Shown here in pieces: positions 1-64,000 of a DNA stretch of 64,000 bases. A program made the translations under genes and the position numbers. The stretch is taken from assembly GCA_040218735.1 (NCBI GenBank), contig JAVJQW010000050.1:96001-160000 (forward strand), written 5' to 3'. The notes under the pieces were generated by a model that searched no databases, was not told where the DNA came from, and saw nothing but the letters and a program-made list of their open reading frames with translations. Position 1 is the first letter of the stretch, and each line of letters starts with the position of its first letter. The stretch comes from Deltaproteobacteria bacterium. GTDB taxonomy: Bacteria > Myxococcota > Kuafuiibacteriia > Kuafuiibacteriales > Kuafuiibacteriaceae.

Positions 1-619
1 GCTCCGGGAACTCGGCCTTCAGTCGGTAGACGTCGTCGTAGCGGAGCGGCGGGATGGTGCGGTTCTCCTTCGGGCTCAGACCGTTCAACCACGCCTTGCG
101 CGCGTGCACCGCGAACTGCGTGCAGCCGCTCTTTGCTACCGTCGCAACGAAGTTGGCCATGTCCTCGTAACGGTCGAGCTCGTCCACGCCGATGCGATGT
201 TTCACCGTAACGGCGATGTTCGTCTTCGCGCGCATCGCCGCGACCCCTTTTGCGACGCGCTCCGGCGTCCGCATCAGGACCGCGCCGAAGCACCCGCTCT
301 GGACGCGGTCACTCGGGCACCCGACGTTGAGGTTGATCTCGTCGTAGCCGTAGTCCTCGGCGATCTTCGCAACCTCGGCGAGGTCCTTCGGGTCGTCCCC
401 GCCAACCTGCAGCGCCAGGAAGTGCTCCTCCGGGTCGTAGGCCAGGAGCTTGTCGCGCGGTCCGTTCAGGATGGCGTGGGTGGTCACCATCTCGGTATAG
501 AGGCGCACGTGGCGGCTGATCTGCCGCAGGAAGAACCGGTAGTGCCGGTCCGTCCGGTCCATCATCGGCGCGACGCTCAGCACGCCGGTACGGAATCGTT
601 CGGCGGCCTCGATTGTCAA
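1..619 (-). CDS. dusA: tRNA-dihydrouridine(20/20a) synthase DusA (3' end runs off window)
   Basis: Manual translation of the minus strand gives [21 protein letters not shown]...LYTEMV...[22 protein letters not shown]...[25 protein letters not shown], which are DusA motifs. The start (TTG at 619) is uncertain. Confidence 0.93.
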
Positions 620-638
620 TGATGTCGTCCGCCCGCTC

Positions 639-1775
639 ATGATCCTCGTCGTCGCGTTCGTCCTGCACTGCCTCATCGCGTATCGGCTCACCCGATTCGC
701 GCGGCCGCGCTGGTTCCGCGTCGCCCTCCCCGTCGCGCTGACCGTCCTGTACGTGCTGACGGCGCTCCTCCCGCTGTCGTGGCGCTTCCCGCTCGACTTC
801 ATCCCGAAGGGCGCGTGGCCCGCGCTGCGCTACGCGTCGTTCATCTCGATGGGCCTGTACTCGTTCGTCTTCACGCTGTTCGTGATCCGCGAGGTCTCCT
901 GGCTCCTCGCGCGGCGCGCGGCCCCCGCCGACCCGGAGCGACGCCGCGTCCTCCAACACGCGCTCAACCTCGGCGTCCTGGGCGGCGCCGCGACGGCGAC
1001 CGCGATCGGCTACCGCGAAGCACGGCAACGCGCGAAGGTGCTCCCGGTCGAGGTCCCGATCGCCGGCCTCGATCCGCGACTGGATGGCTTCACGATCGTG
1101 CAGCTCTCCGACGTCCACGTCGGCCACACGATCGGCCGCGACTACGTGCAGGCGATCGTCGACGGCGTGAACGAGCTCGACGCCGACCTCGTCGCGATCA
1201 CCGGCGACCTGATCGACGGCTCCGTCCCCGACCTCGCGCCGCACGTCGCCCCGCTCGGCGAGCTGCGCTCACGTCACGGCACGTTCTTCTGCACCGGCAA
1301 CCACGAGTACTACGCAGGCGCGCTCGAGTGGATCGCGGCGCTGAAGGGCCTCGGCATCCGCACCCTCGTCAACGAACACGTCGTCCTCGAAAAGGGCGGC
1401 GCCCCGCTCGCGCTCGGCGGCGTCGGCGACCACACGATGGGCCGCTACCTCGGCCACGAGCCACGCCCGAAGGACGCCTTCGCCGGCGCCCCCGAAGGCG
1501 CCCCGCGCATCCTCCTCGCGCACCAACCTCGCACCGCGTTCCTCGCCGCGAAGGCGGGCGTCGACCTCCAGCTCTCCGGACACACCCACGGCGGCCAGTT
1601 CTTCCCGTGGAACCTCGTCGTGTACTTCGTGCACCCCTTCGTGGCGGGCCTGGAGCGCGTGACGGAGCGGATGTGGATCTACGTGAGCCGGGGGACGGGG
1701 TACTTCGGGCCGCCGGTGCGGATGGGGGCCGATGCGGAGATCACCAGGATTACACTCAGAAGATCACAGCACTGA
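639..1775 (+). CDS. Membrane-anchored metallophosphoesterase (YkuE/YaeI-like)
   Basis: N-terminal TM helices; motifs [25 protein letters not shown]. Confidence 0.9.
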
Positions 1776-1964
1776 CGATAGCCGTGTTGCCCTCCCTTGA
1801 ACTTGAACTTGCCCATGCCCTTGCCCTCCGTCTCAGCGCGCGCCTCACCCAGACGGTGGAATCGAAGATCGAAGTTCGACCTCACCCTTGCCCTGAATCT
1901 TCGCCGCTGAGGGCAAGGGCAAGGGCAAGGGCAAGGGCAAGGGGAGCTGGCTGACTTCGTCAGC
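1772..1964. repeat. Degenerate REP/REPIN-like element with (GGGCAA)n tract and terminal GCTGACTTCGTCAGC hairpin
   Basis: CCCTTGCCCT-type units on the left face about 5 tandem AGGGCA units on the right. The palindrome at 1950-1964 is identical to the one at 8596-8610. The element lies between convergent genes. Confidence 0.65.
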
Positions 1965-4900
1965 CGCTCACGGGCGCAATCGTACTATGCCTCCGCCTCG
2001 CCTTGTTCCCCGCCGTGTTCCCCGTCAGCTCCACCAGCTCCCTCAGCCTTCGCGCCAGCGTCGAGAACAACCCGTTCACGACGCCCGGCCTATCCGCGAT
2101 CAGATCCAGGAACGGGTCGCGCTGCAGCACCAGGTAGTCGACGCCCTCGTCACCGGCCTCCGCCGTCACGGGGCGCGGCCCGCTGTCGAGGATCGACACC
2201 TGCCCGAACGAGTCCCCGGCGTACAGGTCCATCAGTGGCTCGTCGCCGCGGTACAGGTGCACCTCGCCCGACGCGATGATGTACATCGAGTCGCCGGGGT
2301 CGCCCTCGCGGTAGACGACCTCGCGCGGGGACGCGTGCCCCTCGGTCGTGAGCGCGGCGACCGCGGCGAGGTCGTCGACGGAGAGGCCGTGGAAGAGCTG
2401 GACGCCCTCCAGGACGAACACACGGTCGATGATGGCCTTGGGCATGAGCGGTTCTCCTTGTGTGGGCTCGCGGACCTCGGGGGGCTCCTCGCCCTCCCGC
2501 TTCAGCGTCTCCCACGCGATCATCGCGATCTGGATGTCGCGACCCTCCACCAGCGTGTACGCGCGGTGGCGCGCCTGATTTCCGACGGCGCTCGGCAGCG
2601 CCTTCTCCAAACACTCGAGCACCTCTTGGCGGAGCTCGTGGCCCGCGAGCGTCACGTCGACGAGCTCCACGGAGTCGGCGTAGCTCCCCTCCACGAACCC
2701 GCGGTAGGCGTTGTCCATCGCCTCCGGGTCCGTGACGAGGCCGAGCACCCGTAGCGCGTCCTCGAGGTTCTGCGTGACACGATCTTCCACCGCGCGCGTG
2801 AGCAGGCGGTACGGTGGCCCGCCCGCCGCGAGGTCCAACGCGATCGGCTGGTAGTGCGCGTAAGCGCGCAGGCGCCGCATCGCGGCCTCCTCGATGCGCT
2901 TCGGGTCGAAGGCGATGCTGCGGTCGTGACGACGCAAGCGGCTCGTCTGCTCGATGATGACGTGCCTCAGGTACGCATCGTCGTTCACGTTCGAATAGAG
3001 CATCGCGTTCGCGGAGTTCTGCGTGCCGATGCGCCGCAGGATCCGCGGCAGGTGCACGCGCAGCTCCAACGGCTGACGACGGTCGTCGAGCGCGCCACGC
3101 ACCAGCGGCACCACCGAGTCCCCGTACGCGGCGAGCGAGTCGATGACCTGCCGCCGCGCCGGTCGATCGAACAAGCGGTAGAGCAACTTCGGCGGCAGGC
3201 TCGGGTCCTGCGCGAGCGCCGCCGCTTCGACGGCGGCGATGCGCACCGTGGGATCCGGATCGTCGAGGAACGTCGCCAACCGCCTCGCGTACGGCCCCGG
3301 CCCGAGGTGGCCGATCATCCGCGCGAGCTCGCGGCGCTCCTCCACCGGGCCACGACGCCCGTGGCTGAAGAGCTCCGCGAGCGCCCCCTCGGCGATGCGC
3401 CGCTCGCCCGCGTCGTCCGACGACAACAGCGCGCTGATCGCCGCGCACGACAGACCGAGATCGTGCTCCCCCTCCGGCGCCTCCAACACCCCGATCAACG
3501 CGCGCCGCGCCGCGACGGGATCGACGTGCTCCAGCGCGCGCGCGGCCTGCGCCGTCGGGCGAACGCCGTCGCTCGCGAGGACTCGCTCCAGCAGGGGCAC
3601 GTGCGCCGGGTCGGGGCGCTCGTCCATGATCTCGATCGTCCGCACGCGCACGTGTTCGCTCGCGTGCGCGAGCAGACGCTCGTAGAACGGCGACAGATCG
3701 ATGTCGGGGTGCCGGGCGAGCACGTTCAGCGCCGCGATGACCTTGCCGGGATCCGGGTCGTCGAGCGTGGCGATCAGCTTGGCGCGCGTGCTCTTGTCAC
3801 TCGCGTCGATCGTCACCGCCATCGCACCCGCGCGCCTGCCGATCTTCTCCTCGAGCGCGCGCAGGTACCCGCCGCGCAGCGAGTTGAGCCACAGCAGGAT
3901 GAGCACGGAGAACGCGATGACGATACCGAGCAGTAGACCGCGATCGATCCCCGCCCCGAACACCAACAGCACGATGCCGCCGACCGCCCCACCCATCTTC
4001 TTGATGGCGCCGTCGACCAGCGCGCGCACCGAGTCGCGCATCGCCGTGGGCATCGGGTTGTAGAGCAGCTGCAGCCCGGGCTGGTTGAGCGACAGGCTGC
4101 CCATCATCTCGATCGTCTTCAGCGCGAAGATCGGCAGGAACACCGTGGGCACCGCGATCGCCCACGACCCCGCGGCGAGGCAGAGGATCGGCACGACGGA
4201 GAGGAAGACGAACACCCCGAGGCGCCGCAGCAGCCGCCCCGTCACGAGCACCTGAAAGAGGATCGCACCGACACCGACCACGGCGTTCAGCACACCGAAC
4301 AGCCCCGCGAGCGAGGCTTCGTCGCCGCTCTCCGCGAGCACGGCGCCCGTCCGGAAGACGTAGTCCACCGCGGCGGTCTGCACCGCGAGCAACAGCACCA
4401 GCAGCGCGACGCCGCGCGGGAATCGGTCGCGCGCGGCGTAGGTGAGGCCCTCCGAGAACGAGATCTTCTTGCGGCGAATCGCACGCGCGCCGACCTCCTT
4501 GCCGAGCAGCGGGCGAATCGTCATCAGCGTGGCGGCGCCGAAGAAACACCAGACGACGCTGGGCATCACGTCGACGAGGCCGCGCACCATCAGGCCGCCG
4601 AGCACCGCGCCCGCCATCCCGGCCGCGGCGATCGCGCCGAAGACCCGCTTCGCGCTGCGGACGTCGAAGACCTCGCCGAGGCGCGCCCAGAACAAGACCG
4701 ACAGCGCCGTCGCGTAGACCTCGCCGACCACGTAGAGCACCCCCAGCGCCGGACGGAAGTCGATCGCGGCGAGTACGGAGAGCACGCCGAGGATCACCGC
4801 GGTGATGAGGATCGCCGCGCGGAGCACCGGCTTCGACGGCATCTCCACGAGGCGTTTGCCGAGGTAGATCGTGACGAGCGTGATCGCGACCGCCGTCGAC

Positions 4901-5094
4901 AGGTAGAGGTACGGCAGGTGGGACGCGTCCTCGCGCGCGAGGTACAGCGCGTTGGTCGCGCTCTTCACGGTCGTCACGCCCGCGACGAACACGAAGTAGA
5001 ACATCCCGGCGCGGATCATCGAACGCGCGCGCACCCCCGACACCGCGTACACCCGCGCCAGGTGCGCGATCATCGGCGAGTGGGCCGGGTCCAT
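1960..5094 (-). CDS. Npt/TLC-family nucleotide transporter fused to HEAT repeats and a C-terminal cyclic-nucleotide-binding domain
   Basis: About 12 TM segments with FWARLGEVFDVRSAKRVFG; HEAT-like repeats (LDDPDPTVRIAAVEA); cNMP domain (EGDPGDSMYII...GDSFGQVSILDSGPRPVTA). Start approximate. Confidence 0.8.
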   Translation of the reverse strand: MDPAHSPMIAHLARVYAVSGVRARSMIRAGMFYFVFVAGVTTVKSATNALYLAREDASHLPYLYLSTAVAITLVTIYLGKRLVEMPSKPVLRAAILITAVILGVLSVLAAIDFRPALGVLYVVGEVYATALSVLFWARLGEVFDVRSAKRVFGAIAAAGMAGAVLGGLMVRGLVDVMPSVVWCFFGAATLMTIRPLLGKEVGARAIRRKKISFSEGLTYAARDRFPRGVALLVLLLAVQTAAVDYVFRTGAVLAESGDEASLAGLFGVLNAVVGVGAILFQVLVTGRLLRRLGVFVFLSVVPILCLAAGSWAIAVPTVFLPIFALKTIEMMGSLSLNQPGLQLLYNPMPTAMRDSVRALVDGAIKKMGGAVGGIVLLVFGAGIDRGLLLGIVIAFSVLILLWLNSLRGGYLRALEEKIGRRAGAMAVTIDASDKSTRAKLIATLDDPDPGKVIAALNVLARHPDIDLSPFYERLLAHASEHVRVRTIEIMDERPDPAHVPLLERVLASDGVRPTAQAARALEHVDPVAARRALIGVLEAPEGEHDLGLSCAAISALLSSDDAGERRIAEGALAELFSHGRRGPVEERRELARMIGHLGPGPYARRLATFLDDPDPTVRIAAVEAAALAQDPSLPPKLLYRLFDRPARRQVIDSLAAYGDSVVPLVRGALDDRRQPLELRVHLPRILRRIGTQNSANAMLYSNVNDDAYLRHVIIEQTSRLRRHDRSIAFDPKRIEEAAMRRLRAYAHYQPIALDLAAGGPPYRLLTRAVEDRVTQNLEDALRVLGLVTDPEAMDNAYRGFVEGSYADSVELVDVTLAGHELRQEVLECLEKALPSAVGNQARHRAYTLVEGRDIQIAMIAWETLKREGEEPPEVREPTQGEPLMPKAIIDRVFVLEGVQLFHGLSVDDLAAVAALTTEGHASPREVVYREGDPGDSMYIIASGEVHLYRGDEPLMDLYAGDSFGQVSILDSGPRPVTAEAGDEGVDYLVLQRDPFLDLIADRPGVVNGLFSTLARRLRELVELTGNTAGNKARRRHSTIAPVSG

Positions 5095-5101
5095 CACTTC
5101 G

Positions 5102-6691
5102 TCAGGCTCCGATGACCTGGGGGCGCCAACGCCTGCGCAACGTCGGCGCCGGCACGAGCCGCTCGAATCCACTGAAACGAACGCGCTCGGAAGTGGGTTT
5201 CAGCGCCTTCTTCCACGCGGCGAGCGTCGCCCCGGCGTCGGTCGCCGCGACGGCCGCGGCGGCGTGCTGGAAGCCCCCCTGCGCGAGGCGGTACTCCACG
5301 TACGCTTCACGCGCGCCGGGCCCGCGGAGCGTCACACGCGTGCCGACGAACGCGCGCTCGAGCTTCGAGAGGATCCGCCGGATCTGGGCTTCACCGGCGA
5401 ACGGGGCATCAGCGAGCGGCGTGTGGAACTTCGGAACGAACGGCGACACACCGAGCACCACCGGGAGTGTCTTCGCGAGAGACTTCGCGAAGCGCACGAG
5501 CTCTTGCCGATCCTCGTCCGTCTCCCCCGGGAGGCCGACGATCACGTAGAGCTTGAGGTGCCGCATGCCGTGTTGCTTCGCGAGCGCGGCGGCGTTCTCG
5601 ACGTGGCGATCCTTCAGATTCTTTTCGATGGAATCTCTGAGCCGCGTGCTGGCAGCGTCGAGCGCGACGGTCATCGACCGGTACCCGCCGCGGTGGAGCA
5701 GCCCGACGAAGGTGTCGTCGAGCCGGTCCGCGCGCAAGCTGGAGATGCCGATGCGGAGGCCCCGCTCGTCGACGAGGCGCCCGAGGATCTCCTTGATGCC
5801 CGGGTGGTCCGTCACCGCCGCACCGACGAGCCCGACACGTTCGGCGTCTTCGGGCACGAGACGATCCACGACGTCGGGCGGGACGAGCCGCATCCCTCCG
5901 TTCGTGGAGCGACGCATCACACAGAACGTGCACCCGCGGTGACAGCCGCGCTCCGGCTCGATGAGCACCATGTTCGACAGCTCGGTGTTCGCGGTGCGGA
6001 GCGTCGACACCGCGGGCAGCAAGTCATCCGGCGCTTGCGCGATCGGCGGGAGCGTCTCGCCGTGCACCGAGGGGACGAAGAACCCCGGCTCGTCCGCGAG
6101 CTGCTCGAGCATCGCGCGGCGCGCCGCGGCGTCTCCGCGCGCGGCCTCGGGGCGCTCTTCGAGCCGCGAGAGCAGCAGCGGCCAGGCGGCTTCGGCCTCG
6201 CCGAGGATCAGGACGTCCGCGAACGGTGCAGAAGGGAGCGGGTTGGAGAAGGTGATCGGCCCGCCGAGCACGACGAGCGGGTCGGCCGGATCGCGGTCCG
6301 CCGCGAGGGGCGCGTAGCCCGCGAGGCGAAGGACGCGCACGACCCCCGCGAGCTCGAGCTCGTACGCCTGCGAGATCGCGATGACGTGGGCCTCACCGGC
6401 CGGCTGCTGTCGCTCGACGGTGAGCAACGGCGTGTGGGTGTGTGCGTAGACCTCCAGCTCGTCGGGTGTGGGGAGGAACGCTCGGTCGCACCGCGTCAAA
6501 GGGCGCGCGTTGGCGAGCCGGTGCACCTGCAGAAAGCCGAGGCTCGACATCCCGACGTGGTACGGGCTCGGATACGCGAGCACGACGGACAGCGGCGCCT
6601 CCGCGCGCTTCGTCGCCAAACCGCGCTCCGCGTCGCGCAGCGCGGCGAGGCCGCGCATGAGATCGAAGTCCAAGGGATCCCCAGCCTGCAC
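5102..6691 (-). CDS. Radical SAM protein (B12-binding-like N-domain)
   Basis: CxxxCxxC motif in ERGCHRGCTFC; AYPSPYHVGMSSLGF; SSLRAD; KLYVIVGLPGE. Confidence 0.85.
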   Translation of the reverse strand: MQAGDPLDFDLMRGLAALRDAERGLATKRAEAPLSVVLAYPSPYHVGMSSLGFLQVHRLANARPLTRCDRAFLPTPDELEVYAHTHTPLLTVERQQPAGEAHVIAISQAYELELAGVVRVLRLAGYAPLAADRDPADPLVVLGGPITFSNPLPSAPFADVLILGEAEAAWPLLLSRLEERPEAARGDAAARRAMLEQLADEPGFFVPSVHGETLPPIAQAPDDLLPAVSTLRTANTELSNMVLIEPERGCHRGCTFCVMRRSTNGGMRLVPPDVVDRLVPEDAERVGLVGAAVTDHPGIKEILGRLVDERGLRIGISSLRADRLDDTFVGLLHRGGYRSMTVALDAASTRLRDSIEKNLKDRHVENAAALAKQHGMRHLKLYVIVGLPGETDEDRQELVRFAKSLAKTLPVVLGVSPFVPKFHTPLADAPFAGEAQIRRILSKLERAFVGTRVTLRGPGAREAYVEYRLAQGGFQHAAAAVAATDAGATLAAWKKALKPTSERVRFSGFERLVPAPTLRRRWRPQVIGA

Positions 6692-6759
6692 GGTTAGTCA
6701 CACGTTGGACACAAATCAACGTTCTCACGGCCTATGCAGGGGGTATACTCCACGGCCCC

Positions 6760-7893
6760 GTGAGCGCGCGGTTCGGACATATCTTCCGGTGGGACCTCGA
6801 CAAGACCTACCTGAAGACCGAGTTCGAGACGATCCGCGACCTGGTCCGCACCGCCCGCCTCTCCGCCGAGGAGCGCGAGAACATCCCGGGCTCCGCGGCG
6901 CTCATCCGGGCGATGCGCGACCTCGCCCCCGCGGACGCCAAACACCGCGTCTTCTTCATCTCCGGCTCCCCCGAGCAGCTCCGCACGGTGATCGAGAAGA
7001 AGTTCGCGCTCGACGGCTTCGTCCCGGACGGCTTCGTCCTCAAACCCACCGTGCAGAACATCCTGCGCGGGCGCTTCCGCGCCGTCCGCGGGCAGGTCGG
7101 CTACAAGCTGTTGATGCTCCTCGCGGGGCGCGGCGATGCCCCGATCGGATCGAAGGAGACCCTCTTCGGCGACGACGCCGAGAGTGACGCGTACATCTAC
7201 TCGCTGTACTCGGACGTCATCGCCGGGAAGGTACCCGCCCCCGAGCTGGAGAAGATCCTCAAGGCGACCGGCTGTTACTCCGCGCAGATCAAGGAGATCC
7301 AAGAAGCGCTGGAAGCCATCGTCCGCGAGGACCCCGTGCAGCGGATCATCATCCACCTCGACCAGCGAACGCCGCCGATCGCGTTCTCGCCGTTCTTCCC
7401 GCGTGTCGTGCCGATCTACAACCACGTGCAGACCGCGATCGTGCTGTGCCTCGACGAGACCCTCCCGGTCGCCGCGGTGCGCACGGTGTCGCGCGACCTC
7501 ATCGCGCACTACGGCTTCGACGAGCAGCGCATCGCCAACCTCGCGGAGGACATCCTCCGGCGCCGCCGCACGTACCTCGGCGCGGCGACCCTCGACACCT
7601 TCGCGACGGCGGTCCGCGAGCTGCCGGAGTACCCGCCGCGCGAGGACGAGGCCGAAGAGGCGCTCGACGCCCGCGTCAACGAGCTCATGGAGCAGGTCGC
7701 CGCCCGCGCCGACTACCTCGGCGCGCGCCCGTTGACCGAAGACCTCACGCCGCTCGCGCCCCGGAGCGACTACCTGGAGTTGTGGGCGCTCGAACAGGAG
7801 CGCCGCGAGGAAGCGAAGCGCGCGAAGAAGCTCGCGGCGAAGATCTCCCGCGACGAAGAGCGCGCCGCGGCCGCCGCGAAGACCGAGTCCTGA
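6760..7893 (+). CDS. HAD-like phosphatase-domain protein (App1/DUF2183-like)
   Basis: WDLDKTY (DxDxT), FISGSP, FGDDAESD. Confidence 0.7.
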   Translation: MSARFGHIFRWDLDKTYLKTEFETIRDLVRTARLSAEERENIPGSAALIRAMRDLAPADAKHRVFFISGSPEQLRTVIEKKFALDGFVPDGFVLKPTVQNILRGRFRAVRGQVGYKLLMLLAGRGDAPIGSKETLFGDDAESDAYIYSLYSDVIAGKVPAPELEKILKATGCYSAQIKEIQEALEAIVREDPVQRIIIHLDQRTPPIAFSPFFPRVVPIYNHVQTAIVLCLDETLPVAAVRTVSRDLIAHYGFDEQRIANLAEDILRRRRTYLGAATLDTFATAVRELPEYPPREDEAEEALDARVNELMEQVAARADYLGARPLTEDLTPLAPRSDYLELWALEQERREEAKRAKKLAAKISRDEERAAAAAKTES

Positions 7894-7928
7894 TCACCAA
7901 CCTCGGTCGCTCGGTTGTAGGCGTCGGC

Positions 7929-8384
7929 GTGCGGCGCCTCTGGTTCATCGTCCTACCCCTCATCGTCGCGTGCGGCGGTCGCTTCGGTGACGAGTGCTCC
8001 GCGCCACCGCCGGATCCCGGCGACCCCTCGGTCGTGGCGACGATCGAAGGCGTGGGTTACCGGTCCACGGACATCATCACGTGCGAGAACGGCGATCAGG
8101 CGGTCCTCCTCACCGGCACCGGGACGATCACGCCGCCCGAGAGCTGGCTGTTCGACACCCGCGACGACCTCGCGATGAGCCGCGTCCACCTGACGCAGGT
8201 CGGCCGCGGCGAGCCCTGCGACGCGGCGGCGGAGGGCTGGTACGTCGAAGCCGAGACGTGGGCCGCGACGGCTTACGTCGTGGAGCTGCTGGGTCCGCGC
8301 ATCGCGAACGAACGCCTTGATCTGACCGTCGCGATCTACGCGCGGGGGCGGTTGGAGTTCTGTCCGGACCAGCAGGGGCGCTGA
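7929..8384 (+). CDS. Hypothetical lipoprotein
   Basis: GTG start, VRRLWFIVLPLIVAC lipobox. Confidence 0.55.
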   Translation: MRRLWFIVLPLIVACGGRFGDECSAPPPDPGDPSVVATIEGVGYRSTDIITCENGDQAVLLTGTGTITPPESWLFDTRDDLAMSRVHLTQVGRGEPCDAAAEGWYVEAETWAATAYVVELLGPRIANERLDLTVAIYARGRLEFCPDQQGR

Positions 8385-8610
8385 CGAAGTCAGCCCCTGC
8401 CCCTTGCCCGAGCCCTCGCCCCAGCCCCTGCCCTCGATGCAGGGAAAGGGCTCCTGACTCATCCGTCACGCGCCATGCGCTATGACCATCCCTTGCCCGA
8501 TACGGATCGTTGCCCTGGTTCACCCGCACCGCCATGACTTCGGACGTGCATGGAGGGCACGGGCTGGGGCGAGGGCTCGGGCAAGGGGCAGACCGGCTGA
8601 CTTCGTCAGC
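8380..8610. repeat. REPIN/MITE-like element with ~62-bp imperfect terminal inverted repeats
   Basis: 8380-8441 (GCTGACGAAGTCAGCCCCTGCCCCTTGCCCGAGCCCTCGCCCCAGCCCCTGCCCTCGATGCA) matches the reverse complement of 8547-8610 with few mismatches. Each arm ends in the hairpin GCTGAC-GAA-GTCAGC. Confidence 0.85.
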
Positions 8611-8615
8611 GTCTG

Positions 8616-8930
8616 CTAACCGTGGAGGTCCTGCAACTCATCCACGTTGACGGAGTTTCGCGCGCGGAACACCGCGATGATGATCGCGAGGCCCACCGCG
8701 ACTTCCGCGGCGGCGACCGCCATCACCAAGAACACGTAGATGTGCCCGGCGGCGTCGCCGTGGTGGCGCGCGAAGGTGACCAGGGCGAGGTTCGCGGCGT
8801 TGAGCATCAGCTCGATGCACATGAACACCACGATGGCGTTGCGGCGGATCAGGACCCCCGCGGCGCCGATCGAGAACAGGATCACCGACAGGTAGAGGTA
8901 GTGTTCGACCGGGATCGTCGGGGTGATCAT
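8616..8930 (-). CDS. nuoK: NADH-quinone oxidoreductase subunit K
   Basis: [20 protein letters not shown]; [12 protein letters not shown]. Confidence 0.95.
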
Positions 8931-9445
8931 GACGCCTTCCTCTTCTTCGTCACCACCACCGCGCCCACGATGCCCGCCAGCAGCAGGATGCTCGTGATCT
9001 CGAAGTGGAAGAGGAAGTTGTCGAAGAACTCGTGGCCGATGCTCTGCACCGACCCGAAGCCTTCCGGCAGCTCCGCGGAGCCGGCGAGCGGCGCCGAGCG
9101 GATCGCCGAGACCAACGCGTAGGCCACGACGAGCACCGAACCGAGCTTCACCGGGAGCGCCACGCGCGCCGCCAACGTCGGCCGCACCACGGGGGCGTCC
9201 TTGTTCTCCACCAACATGATGACGAAGACGAACAGCACCATGATGGCGCCCGCGTAGACGAGCACCTCCAGCACCGCGATGAGCTCCGCGCTCTGCAGCA
9301 AGAACAGACACGCGAGGCAGAAGAACGACACGATGAGCGACATCGCCGACTTCACCGGATCGGAGAGCGACACCACGAGGATCGCCGACACGATCGACAC
9401 GACCGAGAACAGCGCGAACAGGAAGATTTCAGGTGTGAGTCCCAA
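8927..9445 (-). CDS. nuoJ: NADH-quinone oxidoreductase subunit J
   Basis: [19 protein letters not shown]; [16 protein letters not shown]. Confidence 0.95.
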
Positions 9446-9454
9446 GTTCGCCCC

Positions 9455-10780
9455 CTACGCCACCACGCCCGACATCGCGACGGCGCGCACCTCGATCGGC
9501 CCGTGCGGACAACGCCCGAGGCGGACGTGCTCGATGAACTCGTCGCGGAACTTCTTCAGGTAGCTGCGCGCCGGCCAGGCCAACGCCTCGCCGAAGGCGC
9601 AGATCGTGTGGCCCTCGATCTTCGACGCGATCGACTCGATCCGATCCACATCCGCGTCCGTCGCCTGCCCGGCTTCGATGCGCGTCAGGATCTTGAACAG
9701 CCAGTCACCACCCTCGCGGCACGGCGTGCACTGCCCGCACGACTCGTGCGCGTAGAACCGCTCGACCCGCTTCAGCAGCCGCACGATGCACGTGCCCTCT
9801 TCGATCACCGTCGGACAGCCGGTGCCCATCAGGCTGCCGACCGTCTTCATCGCGTCGAAGTCGTAGCCGACGTCGATCTCGTGGGGCAGAAGAATCGGAC
9901 ACGAAGACCCGCCCGGGATGACCGCCTTCAAGGGCCGCTCGGGGTTCCGCATCCCGCCCGCGAGGTCGTAGATGACCTGCTTGAGCGTCAGGCCCCCCGG
10001 CACCTCGTAGACCCCCGGCTTCGCGACGTGGCCGGAGACACCGACCAACTTCGTTCCGCCCTCGGCATCGGTGTACGAGAGGCTCTTCCACCAGTCGGCG
10101 CCCTTCGCGACGATCGGCCCCACCGCCGAGAGCGTCTCCACGTTGTTCACCACCGTCGGGCACGCAAACGCCCCCTCGACCGCGGGGAACGGCGGCTTCA
10201 AACGCGGCTGACCCTTGCGCCCCTCGAGCGACTCGAGCAGCGCGGTCTCCTCGCCACAGATGTACGCGCCGGCGCCGCGGTGCAGGTAGATGTCGAGCGG
10301 GTAGCCCGTGCCGAGCACCGACTTGCCGAGCACACCCTTCGCGTACGCTTCGTCGAGCGCCGCCTGCATCCGCGTGGCCGCGAGCCCGAACTCACCGCGC
10401 ACGTAGATGTACGCGGTGTTCGCGCCGATCGCCTTGCACGTGATCGCGGTGCCCTCGATCAGCTGATGGGGATCGCGCTCCATGATGTAGCGATCCTTGA
10501 ACGTCCCCGGCTCCGACTCGTCCGCGTTGACCGCGACGTACTTCGGCTTGGGGCTGTCCTTCGGCACGAACGACCACTTGCGACCGGCCGGGAAACCGGC
10601 GCCGCCGCGACCACGGAGCTTGGCGTCGATCACCAGCTGGATGATGTCCGCCGGCTCCATCGCGAGCGCCTTCTTCAGCGCGTCGTAGCCGCCGTTGCTC
10701 GTGAAGACGTCGTAGGTGTGGCTGTTCGGCTTGTCCCAGTTCTTGGAGAAGACGCGCTCGGCTGGCTCTACGTTCACCAT
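9455..10780 (-). CDS. nuoF: NADH-quinone oxidoreductase subunit F
   Basis: LRGRGGAGFP, NADESEPGTFKDR, GAGAYICGEETAL, HESCGQCTPCREG; ATG at 10780. Confidence 0.96.
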   Translation of the reverse strand: MVNVEPAERVFSKNWDKPNSHTYDVFTSNGGYDALKKALAMEPADIIQLVIDAKLRGRGGAGFPAGRKWSFVPKDSPKPKYVAVNADESEPGTFKDRYIMERDPHQLIEGTAITCKAIGANTAYIYVRGEFGLAATRMQAALDEAYAKGVLGKSVLGTGYPLDIYLHRGAGAYICGEETALLESLEGRKGQPRLKPPFPAVEGAFACPTVVNNVETLSAVGPIVAKGADWWKSLSYTDAEGGTKLVGVSGHVAKPGVYEVPGGLTLKQVIYDLAGGMRNPERPLKAVIPGGSSCPILLPHEIDVGYDFDAMKTVGSLMGTGCPTVIEEGTCIVRLLKRVERFYAHESCGQCTPCREGGDWLFKILTRIEAGQATDADVDRIESIASKIEGHTICAFGEALAWPARSYLKKFRDEFIEHVRLGRCPHGPIEVRAVAMSGVVA

Positions 10781-10782
10781 CG

Positions 10783-11811
10783 TCACTTCCCTGCCTTGTC
10801 CTCGGACTTGGTGCGCGGCGCCTCGAACGAGGGCAGCGCCGGGCCCGGCTTCTTCGAGTCGTTCGACGCGGCCTCGGGGGCCTTCGCGGCCGCCGCCGCG
10901 TCGTGCACCTTCTCGGGCTCCGCCTTCGGCGCCTCGACGGGCTTGGCCTCGGCCTTCTCCGCGGGCTTCGCCGCCTCGACCTTCTCTGCGGGCTTCGCGG
11001 GCTCGGCCTTCGTATCCGCCTTCGCGGCCACGGGCTTGTCGGCGGGCTTCACCCCCTCGGCGTTCGCGGCGGCCTTCGCCGGGTCGGCCTTCGCCGGATC
11101 GGCCTTCGCCGGGTCGGCCTTCGCGGGCTCGGCCTTCGTGTCCGGCTTCGCAGCCTGGGCCTTCGCGGGGTCGGCCTTCGCATCCGGCTTCGCAGCCTCC
11201 GCTTTCGCGGCCTCCTCCTTCGCGGGCGCCCCCTGCGGATGCACGACCGGCAGCGCGGGGTTGTGCCCGGGCACCGGTCCGGTGTGAGGCCCGCTCTTTT
11301 GGCACAGGTACGCCTTGCCGCCGAGCGACGGTGCGAGGGCCTTGAGCTTGCCGAGGAGCGTGTCGATCGAGGCTTCGTCGAGGTGCTCGTAGTAGTCCAT
11401 CCCGACCTTCATCATCGGGCCCGAGCCGCAGCTCGCGAGGCACTCCACCTCCATGAGGCTGAACATGCCGTCCTCGGTCTGGTGGCCGATCTCGATCCCG
11501 AGCCGCTCGACGAGGTGTTTCATCAGCAGGTCCGCGCCGGCGAGGTGACACGCGATGTTCGTGCACAGCTCGATGTGGAACTGCCCCTCCGGATGCTCGT
11601 GGAACATCTCGTAGAAGGTCACGACCTCGCGGACGCGCGTCGGCGCGACATCGAGCGTGTGGGCGACGAGGAGCTGCGCCTCGGGGGGCAGCGCGCCGTA
11701 CTTCTCCTGCGTCAGGTGCAGGACGGGCAGCAGGGCCGCCGCCTTGTTGGGATAACGCGCGACGATCCCATCGATCGTCGCCCGCTCCTCGGCGGTGAAT
11801 TCGAGGGCCAT
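10783..11811 (-). CDS. nuoE: NADH-quinone oxidoreductase subunit E with long Ala/Lys/Pro-rich C-terminal tail
   Basis: CTNIAC...ECLASC 2Fe-2S ligands; VVTFYEMF; repetitive tail. Confidence 0.92.
   Translation of the reverse strand: MALEFTAEERATIDGIVARYPNKAAALLPVLHLTQEKYGALPPEAQLLVAHTLDVAPTRVREVVTFYEMFHEHPEGQFHIELCTNIACHLAGADLLMKHLVERLGIEIGHQTEDGMFSLMEVECLASCGSGPMMKVGMDYYEHLDEASIDTLLGKLKALAPSLGGKAYLCQKSGPHTGPVPGHNPALPVVHPQGAPAKEEAAKAEAAKPDAKADPAKAQAAKPDTKAEPAKADPAKADPAKADPAKAAANAEGVKPADKPVAAKADTKAEPAKPAEKVEAAKPAEKAEAKPVEAPKAEPEKVHDAAAAAKAPEAASNDSKKPGPALPSFEAPRTKSEDKAGK
11072..11190 (-). repeat. 15-bp coding tandem repeats (AKADP)n in the nuoE tail
   Basis: GCCTTCGCCGGGTCG-type units repeated. 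Confidence 0.8.
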
Positions 11812-11835
11812 CCGGTGCCCCTCCTAGCACAAGGC

Positions 11836-12543
11836 TCACCCGGCAACGAGGCCCAAGATCCGGTGCGGGCCGAGCTCGGCCACCACCGCCGCGAAGGCCC
11901 CCGAGACCCCCAGGACGACCAGCACCGCGGCCAGCACCCGTCCCCGCACCGTGGCCTGCGTCCGACGGGTCGCGGCGGCCGCCGCGTGGACGAGCGCGAG
12001 GGTCGCCAAGCCCGGGAGGAGCAGGAGCGTGGCGAGGATCGCCGATCCGGTCTTCACGATCGCCGCAGCGACGACGAGGGCCCCGAGCACGACGAGCGGC
12101 TCCAGGCTCAGCCGGAGCAGCTCGCGGGACCCGCCCAGGCACAGCACGGCGAGGCACATCGCGAACAAGATCAACGCGATCCGCACGATGAAGCGCTTGG
12201 TGGTGGCCTCCGAGAGCCACTGGGCCTGGCGACGCGCGTGGACGCCCCACCCGGGGTGTTTCTCGAGCTCGGCGGCCCGGGCCTCCCCGAGGATTTCGTG
12301 GCCGAGGGCCACGTGGGCGTCCAGCTCCAGGCGGATCCGGCGGGGATCCGTCCGCGGGACGTCGGCGCTGAGCAGGACGTCGAGCGCGCCCGACGGATCC
12401 TTCGCGAACAGGAGGGTCTCCGCGCGGGTCATCGGGTCCACGGACTCGGCGGCGCGGGCCCAGTCCTGGGCGGCGTCGGGCTCCGTCAGGACCGGCGGCA
12501 CCGGGGCGGCGGTGGCGACGAGGAGCAGGAGGGCGGCCGTCAC
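11836..12543 (-). CDS. Hypothetical membrane protein
   Basis: Signal-like N-terminus and about 4 C-terminal hydrophobic helices; start approximate. Confidence 0.55.
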   Translation of the reverse strand: MTAALLLLVATAAPVPPVLTEPDAAQDWARAAESVDPMTRAETLLFAKDPSGALDVLLSADVPRTDPRRIRLELDAHVALGHEILGEARAAELEKHPGWGVHARRQAQWLSEATTKRFIVRIALILFAMCLAVLCLGGSRELLRLSLEPLVVLGALVVAAAIVKTGSAILATLLLLPGLATLALVHAAAAATRRTQATVRGRVLAAVLVVLGVSGAFAAVVAELGPHRILGLVAG

Positions 12544-12626
12544 GGCTCGAAACGGTACCCCCTCGGCCCGAGCGACGCGAGGGGGCCTCGCCTGCGCTCG
12601 CCGCATTTGGTATTTCAAGAGGAGGC

Positions 12627-13445
12627 GTGGCGGTCAAACAGAAGGACAAGGGGCTGTTCGGCGGCAAGAGTCGCTACGGTGCCGAGGATGAGCCCGCCAA
12701 GCCGAGCGCGGACGCGATCATCTCCGCGGAGATCGACAACCTCGAGAAGGATCTCAACGAGCTGCGCTCGCAGTACGAGCTGTACTTCATGGGCGTCGAA
12801 AAGCTCGAGCCCACGCAGCAGCGCGATCACCTGAAGTCCACGCTGCGGCGTTGGCAGGAAATGCGCCCCAAGAACACCGCGCTGAAGTTCCGCATCCAGC
12901 AGCTCAAGGCGCGGATGGTGTCGCTCGAGAACTACTGGAGCCGCATCACCCGTCAGCGCGAGGCCGGCACCTACCACCGCGACAAGGCGCGTGTGTCGCG
13001 CCGCGAGCAGGACCGGATGGCGCGCGAGCACGCGATGAAGCGGGCCTTGGAGGCCGAGCGCGGATCGGGCGCGATGACCGCGGATCACCGCCGTCCGCCG
13101 GGGAGCGAGGGGCAGGCGATCACCGGACAGGCGCTGCGCGACGGCAAGTCGGGCGCGTCGACGGCGGGGCACGGGCGGACGCCCGCCGCGGCGAGCGCGT
13201 CGATGTCACGACCGCGGGCCAGCTCGGCGGAGGATCTCACCGAGCCGAAGCTGCGCAAGCTCTACCAGACCTACGTCGGCGCGCGGAAACGGTGCGGCGA
13301 GAAGGTGGATCTGCGCTTCGAGGACATGGCGGCGGCGCTGCGCAAGCAGGTGCCGAAGCTGATGAAGGACACGGGCGCCAAATCCGTGGAGTTCAAGGTC
13401 GTCATCCGCGGCGGCCGAGCGGTGCTCAAAGCCCTACCCAAGTGA
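12627..13445 (+). CDS. MXAN_5187 C-terminal-domain-like protein
   Basis: YELYFMGVEKLEP N-domain; C-terminal LYQTYVGARKRCGE...VEFKVVIRGGRAVLKA, recognised from myxobacterial proteins. Confidence 0.75.
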   Translation: MAVKQKDKGLFGGKSRYGAEDEPAKPSADAIISAEIDNLEKDLNELRSQYELYFMGVEKLEPTQQRDHLKSTLRRWQEMRPKNTALKFRIQQLKARMVSLENYWSRITRQREAGTYHRDKARVSRREQDRMAREHAMKRALEAERGSGAMTADHRRPPGSEGQAITGQALRDGKSGASTAGHGRTPAAASASMSRPRASSAEDLTEPKLRKLYQTYVGARKRCGEKVDLRFEDMAAALRKQVPKLMKDTGAKSVEFKVVIRGGRAVLKALPK

Positions 13446-13525
13446 CGCCGTGCGCGGCCGGCGGCCGGCCCGCGGCACTCCCTGCTTGACCCTGTGCTCC
13501 AGCGCGGTCATGTGTACCCCCGAAA

Positions 13526-14059
13526 ATGGCCTACACGATCGTCGAGGACTGCACCGGCTGTACCGCCTGCGTGAAGCGCTGCCCGACGGACGCGATCAAG
13601 GGGGTCCGTAAGGGCCTGCACGACATCGATCCGGACCTTTGCATCGACTGCGGCGCCTGCGCCCCGGTCTGCGCGGACAACGCCATCTTCAACAACTACG
13701 GCGACCGGATCGAGTTCAAGAAGAAGAAGAGCTGGCCGTTCGCGTTCGTGGACGAGATCAACTGCGTCGGCTGTGAAAAGTGCGTCGACGAGTGTCCGTT
13801 CGACGCCCTTCGGATCGTCGAGCACCCGGTCGACGCCTCCTTCCACGGCATCTGCATCGTCGAGGAGAAGCGCTGCACCGGCTGCCGCATCTGCGAGTGG
13901 GCCTGCCCGTACGACGCCATCTTCATCTACCCGAAGGACGACTCCCCGCAGTGGCTCCAGGAGGCGGTGCTCCCGCGCCCCGACGGCCGCAAGGAAGAGG
14001 TCGACTGGCGTCACTGGTCGTCGACCCAGCCGGTCGGCAACGTCATCAACGACGAGTGA
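13526..14059 (+). CDS. Polyferredoxin with four [4Fe-4S] motifs
   Basis: CTGCTACVKRCP, CIDCGACAPVC, CVGCEKCVDECP, CTGCRICEWACP. Confidence 0.9.
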   Translation: MAYTIVEDCTGCTACVKRCPTDAIKGVRKGLHDIDPDLCIDCGACAPVCADNAIFNNYGDRIEFKKKKSWPFAFVDEINCVGCEKCVDECPFDALRIVEHPVDASFHGICIVEEKRCTGCRICEWACPYDAIFIYPKDDSPQWLQEAVLPRPDGRKEEVDWRHWSSTQPVGNVINDE

Positions 14060-14364
14060 CCACCCTCGCGCTCACGGGCGACGTCGACCGCGACATCGCC
14101 GCGCTCTTCATCGAACAGCTCGCCGGCCTCACCACGGCCGACGCCCCCCTCACCCTCGACATGGCGGAAGCCGACATCGAGGACGCCCAAGTGTGCGCCC
14201 GCCTCATCGAAGCGATCCGTCACGCGGCGCTCAAGGTGAAGAGCGTGCAGCTGATCGAGCCCCCGCAGGTCCTGGCGCACGGCCTCTACCGCGTCGGCGC
14301 GCTGGCCCCCGGCACGGCGATCCACGTCGTGGACCCGCGCACCGAGATCCCGACCTCGAGCTGA
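14056..14364 (+). CDS. Small STAS-like hypothetical protein
   Basis: GTGA overlap with the ferredoxin stop; LALTGDVD...LTLDMAEAD resembles a STAS fold. Confidence 0.5.
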   Translation: MTTLALTGDVDRDIAALFIEQLAGLTTADAPLTLDMAEADIEDAQVCARLIEAIRHAALKVKSVQLIEPPQVLAHGLYRVGALAPGTAIHVVDPRTEIPTSS

Positions 14365-14373
14365 CCGCGAGCG

Positions 14374-15642
14374 TCAGTCCTTCGTGAAGAGGCGCTTCCA
14401 CCACGGCTTCTTCGGCGCGGCCTCGGGCGTCGCTTCCTCGTCCGTCTTCAGGCGCGCGAAGCCGACGATGCCGTCCGTCGCGTTGGCGACGAAGACGAGC
14501 GGCGTCAGCTGATAGCTCGGCTCCTGCTCCGCGTAGGCGTTCTCGGCGAGCGCGACCATCGTGCCGATGTGCTGCGGGTCGCAGGCCGCGATCAGCGCGA
14601 GCTGCGAGCCCGGGATCGCGACGAAGAGCATCTCGCCGTCGAGGGTCTCCGTCATCGCGCGCAGGAACGAAGGGTCGAGGAGCTTCGACGTCGCGAAGAA
14701 GTGCCCCGTGAGGGCGAGGACCGTGAAGCCGTCGACCTCGAGGCGCTCCGTCTCGACGTGGATCTGCGCGAGGCCCGCGACGGCGTGCTCGAGGAGTGTG
14801 TCGAAGCCCTCGCGATCGAGGTCCAGGATGTACGCGATCGAGCTGGGCATGTCGCGCGCGAGGTAGATCCACGGCATCGCCTCGACGTCGGGCACGTCGA
14901 GGAGCGGTCGGCGCGCTTCGTCGTGCTCGACGTCCGTGCGCAGCGGGAGCCGCAGGACGGGGACGATGGGGCCGTCCGCCTCCTCCTTGAAGTTGGCGAC
15001 GATGCGCGACGGGCCCTCGTTCGGCGACTCGTGGAAGAAGCGCTCCGCGCGACCGAAGAGGTTCGCGGACGCACCTTCGACGTCGACCGTGAACGGGAAG
15101 CCCGCGAGGAACGTCTCGTCGCGGACCCAGCGCCCGCCGGACTCGCGATGCATCAACGCCGCGCCGGCCGCCGCGCCGAGCTGGAGGATCAACGTGTAGC
15201 GCTCCTCGGGGTACAGGTCGTCGAAACCTTCGAAGCGCGGAGCGAGCGCGGCCTCCAGCGCGTGCAGCCCATCGACCGTCGCTTCGAGCCCGTGCTCCGC
15301 GAAGACCTCCGCGGCGACGTTCGCGAGCGCGCCGTGCAGCGCCTCTTCGGCCACGGCCTGGTCGACCGTCTGCAGGCGTTCGAGCGGCTCCATCGCCGCG
15401 TGGACCTCGGCGCCGGCCGCCTCGACGACGCGCCGAAACGTCTCGGGGGGCTCCTGCACGAAGTCCATCCGGACGGCCTCGACGACCCCGTGCGACAGCG
15501 GCCCCCAGATGCGCGCGAGCGCCAACGCCACCGAACGATCGAAGTCGATCTCGTCGGGCCCGCGGTGGTCCGTCTGCACCCCCACGTTGCTCCCGTCGTC
15601 CTCCGCGACGACGATGTCGACCTTGTCGATGTCGCAGAACAT
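14374..15642 (-). CDS. Hypothetical protein, directly abutting the TRAP permease gene
   Basis: ATG immediately follows the permease TAG; normal codon usage; ends in KKPWWKRLF. Confidence 0.65.
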   Translation of the reverse strand: MFCDIDKVDIVVAEDDGSNVGVQTDHRGPDEIDFDRSVALALARIWGPLSHGVVEAVRMDFVQEPPETFRRVVEAAGAEVHAAMEPLERLQTVDQAVAEEALHGALANVAAEVFAEHGLEATVDGLHALEAALAPRFEGFDDLYPEERYTLILQLGAAAGAALMHRESGGRWVRDETFLAGFPFTVDVEGASANLFGRAERFFHESPNEGPSRIVANFKEEADGPIVPVLRLPLRTDVEHDEARRPLLDVPDVEAMPWIYLARDMPSSIAYILDLDREGFDTLLEHAVAGLAQIHVETERLEVDGFTVLALTGHFFATSKLLDPSFLRAMTETLDGEMLFVAIPGSQLALIAACDPQHIGTMVALAENAYAEQEPSYQLTPLVFVANATDGIVGFARLKTDEEATPEAAPKKPWWKRLFTKD

Positions 15643-17499
15643 CTAGAACTGAATGTCGATCGCCTTCTCCTGCGGTCCGAACACCCACTCCACCGGCGCC
15701 AACGTCAGGTCCGGGACGTACGTAATCAAGAGCACGGCGAGGATGAGGATCAGCAGGAACGGGATCGCGTAGCGGTACACCTTCGTGAGCGGCTCTTCGA
15801 ACCGGTACGAAGACAGGAACAGGTTCATGCCGACCGGCGGCGTGAGGAAGCCGAGCTCGAGGTTCGCGAGGAAGATGATGCCGAGGTGAATCGGGTCGAT
15901 GCCGAAGTGGCGACCGATCGGGAGGATGAGCGGCACCACCACGACGATCGCGCTGAAGATGTCCATCAAACACCCGACCACGAGCAGGAACAGGTTCAGG
16001 ACGATCAGGAACACGATCTTCGACTCGATGCCGCCCTGCACCCACTCCAGCGCGAGCTCGGGGACACCGCCGTCGACGAGGTACGAAGTGAACCCCATCG
16101 CGACACCCAAGATGATCAACACGCCGCCGACGAGGCTCGCGCAGTCGCGCCCGACGCGAACGAGGTCCTCCTTGATCGACAGGTCCTTGTAGATCACGAC
16201 CTCGACGAACAGCGCGTACGCCGCGGTGAGCGCCGCGGCCTCCACGATCGTGGTGAGCCCGAGGAAGATGCCGCCGATGACGATCAGCGGGAGCACCAGC
16301 TCCCACGCCGCACCGCGCACCGCGGCGAACGCTTCCTTCGCGTCGAACGGGACGCGCTTCACCTCGGACTTCATCCCGGTGCGCACGCCGAGCAACGACA
16401 GCGCACCGACGAGCACGAAGCCCGGCAGGATGCCGGCGACGAACATCTTGTCGACGGGCACGTGCGCCGTGACCGCGTAGAGGATCACGGGCAGCGACGG
16501 CGGGAACAGCAGACCGATGCTCCCGGACGCCGTGAGCATCCCGACCGAGAAGCCCTTCGGGTACATCTCCTGCCGCAGGACCGGATAGAGCAGCCCGCCG
16601 AGCGCGAGGATCGTGACGCCGGAGGCGCCGGTGAACGTGGTGAAGAACGCACACACCACCGCGGTCATCACGGCGGTGCCGCCCGGCATCCACCCGAACA
16701 GCGCGCGGAACGCTCGCACCAGGCGGGTCGACGCGTTCGCCTCCGCCAGGATGTACCCGGTGAAGGTGAACAGCGGAATGCTCGGCATGATCGGCGACTT
16801 GATCTGCCGCACCGTCTCCGCCGCGACCGCCGCCACCGGGACGTCGTCGGCCCAGAAGAACAACACCGCCGCGGCACCCAGCGCGACGTAGATCGGTGCG
16901 CCGAGCCCCGTCGCGATCAACACGATCACGACGCCCGGCCACAGCACCCCCTCGGCGGTCTCGTAGCCGGCGCCCTTCGCGTACCAGAGCACGCCGCCGA
17001 CCACCGCGACCAACACCCCGCGCGCGATCCAGGACTTGTACTTCGCGAGGATCAGCCGCAGCGCGATCACCGCGTAGCCGACCGGCATCACCACCTGGCC
17101 GACCCACACCGGGATGCCCGGCGGGATGACTTGCGTCGACGCCATCTCGGCCTCGACGGAACCCCACGCACCCCACGCGAGCGCGCCCGTGACGATCGCC
17201 GCGATGGTCACACTCACCGCGCGCGCGACTTGTTCGGCGCGCCCCTTCAACAGCGCGCTACCGGTGGAGAGCGCGAGGTGTTTGTCGTCGCGCGTCGCGA
17301 GCATCGCGCCCGTGAAGCCGATCCACATCGTCAGCATCGAGACGTACTGGATCGACCCCGGCACGCTCACGCCGAAGATGCGCGCGACGATCTCGATCAG
17401 CGGCAACACCGCCATGACGACGAGGATGACGACGTTGAGCGCGTCCTCGGCGAAGTGCAGCTTGGCGAGCCAGCCCGCCGCTGATCGGTCTTCGGTCAC
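15643..17499 (-). CDS. dctM: TRAP transporter fused small/large permease (DctQ-DctM)
   Basis: SGSIGLLFPPSLPVILY, NLELGFLTPPVGMNLF; N-terminal DctQ-like HLA segment. Confidence 0.9.
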   Translation of the reverse strand: MTEDRSAAGWLAKLHFAEDALNVVILVVMAVLPLIEIVARIFGVSVPGSIQYVSMLTMWIGFTGAMLATRDDKHLALSTGSALLKGRAEQVARAVSVTIAAIVTGALAWGAWGSVEAEMASTQVIPPGIPVWVGQVVMPVGYAVIALRLILAKYKSWIARGVLVAVVGGVLWYAKGAGYETAEGVLWPGVVIVLIATGLGAPIYVALGAAAVLFFWADDVPVAAVAAETVRQIKSPIMPSIPLFTFTGYILAEANASTRLVRAFRALFGWMPGGTAVMTAVVCAFFTTFTGASGVTILALGGLLYPVLRQEMYPKGFSVGMLTASGSIGLLFPPSLPVILYAVTAHVPVDKMFVAGILPGFVLVGALSLLGVRTGMKSEVKRVPFDAKEAFAAVRGAAWELVLPLIVIGGIFLGLTTIVEAAALTAAYALFVEVVIYKDLSIKEDLVRVGRDCASLVGGVLIILGVAMGFTSYLVDGGVPELALEWVQGGIESKIVFLIVLNLFLLVVGCLMDIFSAIVVVVPLILPIGRHFGIDPIHLGIIFLANLELGFLTPPVGMNLFLSSYRFEEPLTKVYRYAIPFLLILILAVLLITYVPDLTLAPVEWVFGPQEKAIDIQF

Positions 17500-18527
17500 T
17501 TCTTGGACTTGCGGTACGCCTCGACGAGGCGCTTCACCTCGTCGAAGAGCTCGGCGGAGACCACCTTACCGCGGAGCGCGGGGTACGCCTTCTCGGCGGC
17601 CTGCTGCCACTCGGTCTGCGTCTTCGCGTCGACCTGGTGCACCGTGAGGCCGCGCTTGGCCATCTCGTCGATCGCGCGCTGTCCGAGGGAGCGGACCTCC
17701 GTCTTCACGGCCTCGCCCTCTTCTTCCGCGATCTTCTTCAGCTGCGGCCGAAGCTCGGCGGGGATCTTCTCCCACGTGGCGCGCGAGATGATCGTCGCGC
17801 CGTTCAGCGGGGCCCACTTGATCGCGACCATGTGCTTCGCGAGGCCGAACCACTGCGACGTCAGCGCGTACACCGGCGCCGTCGAGAAGCTCTCCACCAT
17901 CCCGGTCTGAAGGCCGGAGAGGACGTCGGTCGCCGACATCGGCACGACGTTGAAGTTCGACATGCGCCACGCCGCCTCGGCCTCCGGATCCCCGGCCCAC
18001 ACGAACAGCTTCGTCTTGCGGACGTCGTCCGGCGACACCGCCTTCTCCTTGGAGAAGAAGTGCACCCACCCGGCGTCGCCCCACTGCAGCACGACGACGC
18101 CGTTCTTCGGGTCGTCGTTGCCGGCGTCGAAGAGCGCCTTCTCGATGCGCGGCGCGATGCGCTCGCGCACGTAGTCGAGCTCCTCGTACGAGGAGAACAT
18201 CATCGGGATCTGCAGCGCGACGCTGTCGCGGGTGATGCGCGACAGGCCGATGTTCGTGACGGTCGCCGCGTGGAGCTGGCCGATCCGCATCTTGCGGATC
18301 ATGTCGCCCTCGTCGCCCGCGACACCGCCGGGATAGATGCGCAGCGTGACCTTGCCGCCGGAGGTCTTCTTCCAGCGTTCGCCGACCTTCTGCATGCCGT
18401 TGAACCAGGGCGATCCCTTGGGCGCGAGCGTGCCGTGTTTGACCTTAACGGGCCGCGCCTCGGCGGCGGTAGAGAGGCCCGCGACCAGCGCGAGGCCGAG
18501 CATCGAACGGAGAATAGGCGTCATCAT
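17496..18527 (-). CDS. dctP: TRAP substrate-binding protein DctP (TatP-type)
   Basis: GTLAPKGSPW, YPGGVAGDEGDMIRKMRIGQL, LSGLQTG; signal peptide. Confidence 0.9.
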   Translation of the reverse strand: MMTPILRSMLGLALVAGLSTAAEARPVKVKHGTLAPKGSPWFNGMQKVGERWKKTSGGKVTLRIYPGGVAGDEGDMIRKMRIGQLHAATVTNIGLSRITRDSVALQIPMMFSSYEELDYVRERIAPRIEKALFDAGNDDPKNGVVVLQWGDAGWVHFFSKEKAVSPDDVRKTKLFVWAGDPEAEAAWRMSNFNVVPMSATDVLSGLQTGMVESFSTAPVYALTSQWFGLAKHMVAIKWAPLNGATIISRATWEKIPAELRPQLKKIAEEEGEAVKTEVRSLGQRAIDEMAKRGLTVHQVDAKTQTEWQQAAEKAYPALRGKVVSAELFDEVKRLVEAYRKSKK

Positions 18528-19462
18528 GTGCTCTCGCTGCTTTCTACCGAGGCCGAGGAGGTCTCGGTTTCATCCGCTCCGACGTCGTCCAAGAAGAGGT
18601 CTTCCGACGACGCCTTCAGCCGCTTCGCGCGGCGCATGAAGATCGTGTTTTCGAGGCGCTTCTTCGGGTGGGCGTCGACGTCGATCGCCATCGCGGTGTT
18701 CAGCGCGCGGTGGAACGCGCGGGAGTCCTGCTCCTTCACACACACCGACTCGGCGAAGGAGACGTACAGGCCGACCGAGGTCCCCCCGGACAGCTCCAGC
18801 GCGCGGCGGTAGTGCGTCTTCGCCACCTCGAGATCCCCGCCGGGCCGCGCGGCTTCGAGGGACATCATCATCGAGTGCACCGCGCCGTCGCCGTAGGTGT
18901 CGTCGAGCTCGAGGAGCCGCCCGCCCATCGCCTGGACCGTCGGAAACTCCGCCAACGCGGCGGGATCGAACTTGGCGGCCGCGATGGACAGCGCCCACGA
19001 GGCGGTCGTCCAGTACAGGTGCCCGACGTCGTCGGGCCCGAGGCGAGCGAGCGCCGCCTGCGAATCGGCCGACACCTGCTTCGAGAACCCTTCGTGCTCC
19101 ACGTCCAACCCCCGCATCCCGTACCCACGCGCCCTGAGCAGGAGCTTGCGACCGCGCGCCCGAATGCGGTCGGACTGCTCGATGCTCTCTTCGGCCACTC
19201 GGTCGGCGTCTTGAAGTACGAACGCATAGGCGTACTGCGTGAATCCCGAAGCCAGCGCGAGCAAGAGGCCGCGGTGCTCGGGTTGTTCGACGAGCACACC
19301 CTCCATGGTCTTCAGACCAAACGGCACGGCGGCGGCGACGAGCTCGGGATCGTCGTCGGTGCCGTAGCCTCCGCCCGAGCTCGACAGGGCGTCGGCCAAG
19401 ATCCCCGACGCGGAGCAGCCGGCCAGCAGCAGCGCCGGCGAGAGCAGCGTCAGAGCCCGCAT
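18524..19462 (-). CDS. tatT: TRAP transporter TatT component (TPR lipoprotein)
   Basis: LAGC lipobox; DDDPELVAAAVPFGLKTMEG; GFTQYAYAFV; adjacent to dctP. Confidence 0.85.
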   Translation of the reverse strand: MRALTLLSPALLLAGCSASGILADALSSSGGGYGTDDDPELVAAAVPFGLKTMEGVLVEQPEHRGLLLALASGFTQYAYAFVLQDADRVAEESIEQSDRIRARGRKLLLRARGYGMRGLDVEHEGFSKQVSADSQAALARLGPDDVGHLYWTTASWALSIAAAKFDPAALAEFPTVQAMGGRLLELDDTYGDGAVHSMMMSLEAARPGGDLEVAKTHYRRALELSGGTSVGLYVSFAESVCVKEQDSRAFHRALNTAMAIDVDAHPKKRLENTIFMRRAKRLKASSEDLFLDDVGADETETSSASVESSEST

Positions 19463-19547
19463 CGCCCGCGGTGGTCCCACGGGAGCAGATCCGAGGCAAG
19501 CCAGGACCGTGGGACGTTGTGCGCCGTCACGTACTTTTGACAGGGGG

Positions 19548-20090
19548 TCAGGGGGACTTCGGGACGGGGAGATCGTTGATGGTGATGGTCGGGTAGACCT
19601 TCCCCATCAAGGCCTGCACGTCGGGCCAGACCTTGGGATCCACGACGGTCACGACGAGGACGATGGTGTCGTTCTTCTCGATGAGGACCATCTCGCCGAC
19701 CTCGCGCCCGGTGATGACGAACCGCGTCGCGCGCTCGCCGCGGGAGGCGTCCACGCCGGGGAGCGTCATGTGTTGGGGCGGCGACGGCGCGGCCGACGGG
19801 TGCCGGCGCTTGAGCTCGCCGAGGTAGTCGTTCAGCTCCGAGGGGTGGAGCGCGGCGGCGACCAGGAGGCGCCCCTCACCGTTGGGCCCGACGAGCTCCA
19901 TGGAGCGACCGTTCGGGTGGCGATCGCCGGTCCACCCCGGCGGGATGCCGACACGCACCCGCCGGTTGATCGCCGCAAGGTCCTTACTCGCCCGGGTCAT
20001 CAGGGCGAGCTCACGCATGGTGAGCTTGACGGGTTTCGCGGCGGCCGCGACCGGCGCGAATACGAGGGCGGCGAGGAGCAACCAGCGCAC
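19548..20090 (-). CDS. Hypothetical exported protein
   Basis: Signal peptide VRWLLLAALVFAPVAAAA. Confidence 0.55.
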   Translation of the reverse strand: MRWLLLAALVFAPVAAAAKPVKLTMRELALMTRASKDLAAINRRVRVGIPPGWTGDRHPNGRSMELVGPNGEGRLLVAAALHPSELNDYLGELKRRHPSAAPSPPQHMTLPGVDASRGERATRFVITGREVGEMVLIEKNDTIVLVVTVVDPKVWPDVQALMGKVYPTITINDLPVPKSP

Positions 20091-20148
20091 GTCCCCGAGG
20101 GTATCAGATGCCTGGGTTTGGTCCCGAGATTGTTGTAAGACGCGAGCC

Positions 20149-20592
20149 GTGACGACGCTCAAGGACGCCATCCTCACCGACGACAAGCGCCCCCGCCTGG
20201 TGGACGACACCGCCCGCCTCGTGGACGACGAGGTGAGGGCCAAGGGCGGCATCTCCGGTATGGCCATCAAGGCCGGCTACAAGACCATCAACGCGATCAA
20301 GCCGACACTGGTGCGCGACGCCGTCGACAACCTCCTCGACCGCTTCGTCGAAAAGCTCGAGCCCTTCTACGCGAAGTGGAACGACGACGGCCGCAGCGGC
20401 ACCTTCGGCAACTATCTGTCGGGCCGCTCCCGCGAGGTCGCCAACGCCCTCCTCGCCGTCACGGACGACCGCGCGAAGAACGTCGACAACCGGACGATCA
20501 AGAAGACGTACGAGAAGCTCCGCCCGCAGGGTGAGAAGAACGTCGAAGCCGCGGTCCCGGGCCTCGGGCGCACGCTGGACCGGCACCTCTAG
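20149..20592 (+). CDS. Conserved hypothetical protein (DUF6918-like)
   Basis: KGGISGMAIKAGYK...ALLAVTDDRA...YEKLRP. Confidence 0.7.
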   Translation: MTTLKDAILTDDKRPRLVDDTARLVDDEVRAKGGISGMAIKAGYKTINAIKPTLVRDAVDNLLDRFVEKLEPFYAKWNDDGRSGTFGNYLSGRSREVANALLAVTDDRAKNVDNRTIKKTYEKLRPQGEKNVEAAVPGLGRTLDRHL

Positions 20593-20595
20593 CCC

Positions 20596-23016
20596 TCAGG
20601 GCTCCGCGTAACGCGGGACGATCTCCGCGACCCAGAGCCGCCCTTCGTCCACTTCGACGAGGAGCTCGCGTCGCTCGGCGCCCTCCCCGATTTCGATGCG
20701 GTGGGGCGCCGCGTTCGTCTGGAAGACGAACCCCGAGGTCGGGAGCGCTTCGAACCGACCGAGCGTACGCCGATCGAGCAGGTCGACGACTTCGCCCTCG
20801 TCGACATCGACCACACTGACGAAGTAGGTCTCGGCGCGCGGGAAGTAGACGTGGCGGCCGACGAGCGCGAGGTCGAGCGACGAGCCCACCGTTTGCACGT
20901 TCAGCGGCTTCGATGACTCACCGACGGCGAAGTACACGAGCTCCGACCCTACATCGATCGCGACACCGCGCACCCCGCTGTCGTCGAACACGACCTGCTG
21001 GAACGACCGGACGAGGTTCGCGCCAGCGCCCCCCTGCAGGCTGGCTTGCACGAAACCGACGCCGTCGTGGAGGAGAGCCAGACCGCCCTTCGTCCCGATC
21101 CGCCCCTCGCGGTCGAGGGCGAGCGGTCCCCCGGGGAGATCAGCGCGCGGATGCGCCGGATCGTCCAGGTCGAACGTCGACGACCTCCGGGCGTCGGTGG
21201 ACGTCACGAGATAGCGCCCGGTGTCGTCGAGCACCGGGAGAGGAACCGACCACATCTCACTCGCGACTTGTTCCGATCTTCCCGCCTGCCGTTTCCAGAC
21301 GCCATCGTTCGTCGTCCACACCAAGCGTTCGCGACGTTCGTCGATGGCGACCACGCCCCCCCGACTCGAAGGTAGCGGCTCCATCTGCCCGTCGCCGGCG
21401 ACCAGCGCGAAGCCATCGTCGGTCCTGACGACCAACCGCCCATCGTGCTGGCCCTCCAGCGCGAGTACCCGCACGCCGGGATCGATCCGGACCGGGGCGT
21501 CCGCTGTACCTCCGTCGAGGCCCTGCGCCCAGACGACGTAGTCCCGGACCGCGAACGCCGTGTCGCCCGCGACGAAGGACACGCGCTCGAGACCGATGCG
21601 ACGCAGGGGGGCCGTCCCGTCGAGCGGCACCGCGTGGGTCCCTTCGGCGTCGAACACGAATAGCCACTCCCGTTCGACCCGCGTCGAGAAGACGCGGGGG
21701 CCCCACGGACGGCTCTGTCGTGCCACCTGCGTCTCGTCGACGACGAACACCGCAGACTCGGTGTGATCGCGCGTCGCCACGAACCCGTAGGGCACCGCGA
21801 AGGCCGACGCCCCCAGATCGATCGGTGCCCCGCCCTGCGCGGCGACGGCCTGACAATCGCCCGCCGGACACACGTAGACGTGTCCAGCCGTAAGCCCCCC
21901 GTCCCCGCACGAGACGTTGTCCGTCTCCAAGATGATCGCGGGCGCGCTTCGCCCGTCGCGCGGCACGCGCTCCACGCTCCCGCCCCGGCACAGATAGACG
22001 GCGTCGTCGTCCGCGGCGAACACGAAGTGGGGCGCCTCCTCCCAGTCGACGAGCATCGACGCCGAGCTCGTCCGTACGAGGGACTGCGCGAAGAGGGCGC
22101 GTCGCGTGGGTGCGTCGTTCGCGTAGCGCTCGTAGACGACCAGGTCCTCGTGGACGTGCCGCACGAGGACGGATTCGTCGAGCTCGTCGGGGATCCGAAC
22201 GACCGGCACGAGCTCGGCGGGCCCCTCGAGCGCGAGTCGAGCGACGCCCGTATCGGAGTCCTCGAGGACGGCGTACGTGTCGTCGAAGAATCCGATGACG
22301 TTGTAGCGACCGACGTCGACCTCGACCGGCGACGCGTCCCGGCGAAGGTCGAGGATGGAGAACACGTTGCCGTTCTGCCGCACGACGTAGGGACCGACGA
22401 CCCGACCGGCGTAGGGGAGGACACGCGCGGTGCCGCCCGCGACGGGGACGGCGATCGGCGGCTCCGCGTCGACGACGAGGTAATCGCCATCCCCCGAGAA
22501 CTGCGCGGTGACGAAGGGTGCGTCTCGCACCACCGCCGCGGCCGGCTGTGAACCGTCGAGCAATGCAACGTACAGCGCCTCGTCGGCACGGAACGCGACG
22601 AAGGTCGAGGTCGGGTCGATCACGAACGCGGTCGGTGCATTCCGCCCGACGGGATAATCCAGGCGCCGCGCGACGCCCGCCTCCGCTCGGTGCAACGCGA
22701 ACAGCCCGTCGCCCGACCGGACCACGGCGACGCTACCGTCCGGCGACACGGCCACGATGTACGGTGTTTCGTTCAGCTCGCCGGCGTACCCGCTCGCGCG
22801 CGTCGGGCCGAGCGGCACCCACGCGCGTGTCGGCGCCGACAGATCCAGCACGGCGGGGCTCTCGAGACCTCGATGCGCGACGGCCACGAGTGACCACCCG
22901 ACCGCCCTCGGATCCTCCGTCTCGGCGAGCGTCGCCACGTCGGCGTCCGAGCAGGCGGCGAGCCCCATCACCGCGAGGACGCGGATGCAACCTGACGCGC
23001 CTCTCACGCGGGACAC
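20596..23016 (-). CDS. Large beta-propeller-like lipoprotein
   Basis: LAAC lipobox; SPDG/FSGDG repeats; beta-rich sequence. Confidence 0.55.
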   Translation of the reverse strand: MSRVRGASGCIRVLAVMGLAACSDADVATLAETEDPRAVGWSLVAVAHRGLESPAVLDLSAPTRAWVPLGPTRASGYAGELNETPYIVAVSPDGSVAVVRSGDGLFALHRAEAGVARRLDYPVGRNAPTAFVIDPTSTFVAFRADEALYVALLDGSQPAAAVVRDAPFVTAQFSGDGDYLVVDAEPPIAVPVAGGTARVLPYAGRVVGPYVVRQNGNVFSILDLRRDASPVEVDVGRYNVIGFFDDTYAVLEDSDTGVARLALEGPAELVPVVRIPDELDESVLVRHVHEDLVVYERYANDAPTRRALFAQSLVRTSSASMLVDWEEAPHFVFAADDDAVYLCRGGSVERVPRDGRSAPAIILETDNVSCGDGGLTAGHVYVCPAGDCQAVAAQGGAPIDLGASAFAVPYGFVATRDHTESAVFVVDETQVARQSRPWGPRVFSTRVEREWLFVFDAEGTHAVPLDGTAPLRRIGLERVSFVAGDTAFAVRDYVVWAQGLDGGTADAPVRIDPGVRVLALEGQHDGRLVVRTDDGFALVAGDGQMEPLPSSRGGVVAIDERRERLVWTTNDGVWKRQAGRSEQVASEMWSVPLPVLDDTGRYLVTSTDARRSSTFDLDDPAHPRADLPGGPLALDREGRIGTKGGLALLHDGVGFVQASLQGGAGANLVRSFQQVVFDDSGVRGVAIDVGSELVYFAVGESSKPLNVQTVGSSLDLALVGRHVYFPRAETYFVSVVDVDEGEVVDLLDRRTLGRFEALPTSGFVFQTNAAPHRIEIGEGAERRELLVEVDEGRLWVAEIVPRYAEP

Positions 23017-23050
23017 ACTACCGCACGCGGCGATGGGATTGGACTGGGCC

Positions 23051-24511
23051 TCAGATCAGTACGCCGATCACGCACGCGGTCATGAACGCCGCGAGGGTGC
23101 CGCCGATCATCGCGCGCAGGCCCAGCCGCGCGAGGTCCGATCGCCGCTCCGGGGCGAGCGGGGAGATGCCGCCGATCTGGATGGCGATGGAGCCGAAGTT
23201 CGCGAAGCCGCACATCGCGTAGGTCGCGATGACGAAGGAGCGCTGCGAGGCGAGCTGTGGGGCCTGCTGGGCGAGCTGCAGGTACGCGACGAACTCGTTG
23301 AGGATCGTCTTGATGCCGAGGAGGCTGCCGATGATCTGGGCGTCCTCCCAGGCGATGCCCATGCACCACGCGAGCGGGCGCAGGACGTAGCCGAGGATCA
23401 GCTCCAGCGTGACCGGCTCGGTGGCGCCCAGCAGCTCCGCGACGCCGCCGATGATCCCATTCACCATCGCGATCAGCGCGACGAACGCGAGGAGCATCGC
23501 GCCGACGTTGAGCGCGAGCTGAAGCCCCTCCCCCGCGCCGCGCGCCGCGGCGTCGATGATGTTGGCGTCCTGCGAAGGTAGGTCGACCTTCAGCGTACCG
23601 AACGTCGCCGACTTCGTCGGGTCGGGCTCCGGCACCATGATCTTCGCGATCACCAGCGCCGCCGGCGCGCTCATGATCGACGCACACAGCAGGTGCCCCG
23701 CGATCCCCGGGAACACGTTCTTGAGGATGCCGACGTAAGCGACCATCACGCCGCCGGCGACGGTGGCGAAGCCGCCGGTCATCACCGCCATCAGCTCCGA
23801 CAGCGTCATCTCCTTGATGAACGGCCGCACGAGCAGCGGCGCCTCCGTCTGACCGACGAAGATGTTGCCGGTCGCGGAGAGGGTCTCGGCGCCGCTGGTG
23901 CGCATCGTCTTCTGCATGAAGAGCGCGAGCACGTTCACGAGCTTCTGCATGACACCGAGGTGGTAGAGCACCGCCATCAGCGACGAGAAGAAGATGATCG
24001 TCGGCAGCACACCGAACGCGAAGTACGCGCCGATGTTCACCCACGTGAAGTCCTCGACCGGAATCACCGGCGCCATCTTCGCGTCGGCCAACCAGCCCGG
24101 CGTCGCACCCGCCGCGGGCATCGGCACCACCGACGTGCCGACCGGCATCGTGTTCTGCACCGCGAGGTTGCCGAACAGGAACTGCGACCCCTTCGCGGTG
24201 TAGCCGAGGATCGCGGTGACGGCCTTGTCGAACGCGCCGAAGAACTTCTCGCCGGGGCCCGTGCGCGTGATGACGCCGAGCGCGAGCTGCAACCCGACGC
24301 CGGTGCCGACCAGCCGCCACGAGATGTTCTTGCGATCCGACGACAGCGCGACCGCGATGCCGATCATCACGAACAGCCCGAGGAAACTCCGGACCCGTCC
24401 GAACCAATCGACGGGGATCGTCTGGTCCCCGATGTCCGCGTAGGCCACCGCCGCGAAGAGCAGCCCCGCCAGCACGACGAGCCCGATCCGCGCACCCTTC
24501 GAATGCCTCAC
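23051..24511 (-). CDS. nupC: Concentrative nucleoside transporter (CNT/NupC)
   Basis: NIFVGQTEAPL, GGFATVAG, NEFVAY, CGFANFGSIAIQIGG. Confidence 0.93.
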   Translation of the reverse strand: MRHSKGARIGLVVLAGLLFAAVAYADIGDQTIPVDWFGRVRSFLGLFVMIGIAVALSSDRKNISWRLVGTGVGLQLALGVITRTGPGEKFFGAFDKAVTAILGYTAKGSQFLFGNLAVQNTMPVGTSVVPMPAAGATPGWLADAKMAPVIPVEDFTWVNIGAYFAFGVLPTIIFFSSLMAVLYHLGVMQKLVNVLALFMQKTMRTSGAETLSATGNIFVGQTEAPLLVRPFIKEMTLSELMAVMTGGFATVAGGVMVAYVGILKNVFPGIAGHLLCASIMSAPAALVIAKIMVPEPDPTKSATFGTLKVDLPSQDANIIDAAARGAGEGLQLALNVGAMLLAFVALIAMVNGIIGGVAELLGATEPVTLELILGYVLRPLAWCMGIAWEDAQIIGSLLGIKTILNEFVAYLQLAQQAPQLASQRSFVIATYAMCGFANFGSIAIQIGGISPLAPERRSDLARLGLRAMIGGTLAAFMTACVIGVLI

Positions 24512-24535
24512 CGGCGGACCATACCCCAGCCGGGG

Positions 24536-26536
24536 TCAGACCTTCACGCGCTCGGCCTGCGCGATCGCCTCGAGCACCGGCCCGGCCCCGTCGGGGGTCG
24601 GCGTCGGACCGAACCGCCACGCCTCGTACGTGAGCACCGCGCGCCGCGCCGCCGCCCGACGGGCCGCGGGGACGGACGCGAGGAGCTGGCCGAGCGTCGA
24701 GGTCTCGTCGCCGTCGGGGTCGAGCATGCGACGTAGCCTGGAGCCCAGCACGTCGGGGCGACGCCGACGACGACGCCACGACCACCACCCGCCGACGACG
24801 ACGGGGACCAGCAGCAGCACGAGGCCCACCGCGCCTCCCCGACCGCCGCCGCCGCTCGGGCCGCCGCCGGTGAGCTCGTCCACGAGCGGGAGCTCACCGA
24901 GCTGCTCGCTGACCTCGCCGATGAGGCGACGCCGCTTCGCTTCGTCGAAGTCGACGACCTTGTCGTACCAGAGTTTGTCGAGCGCCTTGTAGAAGTCCGA
25001 GAACCACGCGAACACCTCCGGCTTGCGACGCGCGCGCGCGTCCGCGGGCGTCGCGTCGACCCACTGCCACCCCTCGTCCTCGTGGAAGATCTCGACCCAC
25101 GCGTGCGCGTCGTCCTCGCTCATCTCGAGGTACGCGCCGGCGTCGTTCCAGCGCCCGCCGTAGTACCCGGTGACGACGCGCGCCGGCACGCCGACCACCC
25201 GCAACAGCACCGCGAGCGCGCCCGCGTACAGCTCGCAGTGACCGGCCTTCGCTTCGAAGAGGAAACGGATCAACGGGTTGTCGCTTTCGCCCTCCAGCGG
25301 ATCGAGGCTGTACGCGTACCCCACCGCGAAGTGCCGCAACATCGCCGCGACCTTCGCGTCGGTGGTCATCGTCTCGGTCACGAGCCCCTCCGCGAGCTGA
25401 CGGATGCGGGGATCGAGATCGTCGGGGAGCTGCCGCAGCCGCGCGAGCTGCGCCGCACGCACCTCGGGGCGCCGCGGCACGACCTCCGCCTTGCGCCCGA
25501 GGTCGACCTTGTAGGCCACCGCCTTCTTGCGCGGGAACGACTGCGAGATCCAGTTGCCGCTCTCCGTCGTGCTGAGCCCGCGCACCATGACGTAGCGCGG
25601 CTCGGTTCGTCCGAACGCCGCCACCGGATGCGCCTGACCGATGCGCGCGATGCGCTCCATCGAGACCCGCACGGTCTGCGGGCCGTCGTCCGCGGTGAAC
25701 TCGAGGGGCCCGCCGTCGTAGCGGTTCCACCGGCTGTAGAGCGAAGTCGTGCGACCGCCCTCCCCCTCCGTGAACGTCTTGCCGTCGAACACGTTCAGCG
25801 CGAACAGGCGGGCGTAGAGCCCCTCGGCGACGCCGGGCCCCGCCCGCTCCTGCACCTCGATCTGCAACACCGCCGCGCCGCCGCCGGGCGGACGCACGCC
25901 GCCGACCTCCAGATCCATCGATCGCGTCGCCCCCGCGAGCTGCATGAAGTAGCCGGGCGAGAGCAGCCGGGAGAAGTGGTAACGCGGCAGCAGCGATACG
26001 GTGAGGAAGCCCGCCATCATCAACGCGAGGCTCCAGCCGGCGATCGTCCGCATCTGCCGCGGCGCCGGGCGACGGCCCACGTCGGGGTGACTCGCGAGGA
26101 GCGTCGCGGCCCACAGCGACCACATCGCGGTCGGCAAGTACGTCAACGCGATCAGCAGGAACGCCAGCCCCGGAGAGATCGTGGTCGCCGCGGCGATGAG
26201 CACCGACGCCGCGCCGATGATGATGAGGTCGTCGCGGTGCCCGGCGCGCAGCACGAACCGGTTCGCGACGCCGAGCATCACGATCATCAGCACGCCGTCG
26301 ATGCGCTCCTGCCCGAAGACGATCAGCGCGCCGCCGAGGAGCACCACGGTCGACGCGTGAACGATGACACGCAGCGCGAGCGGGCTCGGGCGGTGCAGCC
26401 GCGGCGCGAAGATCCACACCAGGACCATCGTCGCCGCCGCGGCGAGCGCGAGCCGTACGGTCCCCTGGAGCATGCCGGACAACGCGATCGTCACGGCGAG
26501 GGTCATCGCCAGCCGGTGGACCTTCGCGACCGTCAC
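24536..26536 (-). CDS. Membrane transglutaminase-like protein (TgpA/DUF3488 type)
   Basis: GHCELYA, ARVVTGY, HAWVE, WVDATP triad motifs; N-terminal TMs. Confidence 0.88.
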   Translation of the reverse strand: MTVAKVHRLAMTLAVTIALSGMLQGTVRLALAAAATMVLVWIFAPRLHRPSPLALRVIVHASTVVLLGGALIVFGQERIDGVLMIVMLGVANRFVLRAGHRDDLIIIGAASVLIAAATTISPGLAFLLIALTYLPTAMWSLWAATLLASHPDVGRRPAPRQMRTIAGWSLALMMAGFLTVSLLPRYHFSRLLSPGYFMQLAGATRSMDLEVGGVRPPGGGAAVLQIEVQERAGPGVAEGLYARLFALNVFDGKTFTEGEGGRTTSLYSRWNRYDGGPLEFTADDGPQTVRVSMERIARIGQAHPVAAFGRTEPRYVMVRGLSTTESGNWISQSFPRKKAVAYKVDLGRKAEVVPRRPEVRAAQLARLRQLPDDLDPRIRQLAEGLVTETMTTDAKVAAMLRHFAVGYAYSLDPLEGESDNPLIRFLFEAKAGHCELYAGALAVLLRVVGVPARVVTGYYGGRWNDAGAYLEMSEDDAHAWVEIFHEDEGWQWVDATPADARARRKPEVFAWFSDFYKALDKLWYDKVVDFDEAKRRRLIGEVSEQLGELPLVDELTGGGPSGGGGRGGAVGLVLLLVPVVVGGWWSWRRRRRRPDVLGSRLRRMLDPDGDETSTLGQLLASVPAARRAAARRAVLTYEAWRFGPTPTPDGAGPVLEAIAQAERVKV

Positions 26537-27603
26537 GCGACCCCCACCGCCCCGTTGCGGCGTACGACCAACCGCTCCGTCGCCTCGGCGGGCGCGCGCG
26601 ATCCCAGGGCCACGAGCCACGTCGACGGGAGGCGTCGCGCCGTCGCGAGCTTCGCGTTCGGCTCCACGCGCGCCAACAGATCCAGCAAGCGATCGATCGA
26701 CGCCTCACCCGGCTCGAGGATGTCCTCACCGATGCACAACCCCACGGCGCGCCCCGCAGCGTGCCACGCGAGCAAGGCAGCTTGCGCGTGCTCCAGCGTG
26801 CGCTCGACGGCGACCGGATCGCCGCCCTCCAGGGCCACGCCGAGCCACGCGACGGGGCGTTCGACGCCGGCGGTCTCGATGATGACGTCGCGCCCGAGCG
26901 CCATCGATCGGCGCGCGTGCACGCGGCGGCGGTCTTCGTGTTCCTTGCGCTCGCGCAGTCCATAGACCTCGAGGCCCGCGCCGCGGCGTTGGTGGATGTC
27001 ACCGTCCCCAGCGCGGCTGCGCGGCTCCACGAGGATGGGCGCAACGTCGATCCGCCGCGGCCGCACGAACACCTCGACGTCGACGTCGACGTCACGGGTC
27101 TTGTGAATGAGATCGAACGGGAACGTCGTCGACAGCTCCAGCCGCGCGAGGCGCGCCGGCCCACGGCGGTCGAAGCGTCGCGCCGCGATGACCTTGGCCT
27201 GACCGCGCTCGAGGATCGGCACGGACGCGATGAGCACGTCGGGTGACTTCTTCCGCCAGCTCTTCCAGGGCCGCCAGATGGAGTGCGGGCGCTCGTGCAC
27301 CGTGAAGGCGTAGCCGGTCTTGCCGTCCTCGCGGTGCAGCGTCACCTCCAACCGCGCGGGTTCCCCGGCGAACGCGGGTCCCACCGGTCGGATGCGCGTA
27401 CGCACGCCGGTGACGTTGCGCTCGGAGAGGATGCCCGAGAGCACGATCGATCCGAGCGTCGCGCCGAGGAGCATGAACAGCAGGTTGTTGCTCGCGGTGA
27501 TCGCGGCGGTGCCGAGCACAAACGGCGACAGGAACACGAACCAGCCGGCGCGCGTCGGGAACGCGCGCCGCGGGGGGTGGAGGTAACGCTGGAGGAACTG
27601 CAC
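26533..27603 (-). CDS. DUF58 family protein
   Basis: NNLLF, LSTTFPFDL, YGLRE; lies between moxR and the transglutaminase gene. Confidence 0.82.
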   Translation of the reverse strand: MQFLQRYLHPPRRAFPTRAGWFVFLSPFVLGTAAITASNNLLFMLLGATLGSIVLSGILSERNVTGVRTRIRPVGPAFAGEPARLEVTLHREDGKTGYAFTVHERPHSIWRPWKSWRKKSPDVLIASVPILERGQAKVIAARRFDRRGPARLARLELSTTFPFDLIHKTRDVDVDVEVFVRPRRIDVAPILVEPRSRAGDGDIHQRRGAGLEVYGLRERKEHEDRRRVHARRSMALGRDVIIETAGVERPVAWLGVALEGGDPVAVERTLEHAQAALLAWHAAGRAVGLCIGEDILEPGEASIDRLLDLLARVEPNAKLATARRLPSTWLVALGSRAPAEATERLVVRRNGAVGVA

Positions 27604-27614
27604 GCGGGCGCCCC

Positions 27615-28598
27615 TCAGACCGGGACGGGGATCGCGTCGACGAGCTCGGTGAGGACCGCCTCCGCCTCGGCGCGCGGCGCGCGATCGTCTCCGCGGAGCA
27701 CGACGCGGTGCGAGCACACCGGGACGGCGAGGCCCTTCACGTCGTCGGGCGTGACGAAGCGACGCCCGTCGAGGATCGCGTGGGCGCGGACGGCCCGCGC
27801 GAACCAGATCGCGCCGCGCGTGGAGACGCCGGTCTCGAGCGCAGAGCTCTCGCGCGTCGCGCGCACGATCGCCTGGAGGTAGCGGACGACGTCGGGTGCG
27901 ATCGTCACGTCATCGACGGCGGCGAACAGCGCCTTCGCGGTGTCAGCGCCGAAGGCCGGCTCGATGTCTTCGACGTCTTCGAGATCCTCGCCGAGGAGGA
28001 GGCGGTGCTCGACGTCTTCGCCGGGGTAGCCGATCGCGGTGCGGATCAGGAAGCGGTCGAGCTGCGACTGGGGGAGCACGTAGACGCCGTGGTGTTCGAC
28101 CGGGTTCTGGGTCGCGATCACCAGGAACGGATCCGGGAGCTCGTAGGTCGTGCCGTCGACGGAGACCGAGCGCTCCGCCATCGCTTCCAGCAAACCGCTC
28201 TGCGTGCGGGGGGTCGCGCGGTTGAGCTCGTCGGCGAGCACGACGTTTGCGAAGATCGGCCCGCGCCGGAACACCAAAGCCTGTCTCGAGTCGTCGAGGA
28301 CCGGGCCGCCGACGATGTCGGCCGGGAGCAGGTCGGCGGTCAGCTGCACCCGGTTGAAGGTGCCGCCGATCGCGCGGGCGAGCGCGCGCGCGAGGGTGGT
28401 CTTGCCGACGCCGGGGACGTCCTCGAGCAGCACGTGTCCGCGCGCGAGGAATCCGACGAGCGCGAGGCGGACAACGTCCTCCTTGCCGCGGACCACTCGA
28501 CCGATGCGCCGGATGGCCTGCTCGAGGGCAACGTGGACAGTGGGTTCGATGACGGCCGCTTGCATGTCGGGCGACGCGGTTTGCGAACTTCGTTCCAT
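27615..28598 (-). CDS. moxR: MoxR-family AAA+ ATPase
   Basis: EDVPGVGKT, LADELNRATPRTQSGLLEAM, ATQNP, SQLDRF. Confidence 0.92.
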   Translation of the reverse strand: MERSSQTASPDMQAAVIEPTVHVALEQAIRRIGRVVRGKEDVVRLALVGFLARGHVLLEDVPGVGKTTLARALARAIGGTFNRVQLTADLLPADIVGGPVLDDSRQALVFRRGPIFANVVLADELNRATPRTQSGLLEAMAERSVSVDGTTYELPDPFLVIATQNPVEHHGVYVLPQSQLDRFLIRTAIGYPGEDVEHRLLLGEDLEDVEDIEPAFGADTAKALFAAVDDVTIAPDVVRYLQAIVRATRESSALETGVSTRGAIWFARAVRAHAILDGRRFVTPDDVKGLAVPVCSHRVVLRGDDRAPRAEAEAVLTELVDAIPVPV

Positions 28599-28675
28599 CG
28601 CGGGACGTCGCGATTGTGGCACGAACAGTATGTCGAGCGTTACTCAGGTGGGCGCTTCGAGGGCCGCACAGCTCT

Positions 28676-30031
28676 CTAGAAGCCGAGCACCACCGTGCTG
28701 TTCGAGGGGGGCCCCGAGCCGTTCGTCGCGGCCACGGCGGCCACCGTCCCCGCCGCAGCCGCCGCCACGACGACGCCGCCCACCGTGGCCCAGAACCACC
28801 ACTGGTCGGTGACCGGCCCGTCCTCTTCGACGGTCGGCGCGGCGGTCGCGACGACCTGGACCGCGGCGCGCTGCGCCTCGAACGCGGCGAGGATCGTCGC
28901 GCTGGCGACCTCCGGGTCCTCGACGATGCCCGTCGGCCCGATCTTCAGGGGCGCCTCGCCCGCCGCGACGAGCACACCCTCGACCTTGTCGCCGGACAGC
29001 AGCGTCGAATACCGCAGCGCCACGAGCGTCTCGACGCCGAGCTCTTCACGCAGCCGCTCCACGGCCGTCACGTCGCTGGCGAGGTTCGGCGCCAGGCCGT
29101 CGACCCGCTCGCGGACGTCGGAGGCCTCGAGCTCCAGCGACACCGAGGACGAGGCCTCGCCGCGCACCGGCGCGAGGGTGCCGTAGGGGTGATAACCAAC
29201 GCGCTCCGCGCGGACCTGGTGCCACCCGTCGGGGAGGCCCGCGATGTCGAGCGGCGCGAAGCCCTTGAACAACCCGTCGACGAACACCGCACCGCCCGTG
29301 GGCACGGTCTCCACGCGCAGCGTCCCGGTGGCCCGCGACGGCACGCCCGCGACGATCGCGCGGAAGCGCTTGCGGACGTTGGACGGGTAGCGCGCGTCGG
29401 ACGGCTCGAAGTCCGGGGACGTCACGGCGAGCGCGACGAAGATCGCGTTCGCGAGGACGGACTGCCCTTCGAAGAGCACCGTCGCGCCGTACGCGAAGAT
29501 CGCGGTGTCGAGGACCTCGAGCTCGTTCGGCTTCAGCTCGTCGCGGTAGGAGAGGAGCTGGTTGACGCCGATCTCCAGCTGCACGCCGGCGTTTTCGAGA
29601 TCGAGCTCCTCGAACGCGCGGATGCCGTCGTCGATCGCGTCCTTCGCCGACTCGATCGTGGTGCGCGCGACGTCGCGCGACGTTCCGCCGTCGAGCTGCC
29701 GCACGAGCGTGGTCGCGCGCTGCCCGCGCGCCGCGGCGAGTTTGTTCGTCACCGCGCGGGCGATGCGGTGGCCGCGCTCCATGTCCACGGGTTTGGTCGG
29801 GACCAACACCGCGAGCGAGGCGGGTGTGTCGGGGGGCGGCGGTGGCGGAGGCGGCGCGACGATCGGAGGCGCGTCGCCCTTGGGCAGCTCGTCCGGCGCG
29901 TCGCCCTCGGGCGGGGGCGGCTCGACCGCCTCCTCGCCGAAGCCGATGTCGAATGTCTGCGACTCACCCTCGGGCGTGTCTTCGCCCGACTGCGCGACCG
30001 CCAAGACGAGGATGAGGGCCCACGGCGCCAT
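28676..30031 (-). CDS. PEGA-domain membrane protein
   Basis: VETVPTGGAVFVDG PEGA motif; C-terminal WWFW TM segment. Confidence 0.75.
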   Translation of the reverse strand: MAPWALILVLAVAQSGEDTPEGESQTFDIGFGEEAVEPPPPEGDAPDELPKGDAPPIVAPPPPPPPPDTPASLAVLVPTKPVDMERGHRIARAVTNKLAAARGQRATTLVRQLDGGTSRDVARTTIESAKDAIDDGIRAFEELDLENAGVQLEIGVNQLLSYRDELKPNELEVLDTAIFAYGATVLFEGQSVLANAIFVALAVTSPDFEPSDARYPSNVRKRFRAIVAGVPSRATGTLRVETVPTGGAVFVDGLFKGFAPLDIAGLPDGWHQVRAERVGYHPYGTLAPVRGEASSSVSLELEASDVRERVDGLAPNLASDVTAVERLREELGVETLVALRYSTLLSGDKVEGVLVAAGEAPLKIGPTGIVEDPEVASATILAAFEAQRAAVQVVATAAPTVEEDGPVTDQWWFWATVGGVVVAAAAAGTVAAVAATNGSGPPSNSTVVLGF

Positions 30032-30054
30032 CGGCCGCGGATTCTACAGACAAT

Positions 30055-30468
30055 TCAGACGGGGAACAGGCCGGCGCGCGCGATGATCAGCTCGACGAGC
30101 CGCTCGCGGCCGCGGATGAAGTTCGACAGCACGAAGCCGCCTCGCTTGGTCGTGATGTAGTAACCCCCGAGCGGGATGTCCGACCACTTCACGTGGACGA
30201 TGTCCTCCCAAGGGAAGTGCGCGAACTCGGTGGCGCCGCGTACGGTGACCCCGTACTCGTCGACCACGTAGGCCATGCTCCAGTAGTAGAAGACGAAGAC
30301 CAGGAAGAACGCGACGAAGAACGCGATCGAGACGAACGCGTAGGTGGGCATTCCACCCGCTGCGGCGGCGAGGAGGCCTATCCCCAACCAGACGATGAGG
30401 GCCAGCAGGACGGCGACGCGGATGAGCCACGACGCCCGAAACTCCTGACTGGCGAACAGACGCGGCAC
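30055..30468 (-). CDS. Small membrane protein with bacterial PH-like domain
   Basis: Two TM helices followed by VDEYGV...FPWEDI. Confidence 0.55.
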   Translation of the reverse strand: MPRLFASQEFRASWLIRVAVLLALIVWLGIGLLAAAAGGMPTYAFVSIAFFVAFFLVFVFYYWSMAYVVDEYGVTVRGATEFAHFPWEDIVHVKWSDIPLGGYYITTKRGGFVLSNFIRGRERLVELIIARAGLFPV

Positions 30469-30531
30469 CTGAAATTCATTAAAGCGCCTCGCGCCAGGCC
30501 CTGGCAAGTCGGGCCGCGCCGTGTGGGGGGG

Positions 30532-30993
30532 TCAGCTGAAGCTGAGGAGCATCGAACGGAACTCGCTGCGCACCCGCTCGAACGACGCACCGTCGAGGTG
30601 CGACGCGATGACCGTGTACGCGATGCCGTCCTTGATGACGACGAGCTGCATCTGACGCACACGCTCACCGCCCGCGCCGACGATCACCTGCTCGGTGAGC
30701 AGCGCGGGGTGTCCGCCGGTGATCTCGACGCGCTCGTTCGAACCGATCTGCTCACGCGGTACGCCGGCCTCCTTCAGCCCCTGGACCTGCCGGTCGACGT
30801 ACTTCTCGGGCGTCTCCTGCGGGGAGACCTGCTCGAGCGTCGTGATGAGGTTCCGCTGGAAGGGCTGCACCGCCTTCGTGGTCAGCATCCCCTGACCGGG
30901 CGTGTCGTCGACCGGCCCCGCGAGGATGATCGACGACAGCGTCCAAGCCTTGGGCGCATCGAGCGAGAACGTTCCGAACGTCACGCGCGTCAT
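30532..30993 (-). CDS. DcrB/PsbP-like protein
   Basis: APKAW N-terminus; VRQMQLVV...AYTV...FRSMLLSF. Confidence 0.6.
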   Translation of the reverse strand: MTRVTFGTFSLDAPKAWTLSSIILAGPVDDTPGQGMLTTKAVQPFQRNLITTLEQVSPQETPEKYVDRQVQGLKEAGVPREQIGSNERVEITGGHPALLTEQVIVGAGGERVRQMQLVVIKDGIAYTVIASHLDGASFERVRSEFRSMLLSFS

Positions 30994-31000
30994 GAGCGGC

Positions 31001-31666
31001 TCAGCTCGCGCGGGCGGCGTCGTTCATCTTCGCCACCTCTTCCGCGAGGTTCTCCTTCTTCTTCTCGATGCCCTCGCCGAGGACGTAGCGCGTGAAGCGA
31101 CGAATCGTGACGTTCTCGCCGGTCTTCTGCACGACGTTCGCGCGCAGCTCCTCGACGGACATCTTCGCCTCCTTCACCCAGGGCTGCTCCATCAAGCAGA
31201 CCTCGGAGTACCACTTGTTGATCTTACCCTCGACGATCTTGTCGGCGATCTTCTCCGGCTTGCCCTGCTCGATGACCTGCGCCTTGAAGATCTCCTTCTC
31301 CTTGGCGACCTCGTCCTCCGGGACGTCCTCACGCTTGATCCAACGCGGCGCAGCCGCGGCGATCTGCATGGCGACCTCCTTCACGAAGTCGTTGAAGTCG
31401 TCGCCGCGCGCCACGAAGTCGGACTCGCAGTTGACCTCGAGGAGCACACCGAGCTTGCCGCCCATGTGGATGTAGGAGTGGACCGTGCCCTCGGCCGCCA
31501 CGCGACCGGACTTCTTGTCCTTCTCCGAGAGCCCCTTCTTGCGGAGCCACTCGGCGGCCTTGTCCATGTCGCCGTCGTTCTCCTGGAGCGCCTTCTTGCA
31601 GTCCATCATCCCCGCGGCCGTGCGGTCGCGGAGGGCCTTCACTTCTTTTGCGGTCACCGTCGCCAT
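31001..31666 (-). CDS. tsf: Translation elongation factor Ts (short form)
   Basis: VKALRDRTAAGMMDCKKAL, EVNCESDFVAR. Confidence 0.97.
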   Translation of the reverse strand: MATVTAKEVKALRDRTAAGMMDCKKALQENDGDMDKAAEWLRKKGLSEKDKKSGRVAAEGTVHSYIHMGGKLGVLLEVNCESDFVARGDDFNDFVKEVAMQIAAAAPRWIKREDVPEDEVAKEKEIFKAQVIEQGKPEKIADKIVEGKINKWYSEVCLMEQPWVKEAKMSVEELRANVVQKTGENVTIRRFTRYVLGEGIEKKKENLAEEVAKMNDAARAS

Positions 31667-31714
31667 TTTGATTCGTCCTTCGATATCCAGTCAGTTCTTC
31701 GAGTTGAGCGGGGT

Positions 31715-32566
31715 TCAGCTGGCCGGGGTCGCCGAGGCCTCGGCCTCCGGCTTGGCGTCGGCCTTCTTGTCGGTCGTCGGCCGCGCCACGACCTCGACCT
31801 CGGGGCCACCGGTCTGCTCCGGCTTGTCGTCGGCCTTGTCGGCCTTCTTCTCCTCGGGCTTCTGGTGGGAGAGGCTCTCCTGGTACTTCGTCGCGCCCTC
31901 GATGCAAGCGTCGGCGATGTTCGCCGTGAACAGCTTGATCGAGCGAATCGCGTCGTCGTTGCCCGGGATGACGTAGTCGATCAGGTCCGGGTCGCAGTTG
32001 GTGTCGACGATCGACACGACCGGGATCTGCAGGCGGTTCGCCTCGGCGACCGCGATGTGCTCCTTCTTCGGGTCCACGATGAACACGGCGCCCGGGAGAC
32101 GGCCCATCTCCTTGATACCGCCGAGCGAGCGGAGGAGCTTCTCGCGCTCGCGGTTCAGCTTGAGGACTTCCTTCTTGAGGAGCTTCTCGAACGTTCCGTC
32201 GGCCTCCATGCGCTCGATGGTGCGCAGGCGCTCGATGGAGCCCTTCACGGTCTTGAAGTTGGTGAGCGTGCCGCCGAGCCAGCGGTTGTTCACGTAGAAC
32301 ATCCCGGCGCGGGTCGCCTCTTCGGCGATGACCTCCTGAGCCTGCTTCTTGGTGCCGACGAACAGCACCTTCTCGCCGCGCGACGCGAGATCGACCATGA
32401 AGTCGTAGGCGCGGCGCCAGAGCACGACGGTCTGCTGGAGGTCGATGATGTAGATGCCGTTGCGGGCACCAAAGATGTACGGCTTCATCTTCGGGTTCCA
32501 GCGCTTGGTCTGGTGACCGAAGTGAACGCCGGCTTCGAGCATCTGCTTCATCGTTACTGTGGACAT
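31715..32566 (-). CDS. rpsB: 30S ribosomal protein S2
   Basis: [32 protein letters not shown]. Confidence 0.98.
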
Positions 32567-32720
32567 GGGTCGATTCCTCTTTTGGTTAGGGGGTTGTTAT
32601 TTTTCCGCCGCCCGCCGATGGGCCTGGATCGCGACCACGAGGCCCAACGCCTCGCAGCACCCCCGATCCTTCGCCGAGCGTGAGTACTTCCCTTTCGCAT
32701 CGCGAAAGGGCGGTCCGGTT
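32567..32720 (-). promoter_or_regulatory. Probable rpsB (S2) autoregulatory 5' leader
   Basis: Structured GC-rich leader with GGGGUGC, then an A-rich stretch and AGAGGA RBS. Call is based on position. Confidence 0.45.
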
Positions 32721-32760
32721 AGCACGCACAATCCGGGTGAGCAAGCCTTACTCGGCCGCG

Positions 32761-33411
32761 TCAGATGAGCTCGATCTCTCCCGGCGGATGTAGGGTCTCC
32801 GCCACGACCCGCCCCAGCTGGACGAGGCCCCGCCGAAACGCGTGATCCGCGCCGAAGATCACGGTCATGCGCCCGTCCGCGACCCGGTCGACGAGCGCCC
32901 GCCAAGGCGCCCGATCCATCGGGTCCTGACCCCCGACGGCGACCACCAGCGTCCCCTTGAAGGCCTCCAGCCCGTCGAGGGCGTCCGGCTCCGGGGAGAC
33001 GAGGAACAGGTGGCTCACGTGGGGACGGGTGCGCGCGAGCCGCCCCGCGACGGCGGCGCCAAACCCCAACCCGACCACGGCGAGCGCGACGTGGGGGTCG
33101 TCCGGGTCGCAGCAGGCGGCGAGGTGCTCCGCGGCGACGTCGGCCGTCGCGTCGACTTCGCCCGCGTCGAAGGCGCCGCCGCTCGCGCCGACGCCGCGGT
33201 AGTTGAACCGGAGCGTGGGGTGCCCGGCGCGCGTCGCGGCGTAGGCGACCTCGGCGACGATCGGCCCCTCCATCGACCCGCCGCGTTCGGGGTGCGGGGG
33301 GACGACGAGCAACCCGGGGCGCCGCTTGCCGTGGTGGTACAGACCTTCGATCGGGACGTCGGCACCCGGGATTACGACGGCGCGTTCGAGGTACTCCCCT
33401 TTGCGAACCAC
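32761..33411 (-). CDS. Alpha/beta hydrolase family protein (nucleophile elbow degenerate)
   Basis: PHPERGGSM, LRFNYRGVGASGG, GADHAF; reads GLGFG where GxSxG is expected. Confidence 0.75.
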   Translation of the reverse strand: MVRKGEYLERAVVIPGADVPIEGLYHHGKRRPGLLVVPPHPERGGSMEGPIVAEVAYAATRAGHPTLRFNYRGVGASGGAFDAGEVDATADVAAEHLAACCDPDDPHVALAVVGLGFGAAVAGRLARTRPHVSHLFLVSPEPDALDGLEAFKGTLVVAVGGQDPMDRAPWRALVDRVADGRMTVIFGADHAFRRGLVQLGRVVAETLHPPGEIELI

Positions 33412-33472
33412 GGCGCTGTGAGCGTACGCACGAGGCGTTGAATCGGCCAAGGGATCATGGGAGTGTCCGCGC

Positions 33473-35041
33473 ATGGTGCGTCATGCGCTACCCCTGCGAA
33501 TTCTCGCGTTGATCGGCGGGATCGCGATCGCCGCTCCGGCCTGGGCCCAGGACGGCGACGCCCCCGCTGAAGACGAACCCACGGCCGACACGACGGCCAC
33601 CAGCACCTCCACGGAGGTCGCCAAGCTCTACGCCGAAGCGGCGCGCGAGTACTACAAGGCCGGACGGTACGTCGAAGCGCTCGAGCAGTTTCAGAAGGCG
33701 TACGCCATCAAAGAGACGCCGGCGCTGACCTACAACATCGGTCGGTGCCACGAGCGCCTGTCGCAGTGGAAGGAGGCGATCGAGTGGTACGAAAAGTACG
33801 TCACGCTCGCCAAGAACCCGCGCGACAAGGCCGAGGCGCTCGAGAAGATCGAGTTCCTCAAGACCAAGCTCGCCCCCGAGGAGCTCGGGCCCGACGCGCA
33901 GTACAAGGCGCGGCTCGAGGCCGGCCGCAGCGCGTACAGCAAGGGCGACTACGAGGCGGCGATCGAGGAGTTCAAGGCGGCGTTCGACCTCAAGGCGACG
34001 ACCGGCCCGCTGTACAACATCGGTAAGGCTTACGAGAAGATGGGCCGCTACGAAGAGGCGATCGACTACTTCACGCAGTACCTGGAGCTCGACCCGAACG
34101 CGACGGACCGCTCGGACGTCGAGGAGCTCATCCGGCGGCTGAAGAAGTCGATCAAGTCGCGCTTCCAAGAGCTGTACGTGAAGTCGGATCCGACCGGCGC
34201 CGACATCTACCTCGACGATCGCAACACCGGCCTGCAGGGGCAGACGCCGTTCCGCTTCAAGGTCACGCCGGGTCCGCACGTCCTCTACATCGACCTCAAC
34301 GGGTACGAGCCCATCAAACGCGAGTTCGTGATGCCGGACGACAAACCGCTCGAGCTCGACTTCAAGATGAAGAAGCTCGAGAACGTCGGCTTCCTCGACA
34401 TCCAGGTCAGCGAAGACGGCGCGCGCATCTTCGTCGACGGCGCGATCATCGGTCTGTCGCCGTACAAGCAGAAGAAGGCGGTCGAGGCCGGCGAGCACCA
34501 GGTGCAGGTCGAGCTGCTCGGCTACGACCGGTGGTCCGGCAAGGTCACGGTGCTGCGCGACCAGACGCTCCCGGTGAACGTCGAGCTCAAGGAGTACGAC
34601 GCGCCGGTCGAGGACTCCACGCTGTCGTCGTGGGGCCGCAACCTCATGCTGATCGGCATCATCGGCGGCACGCTCGGGTTCGTCGGGCCCTTCGCCTACC
34701 AAAAGCTCATCTTGCGGCGGCCTTACTACGACCAGCTCGGACCGTCGCAGGTCACGGGGATGCCGTTCTACCGCGGACCGCTCGACGCGACGGATCCGAA
34801 CCGCCCCGAAAACGGCGAGCTGGAGACGCTCCGCCTCACGCAGTTGATCTCCCTCATCGCCGGCGGCGTGTTCGTCGCGGGCGGCCTGTCGTTCTACATC
34901 TACAAGTGGGTCCGAACGGTGCCCCCGAAGCCGGTCACGTCCGGGCTCCCCGAGGGTGACGCGCCGTGGGTCACGATCGAGAGCGTCGGCGTGGTTCCGA
35001 CCCAAGACGGCGGCCAGTTCGGTATCGTGGGGAGGTTCTAA
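33473..35041 (+). CDS. TPR + PEGA domain membrane protein
   Basis: Signal peptide, repeated YNIG TPRs, two PEGA domains, C-terminal TMs. Confidence 0.85.
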   Translation: MVRHALPLRILALIGGIAIAAPAWAQDGDAPAEDEPTADTTATSTSTEVAKLYAEAAREYYKAGRYVEALEQFQKAYAIKETPALTYNIGRCHERLSQWKEAIEWYEKYVTLAKNPRDKAEALEKIEFLKTKLAPEELGPDAQYKARLEAGRSAYSKGDYEAAIEEFKAAFDLKATTGPLYNIGKAYEKMGRYEEAIDYFTQYLELDPNATDRSDVEELIRRLKKSIKSRFQELYVKSDPTGADIYLDDRNTGLQGQTPFRFKVTPGPHVLYIDLNGYEPIKREFVMPDDKPLELDFKMKKLENVGFLDIQVSEDGARIFVDGAIIGLSPYKQKKAVEAGEHQVQVELLGYDRWSGKVTVLRDQTLPVNVELKEYDAPVEDSTLSSWGRNLMLIGIIGGTLGFVGPFAYQKLILRRPYYDQLGPSQVTGMPFYRGPLDATDPNRPENGELETLRLTQLISLIAGGVFVAGGLSFYIYKWVRTVPPKPVTSGLPEGDAPWVTIESVGVVPTQDGGQFGIVGRF

Positions 35042-35044
35042 GTC

Positions 35045-36289
35045 ATGCGTAGGCTCATCCCCGCATCCCTCGTCCTCGCCGCCGCGTGTGTGGAGTCGCG
35101 CGAGGCGCCGCCCCTGGTGGACCAGGCGACCATCACCTACGGCGAGCGGATCTACCTCGTCGACTCGACGCGCAACGAAGGGCGCAACGCCCAGTCGCCG
35201 TGTGCGCGCCTCGGTACCGTGGCCACGAGCACCGACACGCTCGGGTCGACCGACGGGCTGCTCCCCGCCGAGATCGATCCGCTCACGCCGCACAACTGCT
35301 TCGTCCAGGTCGCGCCCAAGGCGCTGACGGTGGACGCGGTCGAGGTGACGAACGAGCTGTACCAGCTGTGCATCGACTCGGAGGCGTGCCGCGGTCCGGA
35401 CCCGTCGCAGGTCGAGCGCGCACAGTACTGCCGCCAGGAGGAGAACTTCGACGTCTGTCCGGTGGTCGAGGTCCCGCAGAGCGAAGCGCAGAACTTCTGC
35501 GCGTGGATCGGGCGGCGCCTGCCGACGACGATCGAAGCCATCGCGATTCGCCAGGCGGCGCTCGACACCGCGCAGCGCGTGGACCCGACGCAGCTCATGC
35601 CCTACCCGACCGGCGACACGCGGCCCGAGGCCTGCGACGACGCCGTGATGGGCGGCGGGAGCTGCATGGCGACGAAGCCGGAGGCGGTGCTGGACGACAA
35701 CGGTCAGCTCGTCGGAGGCGGCGCGCGTGACCGTATCGATCCGCCGGGGAGCGAGACGCCGATCTACGACCTGATGGGCAACGCGTCGGAGTGGACGAAC
35801 GATCGCATCGCGAGCCAGCGCGGGAACGCCGTGGATCTGCCGTGGTTCTGCGTGGCGGCGCTGCCGCCGATCGAGACGAGCTCCACGAGCACGACGACGC
35901 CGACCCCGCCGCCGACGTGCCCCGAGAACCCGGACATGCCGGGGACGAACCTCACGGGGCTCGCGTGTGTCTACGGCCAGTACAAGCCCGCGCCGGACCT
36001 GCCGCTCGGCATCTACCCGGTGTGTCTCACGAACGCGACCGGCGGCTTCGCCGGGGACATCGGCGTGCTCGCCGGCGGTAGCTACCGCGACGACGCGACG
36101 GACCTGAACGACGAGCGCGACTTCTTCGGGACGTGGGCGCGGCGTGTCCAGTCGCAGCCGGACGACCTCGCCGGCGAAGCGCTCGCACGACAGTACGGGT
36201 TCAGATGTGTCGACGATCGCGAGAGCGCCCCCGCGGACGGCGAGGTGCCTGCGTTCATGAACGAGCTCGAGCTCGTCCGCCTCCCCTGA
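35045..36289 (+). CDS. FGE-sulfatase (SUMF1)-domain lipoprotein
   Basis: LAAAC lipobox; EVTNELY, RRLPT, YDLMGNASEW, GGSY, YGFRC. Confidence 0.8.
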   Translation: MRRLIPASLVLAAACVESREAPPLVDQATITYGERIYLVDSTRNEGRNAQSPCARLGTVATSTDTLGSTDGLLPAEIDPLTPHNCFVQVAPKALTVDAVEVTNELYQLCIDSEACRGPDPSQVERAQYCRQEENFDVCPVVEVPQSEAQNFCAWIGRRLPTTIEAIAIRQAALDTAQRVDPTQLMPYPTGDTRPEACDDAVMGGGSCMATKPEAVLDDNGQLVGGGARDRIDPPGSETPIYDLMGNASEWTNDRIASQRGNAVDLPWFCVAALPPIETSSTSTTTPTPPPTCPENPDMPGTNLTGLACVYGQYKPAPDLPLGIYPVCLTNATGGFAGDIGVLAGGSYRDDATDLNDERDFFGTWARRVQSQPDDLAGEALARQYGFRCVDDRESAPADGEVPAFMNELELVRLP

Positions 36290-36305
36290 CCGACCTCCCT
36301 CGGTT

Positions 36306-36734
36306 CTACCGAATGTAATAGCCTGAGACGCGCCACCCGCGCGCGCCGTCGAGCATCGGCGTGATGGTCTCGACCGCCGACTTCTTGCTCGCAAACTCCG
36401 TCTCGATCTGAATGACGACGTACTCGCCGTCGGGCGCTCCGGGGAGCGACGACAGGGCGCGGGCGCCGATCACGTTGCGGGAGACGACCTCGCCGAGCGG
36501 GGCGCGGACGGCCTCGAGTTGCGCCGACCAGGTGTCCTTGTCGACGGCCTGTTTGAAGTACGTCGCGGCTTCGTCGTGGGAGCCGGCGTAGTCGCCGCGG
36601 TCCACCAGCGTGAGCCAGGTCTTGGCCGCCTCGATCGCCGGCTTGGGAGCCTCGGCGTCGGCGCGCGGGAGCGCGACGAGGACGCCCGTCACGAGCATGG
36701 CGATGGCGATGGTGACGGCGATCAGCTTCTTCAT
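36306..36734 (-). CDS. DUF4019-like protein
   Basis: WLTLVDRGDY...LPGAPDGEYVVI...WRVSGYYIR. Confidence 0.8.
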   Translation of the reverse strand: MKKLIAVTIAIAMLVTGVLVALPRADAEAPKPAIEAAKTWLTLVDRGDYAGSHDEAATYFKQAVDKDTWSAQLEAVRAPLGEVVSRNVIGARALSSLPGAPDGEYVVIQIETEFASKKSAVETITPMLDGARGWRVSGYYIR

Positions 36735-36830
36735 ACCGTTAGCGGTACGCACCTGCGGGGGCCGGTGAAGCAGATTCGGACGACAATCGATCTGACCAGT
36801 TCTGTCAGACCGATCCGTAAGATCGTAGAT

Positions 36831-37061
36831 GTGAAAAAAGCAGTTGTCGTCGTTGTCTTCTCGTCTCTCTTGGGTTGCTCGCTTGGCGTTCCGGTCGACC
36901 GCACCGGAAACGCGACGTGTCGCTCCGAGGGTCTCGTCGTGTTCTCCGGAGAGATCACGATGGTCGGTGAATCGCTCGTGGATCCGTCGGAGCTCCCGAC
37001 GGTCTGGACGATCGTCGGTCAGGACATGGAGTGTGAGATCAACTTCTCGTCAGGGAAGTAA
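36831..37061 (+). CDS. Small hypothetical lipoprotein
   Basis: MKKAVVVVVFSSLLGC lipobox. Confidence 0.4.
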   Translation: MKKAVVVVVFSSLLGCSLGVPVDRTGNATCRSEGLVVFSGEITMVGESLVDPSELPTVWTIVGQDMECEINFSSGK

Positions 37062-37505
37062 CCCGTCGTCGCGCCACCGGCGGAGGACGTCGAGCTCTTC
37101 GCCGGTGACGTAGTCGCGCGGCGGTGGCGGCATGCGTTGCTGCTCCGCCGCCGCGATGATCATCTCGATCGTGATCTCGGGGCCCGCGGGGGAGAGGGGG
37201 AGCGTGGTGAAGTCGAGCGTCCGTCCAGGGTCGTGGCACTCGGTGCAGTAGCGCTCGAGGATCGGTAACACGTCGGACGTGAAACGAACGGCGTTGGGAT
37301 CCGGGTTGGGCATCGGATTCGGATCCGGGTTCGGCGTCGGATCCGGATTCGGATTCGGATTCGGGTTCGGCGTCGGATTCGGATCCGGTGTCGGATCCAT
37401 GTTGGGATCGGGCGCCGGAGTCTCCGTGCGCACACGTCCGTTCGGTGCCTCCGGTACACACGCCGACAGCGCGAGCACCGCGACGATCGTCACGCCCCAT
37501 CGCAT
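37050..37505 (-). CDS. Cytochrome c-type lipoprotein with Pro-Asn/Asp linker
   Basis: LSAC lipobox; (PN/PD)n linker; CTECH; RMPP. Confidence 0.75.
   Translation of the reverse strand: MRWGVTIVAVLALSACVPEAPNGRVRTETPAPDPNMDPTPDPNPTPNPNPNPNPDPTPNPDPNPMPNPDPNAVRFTSDVLPILERYCTECHDPGRTLDFTTLPLSPAGPEITIEMIIAAAEQQRMPPPPRDYVTGEELDVLRRWRDDGLLP
37293..37410 (-). repeat. Hexamer coding repeat (CCGAAT/CCGGAT) encoding PNPNPD
   Basis: GGATTCGGATTCGG... tandem units. Confidence 0.8.
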
Positions 37506-37657
37506 CGCCACGATCGCATAGCGCTTCCATTCAATGGACTGCCAGTACAGCACGTACGCCGACGACTGGACCGCGACTCTGAACGGCCGGTTGGTACAGG
37601 GATCCTGGTCCGAACACCCGATGCTGTTCTTCGCTTCGTGCGACGAGACTGCGCTTC

Positions 37658-38896
37658 ATGCACCGTCTCTTCATCCTCTGCACGACGTTCGTCGTCGCGT
37701 GCGGCGCCGAGCCGTACGGCACGACGTCACGCGCCGTCGCACCGGACGCACCGTTGATTCTATCGAATGGAACGCTCGCGCGTTATCGCGCCGCGCTCCC
37801 GACGGTCGCGCACCGGCGGCTCCAAGAGATCCTCGAGGCACCGTCGACGATCTGGTTCGACAAGGAGACGATGATCCCTTCGTACCAGGACTCGGTGGGC
37901 GACGGTTCGTACACGCCGATCGGCGCACGCGCGAACTCTCGCGGGCGCGGTGTGATCGTCCCGGCCGGGCGGCGCCTGTTCTCCGACGACGGCGAACACT
38001 GGAGCTTCCCGTTCGGCCACACCGCGGGCACCGACCGCACGCCGAACAAGGTCGTCATCAACTTCATGAGCCTGCCCGCCGACGAGCGCGGCTTCCTCCC
38101 CGTCGTCTACGAGACCTTCGACGACAACCGCGCGCTCGGCGGCCTCGGGCTGCACAAGTGGACGTGGCTGTTCCCGGTGGGAACGATGATGGGCGAAGTC
38201 ATCTTCCTGGAGGAGAGCGACGAGCTGTACCCGGTCGAGGTGCGGACGCGTCAACGTTACCTCACCGGCTGGGCGACCAACGCGTACCGCCCCTTCCCCG
38301 CCGCAACCCAACTTGCGGACGCCATCAAACGTGAAGCACCGTCCTGGGCCTCGGACGCGCAGCTCTCGGCGCTCGTCGCGCACCTCGAGCGCCCCGACAC
38401 CCTCGCCGCGAAGACGCTCCGCTCGCCCGACTTCAACGACATCTTCGTCACCTCCGGCTTCGAAGATGTACTCCCGCCCGTCGGCGACGCCGAGCTCGTG
38501 AAGCACCTCCTCACCACCACCACGTTCAAGTCCGCCTACGGCCTCCCGTGGAAGATCGACGGCACCAACGCCGCCTTCTACGCGACGACGAACGAGACGT
38601 TCTCCGTCGTGCCGGCCGACAGCGACATCGCGCTGCTCGAGGTGCGGGAGTCATCGTGTGTGCGGTGCCACCAGGAAGCCGGGCGACCGATCGACGACTT
38701 CGAACCCGAAGCAATCCTCTACGGCGACATATGGGGCGAGGACCGCATCTTCTCGTTCCACCCCTGGGACCAGGATCGCTACGTCGAGTTCAACACCGAG
38801 AACCGGCGCGTGCGTCCACTCTTCGACGACCACGGGATCGTCGCGCGCCTGGATCGCGCGAAGCACCCCGACACGATCTACCGGACGATCCCGTGA
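37658..38896 (+). CDS. Lipoprotein with single CxxCH heme motif
   Basis: VVAC lipobox; FPVGT; CVRCH. Confidence 0.65.
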   Translation: MHRLFILCTTFVVACGAEPYGTTSRAVAPDAPLILSNGTLARYRAALPTVAHRRLQEILEAPSTIWFDKETMIPSYQDSVGDGSYTPIGARANSRGRGVIVPAGRRLFSDDGEHWSFPFGHTAGTDRTPNKVVINFMSLPADERGFLPVVYETFDDNRALGGLGLHKWTWLFPVGTMMGEVIFLEESDELYPVEVRTRQRYLTGWATNAYRPFPAATQLADAIKREAPSWASDAQLSALVAHLERPDTLAAKTLRSPDFNDIFVTSGFEDVLPPVGDAELVKHLLTTTTFKSAYGLPWKIDGTNAAFYATTNETFSVVPADSDIALLEVRESSCVRCHQEAGRPIDDFEPEAILYGDIWGEDRIFSFHPWDQDRYVEFNTENRRVRPLFDDHGIVARLDRAKHPDTIYRTIP

Positions 38897-39468
38897 AGCC
38901 GATCGACCGCCGCACGTTCCTCGCGCTCTCCGGCTCGGCCGTAGCCGCGTGTGTCCCCGACGCACCCGACGCTTCGGACTGGCGCCGCCCGAGCGCGCCC
39001 TCCGAACCCGCCTCCGACGCGGGCCCCGCACCCGCCCCCGACGCGGCGCCAACGACGGACGCCGGCTTCGTCGACGCGGGCCACACCCGTGACGCCGGTC
39101 CAACGGCGCCCCGCGACGCAGGCGTCACGCCGCCGCGCGACGGCGGCGAGTGCGACGTCGTCCTCATGCACGACACCTACGCGCAGGCGCTCTACTTCGA
39201 CGGCGCCCACGGCCCGCTCACCGGCGTCATCGAGGTCGCGTTCGTGCTCGACGGTGCGCCCGTGGAGATCGAGTTCTGGCACGGCCACGGGGGCAGCAAC
39301 CACCGCTACCGTTTGGAGCCCGCGCACTTCGAAGCGCTCAAACGCGGCGAGCGCGTCACGCTCGAGACCACTGAGGTCGACGGGCACCGCCACGAGCTGT
39401 TCGTGGATCCCACCGACGAGGACTACCGCGTCCCGGGCGCACCGTCCGTCGAAGTTCCGCTCTGTTGA
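38893..39468 (+). CDS. Tat-exported lipoprotein with His-rich putative metal-binding domain
   Basis: IDRRTFL...AAC; DAG linker; WHGHGGSNH...DGHRH. Confidence 0.65.
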   Translation: MKPIDRRTFLALSGSAVAACVPDAPDASDWRRPSAPSEPASDAGPAPAPDAAPTTDAGFVDAGHTRDAGPTAPRDAGVTPPRDGGECDVVLMHDTYAQALYFDGAHGPLTGVIEVAFVLDGAPVEIEFWHGHGGSNHRYRLEPAHFEALKRGERVTLETTEVDGHRHELFVDPTDEDYRVPGAPSVEVPLC

Positions 39469-39510
39469 GCGTTGCCGAGCGCGCCCCGACGTCCCTACCC
39501 TCCACCGGAC

Positions 39511-40134
39511 GTGAACGTGTGGCTCGCGCTCCTCATCTCGACGGTCCCGGTGAACGCCGACGCCCTCGTCGAGGAGGCGACGGCGCTGCACGCCGACAAC
39601 CGCTACGCCGAGGCGGGTGAAAAGCTCCTCGCCGCGTACCAGCTCAGCCACGACCCGGCGCACCTGAACCACGCAGCGCGATGCTTCGACCTCGCGGGTG
39701 AGACCGCGTCGGCGCTGACGCAGTGGCGCCGGTACCGCGCGCTGAACGGACCGACCGCCGAGGAGCACCGCTACGCCGACGCGCGCATCGAGCTGCTCGC
39801 CGCGCGCCTCGTCACAAAAGGGCCGCCCGCGCCACCGCCGCTGACGACGCCCGACCCGATCGTGGTCGCGGAGGAGCGCCCTCCGGAGCCGCCGCCCTGG
39901 CCCGCCATCACGCTCACCGCCGCCGGCAGCCTCACGGCGATCGTCGGCGGAGTATTCGTCGCGTCCGCGGCGCTGCGCGAGGAGCGGGTCCCGCTGCGCA
40001 ACGAGAGGTCCCGCGGCCTCGGCAGCACGTACGAGCCGCCCGACTACTCGGAGACCTACGCGATCGGCGGCACCCTCCTCGGCGTCGGGATCGCAACCGC
40101 GACCGCCGGCATCATCTGGTGGATCCTCGACTGA
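39511..40134 (+). CDS. TPR-like membrane protein
   Basis: AYQLSHDPAHLNHAARC TPR; C-terminal TMs. Confidence 0.6.
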   Translation: MNVWLALLISTVPVNADALVEEATALHADNRYAEAGEKLLAAYQLSHDPAHLNHAARCFDLAGETASALTQWRRYRALNGPTAEEHRYADARIELLAARLVTKGPPAPPPLTTPDPIVVAEERPPEPPPWPAITLTAAGSLTAIVGGVFVASAALREERVPLRNERSRGLGSTYEPPDYSETYAIGGTLLGVGIATATAGIIWWILD

Positions 40135-41954
40135 TGCGACGCCACTTCTACTTCCCGTCGCACGACGGCACCGAGCTCGCCGTCACCCTCCACCTCCCCG
40201 ACGCCGCGTATCACCGACGTGTCCCGACCATCCTCCGCCAGACGCGGTACTTCCGCGGCGTGCGCCTCGCGCCGACCGCGGCGCGCCTCGGCGCCGACCC
40301 CTTCGACGACTACGCGCTCATCCGCCCGCGGTTCCTCGACGCGGGCATCGCGTGGGTCGACCTCGACGTACGCGGCTCGGGCGCGTCGTTCGGACACCGC
40401 ATCTGTCCGTGGTCTCCGGACGAGGTCGACGACGCCGTCCGCCTCGTCGACTGGATCGTCGAGCAGCCGTGGTCGTCCGGACGCGTCGGCGGGCTCGGCA
40501 CCTCCTACGACGGCACGGCGAGTGAGCTGCTCGCTTCCCGGCAACACCCCGCGGTGGTCGCGATCGCGCCGCGGTTCGCGCTGTTCGACGTCTACGAGGA
40601 CATCGCGTTCCCGGGCGGCATCCACCTGACCTGGTTCACCGAGATGTGGGGGCGCATCAACCGCGCGTTCGACGAGGACGACTTCTCGAAGGTCGCCGCG
40701 ATCGCAGGCCAGATCGTGTTGTCGGCGATGGTGACGAAGGAGCGCGCCGAGGGGCGCACCGCGTTCACGCGCCTGTACGAACGACTCCAGGCCGACGCCG
40801 CGCGGCGCGGCTTCGAGAGGCTCCTGGGTGTCTTCGCGAAGGGCGTCGAACCCGTTGACCCCGCGAGGCTCGCGGACGCCGTCGCGCAGCACGCCGAGAA
40901 CTACGACGTCCACGCGGTCGCGCTCACGACACCGTTCCGCGACGACATCTCCGCGCTCGATCCGTTCGGTCCGGTGGAGGGCGACGAAGCCGGCGTGCTG
41001 GGCAGCATCGATCGCTTCAGCCCCCACGCGGTCGCCGCGAAGACCAAGGCTTCTGGCGCCGCGGTCTTCTCGTACTCCGGCTGGTTCGACGCCGGCTACG
41101 GACGCGCCGCCACGAAGCGCCACCGCGCGCTCGACGGGGCGCACCTGCTCCTCGGACCTTGGGAACACTGCGGACGCCTCGACTTCGGCGACCGCCCCAC
41201 CACCTACGACCACGCCGGAGAGCTCCTCGCGTTCTTCTCACGGCACTTGCTGGACGCCGATCTCGAACCGCCGCCCCGCGTTCGATGGTTCGTGACCGGC
41301 GCGAACACATGGCGGCGCGGCGACACGTGGCCGCCGCCGGCCGAGACGCGGACGCTCCACCTCCGCCGCGATCGCACGCTCGGTGACGCGCCGTCCGAAG
41401 ACACGTTGCCGCTCACCCTCTCGCCGAACGCGACGACCGGCGAGGCGTCGCGCTGGCGCAGCCTGATCGGGCCGCACCGCTTCATCGGTTATCCGGAGCG
41501 CCGAGCGCAGCACAGGGAGGCGGAGGTCTTCAGCTCCGCGCCGCTCGACGGGCCGCTGGAGATCACCGGCCACCCGCTGGTCTGGCTGGAGCTCGTCGGC
41601 CCCGTCGACGACGCGCAGGTCTTCGTCTACCTCGATCACGTCGCGCCGGACGGGCGCGTCACGTACCTGTCGGAGGGGATGTTGCGCCTGTCGCGCCGCA
41701 AGTACCGCACCGTCGCGATGGTCGTGGACCGCGACCACCTCCGCGGCGACGCCGCGCCGCTCGCGGACGCGGAGCTCGTGCCGATCGATCTGCTCCCGAT
41801 GTCCGCGGCCGTCCCGGCCGGTCACCGAATCGTCGTCGCGATCACCGGTGCGGATCGCGACAGCTTCGCGCCACCCGACGCACCGGTGCGACTCGGGCTA
41901 CGTCTCGGTGAAAGCCGGGTCGAGGTCCCGGTCGTCACCACACCCCAGGGATGA
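40134..41954 (+). CDS. CocE/NonD family hydrolase
   Basis: DVRGSGASFG, GTSYDG nucleophile, GWFD, GPWEH. Confidence 0.88.
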   Translation: MRRHFYFPSHDGTELAVTLHLPDAAYHRRVPTILRQTRYFRGVRLAPTAARLGADPFDDYALIRPRFLDAGIAWVDLDVRGSGASFGHRICPWSPDEVDDAVRLVDWIVEQPWSSGRVGGLGTSYDGTASELLASRQHPAVVAIAPRFALFDVYEDIAFPGGIHLTWFTEMWGRINRAFDEDDFSKVAAIAGQIVLSAMVTKERAEGRTAFTRLYERLQADAARRGFERLLGVFAKGVEPVDPARLADAVAQHAENYDVHAVALTTPFRDDISALDPFGPVEGDEAGVLGSIDRFSPHAVAAKTKASGAAVFSYSGWFDAGYGRAATKRHRALDGAHLLLGPWEHCGRLDFGDRPTTYDHAGELLAFFSRHLLDADLEPPPRVRWFVTGANTWRRGDTWPPPAETRTLHLRRDRTLGDAPSEDTLPLTLSPNATTGEASRWRSLIGPHRFIGYPERRAQHREAEVFSSAPLDGPLEITGHPLVWLELVGPVDDAQVFVYLDHVAPDGRVTYLSEGMLRLSRRKYRTVAMVVDRDHLRGDAAPLADAELVPIDLLPMSAAVPAGHRIVVAITGADRDSFAPPDAPVRLGLRLGESRVEVPVVTTPQG

Positions 41955-42693
41955 GCGCGCGGCGGCGCTCGGGGTAGTCGTCGAACTTGTCCCGGTACCA
42001 CTTGTGGTGCGCGATCGCGCGCGGCGCGAGGTTGGCGATCGTGTAGACGGCAAACGCCAACCCGGAGATCGACCACGTCGCGATCGCCCACCCGATCCAC
42101 TCCACGATCTCACACAGGTAGTTCGGCGCGCTGACCCACTCGAACAGGCCCCCCCGCGGGACGTGGTAGGCGGTGTCCCCCGGCTTGCGCAGGTTCCTCA
42201 GCACCGCGTCGCTGTGGAGGTTGCCGAACCACCCGAGGAGGAACAGCGCCGCGCCGCCGACGAACCGTGGGTCGACGAGCCACGCGGCGTCGTACGCGCC
42301 GAAGTGCCCGACCCACCGGCCGTTCACGTACGCGTTCAATACATTGAAGAGAACCGCCAGCCCCACCACCAACACCGGCATGCGGCGCCCCTTCGAACGC
42401 AGCCGGAACGGGTACACGTACGTCCGGTTCACGTAGTGCAGCAGCCACAGCGCGGCGAGCACCCGCGGGACGGTTTCACCCGCGTGCTGCCCGGTGAAGC
42501 AGAAGAAGGAGAACAGCAGCACGGCCGGGGACTCCATCACCACCCAGCCGACCACCGCGGGGAGCGTCGGCCCCCACCCGTCCCGTACGTGGCGTCCGTA
42601 CGGCGCGACGACGAACAACAACGCGAGGACCGTGACGACCGCGAGGCCGATCTCCAGGCCGACCGCGTATTGATGCAGCTGCGGATCGTTCAC
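41935..42693 (-). CDS. Steroid 5-alpha-reductase-like (3-oxo-5-alpha-steroid 4-dehydrogenase)
   Basis: APYGRH, GWVVMESPA, HYVNR, GNLHSD, GGLFEWVSAPNYLCEIVEW, NLAPRA..HH.WY, ALIP. Confidence 0.9.
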   Translation of the reverse strand: MNDPQLHQYAVGLEIGLAVVTVLALLFVVAPYGRHVRDGWGPTLPAVVGWVVMESPAVLLFSFFCFTGQHAGETVPRVLAALWLLHYVNRTYVYPFRLRSKGRRMPVLVVGLAVLFNVLNAYVNGRWVGHFGAYDAAWLVDPRFVGGAALFLLGWFGNLHSDAVLRNLRKPGDTAYHVPRGGLFEWVSAPNYLCEIVEWIGWAIATWSISGLAFAVYTIANLAPRAIAHHKWYRDKFDDYPERRRALIPGVW

Positions 42694-43676
42694 GCGCTCG
42701 CCCTCCACATCCCGACGTCCGCGAACCAGCGGTACGCATCTTCGACCGACTCCGCGAGCGCACGGGGTTCGTACCCCAGCTCGCGCGCAGCTTTGTCGTG
42801 GCGGATCCGTCGCGCCAACCCGAGCGCGTCGATCGCCTCCGACGAGAACCGAAGCTCACGCTTCGCGACCCGCCCCACCACGTCGGCGAAGGGGGCCGCC
42901 GATCGCGCGACCCACATCGGCACCGTCATCCGCGGAGCACGAACCCCGGTCGCCGCCTCCGCGAGCGACGCGAGCTCACGCGCCGAGTGCCAGTGCCCCG
43001 AGAGGATGTAGCTGTCGCCGTCACGCCCGCGCTGCTCCGCCGCGATGGCGCCCGCGCAGACGTCGCGGACGTCGACCCAGTCGAACCCGCCTTCGACGAG
43101 CGCGGGGAGGCGCCGGCGCGCGAGGTCGAGGAGGACTTTGCCGGTGCGCGAGGGGCGGTGGTCGCCGGGGCCGATGACGGCGGTGGGGTGGACGACGACG
43201 CCGGACAACCCGCGCGCGAAGACGCCGCGGACGCGCCGCTCGCCCTCCCTTTTGGTCCGGCTGTACGCAGAGCCGCCCTCGAGTCGGCGTGTGGTCTCGT
43301 CGACGGCTTCGTCACCTTCGAGGTCGAAGACGTGAATCGTGCTGCAGTGGACGAAGCGCTCCACCCCCGCGTCGAGCGCCGCCTCGGCGAGCGCCTCGGC
43401 GCCGCGCACGTTGGTGGCTTCGACCGTGCCGTCCGGATCGCCGGCGAGGGAGATGACCGACGCGAAGTGGAACACCGACGTGGCCCCCTCGACGGCGCGT
43501 CGCACGGCGTCGGGGTCTCGCAGATCGGCGCGCACCGTTTCGACCCCCTCGACGTCGAGCGGCGTCGCGTTCACCACCGCGCGAACCGTACGCCCCTCGG
43601 CGACGAGTGTCTCGGCGAGCACGCGCCCGATGAACCCGCTCGCACCCGTGACGACCGTGACCACGACGGCGCGCAT
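42690..43676 (-). CDS. NAD-dependent epimerase/dehydratase (3-beta-HSD/dihydroflavonol-reductase-like extended SDR)
   Basis: TGASGFIG, YSRTK, VIGPGD, VDVRD; GTGA overlap with the reductase gene. Confidence 0.85.
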   Translation of the reverse strand: MRAVVVTVVTGASGFIGRVLAETLVAEGRTVRAVVNATPLDVEGVETVRADLRDPDAVRRAVEGATSVFHFASVISLAGDPDGTVEATNVRGAEALAEAALDAGVERFVHCSTIHVFDLEGDEAVDETTRRLEGGSAYSRTKREGERRVRGVFARGLSGVVVHPTAVIGPGDHRPSRTGKVLLDLARRRLPALVEGGFDWVDVRDVCAGAIAAEQRGRDGDSYILSGHWHSARELASLAEAATGVRAPRMTVPMWVARSAAPFADVVGRVAKRELRFSSEAIDALGLARRIRHDKAARELGYEPRALAESVEDAYRWFADVGMWRASA

Positions 43677-43734
43677 CGTACGGCCCCTCGTGTGCTTTGA
43701 GAACGCACGAAGCTGTGCGAGCGTCGTCATTGCG

Positions 43735-44166
43735 ATGAGCGCCGCGAACCCCTACCAGACGCCGGACGCGGCCGGCGAGCTCCAGGGTCAGAAGTCAGAG
43801 GACCTCGCCCGCCTCGCGCGTGTGCACCGTCGCGTGAACCTCATCGTGCTCGCGAACATCTTCGCGGTCTTCTCGCTCTTCGGCGTCGGTGCGCTGGTCT
43901 ACTCGAACCCGGGTCTCGCGAACGTCCTGAGCACCCTCGTCACGGTGTTCCTGGTAGTCAGCTGGATCGCGCTCGCGGTCTCGCTCTTTCAGCTAGCGCG
44001 CGCGCTCGGGTGGTCGATGTTCCTGTGTGTGCTCGCGGTGCTGAGCATGTTCATCGGGCTGGTGAACCTGATCGTGATCGTTGCGGCGATCTCCAGCGCC
44101 AACACCAAGCTGAAGAAGGCCGGCTACCGCGTCGGCCTCCTCGGCGTGTCGCCGCGCGACCTGTAG
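43735..44166 (+). CDS. Hypothetical membrane protein
   Basis: NPYQTP N-terminus, 3 TMs, LKKAGYRVGLLG. Confidence 0.6.
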   Translation: MSAANPYQTPDAAGELQGQKSEDLARLARVHRRVNLIVLANIFAVFSLFGVGALVYSNPGLANVLSTLVTVFLVVSWIALAVSLFQLARALGWSMFLCVLAVLSMFIGLVNLIVIVAAISSANTKLKKAGYRVGLLGVSPRDL

Positions 44167-44170
44167 AACG

Positions 44171-45487
44171 TCAGGCGACCTGCGCGGCGGGCCGCGCGAC
44201 GCCCACCATCCGATCCCAGTACGGCGCGAGATCCAGCCGCACTTCCATTCGCTTCAGGAGGTTGAACAGCCCACCGAGCTTGCGGTGCAGGAACAGGAGC
44301 TGGCGCGGCGGTGGTGAGTACTCCAGCGCGCGCGTGAACCGCGCGCTGATCTCCTGGGCGCGCGCCAGGTAGTCGGCGTCCGCGAACTGGAACGGCTGCA
44401 CGCCGGACGCAAACGGCTCGACCGCGCTCTCGAGCATCTCGACGAAGGCCAGCATCGTAGCCGCCTTCTCGCGCTCGTCGAGCAAACCGAACGCGAGCGC
44501 TTCGTCGACGGTCTGCTGCGGGTCGCGGCTCGCGAGCGACTTCAGCAGCGCGACGTAGCGCTCCCGGAAGGTCGCGTCGTACTCGAGCGCCGCGCCGAAA
44601 TCGAGGAGCACGATCTTGCCGTCTTCGCGGACGAGGAAGTTGGCGGGGTTCGGGTCGGTCTGGACGAAGCCGTGCTCGAAGAACTCCACGCAGTACAGAT
44701 CGAGCATCGCGCGCGCGAAGTCGACGCGGCGCTCGAAGCTCGGGGAGCGCTTCATCCACTCACGAACCGGCGCCCCCTGCTCGAAGCTCATCGTCAGCAC
44801 CCGATCGGTGCTGAGCTCGGGGTACGCGCGCGGGACGACGAACCGATCGTCGTCGGCGACCATCGCGGCGTAGCGCTCGAGGTTATTGCGCTCGATGACG
44901 TAGTCCGCTTCGCGGTGAAGGATGCGCGACAGCTCGTCGAAGAGCGTCGTCAGATCGATCTTCTTGCGCGTGACCGCCAGCCAGCTGTTCGCGAGCTTGG
45001 CGAGCATCGCGAGGTCGGCGTCGATCGACTCGGCGACGCCCGGGTACTGCACCTTCACCACGACCGGCGCCCCGTTCACGCGCGCGCGGTGCACCTGCCC
45101 GATGCTCGCCGCCGCGAAGGAGGTCTCCTCGAAGTGCTCGAAGCGGTCCCGCCAGTCCGCGCCGAACGCGTCGACGAGCACCGACTCCACCACCGCGAAC
45201 TCCACAGGCTCGGCGTCGTCCTGGAGCGTCCCGAGGATCTCGACCGCCTCCGGCGGGAGGAAGTCCCCGGCGTCGATCGACAGGAGCTGCCCGGCCTTCA
45301 TGACCGCGCCCTTCAGGTGCCGAAGCTGCTCGGTGACGGCGCGGGCCTGCTCGATCCGGCGCGCCACGCGCTCGACGCCGGACAAACGCCCGGCCACCTC
45401 CTTCCCCGCCACACGCGCGGCGGTCTCGAGGAGCTTGGAGGAGCGCGAAAGGACACTCGTAGCGAAGCGTTTCTTGGGCTCGGACAT
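44171..45487 (-). CDS. ABC1/UbiB/COQ8-family atypical kinase
   Basis: KAGQLLS (KxGQ), AAASIGQVH, VKVQYPG, QTDPNPANF, LDFG. Confidence 0.92.
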   Translation of the reverse strand: MSEPKKRFATSVLSRSSKLLETAARVAGKEVAGRLSGVERVARRIEQARAVTEQLRHLKGAVMKAGQLLSIDAGDFLPPEAVEILGTLQDDAEPVEFAVVESVLVDAFGADWRDRFEHFEETSFAAASIGQVHRARVNGAPVVVKVQYPGVAESIDADLAMLAKLANSWLAVTRKKIDLTTLFDELSRILHREADYVIERNNLERYAAMVADDDRFVVPRAYPELSTDRVLTMSFEQGAPVREWMKRSPSFERRVDFARAMLDLYCVEFFEHGFVQTDPNPANFLVREDGKIVLLDFGAALEYDATFRERYVALLKSLASRDPQQTVDEALAFGLLDEREKAATMLAFVEMLESAVEPFASGVQPFQFADADYLARAQEISARFTRALEYSPPPRQLLFLHRKLGGLFNLLKRMEVRLDLAPYWDRMVGVARPAAQVA

Positions 45488-45612
45488 CGGGCGCAGTCGA
45501 AACCAAACACGCCGCGCCTCTATTTCGCTGAGGGACATTGGCGCACGGCGACACGCTCCCACCGGACATCGGGCGGACGGACGTCGCGGGGATGACCTCC
45601 CACGATGGAGGC

Positions 45613-46113
45613 GTGGCGTCTCCAGGAGGACACGATGCCAACACCGCGTGGAGGTTCGCCTGTCGGCACCTCACGCGCGCCGAGTTGGGCGGTTCGTTTT
45701 CGTGGCAGCCCGGTGGGCTCGCGGCGATAGAACGTCGGCTGCTCCGGCGGGTCCGAGGGCCCGACGCCGTCGCGGAGGTCGCGGAGCTGCTGAAGCTCGC
45801 GTCCGCGCTGCGGCGACGGCTCGGCTCCGTCGAAGCTGCGGATGCGCTCTCGGGGCTGCTGAAGCGAACGCCCGAAGCGGTCGCCATCGTCCGGGCGCAC
45901 TGGGGCACCGGTGCGCAACGTCGGGCCATCGCGCGGTTTCGTTCGCGGACCGGACAGGACGACCGTCGACGCGCGCCGTCGGTCGGACAGCGTCCCGCGC
46001 CCGGAGCCGTTCCGTTGGCCGCTCTCCTGGATCCCACCGAACGCGACCGTCGTCGCGCGAGGACACGGCGAAACACAGGAGTGAACGATGGCGGACGGCG
46101 TAAGCGAATCTAG
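45613..46113 (+). CDS. Hypothetical basic protein upstream of putative effector
   Basis: GGAGG RBS then GTG; overlaps the next gene. Confidence 0.5.
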   Translation: MASPGGHDANTAWRFACRHLTRAELGGSFSWQPGGLAAIERRLLRRVRGPDAVAEVAELLKLASALRRRLGSVEAADALSGLLKRTPEAVAIVRAHWGTGAQRRAIARFRSRTGQDDRRRAPSVGQRPAPGAVPLAALLDPTERDRRRARTRRNTGVNDGGRRKRI

Positions 46114-47527
46114 GGACACCAGCGGACCAAGCGGACCGAGCGGCGTCGATGCGGCGGGCGCAGCGGCCGACGTCGGCGGGCTGAGCGAGTCCGACACGCG
46201 GGAGATCGAGGCGGCGGTCGCCGCCGAAGGGCCGGGGCTCGAAGCGGGGCTCGTCGACGCCGGCGACGGGTACGAGGCCGACCTCGCCGAGCGCCCCGAT
46301 GTCGTGGCGGCCAACGCCGCGCCCGCCGCGACGGACATGGACGTGGACGTCGACGTCGACACGGACGTCGCCGTGACGGAGCCGCTCCCGGAGAACCGCG
46401 CGAAGGTCGAAGAGTTCCGCGACCGCTTCGAGGCGATCGACATCTTCGAGGGCTCGTTGTCCGCGCAGTCCGCCGCGGTCGACGCGGGCGATCCGCGCAG
46501 CGCGAGCGAACGTCGCGCGGACGTCTTGGACGAGCTCACCGACTGGGTGCACGGGATCGAGGATCCCGAGGAGCGCGACAACACCCTTCGGGCGATCGCG
46601 ATCGACGCCGGGCGCCAGGCGGGCAAGCTCGCCGAGGCGGATCCGTACCAGGCCTACGAAAAGCTCGACGCGCTCGGCGCGGGGATGCCGAAGGAGACCG
46701 GGGGGCTGCTCGCGTACGGCGCGCTGGAGACCTCGGACGGCGTCGACAAACTCCCGGCGCTCGCCCGCTCCGGCACCCCGGTCGGCGACGCATTGGTCGC
46801 GGAGGCGGACCGCCGCGCCGACGCTGCCCACGAAGCGATGCGCGCGGTGGTGCCGGGCTACGACGGGGTTGCGACGCTACTGGAGGGGGACGTCCTCGGC
46901 GCCGGGACGAGCCTGGCGATCGACGCCGCCGGCGGAGCGATCCTGAAGTCGGGGAAGCTCGCGGCCGCGGCGGTCGGCGCGGGCATCGTGGTCACGCCCG
47001 GCACCGCCGAGGCCGGCCCGTTCAGCAAGGTCGTCGACCTCGCGACGAACAAAAAGCTCCACATCGACGCCCACGAGCTCGTCTCGGAGCAAGCCCACAC
47101 GAGGTACCCGGTCGTCACGGCGCGGATCGTCGAGGACGGCCAGGAGGTCCGGTCGCTCACGCTCATGGACCCGCGCGCGAAACACAACATCGTCGACCCC
47201 AACCTGGATCCGAACCTCGACACGTTGTCGAAACAGATGAGCCGAAACAGACGCGTCGAGCCTCAGTTCAAGTCGGCGCGCGCCAACGGCCAGTTCACCG
47301 GCCGCTGGAACACCCCCGAGGGTCAGGCCGAGCTCGCGGAGATCATCATGAAGCGCCTGTCGGATGCAGAGCTGGATGCGATCGTCCCGGGCAAGGGCTC
47401 GAAGACGCTCAAGCTCCCCTTTCCGGTCGGGCTCACGCCGCAGGGGACCAACGTGCGGGTCGCGACGTCGATCGAGATCAAACGCAACGCCAACGAACCT
47501 GGCTTCCACCTCGTCCCGAGACCCTAG
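46088..47527 (+). CDS. Putative secreted toxin/effector (acidic disordered N-terminus, Gly/Ala-rich middle, basic C-terminal domain)
   Basis: No signal peptide; VPGYDG...GAILKSGK linker; C-terminal domain with AKH...GFHLVP. Confidence 0.5.
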   Translation: MADGVSESRDTSGPSGPSGVDAAGAAADVGGLSESDTREIEAAVAAEGPGLEAGLVDAGDGYEADLAERPDVVAANAAPAATDMDVDVDVDTDVAVTEPLPENRAKVEEFRDRFEAIDIFEGSLSAQSAAVDAGDPRSASERRADVLDELTDWVHGIEDPEERDNTLRAIAIDAGRQAGKLAEADPYQAYEKLDALGAGMPKETGGLLAYGALETSDGVDKLPALARSGTPVGDALVAEADRRADAAHEAMRAVVPGYDGVATLLEGDVLGAGTSLAIDAAGGAILKSGKLAAAAVGAGIVVTPGTAEAGPFSKVVDLATNKKLHIDAHELVSEQAHTRYPVVTARIVEDGQEVRSLTLMDPRAKHNIVDPNLDPNLDTLSKQMSRNRRVEPQFKSARANGQFTGRWNTPEGQAELAEIIMKRLSDAELDAIVPGKGSKTLKLPFPVGLTPQGTNVRVATSIEIKRNANEPGFHLVPRP

Positions 47528-47528
47528 G

Positions 47529-49706
47529 CTAGGCGGCGTCGGCCTCGAGCTGGGCGCGGCCCATCGGCTGGATGGTGAGGTCCATCGGGAGCTCGTCGAA
47601 GCTGAGCACCGAGACCTGCGGGAGGTCCGACTCGACCAGCTTGCGCACGAAGCGACGAATCTCGGCGTTCGTCAGGATGATGGGGCGCTTGCCCTGCGCG
47701 ACCATGGGCTGCAGCGCAGCGGCGATGCACATCGTGAACTGCCGGCAGAGCTGCGGGTCGAGCATGAGCACCTGGCCGTTCGAGTTCGTGACGATGGCTT
47801 CGGCGATCGTCTCTTCGATGACCGGGTCGAGGAGCAGCGCGGGGAGCTTGGTGTCCGTGCCGCAGTGTTTGTACGCGAGCTGCTCGCCGAGCGCCGCGCG
47901 CACCTTCTCCGTGAGGAACAGCGGGTCGCCGTCACGCACGCCGAACTCGCCGAGGGCTTCGACGATCGTCTTCAGGTTGCGGATGCACACACCCTCGTCC
48001 ACCAGGCGGCGGAGCACGCCGACGAGCTGCTGCACCGTCGCGACCTTCGGGATGGTCTCCTTCACGAGCGCCGGGTAGGCCTTCTCGAGGCGCTCGACCA
48101 ACTCGCTGACCTCCTGCACGCCGATGAACTCCTTCGCCTTCTTGCGGAGCACCGAAGCGGCGTAGAGGGAGACGGCGCCGGATGCGTCCCACGTCGTGAT
48201 GCCGGCGGCCTCGACGACCTCGCGGTCCTCTTCCTTGATCTGCGCGATCTTCACCTTGCTGACCGGGTGCTGGATGGCCTTCGCCTCGACGCCGAGGCGC
48301 GCGAGGTTCTCGGGGCTCGTCGTCGCGAGGAGCGTGTTCGGCTCGATGGGCTGGCTGAGCGTGGGGACATCGTTGATGCGGACGATCATCTGCTGCGGCG
48401 GCATCGTCTTGATGTGCGGACGAACGCGGACGCCGGGGAAGCGCACGCCGGTCTCGAGGTACAGCGCGTCGCGCAGCTGCGGGATGTACTGCGTCACGAG
48501 CAGCGCGTCGTCGTCCTCGTCCGGGTTCTCGAAGCCGAGCGCCTTCGACAGGCTCGCGCCGAGGTCGATCGTGATCGGGACGACCGAGGGGGTGAGGCGG
48601 TCCGAGAGCGTCTTCTGGTCCTTCGCGGCCTTGACCTTCTTGTCGAGGCGCTCCTTGAACGCGGCCTGCTTCGCGAGCGTCGCGGCGCCGGGGCCCGCCT
48701 TCGCGAGGGCCTTCTTCACGAACATCGGGAGGAAGGCACGCGAGGCGCCGATGGTGAGCGCGCTGATGGCGCAGATGAAGAACGGGATGCCCGGGAGGCC
48801 GGGGACGAGGCCGAGGATGAGCATCAGCACGCCGCCGATGTTCAGGACGGACGCGTTCTCGAAGAGCTCGTCCTTCAGCGAGAAGCCGAGGTTCTTGTCC
48901 TTGTCCTTCGCCTCGACGCGCGTGACCAGGATGCCCGCGGCGAGCGTGATGAGGAGCGCCGGGATCTGGGAGACGAGGCCGTCACCGATGGTGAGGATGC
49001 AGTAGACCTCGATGGCCTCGGAGGCGGCCATGTCGTTGCGGATGACGCCGATGGCGATACCGGCGACGAGGTTGAGCGCGGTGATGATCAGGCCGGCGAT
49101 GGAGTCGCCCTTCACGAACTTCATCGCGCCGTCCATGTTGCCGAACATCTGCGACGTGCGGCCGAGCTCGTCGCGCTTCTCCTGCGCTTCCTGCTCGGTG
49201 TACGCGCCGGAGCGGAGCGACGCGTCGATGGACATCTGCTTGCCGGGCATCGCGTCGAGGGTGAAGCGCGCGCCGACCTCGGCGACGCGCTCGGCGCCCT
49301 TACCGACGACCATGAACTGCACGATCGTGATGACGAGGAAGATGACGATGCCGACGATGATGTCGCCCTGGAGCACGAAGCCGCCGAACGACTTCACGAC
49401 CTGACCGGCGTCGGCCTGCGAGAGGATGCCGCGGGTCGTCGACACGTTGAGGCCGAGGCGGAACAGCGTGGTGACGAGCAGGAGGGTCGGGAACGTCGAC
49501 ACCTCGAGCGCGTTCTTCGCGAAGATCGCGACGAGGAGGATCATCAGCGCCGCGGCGATGTTCACGGCGATGAGCGAGTCGAGGATGAACGTCGGGAGCG
49601 GGATGACGATCATCGAGACGATGCAGGCGACGCAGACGGCGAGGACGACGTCGGGGCGGCGACCGATGGACGAGAGGGGGAGCGCGGCGAGCGGGTTCGA
49701 CTTCAT
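47529..49706 (-). CDS. sctV: Type III secretion export gate SctV (LcrD/FlhA family, injectisome type)
   Basis: FPTLLLVTTLFRLGLNVSTTR, GAERVAEVGARFTLDAMPGKQMSID, MDGAMKFVKGD, LTIGDGLVSQIPAL, VLSFDEL. Confidence 0.93.
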   Translation of the reverse strand: MKSNPLAALPLSSIGRRPDVVLAVCVACIVSMIVIPLPTFILDSLIAVNIAAALMILLVAIFAKNALEVSTFPTLLLVTTLFRLGLNVSTTRGILSQADAGQVVKSFGGFVLQGDIIVGIVIFLVITIVQFMVVGKGAERVAEVGARFTLDAMPGKQMSIDASLRSGAYTEQEAQEKRDELGRTSQMFGNMDGAMKFVKGDSIAGLIITALNLVAGIAIGVIRNDMAASEAIEVYCILTIGDGLVSQIPALLITLAAGILVTRVEAKDKDKNLGFSLKDELFENASVLNIGGVLMLILGLVPGLPGIPFFICAISALTIGASRAFLPMFVKKALAKAGPGAATLAKQAAFKERLDKKVKAAKDQKTLSDRLTPSVVPITIDLGASLSKALGFENPDEDDDALLVTQYIPQLRDALYLETGVRFPGVRVRPHIKTMPPQQMIVRINDVPTLSQPIEPNTLLATTSPENLARLGVEAKAIQHPVSKVKIAQIKEEDREVVEAAGITTWDASGAVSLYAASVLRKKAKEFIGVQEVSELVERLEKAYPALVKETIPKVATVQQLVGVLRRLVDEGVCIRNLKTIVEALGEFGVRDGDPLFLTEKVRAALGEQLAYKHCGTDTKLPALLLDPVIEETIAEAIVTNSNGQVLMLDPQLCRQFTMCIAAALQPMVAQGKRPIILTNAEIRRFVRKLVESDLPQVSVLSFDELPMDLTIQPMGRAQLEADAA

Positions 49707-49723
49707 GGCTCTCTGTGGACCTT

Positions 49724-50449
49724 TCAGGAGCGGGTGGTACGGGCGGCCATCGCGGGACGACGCTTCGTCGTCTTGCGGATGTGGTTGAAGATCGCGGTGG
49801 CCTTGCGCTCGAGCGCTTCGTCACCGGCGGCGCGGGCCTTGGCGGCGCCACGCTGGAGCAGCTGCAGGGCGCGGTCGTGACGGCCGGCTTCGATCTCGAG
49901 CTCGGCGCGGTTCACGTCCGGGCGCGCGTCCGACGGGTCGAGCTTCGACGCCTGCTGGTACCAACGGTACGCCTCCTGCGGCTCGCCGAGGCGGTCGTGC
50001 GTCAGGCCGAGCGCGAGGGCGAAGTACGCCTCGTTCGGCTCGATGGCGACGAGCCCCTCGAAGAGCGAGAGCGCGAGGTCGAGGCCGCCGTTGAAGAGGT
50101 AGTTGTGGCCGATCTCGGCGATCGCGTAGAGGTCTTCGCGACGGTAGCCGCGCTGCTCGGCGAGGGTCGCGTTCGGGCGAACCGCGACGGCGCCGCCGAC
50201 GTGCGTCATCGCCTTGGCGTTCTTGAGCGTGTTGAAGAACGCCGTCTTGTGGGGCTGGTAGTCCGAGATGACCTCGGGCGCGACGGCGACGTAGGCCTTG
50301 GAGACCTGCTCGGCGGTCGAGCGCGCGCGGCGAACGCGGGACGGGGTGGCCGGGCGGCCGCCGGGGATCACGGCGAGCGCGCGGGGCTCGCTCTTCGGCG
50401 AAGGCTGGCTGGGCGTCGGGCGGGAGCGGGGACGGCGTTGGCGAGTCAC
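49724..50449 (-). CDS. T3SS TPR chaperone (SctY- or SycD/LcrH-like)
   Basis: LYAIAEIGHNY...LFEGLVAIEP...YFALALG TPRs; directly upstream of sctV. Confidence 0.7.
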   Translation of the reverse strand: MTRQRRPRSRPTPSQPSPKSEPRALAVIPGGRPATPSRVRRARSTAEQVSKAYVAVAPEVISDYQPHKTAFFNTLKNAKAMTHVGGAVAVRPNATLAEQRGYRREDLYAIAEIGHNYLFNGGLDLALSLFEGLVAIEPNEAYFALALGLTHDRLGEPQEAYRWYQQASKLDPSDARPDVNRAELEIEAGRHDRALQLLQRGAAKARAAGDEALERKATAIFNHIRKTTKRRPAMAARTTRS

Positions 50450-50480
50450 GATTCTGGACCTCTCGTTCTTCGACCGGGGT

Positions 50481-50909
50481 TTAGTAGTTGGAGACCATCA
50501 TGGCGCGGCCGCGGATGTTGCCGACGACCTGGTCGAGCGCGGACAGCACCATGTGCATCCGCTTCTCCTTGGCGATGGCGTCGCGCGTCGCGACGGCCGG
50601 GCCGAGGTTCGTGGAGACGACGCGGCCGACCGCGGCGCGCATCGACGGGCCGTCGTGGTCGGTGACCTTCGCGAGGCGGAGGTGGTCGCCGGAGGTCAGC
50701 GAGCCCTGGAACTTCTCGACCGACTGCTCGAGGAAACCCGCGGCCTCGGCGGGCGCCACGGTGTCGACGTCGAGGCGGAGCGCTTCGATCTCGGCGATGT
50801 CGAGGGAGGCGTCGGCGTAGCCGCGGACCTCGGTCTGCTCGACGTCGAGGGAGACGTTCCGGATGAAGTTGGCGTCGAAGCCGTTGTTCAGGGTGGCGAC
50901 CGCAGACAT
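50481..50909 (-). CDS. Small T3SS-associated protein, SctX-like by position
   Basis: 142 aa, helical C-terminus; order X-TPR-sctV as in yscX-yscY-yscV. Call rests on synteny only. Confidence 0.45.
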   Translation of the reverse strand: MSAVATLNNGFDANFIRNVSLDVEQTEVRGYADASLDIAEIEALRLDVDTVAPAEAAGFLEQSVEKFQGSLTSGDHLRLAKVTDHDGPSMRAAVGRVVSTNLGPAVATRDAIAKEKRMHMVLSALDQVVGNIRGRAMMVSNY

Positions 50910-51099
50910 GCCCGAGGTTAGAGCAAGGGGTGTGCCGGGCTCGAAACGCAGGATTGTGGCGGTCGGAGCGGGCGGAGGAGGTGGAACAGTCGCGCGGGGT
51001 GCAACAACGGCAAGCGCCGCGATTGCGGAAACTGCAACCAGGCCGTTATCGGCCAGCAAGCTGGCCTGCGGCCCTTCGCTCACCTTCGGTTCGCTGCGT

Positions 51100-51152
51100 G
51101 GGCCCCCGAGGGGGGCCCTTTGCTGGGGAGGCACCGCCCAAGGAGTGGGCGG
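51100..51152 (-). terminator. Tandem GC-rich stem-loops downstream of the translocator-like gene
   Basis: GGGCCCCC-GAG-GGGGGCCC (51100-51118) and CCGCCCA-AGGAG-TGGGCGG (51134-51152); no clear U-tract. Confidence 0.45.
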
Positions 51153-51193
51153 GCGGGGGGAGAAGGGGCGCGAAGGCCCCCGGGGGGGGGCGG

Positions 51194-52198
51194 TTACGCC
51201 GTGCCCGACTTGTGCTTGTCCTGCTCGCCGGTGAGGCCCTGGGTGAGGATGTCGTCGATGGCGTTCTGGTGCTGGACGGCGAGGCTGTGGGCCTCGTCAC
51301 CGATCGCCTCGGTGTCGCCTTGGCTCTCGCGAGCCTTCGAACCGACCTCGCGGTGGTCCTCTGCGGCGCCGTCGAGGCCGATGCCGATGTTGCCGACGAA
51401 CTGCTGGAACGCGTCCTTCCACTTCTCGTCGAAGTGCTCGCCGAGCTTCTCGGCCTCCGTCTTGCGGTTGGCCCAGATGAAGTTCGCGACGTTCTCCTGC
51501 GACAGGCCGCTCTTGCGCTCCGCGACCGCCGACTCGGCCTCCTCTCGGGTGAAGCCCTGCGTCATGAGCTCGTTGACCGTACGGCGGTCCGCCTCGGCCT
51601 CGGAGAGCCCCTCCCCGATGAATCCCTCGCGGATCCCGCTGACGCGGTCTCGGCCGATCGAGAACAGCGATTCGGCCTCGTCCTCGGAGAAGTCCATGCC
51701 CTGGAGGTCCTCGATCGTTGCTTCGCGGGCCTCGGCCGGCGTCTTGCCGTCGGCGAGGTGCCCCTCGTACATGCGGTTGATCGAGTCGGAGTCGGACAGG
51801 ACCTCGATCTGGCGGTCGTTGAACCGCTCCCCGACGTTCCGGCCAGTGTCCCCGAGCTCCACGTCACGCAGCGCGGAGTCGTCGCCCCGCTGCGCGTCGC
51901 GGACGCCCTCTTGCAGCTGAGGCATCGCATCCGCGCGCTGCCCCTCTTCCTTGATGGTGGTGCCCATGTCGGCCCCGGCGCGCACCACGCTGACGGCCGA
52001 GTTCGCGACCTCGATCCAGCCCTTGGCGTCCGCGAGGCTGTTGGCCTGCTTCTGATGCGCGGCCTCGACCTCGATGGCGGCCTGCTCGGCCCGGTGCGAC
52101 GCTGCGCGCACCAGGTCGCTGGTCTTCTTGCTGTTGATCCCGTGCTCCAGCATCAGCTGGGCGATCTGGGCACCCATGGTGCCGCGAGAGATGGTCAT
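51194..52198 (-). CDS. Putative T3SS translocator-like/secreted helical protein
   Basis: Coiled coils, amphipathic WIEVANSAVSVV, C-terminal QHQNAIDDIL; strong AGGAG RBS; no signal peptide. Confidence 0.5.
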   Translation of the reverse strand: MTISRGTMGAQIAQLMLEHGINSKKTSDLVRAASHRAEQAAIEVEAAHQKQANSLADAKGWIEVANSAVSVVRAGADMGTTIKEEGQRADAMPQLQEGVRDAQRGDDSALRDVELGDTGRNVGERFNDRQIEVLSDSDSINRMYEGHLADGKTPAEAREATIEDLQGMDFSEDEAESLFSIGRDRVSGIREGFIGEGLSEAEADRRTVNELMTQGFTREEAESAVAERKSGLSQENVANFIWANRKTEAEKLGEHFDEKWKDAFQQFVGNIGIGLDGAAEDHREVGSKARESQGDTEAIGDEAHSLAVQHQNAIDDILTQGLTGEQDKHKSGTA

Positions 52199-52273
52199 CG
52201 GGTAGCTCCTCGAATTTCCTTCGTGTCGAGAGGAGCGCCGCCCGTCCTACGACAGGCGGCGCGTCAGGGGGCT

Positions 52274-52807
52274 CTAGAACCGGGCTCCGGTGGAGTCGAT
52301 GTCCTCGAGCAGCTCCTGGTACTTGTCGATCATCGCATCGAGGTCGTCGCCGGCCTCCTTCGACTCGTCCTTGGCGTCGTCGGCCTTCTCCTGCTCACGC
52401 TCGGCCTGCAGCTCCATCTGCGTGGCCTGCTCTTCCTTGGCCGCCGCCTGGTTCTCGAGCCCCTTGGCGATCATGGTGCCGATGAGGATGAGGATCGCGG
52501 CGACCACCGCGAGCGCCGCCGCGATGATCGGGCCGGCCGGCGGAGGCACGGTCGCAGCCACGATGGCCGCCGCCACCGACACGGCCGACGCGGCCGCCTG
52601 GAACGACGCGCGGACGTCTGCGGCCTCACCGCGGAGCGCCTGGGCCTCCGTGCGCAGGCCGGCCGCGTCCATCTTGTTGTCCTCGTACTTGCCGCGAGCC
52701 ACCTTGGACTCGTCCTTCTTCATCTCGGCCCACTCTTTTTTCTCCATCTGGAGAACCGCAATCATGTCCTGCAGTTGGCCGCTGAAGCCCAATCCGTTGA
52801 TGCTCAT
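52274..52807 (-). CDS. Putative hydrophobic translocator (mini SctE/SctB-like)
   Basis: Hydrophobic hairpin AASAVSVAAAIVAATVPPPAGPIIAAALAVVAAILILIG flanked by coiled coils; no signal peptide. Confidence 0.6.
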   Translation of the reverse strand: MSINGLGFSGQLQDMIAVLQMEKKEWAEMKKDESKVARGKYEDNKMDAAGLRTEAQALRGEAADVRASFQAAASAVSVAAAIVAATVPPPAGPIIAAALAVVAAILILIGTMIAKGLENQAAAKEEQATQMELQAEREQEKADDAKDESKEAGDDLDAMIDKYQELLEDIDSTGARF

Positions 52808-52846
52808 CTCGTCTCTCCTCGTCGGTCGTGTGGTGGCTCGGGGGGC

Positions 52847-53293
52847 CTAGATGCCCGTGTACCCGGTGCGGTTGATCTTCTGTTGAATGCTGCTGGTCGC
52901 GTCGACCTGTTCGCCCGCCTCTTCGAGCGCCTCGCGGGCGGACTCGAACTCCTCGAACGCACGGTCGGTGCGGATGTCGTTGCGCTCGATCTCCATCTCG
53001 AGGTCCCGCGCGCGGTTCTCGTCGCCGTTGTTGGCCCAGCCGCCGATGGCCTCGCCGATCGCGGTGCCGATGAGGAAGCCGCCGAAGATGCTCCCGAAGA
53101 GGGCGCCCATGCGCTTCGTCTCGGAGGCAGCGTGCTCCTTCTCGATCTTCTCGAGCCGGTTCGTGTAGCCCGCCTCGACCTCGGCCTCGTGGTTGTCGAG
53201 GGCGTCTTCCATCGCCTCGCGCGCACCTTCCTGCTTGGCGAAGTTCGCCTCCATGCGAATCGCGCTCAGGTTGCTCACTCCGTTCAGTCCCAT
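52847..53293 (-). CDS. Putative translocator-like protein with glycine-zipper segment
   Basis: GALFGSIFGGFLIGTAIGEAIGG between coiled coils. Confidence 0.55.
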   Translation of the reverse strand: MGLNGVSNLSAIRMEANFAKQEGAREAMEDALDNHEAEVEAGYTNRLEKIEKEHAASETKRMGALFGSIFGGFLIGTAIGEAIGGWANNGDENRARDLEMEIERNDIRTDRAFEEFESAREALEEAGEQVDATSSIQQKINRTGYTGI

Positions 53294-53350
53294 CTTCGTT
53301 CTCCTCTTTCGGGCCTGCGTTTGCGGCCAAAGTTCGTTGCGTCAGACATG

Positions 53351-53366
53351 AGCAACCGGTGTGCCA
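53351..53366 (-). promoter_or_regulatory. Sigma54 (-24/-12) promoter for the leftward translocator/sctV operon
   Basis: Minus strand reads TGGCAC-ACCGG-TTGCT, matching consensus TGGCAC-N5-TTGC; 58 bp upstream of the start. Confidence 0.8.
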
Positions 53367-53580
53367 CCCGCGAAAACGTGGGGCCGTGAAGCGAGCGTTT
53401 TCGACGCTCCCATACAGATGAGCAAAACCGAGCTTCGCGCGGCGCGCGGATCAGCAGCTCGGGGACGTGATTGCAGAAAGGGTCACTCGGCTTCGGCGAT
53501 CGAGTTGCACAAACCGCAAACCGACGACGCCTCGAGGTGCGATCGAACCGCGAACCCCCCTCGAAACGGCGATCCAGCGT

Positions 53581-53596
53581 TGGCACGCAGGTTGAA
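53581..53596 (+). promoter_or_regulatory. Sigma54-like promoter for the rightward filament/effector operon
   Basis: TGGCAC-GCAGG-TTGAA (one mismatch at -12); 57 bp upstream of the ATG, which has an AGGAG RBS. Confidence 0.6.
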
Positions 53597-53652
53597 ATAC
53601 GACTCAGACATCAACAACGCGCCGGCAACGGCCACCCAGTAGGAGAAAGAAA

Positions 53653-54162
53653 ATGAACAACGGAATCAACGCACTCATCGCCGTCACCCAGATGAAGGTC
53701 CACAACTCGAACGACGCCGCCATGTCCGCCGCCGACCAGCAGCGCGACCTCGTCCGCAAGCAGCAGCTCGTGCGCGCCGCGCAGGACAAGCTCAACCAGC
53801 TCGTGTCGGACGGCAACTACTCGACCGACGACATGAACGACAACTACCAGAACTTCCTCTTCCTCGAGGACAACGGCATCGACGTCGGCGACACGACCGC
53901 CACGAACGGCCGCTTCACGAAGTACAACGACGGCACGATCGACTCGGCCGGCGACAACGCGCAGAAGCAGCAGAGCGAGGTCGTCGACGGCCTGAAGCAG
54001 GCCCTCGAAGGCGCCATGAAGGACCTCGAGAACCAGGACCGCATGGGCAACTTCAACATCCAGCGCCTGATGTCGCAGTACAACCAGAGCGAGCAGCTCT
54101 CCTCGTCCGTCCAGAAGAAGGTCGACGACACGGCGAGCGCCATCATCGGCAAGGTGGGCTGA
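53653..54162 (+). CDS. T3SS filament/tip-like protein (EspA/SseB/Bsp22-like C-terminal helix)
   Basis: C-terminus NIQRLMSQYNQSEQLSSSVQKKVDDTASAIIGKVG fits the polymerising-helix pattern of needle/filament subunits; highly biased codon usage. Confidence 0.65.
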   Translation: MNNGINALIAVTQMKVHNSNDAAMSAADQQRDLVRKQQLVRAAQDKLNQLVSDGNYSTDDMNDNYQNFLFLEDNGIDVGDTTATNGRFTKYNDGTIDSAGDNAQKQQSEVVDGLKQALEGAMKDLENQDRMGNFNIQRLMSQYNQSEQLSSSVQKKVDDTASAIIGKVG

Positions 54163-54208
54163 GCCCCTGAGGCCGAACGCTTCCTAGAGCACGAAACGGA
54201 GAACGACA

Positions 54209-54655
54209 ATGACCAGCGGTATCTCATACGTCCAAGACATGGTGGCTCTGAGCGCTTCCGAAGGCGCGAGCATCAAGACCGAGGACGGCAAGGACAAGAT
54301 CGAGACCGGCGAGAAGAAGCGCAAGGAACTCGAGCAAAAGATCCAAGCCAAGATGGAAGAGATCGACGACCTCTCCAAAGAGCTCGAGGAGGCATCGGAC
54401 AAGAGCGGCTTCGAGAGCTTCTGTTGTTGGCTCGTCGGCAGCGACGGCGGCGTCAGCGACCTGCAGCGGGACATTTCGACCGCGCAGGCCGAGATGCAGA
54501 AGGCACAGGAGAACTTGAAGGTCGAGCAGGCGCGTTTGGAGATGGAGCTTCAGGAGCTGCAGGCGGCGTACGGCGAGTTCGACGACCGCAGCTCCGGCTC
54601 GAAGGAGATTCAGGACGAGGCCGACAAGACGGTCGCGATGGCCTGGGCCGACTGA
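54209..54655 (+). CDS. Coiled-coil hypothetical protein, T3SS-associated
   Basis: Two coiled coils around SGFESFCCWLVG. Confidence 0.5.
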   Translation: MTSGISYVQDMVALSASEGASIKTEDGKDKIETGEKKRKELEQKIQAKMEEIDDLSKELEEASDKSGFESFCCWLVGSDGGVSDLQRDISTAQAEMQKAQENLKVEQARLEMELQELQAAYGEFDDRSSGSKEIQDEADKTVAMAWAD

Positions 54656-54736
54656 ATCGACGGACCGACGCCAGTCCGCGCTCTGGGTGGCGCGGACTGG
54701 CTGCGGCGTCTTTCGAACGAAGAAGGAACAACGACG

Positions 54737-55201
54737 ATGAAACTGATCGAAGAGCTGGTGGCCCGCGCGACGGCCGCAGAAAAGAAAGCCGGCGACCTCG
54801 CCGAGCAACAGGCGAACGTGCTCGCGCGCCAGCAGGCGTATGACAAGCTGCAGTCGCTCTTCGACGGTGCCGCCGCGGACGGTCAGCTGTCCGCGGAGGA
54901 GCTCGAGAGCCTGATGAAGGGCTTCCGCGACGCGGGCCTCGACACCAGCGAGCTCGAGAAGCTCTACGACGATGTGAAGAACATGGACTCCACGCAGGGC
55001 GCGGACGTCACCAACGAGCTGCGAAACGCGATCTTCGACCAGATTCACGAAGCGCGCATCGAGGCCGACACGGACCCGTTCTTTCACTTCAACGCGCAGC
55101 AAGTGATGTCGGAGCACCACCAGGCGATGGACCTGGCGGCGCGGGTCTCCAAGGCGGAGCACGACATGTACATGACGGCGGTCCGCAACCTGGTCGCTTG
55201 A
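54737..55201 (+). CDS. Second filament/needle/rod-like T3SS protein
   Basis: C-terminus FNAQQVMSEHHQAMDLAARVSKAEHDMYMTAVRNLVA parallels the 53653 protein. Confidence 0.55.
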   Translation: MKLIEELVARATAAEKKAGDLAEQQANVLARQQAYDKLQSLFDGAAADGQLSAEELESLMKGFRDAGLDTSELEKLYDDVKNMDSTQGADVTNELRNAIFDQIHEARIEADTDPFFHFNAQQVMSEHHQAMDLAARVSKAEHDMYMTAVRNLVA

Positions 55202-55267
55202 GGATGAACACGGTGTCGCCCGCGAATCACGCGGCGCGGGCGACGGAGACGATGAGAGGCACGACTC

Positions 55268-56203
55268 ATGCTCGGTAACGGTTCTGCAGGCGCTGGATTC
55301 AATCGTACCGCGGTCGGGATCCGCGGGCTGACTACGGTCACCCCGACGACCACCAACCGCTCTCAGAAGAAGAAGAAGACCGAAGACGGCGGACGGATCG
55401 ATCGCGTCGACCGCGACGACGAGTCCAACGCGATGCTCATGGAGTTCGCGGAGCCGGAAGAGGACGAAAAAGAAGAAAAGCTGGCGGCCCCGGCCGGGCA
55501 CAGCACCTCGATGGTGCGGTTCACGGACGACGCGTTCCGGACCGACAAAGCCGGCCGCCAGATCCCCCCGACCTTCTCCGACGTCGACCAGGGCAACCTG
55601 GGCGACGCGTGGCTGCTCGCGTCGTGCGCGGCCGTCGCGCACGCGAAGCCGACGGCGCTCCTGAAGCGCATCCGTCGCAACCTCAACGACTCCTGGACCA
55701 TCAAGCTCGGCAAGGACGAGTACCGGGTCGAGCCCGAGTTCCCGAACGAGGGTTACGCGGACCCGATGCCCAACGGTCAGAACGACACGCTGTGGGTCGC
55801 GCTCGTCGAGAAGGCGTTCGCGCAGGCCTCGGCCGAGTCGTACGCGAACCTCGAGTGCGGCAACCCCGCGCGCGCGCTCGACCTGCTCACCGGCCGGCGC
55901 GCACGTCGTCAGACGATCACCGCGACGCTGCCGCCCGAGCTCGTCTTCGAGCGCCTGCAGGAAGGCCGTCGCGCCTCCGCGCCGATGGTCGTACGCACGC
56001 ACGTCGCGCGCGTCGGCAAGCCGCTCACCGGCGACCACTACTACGCCGTGCTCGACGCCTACGAAAAGGACGGCGTCAAACACGTGCGCCTCTACAACCC
56101 GTGGGGCACCAAGTCCAACAGCCGCCCGCTGGAGGAAGTGATGCACGACGTGACGCTCGACGCGCTGCTCAACGACTGCGACGCGCTGTTCATCGGCGGC
56201 TGA
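55268..56203 (+). CDS. Calpain-like (peptidase C2) domain protein, catalytic Cys replaced by Ala
   Basis: DVDQGNLGDAWLLAS, LWVALVEKAFA, HYYAV, VRLYNPWG. Confidence 0.8.
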   Translation: MLGNGSAGAGFNRTAVGIRGLTTVTPTTTNRSQKKKKTEDGGRIDRVDRDDESNAMLMEFAEPEEDEKEEKLAAPAGHSTSMVRFTDDAFRTDKAGRQIPPTFSDVDQGNLGDAWLLASCAAVAHAKPTALLKRIRRNLNDSWTIKLGKDEYRVEPEFPNEGYADPMPNGQNDTLWVALVEKAFAQASAESYANLECGNPARALDLLTGRRARRQTITATLPPELVFERLQEGRRASAPMVVRTHVARVGKPLTGDHYYAVLDAYEKDGVKHVRLYNPWGTKSNSRPLEEVMHDVTLDALLNDCDALFIGG

Positions 56204-56213
56204 GGAGACCACC

Positions 56214-56984
56214 ATGGCGATCGAACAAACCCAGAGCCAGCTCTCGACGGCCAGCGCGATCCAGGCGGCGATCTTCGCCGCGAAGGACGGCGACATCATC
56301 CACGTCGCCCCCGGCCGCATCCAAGGGCGCCTCGTCATCGACCGCCCCCTCACGCTGCGCGGCTCCGGCCCGGACAGCACGGTGATCGACGGCCGCGGCC
56401 GCGGAACGACGATCGCCGTCGAGGCGTTCAACGGTCAGGTCCGCATCGAGGAGATGTCGATCGTCGGCGGGCGCGCGCAGAGCGGCGGCGCCATCGCGAT
56501 CGAGAACGGCTGCGAAGTCCACGTCGTCGGCTGCCTCATCGAGAAGAACACCGCGAAGACCGGGCGCGGCGGCGCGATCGCCATCGACCGCGGCCAGCTC
56601 TTCGTCACCGAATGCACGATCGTCGACAACCAGGCGTTCGCCGGCGGCGCGATCTTCGCGGGCGGCGACGCCAAGGTGGAGATCGCCGCGACGATCGTCG
56701 CGCACAACTTCGCGGTGCGCGGCGGCGCGCTCGCGATCACCGACGGCGCCGAAGTCGACGTGTACACCTGTCGCTTCGAAGGCAACTCCGCGGAGCTCGA
56801 GGGACACCACGTCTACACCTACGGCGCGTACCGAACGCGCCCGCTCGTGCTGCTCTCCAACGCCGTCCTCGACACGGCCCCCGGGGGCCTCCCGATCTCG
56901 AACCACTATCGATTCGCCGCGTCGGTGGCGATCGACAACTCGGCCGTCGAACGTGAAGTCGCGGCGCCGCGCGTGGTGGGCTGA
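56214..56984 (+). CDS. Right-handed beta-helix protein with GGAI repeats
   Basis: GDIIHVAPG, TVIDG, repeated N.A..GGAI/GGAL. Confidence 0.75.
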   Translation: MAIEQTQSQLSTASAIQAAIFAAKDGDIIHVAPGRIQGRLVIDRPLTLRGSGPDSTVIDGRGRGTTIAVEAFNGQVRIEEMSIVGGRAQSGGAIAIENGCEVHVVGCLIEKNTAKTGRGGAIAIDRGQLFVTECTIVDNQAFAGGAIFAGGDAKVEIAATIVAHNFAVRGGALAITDGAEVDVYTCRFEGNSAELEGHHVYTYGAYRTRPLVLLSNAVLDTAPGGLPISNHYRFAASVAIDNSAVEREVAAPRVVG

Positions 56985-58231
56985 TGGTCAGCGTGCCGCG
57001 CGCGCCGGCGAATTGGTCTCCGACCAACGTCGGCTACATCGTCGTCGACGAGCTCCCGCAGGCCCTCGTCGGCGATCTCGCGGACGCCGGCGTATCGGAG
57101 GAGGACCTCCGCGAGCTGGCCGGACGTGACGGTGTCATCCGCGGCGCGGACGAGCTCGAGAATCTATTCAGTCGAATCGACGAACCGTCGCGCGCGCTCG
57201 TCGCCGTCAACGGCCGTTCGCTGTTCGACGCCCTCCGCGCGCAGGTCGACCGAAACCGCCAGCGCGCCGACGACCGCGGTGGCCGTCGCTTCCTCTTCGA
57301 CCCCGTGCTGGTCGACGTCCTCGAAGGCGGCCCCTCGCTCGGGCCGCGCTCCAACGCGGAGTCCGTCTATCGCGTCGAACAGGCCCTCTCGGATCTCGGG
57401 CTCATGGCGTCGGCCGACGTCGACGGCGACTACGACGCCAAGACCATGGAGGCCGTCGAGCGCTTCCAGCTCGAAGCCGACCTCCCGATCACCAGCCGCG
57501 TCGACGCCCCCACGCTCGGTGCGCTGATCGCCCTCGCCCCGCCGCCCGGCTCGCGCCTCGTTCGCCTCCCCGAGTACGCGCGCATGGCGCGCGGCGACAA
57601 CGTGCAGGTCACCGTCGCCCTCGGCGCAGGCGACCGCCCCTCGACGCGGATGCGCGCCGAAGCGGAGCTCGTCTCGGGGCTCCTCGAGCGCGGCTACTCG
57701 CGGGTGAGCGGCGACGACGTCGCCACGCTCGAAGCCCTCGGCCTCCCGGGCCGCGATCCCCACGTCGACATCTGGACCGCCCCCGGCACCACGCTGTTCG
57801 TGGTGATGCCCGACGACTCGGCGCCGGAGCGCATCGCGACGTCGCGCGCGGCGGAGGCGTCGGACGCCGTCCTGTTCGCGGGGAAGCGCTTCACGATCGG
57901 GGAGTCGCACCGGTCACGCACCGGCCTGCGCGCACGCTCGCCGGCGCGCCCGAGCACCAACGCACCCGACTACCAGCTCGTCTGTGTCAGCGGCTGCGGC
58001 GCCGACGCCGCGGCGGAGGACCGCCTCCTCGCCCGGACCTCCGTCGACACCGATCTGTTCAGCTCCGCCGGAGCGACCTCGGAGCGCGCGCGCGCCCGGG
58101 AGGTGCTCGGGTTCCTCGACGTCATCGCGCGCCAGGGGAGCACCGACGATCTCGCGGCCGTCCTCGGTCGCACGGCCGCAACGGAGCGCGGTTTCCTCTC
58201 GAACCGATCGAACGTGACGGAGGCCCTGTAA
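56984..58231 (+). CDS. Peptidoglycan-binding domain protein
   Basis: VEQALSDLG...VDGDYDAKTMEAVERFQ...L.ITSRVDAPT (PG_binding_1). Confidence 0.7.
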   Translation: MVSVPRAPANWSPTNVGYIVVDELPQALVGDLADAGVSEEDLRELAGRDGVIRGADELENLFSRIDEPSRALVAVNGRSLFDALRAQVDRNRQRADDRGGRRFLFDPVLVDVLEGGPSLGPRSNAESVYRVEQALSDLGLMASADVDGDYDAKTMEAVERFQLEADLPITSRVDAPTLGALIALAPPPGSRLVRLPEYARMARGDNVQVTVALGAGDRPSTRMRAEAELVSGLLERGYSRVSGDDVATLEALGLPGRDPHVDIWTAPGTTLFVVMPDDSAPERIATSRAAEASDAVLFAGKRFTIGESHRSRTGLRARSPARPSTNAPDYQLVCVSGCGADAAAEDRLLARTSVDTDLFSSAGATSERARAREVLGFLDVIARQGSTDDLAAVLGRTAATERGFLSNRSNVTEAL

Positions 58232-58821
58232 TGGTCGCCATCGCGCCCGACGTTCGGTCCGCCCTCGCCGTGCTCCAGGACGACCGCGCCTCGGAGGCGG
58301 AGCGCATCCGCGCCGTCACGATCGTGTCGGACTTCGGGGGCTCCGGGATCGTCTTCCCCCTCGCCGTCGAGTACGCGGCGGCGGACGGGTCCCTCAAGAC
58401 CACCCTCGCCTACGCGCTGGGGCGCCTGGACGCGACCTCGGTGCTCGCGTCGGAGCTCGCCTACGGCGACGCCCGCACCCGCGCGCGCGCCGCGGAGCTG
58501 TTGTCGCTGTTCAACGAAGACGCCGCGACCCGGGCGCTCGTCGGCGCGCTGCGGGACCCGGACACCGACGTGCGCATCAACGCTGCGTACGCGCTGGGGG
58601 ACCACCAGGACCCATCGACGCTCACCGCCCTCACCGAGGGCATGAGGTCCGACACCGTCCCCGCGGTGCGCAGCGCATGTGCGCTCGCCCTCGCCGCCCT
58701 CCCCGGCCCCGGCGCGCGCGCCGCGCTGGAGACCGCGGCCCAGCACGAAGACGTGGTCTCCGTCATCATCCTGATCGAGCGCGCCATCCAGCGTCGCATC
58801 GACCGCGGCGAAGCCGAGTAG
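58231..58821 (+). CDS. HEAT-repeat protein
   Basis: LRDPDTDVRINAAYALG, VRSACALAL. Confidence 0.75.
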   Translation: MVAIAPDVRSALAVLQDDRASEAERIRAVTIVSDFGGSGIVFPLAVEYAAADGSLKTTLAYALGRLDATSVLASELAYGDARTRARAAELLSLFNEDAATRALVGALRDPDTDVRINAAYALGDHQDPSTLTALTEGMRSDTVPAVRSACALALAALPGPGARAALETAAQHEDVVSVIILIERAIQRRIDRGEAE

Positions 58822-59159
58822 CGGCGCCCAACCGAGGCCTAACCGCGCACGGTCACCACCCACGCGCCGTCGGCGGTGTGCGCCGTCCCCTCGGCGAGGT
58901 CGCGATGGTCCACACACCCCCGATGCACCGGCCGCCCCACGTGACTGCGCACCACCTCCAGGCGGCGGGTCCGCATCCACAGCATCGCGGCGCGCTGGGG
59001 GAGCGCGATTCGGCTGGCGAGGCCCCGGGCCGAGACGTGGCGTTGCTGTGCGGCGCTCACCCTATCGTCTACGACGCCAAACCCACCGTTCTGACAACAA
59101 AAGCGACGTCGAGGGCGTTGAGCCACACCCGCCGCGATCTGCTAGGATGGCGCGCGTAG

Positions 59160-61151
59160 ATGGCGGGCTCCGCGGCGAACGTAGCCCCCGGCGAGGTGAT
59201 CGGGGCCTACGAGCTCGAACGCCTCCTCGGCGCCGGCTCCACGAGTAAGGTCTTCCTCGGTCGCCACAAGCTGCTGGGACGCCAGGCCGCGATCAAGGTC
59301 CTCGCGCAAGAGCTCGTCTCGAACCAGGACGTCGTCCACCGCCTCCTCACCGAGGCCCGCGTCGTCAACGACATCCGCCACCCGAACATCATCGACATCA
59401 TCGACTTCGTCGTCATCGAGAAGCCGCGGCGCGTCGCGCTGGTGATGGAGGTGATCGAAGGGCCGAGTCTGATGACGCTGCGGGGGTTCAAGTTCAGCCA
59501 CGAGCAGGCGCTCGGCATCGTGCTGCAGCTCGTCGACGCGGTCGGCGGCGCCCACGCCGCGGGGGTGATCCACCGCGACATCAAACCCGACAACCTCCTC
59601 CTCCAGGACGACCCGCGCGAGAGCGCGAAGGTGCCCACGCTCAAGGTCGTGGACTTCGGCATCGCGAAGCTCGCCGGCAAGAGCGGCCGCACCGCGACCG
59701 GCATGATGCTCGGGACCCCGGCGTACATGGCGCCCGAGCAGGTCGCGGGGCGCCCGCCACCGAGCACCGCGACGGACGTCTTCGCGATCGGGGAGGTGCT
59801 CTACGAAGTCCTCGCGGGCGAGCGCGCGTACCCGTCGAAGGCGATCCACGAGACGGTCCGCGCCAAGATCCGCGGCGAGCTCCCGGACATGAAGCTGCCC
59901 GACGGCACGCCCAACGCGGACCGGCTCATGCAGCTCATCGTGAAGTGTTTGGAGCGGCGCCCCGAGGACCGCCCCTCGATCGACGACGTGAAAGAGACCC
60001 TCGTCGATCTGTTCCCGTCGAACTGGCGCCCCAGCGCGTCGCTCGCGGAGCGCCTCATCGCCAACACCCTCGGCACCGGCCCGCACCCCGTCGCGCAGAG
60101 CGCCGACGCACCGACCACGCAGCTCGAGCCCGTGAGCCCCGAGCTCCCGACGACCGCGCCCCGCGAGAAGAAGATGTCGATCCTCGCGCTCCCCAACGTG
60201 GACGCGACGATGGATCCCGCCGCGCTCGGCGAGGGCGCGAACCCGACGGACATGCTGACGTCGCCGCGCGCCGACGAGATCACCGATCGCAGCGCCGACC
60301 AGGATCTGGAGTACGCGTCGACGCAGCTCGCGTTCGAAGACGACAGCGGCCTGGTGAACGCGCCAACCCTCCCCCCCGTAGCGAGGACGGAGCTCGCGTC
60401 GGCGGCGGGCCTCGAGAGCAGCGGCTCGCACGACAGCCTGAAGATCGACACCTCCGACACCGCCGTGACGATGCTCGGCGCTGACGCGTTGCTGTCGCCG
60501 GCGGGCGTGCAGGAGGCGCCCGAGACGAACCCGCAGATGCCGGCCCCGACGGCCGAGCTTCGCGGGCGTTCGCGCCTCACGCAGGAGCTGGAGCTCGCGG
60601 TCGATCAGGTCACGAGTCCACCCGACGACGAGTTCGGGGAGCCCACGCGCCCGGCCGACGACCCGGAGCTCGCGGAGATGGCCTCCGACTCCGTCATCGA
60701 GTCCGGCCACGCGGTCGACGATCCGGCGAAGCGCCACTCCCCACCGTCCGTCCTCCTCGAACCGGCGGCCCGCGAACAACGCGCACCACCGCCGCGCAAG
60801 AGCCGGGTGTGGACGCTGATCGTCGCGCTGTGGATCGTCGCGTGTGTCCTCCTCGCGGTGATCCTGCTGATGCCCAAGAAGCAGCGCGCGCCGACCGCGC
60901 CCACGCAGGGCATCGACAAGCCGACGACGCCCATCGTGGTTGGCCCGATCACCATCAACAGCGATCCGCAGGGGGCCACCGTCACCGACGTCGCGTCCTC
61001 GCGCGCGCTCGGGGAGACGCCGCTGGAGCTCACGGAGAAGCAGCGCCGCGGCGTTCGCCTCGTTCGTATCGAGAAGAGCGGCTACAAACGCGCGACGGTG
61101 GACCTGTCGTCCACGAGCGGGAACGTCTGGATGGAGCTCGACGCCGAGTGA
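59160..61151 (+). CDS. Hanks-type Ser/Thr kinase with TM and C-terminal PEGA domain
   Basis: LGAG, AIK, HRDIKPDN, DFG, YMAPE; TM segment; INSDPQGATV. Confidence 0.92.
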   Translation: MAGSAANVAPGEVIGAYELERLLGAGSTSKVFLGRHKLLGRQAAIKVLAQELVSNQDVVHRLLTEARVVNDIRHPNIIDIIDFVVIEKPRRVALVMEVIEGPSLMTLRGFKFSHEQALGIVLQLVDAVGGAHAAGVIHRDIKPDNLLLQDDPRESAKVPTLKVVDFGIAKLAGKSGRTATGMMLGTPAYMAPEQVAGRPPPSTATDVFAIGEVLYEVLAGERAYPSKAIHETVRAKIRGELPDMKLPDGTPNADRLMQLIVKCLERRPEDRPSIDDVKETLVDLFPSNWRPSASLAERLIANTLGTGPHPVAQSADAPTTQLEPVSPELPTTAPREKKMSILALPNVDATMDPAALGEGANPTDMLTSPRADEITDRSADQDLEYASTQLAFEDDSGLVNAPTLPPVARTELASAAGLESSGSHDSLKIDTSDTAVTMLGADALLSPAGVQEAPETNPQMPAPTAELRGRSRLTQELELAVDQVTSPPDDEFGEPTRPADDPELAEMASDSVIESGHAVDDPAKRHSPPSVLLEPAAREQRAPPPRKSRVWTLIVALWIVACVLLAVILLMPKKQRAPTAPTQGIDKPTTPIVVGPITINSDPQGATVTDVASSRALGETPLELTEKQRRGVRLVRIEKSGYKRATVDLSSTSGNVWMELDAE

Positions 61152-61158
61152 GTCGACC

Positions 61159-62193
61159 TCAAGCGTCGGTCGGGACGAAGACGCGATAGTTCGAAGCGCC
61201 GCGCAGAGAGGTGATCTGGCTCTGGACGTGGTCGCTCGCCTCGCGGCCATCACCGAGCGCGACCGAGATGTGCCCGTGCGGGCTGGCCGACGTCTGGCCC
61301 CAGACCACCACCGCGCCGGGCGGGAGCTGCGTGAGGTTCTCGGGCGAGACCTCGACCTCCTGGAACCGTCCGCTCGCCGCGAGCTGGTCCGCCGCCTCGT
61401 AGGCCGAGCCTCCGGTGAGCTGCACACCCGTCGACTGCGCGACCGCCTGCTTCACGCCGCGATAACACCAACCGGTGGTGCCCATCCCGTTCGCGACCTG
61501 CTCCGCGGTGTGCGCAAGCGCTTCGCCCGCGCTCGATCCGGGCGGGGGCGGACCGACCGGCGCGGGACCACTCGGCGCCGGCGCGGAGCGGTTCGTGCCG
61601 GTGTGCTGCCCACCACCGCCGTAGCTGTTCGTCCCCCCCGGCCCCCAAGAGCCCTGCGGGGCGACGCTCGCGTGCGGCTGCGAGGCCACCGGCCCCGGGT
61701 TGTTCTGGTTCTGACGGTACTGGTCGAGCAGCGTGAAGAGGCTGATGAGGTCCTCGGCGGAGAGCCCGCTGAAGTCCCCCGTCGCGAGCGCGTGCTGGAT
61801 GTCCGAGTCGGGCCGCCCCTCGAGCGGCGTCCCGTCCGCGTACAGCTCGGCGAAGAGGTCCTTGATCGCCGACTCCAGCTCCTCGCGCGACATGTCTTCG
61901 ACGCCGTCGATGCCGCTGAGCGGCCCGAGGTCGCGGCCGGACTCGGGGAGGCCCATGAGCTGCGACCACATCAGGCTGGGATCGATCTCGGCGCCCGCGT
62001 GCCCGGCGGTAAACTCCGCCAACTCCGGCGAAAGGCCCTCGAGGATCGAGAACTGGTCACCCTGCGCCAGGCCGGGGATCGGCATCCCAGGGGCCGCGGG
62101 CGTCTGCTGCCCAACGAACGGGAGGTTCAGCCACGGCTGCAGGAGAGGGTTGTCTTCGGGCGAACGAACGAACCACGACATCTCGACGTTCAT
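61159..62193 (-). CDS. Protein with C-terminal CHAP/NlpC-P60-like cysteine amidase domain
   Basis: GWCYRGV...LPPGAVVVW...HGHISVALGDGREASD; low-complexity N-terminus; no signal peptide. Confidence 0.7.
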   Translation of the reverse strand: MNVEMSWFVRSPEDNPLLQPWLNLPFVGQQTPAAPGMPIPGLAQGDQFSILEGLSPELAEFTAGHAGAEIDPSLMWSQLMGLPESGRDLGPLSGIDGVEDMSREELESAIKDLFAELYADGTPLEGRPDSDIQHALATGDFSGLSAEDLISLFTLLDQYRQNQNNPGPVASQPHASVAPQGSWGPGGTNSYGGGGQHTGTNRSAPAPSGPAPVGPPPPGSSAGEALAHTAEQVANGMGTTGWCYRGVKQAVAQSTGVQLTGGSAYEAADQLAASGRFQEVEVSPENLTQLPPGAVVVWGQTSASPHGHISVALGDGREASDHVQSQITSLRGASNYRVFVPTDA

Positions 62194-62251
62194 TGTCGTC
62201 AGCCGCTTCGCAAACGTCCCTTACCGCCGGGCTGTAATCGTTCGCGACGCG

Positions 62252-63832
62252 CTACTTCTTCCCGCCGCCGCCTCGCGCGCGCGGGATACCGAACGCGTCG
62301 AGCCGGTTCAGGAAGGTCCGCATCGGCATCTCCAAGGCCGCAGCGGCGTCGCGCTGCGTCGGGTAACGCTCCAGCGCTTCCAGGATGCGGCGCTTCTCGA
62401 GCGCGGCGATCTCGTCCTTGAGCGAGAGCCGCTCGCCCTCCTGAAGGGGCGGGGCCGCGGTGGGGTTCGTCTTGGCGTCGGCGATCTGCGCGCCGAAGAA
62501 GTCGACCTCCAGCGTCTCACCGGTGCACAGGAGCACCGCGCGCTCGATCGCGTTCTTCAGCTCGCGCACGTTACCCGGCCAGCGGTGACCGAGCAGCTTC
62601 GACTTCGCGTTGTCGGTGAGCTGCGGCGTCGTCGCCCGACCGCGCGCGGCCTCGGCGATGAAACGCTCCGCGAGCGGCACGATATCCGCGGCGCGATCGC
62701 GGAGCGGCGGGACGTCGATCGTGATCTGATTGAGCCGGAAGTAGAGGTCCTTGCGGAACGTCCCCTTCTTCACGTTGGCGGCGAGGTCCTGGTTCGACGA
62801 CGCGATCACCCGAACGTCGAGCGCCGCGCCGTAGGCGTCGTCGAGCAGGTACCCGAGCGACAGCTGCGCGCGTGCCGAAAGGCCAGCGAGCTCGTCGAGG
62901 TGCACGGTGCCGCCCTTCGCGCGCGCGAGGAAGTTCGTGCTCGCTTCTTCGACGAACGCGTCGGACAGATCGACGCAGCTCGTCCGGACGAAGGGTCCGT
63001 GCGCCCGGTCCGACTTGTCGTGGATGATCTGCGCGACGAGGTCCTTGCCGACGCCCGTCTCGCCGAGGATCAGCACCGGGGTCGTGCTCGCCGCGACGCG
63101 ATCGACCAGCTCGACGACACGACGCATCGCCGGGTCGAGCGTGATGAGCTCCTTCTTCTTGTCGGGCGTGGTGTGCGAGGGCCGCGTGGTGCGGGTCTCC
63201 GCGATCTGGAGGAGCTTGTCGCGGCGCCCCTCGTCGGTGTGCGCGACGCCGATCAGCACCTCGGCGCCGAGCCCGTACAGGTGGTCGACGATCGGTCCGA
63301 GCACGTCGCGCGCGTGGCGCTCGGTCGCGTTGGGCACGAACACACCGACCTGCTGCGCGCCGAGGGGGGCGATCACTAGCTCGGGCCGGGCGTGCTCCGT
63401 GACCGTGTCGGCGAGGTTCGAGCCCGCCCCGGTGACGCGCAGCCGTGCGACGGCGCCGTCGCGCTCTTCGATGCAGCGCTCGAGGTAGCGGCGCGTGACG
63501 ACGTGGGGCGCCGCGGCCCGCGCCTCGTCCTCGACGGTGGCGAAGGAGACCTCGACGGAGCCGACGCGAATGCGATCGCCGTCTTCGAGATCGACCGTCT
63601 TGCCGACCGGGAGCGCCGACTCCTGGTCGCCGAGGAGGCGCGCGGTGTCGGCGTCGTTCACGCGGATGCCGACGCCGTGGTCCAGGTAGATCTCCAGGTG
63701 GTTGTCCGCGACGCCGGCCTCGGCGATCACGATGTCGTTTGCGATCGCGCGCCCCAGCGTGAGCGTCTCGAGCGGCGGCATCGCCATCCGCAGGGACGTC
63801 GCGCGCCCCCGCACCATCAGATACCGCGTCAC
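62252..63832 (-). CDS. FHA-domain bEBP-like AAA+ transcriptional regulator lacking GAFTGA
   Basis: FHA (LGR...DIVI...NH), GETGVGKD, LDE, FRKDLYFRLN, WPGNVREL, C-terminal Fis-like HTH. Confidence 0.85.
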   Translation of the reverse strand: MTRYLMVRGRATSLRMAMPPLETLTLGRAIANDIVIAEAGVADNHLEIYLDHGVGIRVNDADTARLLGDQESALPVGKTVDLEDGDRIRVGSVEVSFATVEDEARAAAPHVVTRRYLERCIEERDGAVARLRVTGAGSNLADTVTEHARPELVIAPLGAQQVGVFVPNATERHARDVLGPIVDHLYGLGAEVLIGVAHTDEGRRDKLLQIAETRTTRPSHTTPDKKKELITLDPAMRRVVELVDRVAASTTPVLILGETGVGKDLVAQIIHDKSDRAHGPFVRTSCVDLSDAFVEEASTNFLARAKGGTVHLDELAGLSARAQLSLGYLLDDAYGAALDVRVIASSNQDLAANVKKGTFRKDLYFRLNQITIDVPPLRDRAADIVPLAERFIAEAARGRATTPQLTDNAKSKLLGHRWPGNVRELKNAIERAVLLCTGETLEVDFFGAQIADAKTNPTAAPPLQEGERLSLKDEIAALEKRRILEALERYPTQRDAAAALEMPMRTFLNRLDAFGIPRARGGGGKK

Positions 63833-64000
63833 GATCGCACCCACTCCGGGAGGTGTTCGACGCGCACCGAGTCGAGGCGACGGCTCGCGATCTCGTGCAC
63901 CAGGCGGTTGAGGCCACGCAGGTTCTCCGGCCAGTCCTCGAGGACGAGCCGCTCCGCGGCCTCCGCGTGGATGCGCGGCGGGTGGGTGTCGATGTCGCGC
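63829..64000 (-). CDS. C-terminus of a bEBP-like AAA+ protein (lid region), partial
   Basis: Manual translation RIHAEAAERLVLEDWPENLRGLNRLVHEIASRRLDSVRVEHLPEWVRS*; its stop overlaps the next GTG. Confidence 0.6.
   Translation of the reverse strand, partial: RDIDTHPPRIHAEAAERLVLEDWPENLRGLNRLVHEIASRRLDSVRVEHLPEWVRS

Follow-up and report, generated by a model that had tools for sequence, protein, structure and literature searches.

What is an export gate doing in a locus that holds none of the machine it would serve? In the 64,000-nt stretch of DNA analysed here (the window), a gene for the type III secretion (T3SS) gate protein SctV lies beside a TPR chaperone gene, two divergent operons of small helical proteins, cargo-like genes and regulators (Table 1). 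We propose, with a confidence slightly better than even, that the region is a satellite T3SS module, that is, an alternative export gate under separate regulation and with substrates of its own. Its parts are an SctV paralogue, an LcrH/SycD-like chaperone, the small helical proteins and variable cargo genes, together with a Ser/Thr kinase, FHA-sigma-54 activators and sigma-54 promoter matches before both divergent operons; SctRSTU, an ATPase and a sorting platform are missing from it. This suggests that one secretion machine may be fittable with several alternative gates.

Table 1. Features of the locus, in window positions.
Feature	Positions	Strand	Basis
Orphan protein, 479 aa, convergent with sctV	46088-47527	(+)	no Pfam or NCBIfam family
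Injectisome-type SctV paralogue, export-gate subunit, 725 aa	47529-49706	(-)	PF00771, TIGR01399, tree position
LcrH/SycD-like TPR chaperone, 241 aa, Pro/Arg-rich N-terminal extension	49724-50449	(-)	TIGR02552, hhalign
217-aa ORF	50481-51134	(-)	gene call; homologue in L018
Sigma-54 -24/-12-like site, 1 mismatch	50922-50937	(-)	motif search
334-aa hydrophilic helical protein, no assigned family	51194-52198	(-)	gene call
177-aa protein: coiled coil, hydrophobic two-helix hairpin, coiled coil	52274-52807	(-)	translocator-like by architecture
148-aa helical protein, first gene of minus-strand operon	52847-53293	(-)	one Gly-rich hydrophobic segment
Exact sigma-54 -24/-12 consensus, 58 nt upstream of 148-aa gene	53351-53366	(-)	motif search
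Sigma-54 -24/-12 site, 1 mismatch, 57 nt upstream of 169-aa gene	53581-53596	(+)	motif search
169-aa needle/filament-like helical hairpin protein	53653-54162	(+)	weak PF09392, AF2
148-aa coiled-coil protein, no assigned family	54209-54655	(+)	gene call
154-aa helical protein, distant paralogue of needle-like family	54737-55201	(+)	169-aa family profile
Calpain-like (Peptidase_C2) protein	55268-56203	(+)	PF00648 E 1.8e-17
Right-handed beta-helix protein, 256 aa	56214-56984	(+)	PF13229 E 1.5e-7
415-aa protein with PG_binding_1 domain	56984-58231	(+)	PF01471 E 5.5e-10
HEAT-repeat protein, 196 aa	58231-58821	(+)	PF13646 E 4.4e-27
Ser/Thr protein kinase, one TM segment, PEGA domain	59160-61151	(+)	PF00069 E 1.7e-48
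344-aa protein, C-terminal Tae3-like (NlpC/P60-type) peptidoglycan amidase domain, CHAP-like	61159-62193	(-)	conserved residues, Foldseek
FHA-domain sigma-54 enhancer-binding protein	62252-63844	(-)	PF00158, PF00498, HTH_50
Second FHA-sigma-54 activator	starts ~63829, runs off window		

That the gate is of the injectisome type, as the initial annotation had read from its AMKFVKGD motif, was confirmed by family models. The window SctV scored 689.7 bits with PF00771 (FHIPEP) and passed the curated cut-off of the NCBIfam SctV model TIGR01399 (698.0 against 692.25) but not that of the FlhA model TIGR01398 (608.4 against 772.1). Within a set of 58 FHIPEP proteins, GAMKF[VI]KGD, which the window SctV contains as GAMKFVKGD, was found in all four named injectisome references and, with five exceptions, in the non-flagellar clade's 40 unnamed Myxococcota proteins (R for the second K in G012_C5_3976k and G003_C21, L for M in G036_C1, and I for V in two more). 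The flagellar proteins of the set had GA[SNT]KF[VI][RK]GD or GSNKFIRGD, with K in place of R in the named FlhA of Rossellomorea. It is uncertain whether the orphan gene convergent with sctV, which has only two homologues among 5.8 billion clusters, is part of the module.

The genome, that of an uncultured myxobacterium (11.6 Mb in 70 contigs, completeness 96.5%), contains six full FHIPEP genes. One belongs to the only non-flagellar export core, on contig C23 (SctL/N/O/Q/R/S/T/U and its own SctV), and one to the single flagellar cluster, on C59 (FliF, FliI, FliP, FlhB, FlhA and an FlhF-like gene); the other four are in extra SctV modules, the window's on C70 and three more on C38, C41 and C9. 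A partial FHIPEP gene, adjoined by a paralogue of the window kinase, lies on C16. In whole-genome searches SctU/FlhB, SctR/FliP and ATPases above cut-off numbered two each, all in C23 or C59. The earlier observation that the window has no other basal-body genes held for SctU, SctR, SctN, SctQ, YscJ/FliF and the secretin, none of which matched within the window's range of C70; the sole match on that contig was a sub-cut-off member of the ATPase family at 69456-70781, outside the window. The initial annotation had also allowed that no other sct genes might exist in the genome, and the C23 core shows that they do. The membrane domain of the window SctV is 57% identical to that of the C23 SctV, a value that is uninformative since identity to Yersinia LcrD is nearly equal (54%). 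FHIPEP genes likewise exceeded SctU/FlhB in five relatives, as in G011 (six against two) and G003 (two against one). A second core may be missing from the 70-contig, 96.5%-complete assembly; none was found either in G011, which is in two contigs and 91% complete.

The initial annotation took the window SctV for the single gate of one split T3SS with its other parts elsewhere in the genome. Such an arrangement is real in this lineage, since in three small-genome relatives (G017, G014 and G005) the only non-flagellar SctV is of the window's clade and lies, with its TPR gene, apart from an SctV-less SctL-N-Q-R-S-T-U operon, and the genes of the C23 core too are spread across three sub-loci, all within 40 kb. 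However, the C23 core already comes with an SctV, a member of a phylum-wide core clade whose gene lies about 3.6 kb downstream of SctU, and three further extra SctV modules exist, so there is no vacancy for the window SctV. The split reading therefore fits the three relatives, but for the present genome we consider it distinctly unlikely.

In the trees the window SctV did not group with flagellar FlhA, the outcome that would have told against the original assignment, but fell within the non-flagellar clade (SH-aLRT 100). There it belongs to a lineage-restricted sub-clade of 20 of the 58 rows (SH-aLRT 100), which comprised 29 of 70 rows in a larger tree (SH-aLRT 97). This sub-clade holds three of the four extra SctVs, that of C9 standing alone, and is distinct from the phylum-wide core clade with the C23 SctV, from the four named injectisome SctVs and from FlhA; among the 41 genomes sampled from the phylum it was confined to this class-level Myxococcota lineage. 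Since the three small-genome relatives each combine a lone SctV of this clade with a separate SctV-less core, it appears that gates of this type work in trans. The SctU of these relatives clusters with the C23-type SctU of the family (SH-aLRT 92), in a tree whose branches are long and in which YscU is joined by a single phylum-level outgroup.

Module conservation, paralogy, promoter motifs and gene content are observed directly; a similar use of the C23 core in trans is what we infer here. A signal passing through the kinase and the FHA activators would lead to transcription of both operons, and the satellite SctV would assemble as a nonameric gate on the single non-flagellar core (SctRSTU with SctL/N/O/Q), either replacing the core's own SctV or sitting beside it. 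The satellite SctV and its chaperone would then pick their own substrates for export. SctJ, SctD and a T3SS-linked secretin were not recognised for the C23 core, which leaves the needle-like protein no recognised way out of the cell.

The flagellar-type cluster on C59 offers another partner, and the satellites might serve its export apparatus, for example with non-flagellar cargo. Against this, the window SctV is 32% identical to the C59 FlhA, and its clade is nested among non-flagellar SctVs. Furthermore, since G003 has a clade member and no flagellar FlhA or FlhB match, a flagellar core is not required, and we regard this role as very improbable. Alternatively, satellite SctVs could work without any SctRSTU core, either as a stand-alone membrane ring where chaperone-substrate complexes dock and are regulated or stored, or as a minimal new exporter. 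All 20 clade loci examined lack adjacent core genes, and the adjoining kinase and activator genes would also suit a signalling role; yet in the three small-genome relatives an otherwise complete SctV-less core has no candidate gate but the clade SctV, and the FHIPEP motif and full-length architecture are kept by all clade members. Within the family, no export by SctV in the absence of SctRST is known. We consider core-free function unlikely and continue to favour a gate that would operate on the C23 core.

The TPR gene that had been reported beside sctV lies directly upstream of it. The best NCBIfam match of its product is TIGR02552 (LcrH_SycD; E 4.3e-19; 68.6 bits, short of the 104.8 needed for an equivalog), and profile comparison with hhalign shows homology between the chaperone family and Yersinia LcrH (probability 96.6%, E 5e-10), the probability for YscY being 13% and YscG giving no match. 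The neighbours of sctV, whose co-occurrence the initial annotation had set as a check, do accompany it in relatives: each of the 16 related loci, of which seven were absent from the query alignment, has the TPR gene immediately upstream of SctV, and a needle-like gene is present in 12 of them. In one locus (L023) nearly the entire gene order is kept, with the kinase and a pair of activators. SctC, J, D, I, P and W were not recognised near any module.

If the extra copies were decaying, functionless duplicates, the rapid divergence of the small neighbouring proteins (25-42% identity among orthologues) would be accounted for. However, KF[VI][KR]GD is conserved in each of the 29 clade rows, and every one of them is an open frame, 713-952 aa long from stop to stop; the TPR partner is never lost from the related loci, and no frameshifts or stops were seen in the SctV copies. 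In addition, a strain from a sponge metagenome has the whole locus at ~99% identity, and its five listed indels (seven more in the four runs) fall between gene models, provided that translation of the 217-aa ORF begins from the Met inside it. We find decay scarcely credible. The real gene of the 217-aa ORF is probably shorter, with a start near 50909; near-identical metagenome contigs have indels at 51055 and 51110, and the L018 homologue is 40% identical over 156 aa.

Gene calling by third-position GC gave a minus-strand operon encoding proteins of 148, 177 and 334 aa with the 217-aa ORF, and a plus-strand operon encoding proteins of 169, 148 and 154 aa. On reading of the translations a Sec-type N-terminus was seen in none of the small proteins, in keeping with their original description as signal-less and helical. 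They would be of secreted type, two being needle/filament-like hairpins and two having hydrophobic segments for membrane insertion. The 169-aa protein is the sole match in the genome to the needle family PF09392 (E 1.3e-3, 19.3 bits, cut-off 29.4 not reached), and 21 of the 59 members of its family match PF09392 at E<=0.1, all sub-threshold (best 6.6e-6), with one matching EspA weakly (E 0.003). As in SctF and EspA, long N- and C-terminal helices are predicted to form a hairpin (AF2, pLDDT 85.3), and a conserved extreme C-terminal helix lies behind the weak PF09392 matches; unlike SctF, the protein is about twice as long, has an insert at the hairpin tip and stays under the curated cut-off in all matches. 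Comparison of the family with YscF by hhalign was not significant, and only long helical hairpins of a generic kind came out of the fold search, none of them reaching E<=0.001. On its sub-threshold needle-family matches the proposed divergent filament subunit is a candidate. A six-frame genome search with the family profile gave five matches, all adjoining the four satellite SctVs, although three of the five do so by construction; the 154-aa protein was detected at E 2.8e-10. For the latter, an Atlas search pointed to an EspA-named cluster (score 0.91), a lead that Pfam did not bear out.

The proposed translocon subunits are candidates by architecture and by the LcrH-like chaperone. The 177-aa protein has the expected architecture, with hydrophobic segments at residues 67-112 and weak SLATT two-TM matches, but showed no similarity to YopB or YopD; nor do the small proteins as a group show detectable similarity to these, to YscF or to the rod protein. 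The 334-aa protein gave a weak UBA match only and no usable lead in the Atlas search. Orthologues of both 148-aa proteins and homologues of the 334-aa protein are present in L017 and L023, and orthologues of the 177-aa protein in L017, L019 and L023.

Sigma-54 matches at <=1 mismatch number three in the window against 0.66 expected, and 26 in the 340 kb of the satellite loci against 5.0 expected from the genome-wide rate. Sites equivalent to the exact consensus are present in L017, L019 and L023, while the site within the 217-aa ORF, at an unusual distance from the nearest start codon, may be a chance match. Paralogues of the kinase adjoin the satellite SctVs of C38 (55% identity), C9 and C41, and kinases are also found in L021, L023, L027, L028 and L032. 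The FHA-sigma-54 activators have paralogues next to the modules of C38 and C9 as well as in L022, L023, L025, L028, L030 and L032.

These regulators, with the calpain-like, beta-helix and PG_binding_1 proteins, bear out the report of effector-like and regulatory genes nearby. In the alignment the calpain-like protein, which has a partial homologue in L018, has Ala at the catalytic Cys position (GDAW against GDCW in calpain-1). The beta-helix protein has homologues in L018 (52% identity) and L023 (36%), and the PG_binding_1 protein has a paralogue at the equivalent position of the C38 module (29% over 375 aa). In the 344-aa protein (AF2 pLDDT 81.7), Cys243, His308 and Asp321 do not vary across 59 sequences, and the best Foldseek match is Tae3, a T6SS amidase effector of Ralstonia pickettii (4hz9_A; E 7.5e-5, TM 0.76 by target, rmsd 2.8 A, 25% identity). 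At least 13 among the 120 homologues listed have the amidase domain fused to PG_binding_1. Unlike Tae3, the window protein bears an additional 220-aa N-terminal region, its flanking kinase and activator genes leave no room for an adjacent immunity gene, and the T6SS sheath gene (TssC/VipB) was not found in the genome. The peptidoglycan-directed proteins of the initial annotation are thus represented by one gene with a Tae3-like amidase fold, and since that gene is absent from the 16 related loci examined, we can only infer that the target cell would be bacterial.

The needle-less T3SS* of Myxococcus xanthus, placed in the 'Myxo' group (Abby and Rocha 2012) and studied in predation (Thiery et al. 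2022; Herrou et al. 2025), is described without needle or translocon homologues and with one locus and one SctV. The C23 core, from the same phylum, resembles that system in its export apparatus, ATPase, stator and stalk, in a FliM/FliN-like SctQ and a FliO homologue, and in having no linked secretin and no needle gene at the core, whereas the present genome has extra SctVs that lie in modules apart, accompanied by needle-like proteins and an LcrH-like chaperone; our trees took in no M. xanthus sequence. The Yersinia Ysc system (lcrD/yscV region) also has a non-flagellar SctV (40% identity), and yscY lies upstream of lcrD much as the TPR gene does here, but the window chaperone resembles LcrH, the translocator chaperone of the lcrGVH-yopBD operon, rather than YscY. 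Ysc has an AraC-type activator, whereas the window module would be under sigma-54 control. Contigs from RNA libraries touch the locus at a depth of 2-4, possibly through DNA carry-over.

In this genome SctV outnumbers SctU, and the extra SctVs travel with a translocator-type chaperone, needle-like proteins and what appears to be a dedicated signalling circuit. A genome search of the assembly (11.6 Mb in 70 contigs, 96.5% complete) found six full-length FHIPEP genes, on contigs C23, C59, C41, C70 (the window being its positions 96001-160000), C38 and C9, together with a single C-terminal fragment on C16. Other core families had far fewer members, with two copies of SctU/FlhB (C23, 318 kb and C59, 394 kb), two of SctR/FliP and two ATPases above the cut-off. 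Matches to SctQ/FliN were confined to C23 and C59, the sole YscJ_FliF match was the flagellar FliF on C59, and the two secretin ORFs (on C21 and at 261 kb of C59) both lay away from T3SS loci. The flagellar-type cluster on C59 (375-410 kb; loci L010 and L011) comprises a 554-aa FliF, FliI, FliP, FlhB, FlhA, an FlhF-like gene and others. Several relatives, and further members of the phylum in the sample, have genes of the FlhA clade as well. The only non-flagellar core in the genome is that of C23, which is laid out as three sub-loci within 40 kb: the first with a kinase, a sigma-54 activator, SctL, SctN and SctO, the second with SctQ, FliO, SctR, SctS and SctT, and the third with SctU, a 151-aa protein, a TPR protein, a 407-aa protein, a second TPR protein and SctV. 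The Ser/Thr kinase and sigma-54 activator lie directly upstream of SctL-SctN-SctO (C23, 283-289 kb; L033).

Abby and Rocha (2012) give SctC, J, N, Q, R, S, T, U and V as the nine injectisome core genes. Neither locus has the complete set: the window holds SctV alone, as the initial annotation had stated, and C23 holds N, Q, R, S, T, U and V, so that other sct genes do exist in the genome. The window SctV had been taken for the missing gate of one split T3SS. Since the C23 core carries its own SctV, that proposal falls, and the window SctV is an extra copy. A needle-less myxobacterial T3SS has been described as being without secretin, needle and translocon by Abby and Rocha (2012) and by Herrou et al. 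(2025), and FliO is reported in myxobacterial non-flagellar systems in a 2025 preprint. The C23 core resembles this published system, as compared by description, and would fit the Myxo-type T3SS* in having an export apparatus and sorting platform with no homologue of secretin, needle or translocon. The satellite modules, each an extra SctV with a TPR chaperone and small helical proteins beside kinase and activator genes, differ from the Myxo-type T3SS* in adding needle-like genes, all of which score below the needle family cut-off. No description of SctV-only modules or of an SctV excess over SctU was found in the literature searched, which did not extend to supplements, and the supplementary figures of Abby and Rocha (2012) may contain further Myxococcales loci. 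In a Xylophilus paper that mentions SctV paralogues, SctU and SctV are reported in equal number.

The window SctV is of the injectisome type, as originally proposed, since it scores 698.0 against TIGR01399 (hrcV, NCBIfam; curated cut-off 692.25) and 608.4 against the FlhA model TIGR01398, which is below the curated cut-off of 772.1 (PF00771 FHIPEP, 689.7; cut-off 29.1). The short motif by which it had first been told apart from FlhA holds for the most part. Among 58 FHIPEP proteins, GAMKF[VI]KGD was found in all four named injectisome references and in most unnamed non-flagellar rows, but three non-flagellar rows depart from it by one residue (R for the second K in two, L for M in one) and one named FlhA has K where the flagellar type has R. 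Maximum likelihood trees (LG+G4, SH-aLRT) were built for 58 and then 70 FHIPEP proteins, with named references from Yersinia, Shigella, Ralstonia, Sinorhizobium and Rossellomorea, and in both the window protein sides with the injectisome SctVs and not with FlhA. The non-flagellar clade (44 of 58 and 56 of 70 rows, SH-aLRT 100) takes in the window protein together with the SctVs of Yersinia, Shigella, Ralstonia and Sinorhizobium; the flagellar clade excludes it and includes the C59 copy in both trees. Within the non-flagellar clade the four classical injectisome references form one group (support 99), and a core clade with short branches, spread over the phylum sample, includes the C23 SctV. 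The SctVs of the window, C38 and C41 fall in a clade restricted to their lineage (20 of 58 rows, support 100; 29 of 70 rows, support 97), where lineage means a class-level group with a single family in the genome collection and 17 genomes at least 90% complete. The C9 SctV is a lone long branch, and the order among the non-flagellar groups is not fixed by either tree.

Identity to the window SctV is 56% for C38, 51% for C41, 46% for C23, 39% for C9 and 32% for C59. A comparison of membrane-domain with cytoplasmic-domain identity among the paralogues was set aside, as it did not discriminate between models and Yersinia LcrD has the same pattern. The fifth and very divergent SctV, on C9 (326-340 kb; L015), is accompanied by two TPR genes, a needle-like gene, a kinase and a sigma-54 activator, a module of the same logic as that of the window in a different SctV lineage. 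The C16 fragment (73173-74273; L007/L016) is a stand-alone 366-aa ORF that corresponds to the C-terminal cytoplasmic half of FHIPEP only (profile 329-655, 160 bits), is closest to flagellar FlhA (35% identity) and adjoins a Ser/Thr kinase gene. A similar fragment occurs in a same-genus genome (G001, C545).

Since the window DNA has about 70% G+C, genes were called by third-position GC. The 479-aa protein has two homologues only and no family match. The 217-aa ORF has probably been called too long at its 5' end: it contains a sigma-54-like site (50922-50937), single-base indels are present at 51055 and 51110 in near-identical contigs from metagenomes, and the start of the product from an internal Met (about 50909) resembles the N-termini of the other small proteins.

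Genes and sites from 44 kb to the end of the window, with the basis or position of each.
Feature	Position	Strand	Basis or context
ABC1 kinase	44171-45562	-	gene call
479-aa orphan protein	46088-47527	+	gene call
SctV	47529-49706	-	gene call and family profiles
TPR protein	49724-50449	-	gene call and family profiles
217-aa ORF	50481-51134	-	gene call
334-, 177- and 148-aa proteins	51194-53293	-	gene call
Sigma-54 site, exact -24/-12 consensus	53351-53366	-	58 nt before 148-aa gene
Sigma-54 site, one mismatch	53581-53596	+	57 nt before 169-aa gene
169-, 148- and 154-aa proteins, divergent from minus-strand set	53653-55201	+	gene call
Calpain-like, beta-helix, PG_binding_1 and HEAT proteins	55268-58821	+	gene call and family profiles
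Ser/Thr kinase with PEGA domain	59160-61151	+	gene call and family profiles
344-aa CHAP-like protein	61159-62193	-	gene call and family profiles
FHA-sigma-54 activator; second activator begins at window edge	62252-63844	-	family profiles

The TPR protein scores 68.6 bits against TIGR02552 (LcrH/SycD), below the equivalog cut-off of 104.8. In hhalign comparisons its family matched Yersinia LcrH with a probability of 96.6% (E 5e-10, 110 columns), YscY with 13% and YscG not at all. By these profile alignments the family is clearly homologous to LcrH, a translocator chaperone, and not close to YscY or YscG. An analogy of the 217-aa ORF, TPR gene and SctV with yscX-yscY-yscV was dropped, as the LcrH match of the TPR family is far stronger than its YscY match. 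The window TPR protein and its satellite homologues carry an N-terminal Pro/Arg-rich extension of 60-100 residues, in which a loosely conserved Arg-rich stretch precedes Pro-x-Pro, and the 173-aa TPR protein of the C23 core is without it.

The 169-aa protein is the only match in the genome to the needle family PF09392 (19.3 bits by hmmscan, 21.7 in the genome search), below the cut-off of 29.4. A profile search of 1.84 billion representatives gave 756 matches to its family at E<=1e-3, many of them proteins of 80-130 aa aligned over the C-terminal 60 residues only. PF09392 was matched at E<=0.1 by 21 of the 59 aligned members (best 6.6e-6), against three members for the next commonest Pfam family, and a separate scan found a weak needle match in two of ten short members. 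Only two of the ten clusters looked up were named, both as "hypothetical protein". The AF2 model of the 169-aa protein (pLDDT 85.3) has two long helices, 2-51 and 100-168, separated by an insert; this predicted model is a helical hairpin like that of SctF, and the C-terminal block is conserved in the family. Since this fold is generic, it found no specific match: no PDB fold reached E<=0.001 and the top rows were generic long helical hairpins (flagellin cores, V-ATPase stalk, IpaD). A search of PDB sequences with the family (hmmsearch) returned weak SipD rows only (E 0.06-0.2), and hhalign comparisons with Yersinia YscF (probability 0.3%) and the Yersinia rod protein were not significant. Since the PF09392 matches are sub-threshold and the structural and YscF comparisons not significant, we call the 169-aa protein needle- or filament-like, and not a member of the needle family.

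The 177-aa protein is predicted to have a hydrophobic hairpin of two helices set between two coiled coils, and the 148-aa minus-strand protein has one Gly-rich hydrophobic segment. This layout resembles that of translocators by architecture alone, and no relation to YopB or YopD was detected by hhalign (probability 0.8% and 0.1%, respectively). Thus, of the divergent filament and translocon subunits that the initial annotation had seen here, the filament part stands by sub-threshold PF09392 matches only, and a sequence relation of the translocon part to YopB/YopD was not borne out. An Atlas lead for the 154-aa protein as EspA-type, from an EspA-named cluster, was rejected, as no EspA match was found in six family members or in the PDB, and the leads for the 334-aa protein scored at most 0.80 and were unusable. 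The motif Asn-Gly-[Ile/Leu/Val/Phe] occurs within the first 12 residues in three small proteins out of six, and likewise in the product that begins at the internal Met of the 217-aa ORF. Its conservation among orthologues is only loose, and it may belong to a secretion signal or to the first helix.

The module recurs within the genome and among relatives. The C38 locus repeats it with SctV, TPR, needle-like, PG_binding-like, kinase (55% identity) and activator (56-58%) genes. In a six-frame search of the genome at E<=1e-3 the 169-aa family profile made five matches, all beside the four extra SctVs, and none elsewhere; those to the window 169-aa, C38 and C9 proteins are by construction, and the others include the window 154-aa protein (E 2.8e-10) and a C41 ORF. 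In relatives, 16 loci around SctVs of the window's clade in ten other genomes were surveyed by profile searches of six-frame ORFs. Here the neighbours co-occur with SctV. A TPR gene lies directly upstream of SctV in all 16 loci, seven of which are outside the query alignment. A 169-aa family member is present in 12, two of which were in the alignment, and some database representatives there may share these genomes. One locus (L023, in the relative G011) keeps SctV, TPR, homologues of the 334-, 177- and 148-aa proteins and divergent homologues of the 169-, 148- and 154-aa proteins, together with the beta-helix protein, a kinase and two activators. By BLAST clustering of the loci compared, activators occurred in ten locus groups and kinases in nine. 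The excess of SctV over SctU is also found in five relatives, among them G011 (assembled in 2 contigs), with six FHIPEP and two SctU/FlhB genes, and G003, with two FHIPEP genes and one SctU, the flagellar pair being absent.

The divergent intergenic region of 360 bp contains two sigma-54 sites. With up to one mismatch allowed, the window has three such sites where 0.66 were expected, a number reached in two of 100 shuffles. The whole genome has 170 in 11.6 Mb, and the satellite loci (340 kb) have 26 where 5.0 would be expected at the genome rate. Several of the latter are paired before the orthologous divergent genes of L017, L019 and L023. In the core region of C23 (283-330 kb) no site with up to one mismatch was found. 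The features of a sigma-54 operon are thus present by sequence, in the -24/-12 elements and in the FHA-sigma-54 activators at 62252-63844 and just beyond. Since two such activators and a Ser/Thr kinase lie within the module, it is natural to infer that the kinase would act through an FHA activator on sigma-54 to control it.

Judged by their gene content, the modules of SctV, LcrH-like chaperone and needle-like genes, with their own putative sigma-54/kinase control, are a real, conserved and lineage-specific family. They are more unusual than a split T3SS, and they outnumber the export cores on which they must depend. A satellite arrangement in this genome requires that an SctV of the window's clade serve the core from a distance. 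Four relatives with small genomes (G017, G014, G005 and G013) have no core-clade SctV, and their only non-flagellar SctV is of the window's clade. In the first three, that SctV and its TPR gene are on a different contig from the core operon (SctL-N-Q-R-S-T-U), which is devoid of an SctV; in G013 the contig ends soon after SctU, so that the arrangement of core and SctV is not readable there. The SctUs of these relatives group with the family's C23-type SctU (support 92), apart from a phylum-level SctU and from YscU, in a small tree with long branches and few outgroups. The simplest reading of these gene arrangements is that an SctV of this clade can work with the core of the family while being encoded elsewhere in the genome.

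We tentatively suggest, as a possibility that we hold with some doubt, that up to four or five SctV gates can replace one another on a single type III core. Every gate would be encoded with a chaperone and cargo of its own, with needle-like filament proteins and membrane-inserting proteins, and with a separate kinase/sigma-54 switch. Accounts of T3SS diversity usually treat whole systems as gained or lost together, with one SctV per SctU. If gates were swapped on one core, the cell could adapt the same secretion apparatus to different targets or conditions, and the unit of diversification would be the gate subunit and not the whole apparatus. Type III substrate choice would then be re-programmable at the export gate, which would be a new principle for the T3SS, with a parallel in the Myxococcus Kil pilus, for which interchangeable tips have been reported. 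It would also follow that needle-like substrates are possible in a myxobacterial T3SS lineage described as "needle-less". The modules bear on the open question of what this T3SS exports and how, and supply candidate substrates together with a Tae3-like lytic enzyme, in a genome in which no T6SS sheath gene was found.

That enzyme is the 344-aa protein, whose C-terminal domain is modelled with high confidence and has Cys243, His308 and Asp321 invariant in 59 sequences. The best Foldseek match of this amidase domain was Tae3 (4hz9_A, E 7.5e-5, TM 0.76 by target), with further NlpC/P60 amidases and Tse1/Tae1 ranking next, so that the predicted model has the NlpC/P60-like fold and Cys-His pair of the Tae3 type. 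Among the 120 homologues listed, 13 have the domain fused to PG_binding_1. Unlike the T6SS effector Tae3, it has no adjacent immunity gene, and its gene is flanked directly by the kinase and an activator. Since no PF05943 (TssC) match was found in the genome at 96.5% completeness, type VI delivery of the putative amidase is unlikely. The gene was absent from the 16 related loci examined. In the C38 module, a paralogue of the PG_binding_1 protein occupies the corresponding position. The calpain-like protein (55268-56203, plus strand) has Ala at the position of the catalytic Cys of calpain-1, with its His and Asn regions retained; a pseudo-protease is possible, as is the use of a neighbouring Cys.

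A bacterial target is plausible, the pointers being the predicted peptidoglycan enzyme and the precedent of M. xanthus for prey lysis. DNA near-identical to 45000-64000 is present in metagenomes of sponges, aquaculture and biofloc sampled in several studies, which hints at a marine or aquaculture habitat, and because of this occurrence bacterial prey and eukaryotic hosts are both plausible as targets. A strain from a sponge metagenome carries the whole 19 kb at about 99% identity on two contigs. The metatranscriptome X20 holds 6% of the sampled words and gives short contigs on the locus at a depth of 2-4, with DNA carry-over possible; these touch sctV, the TPR/217-aa region, the 148-aa gene, the promoter region with the start of the 169-aa gene, the beta-helix gene and the kinase.
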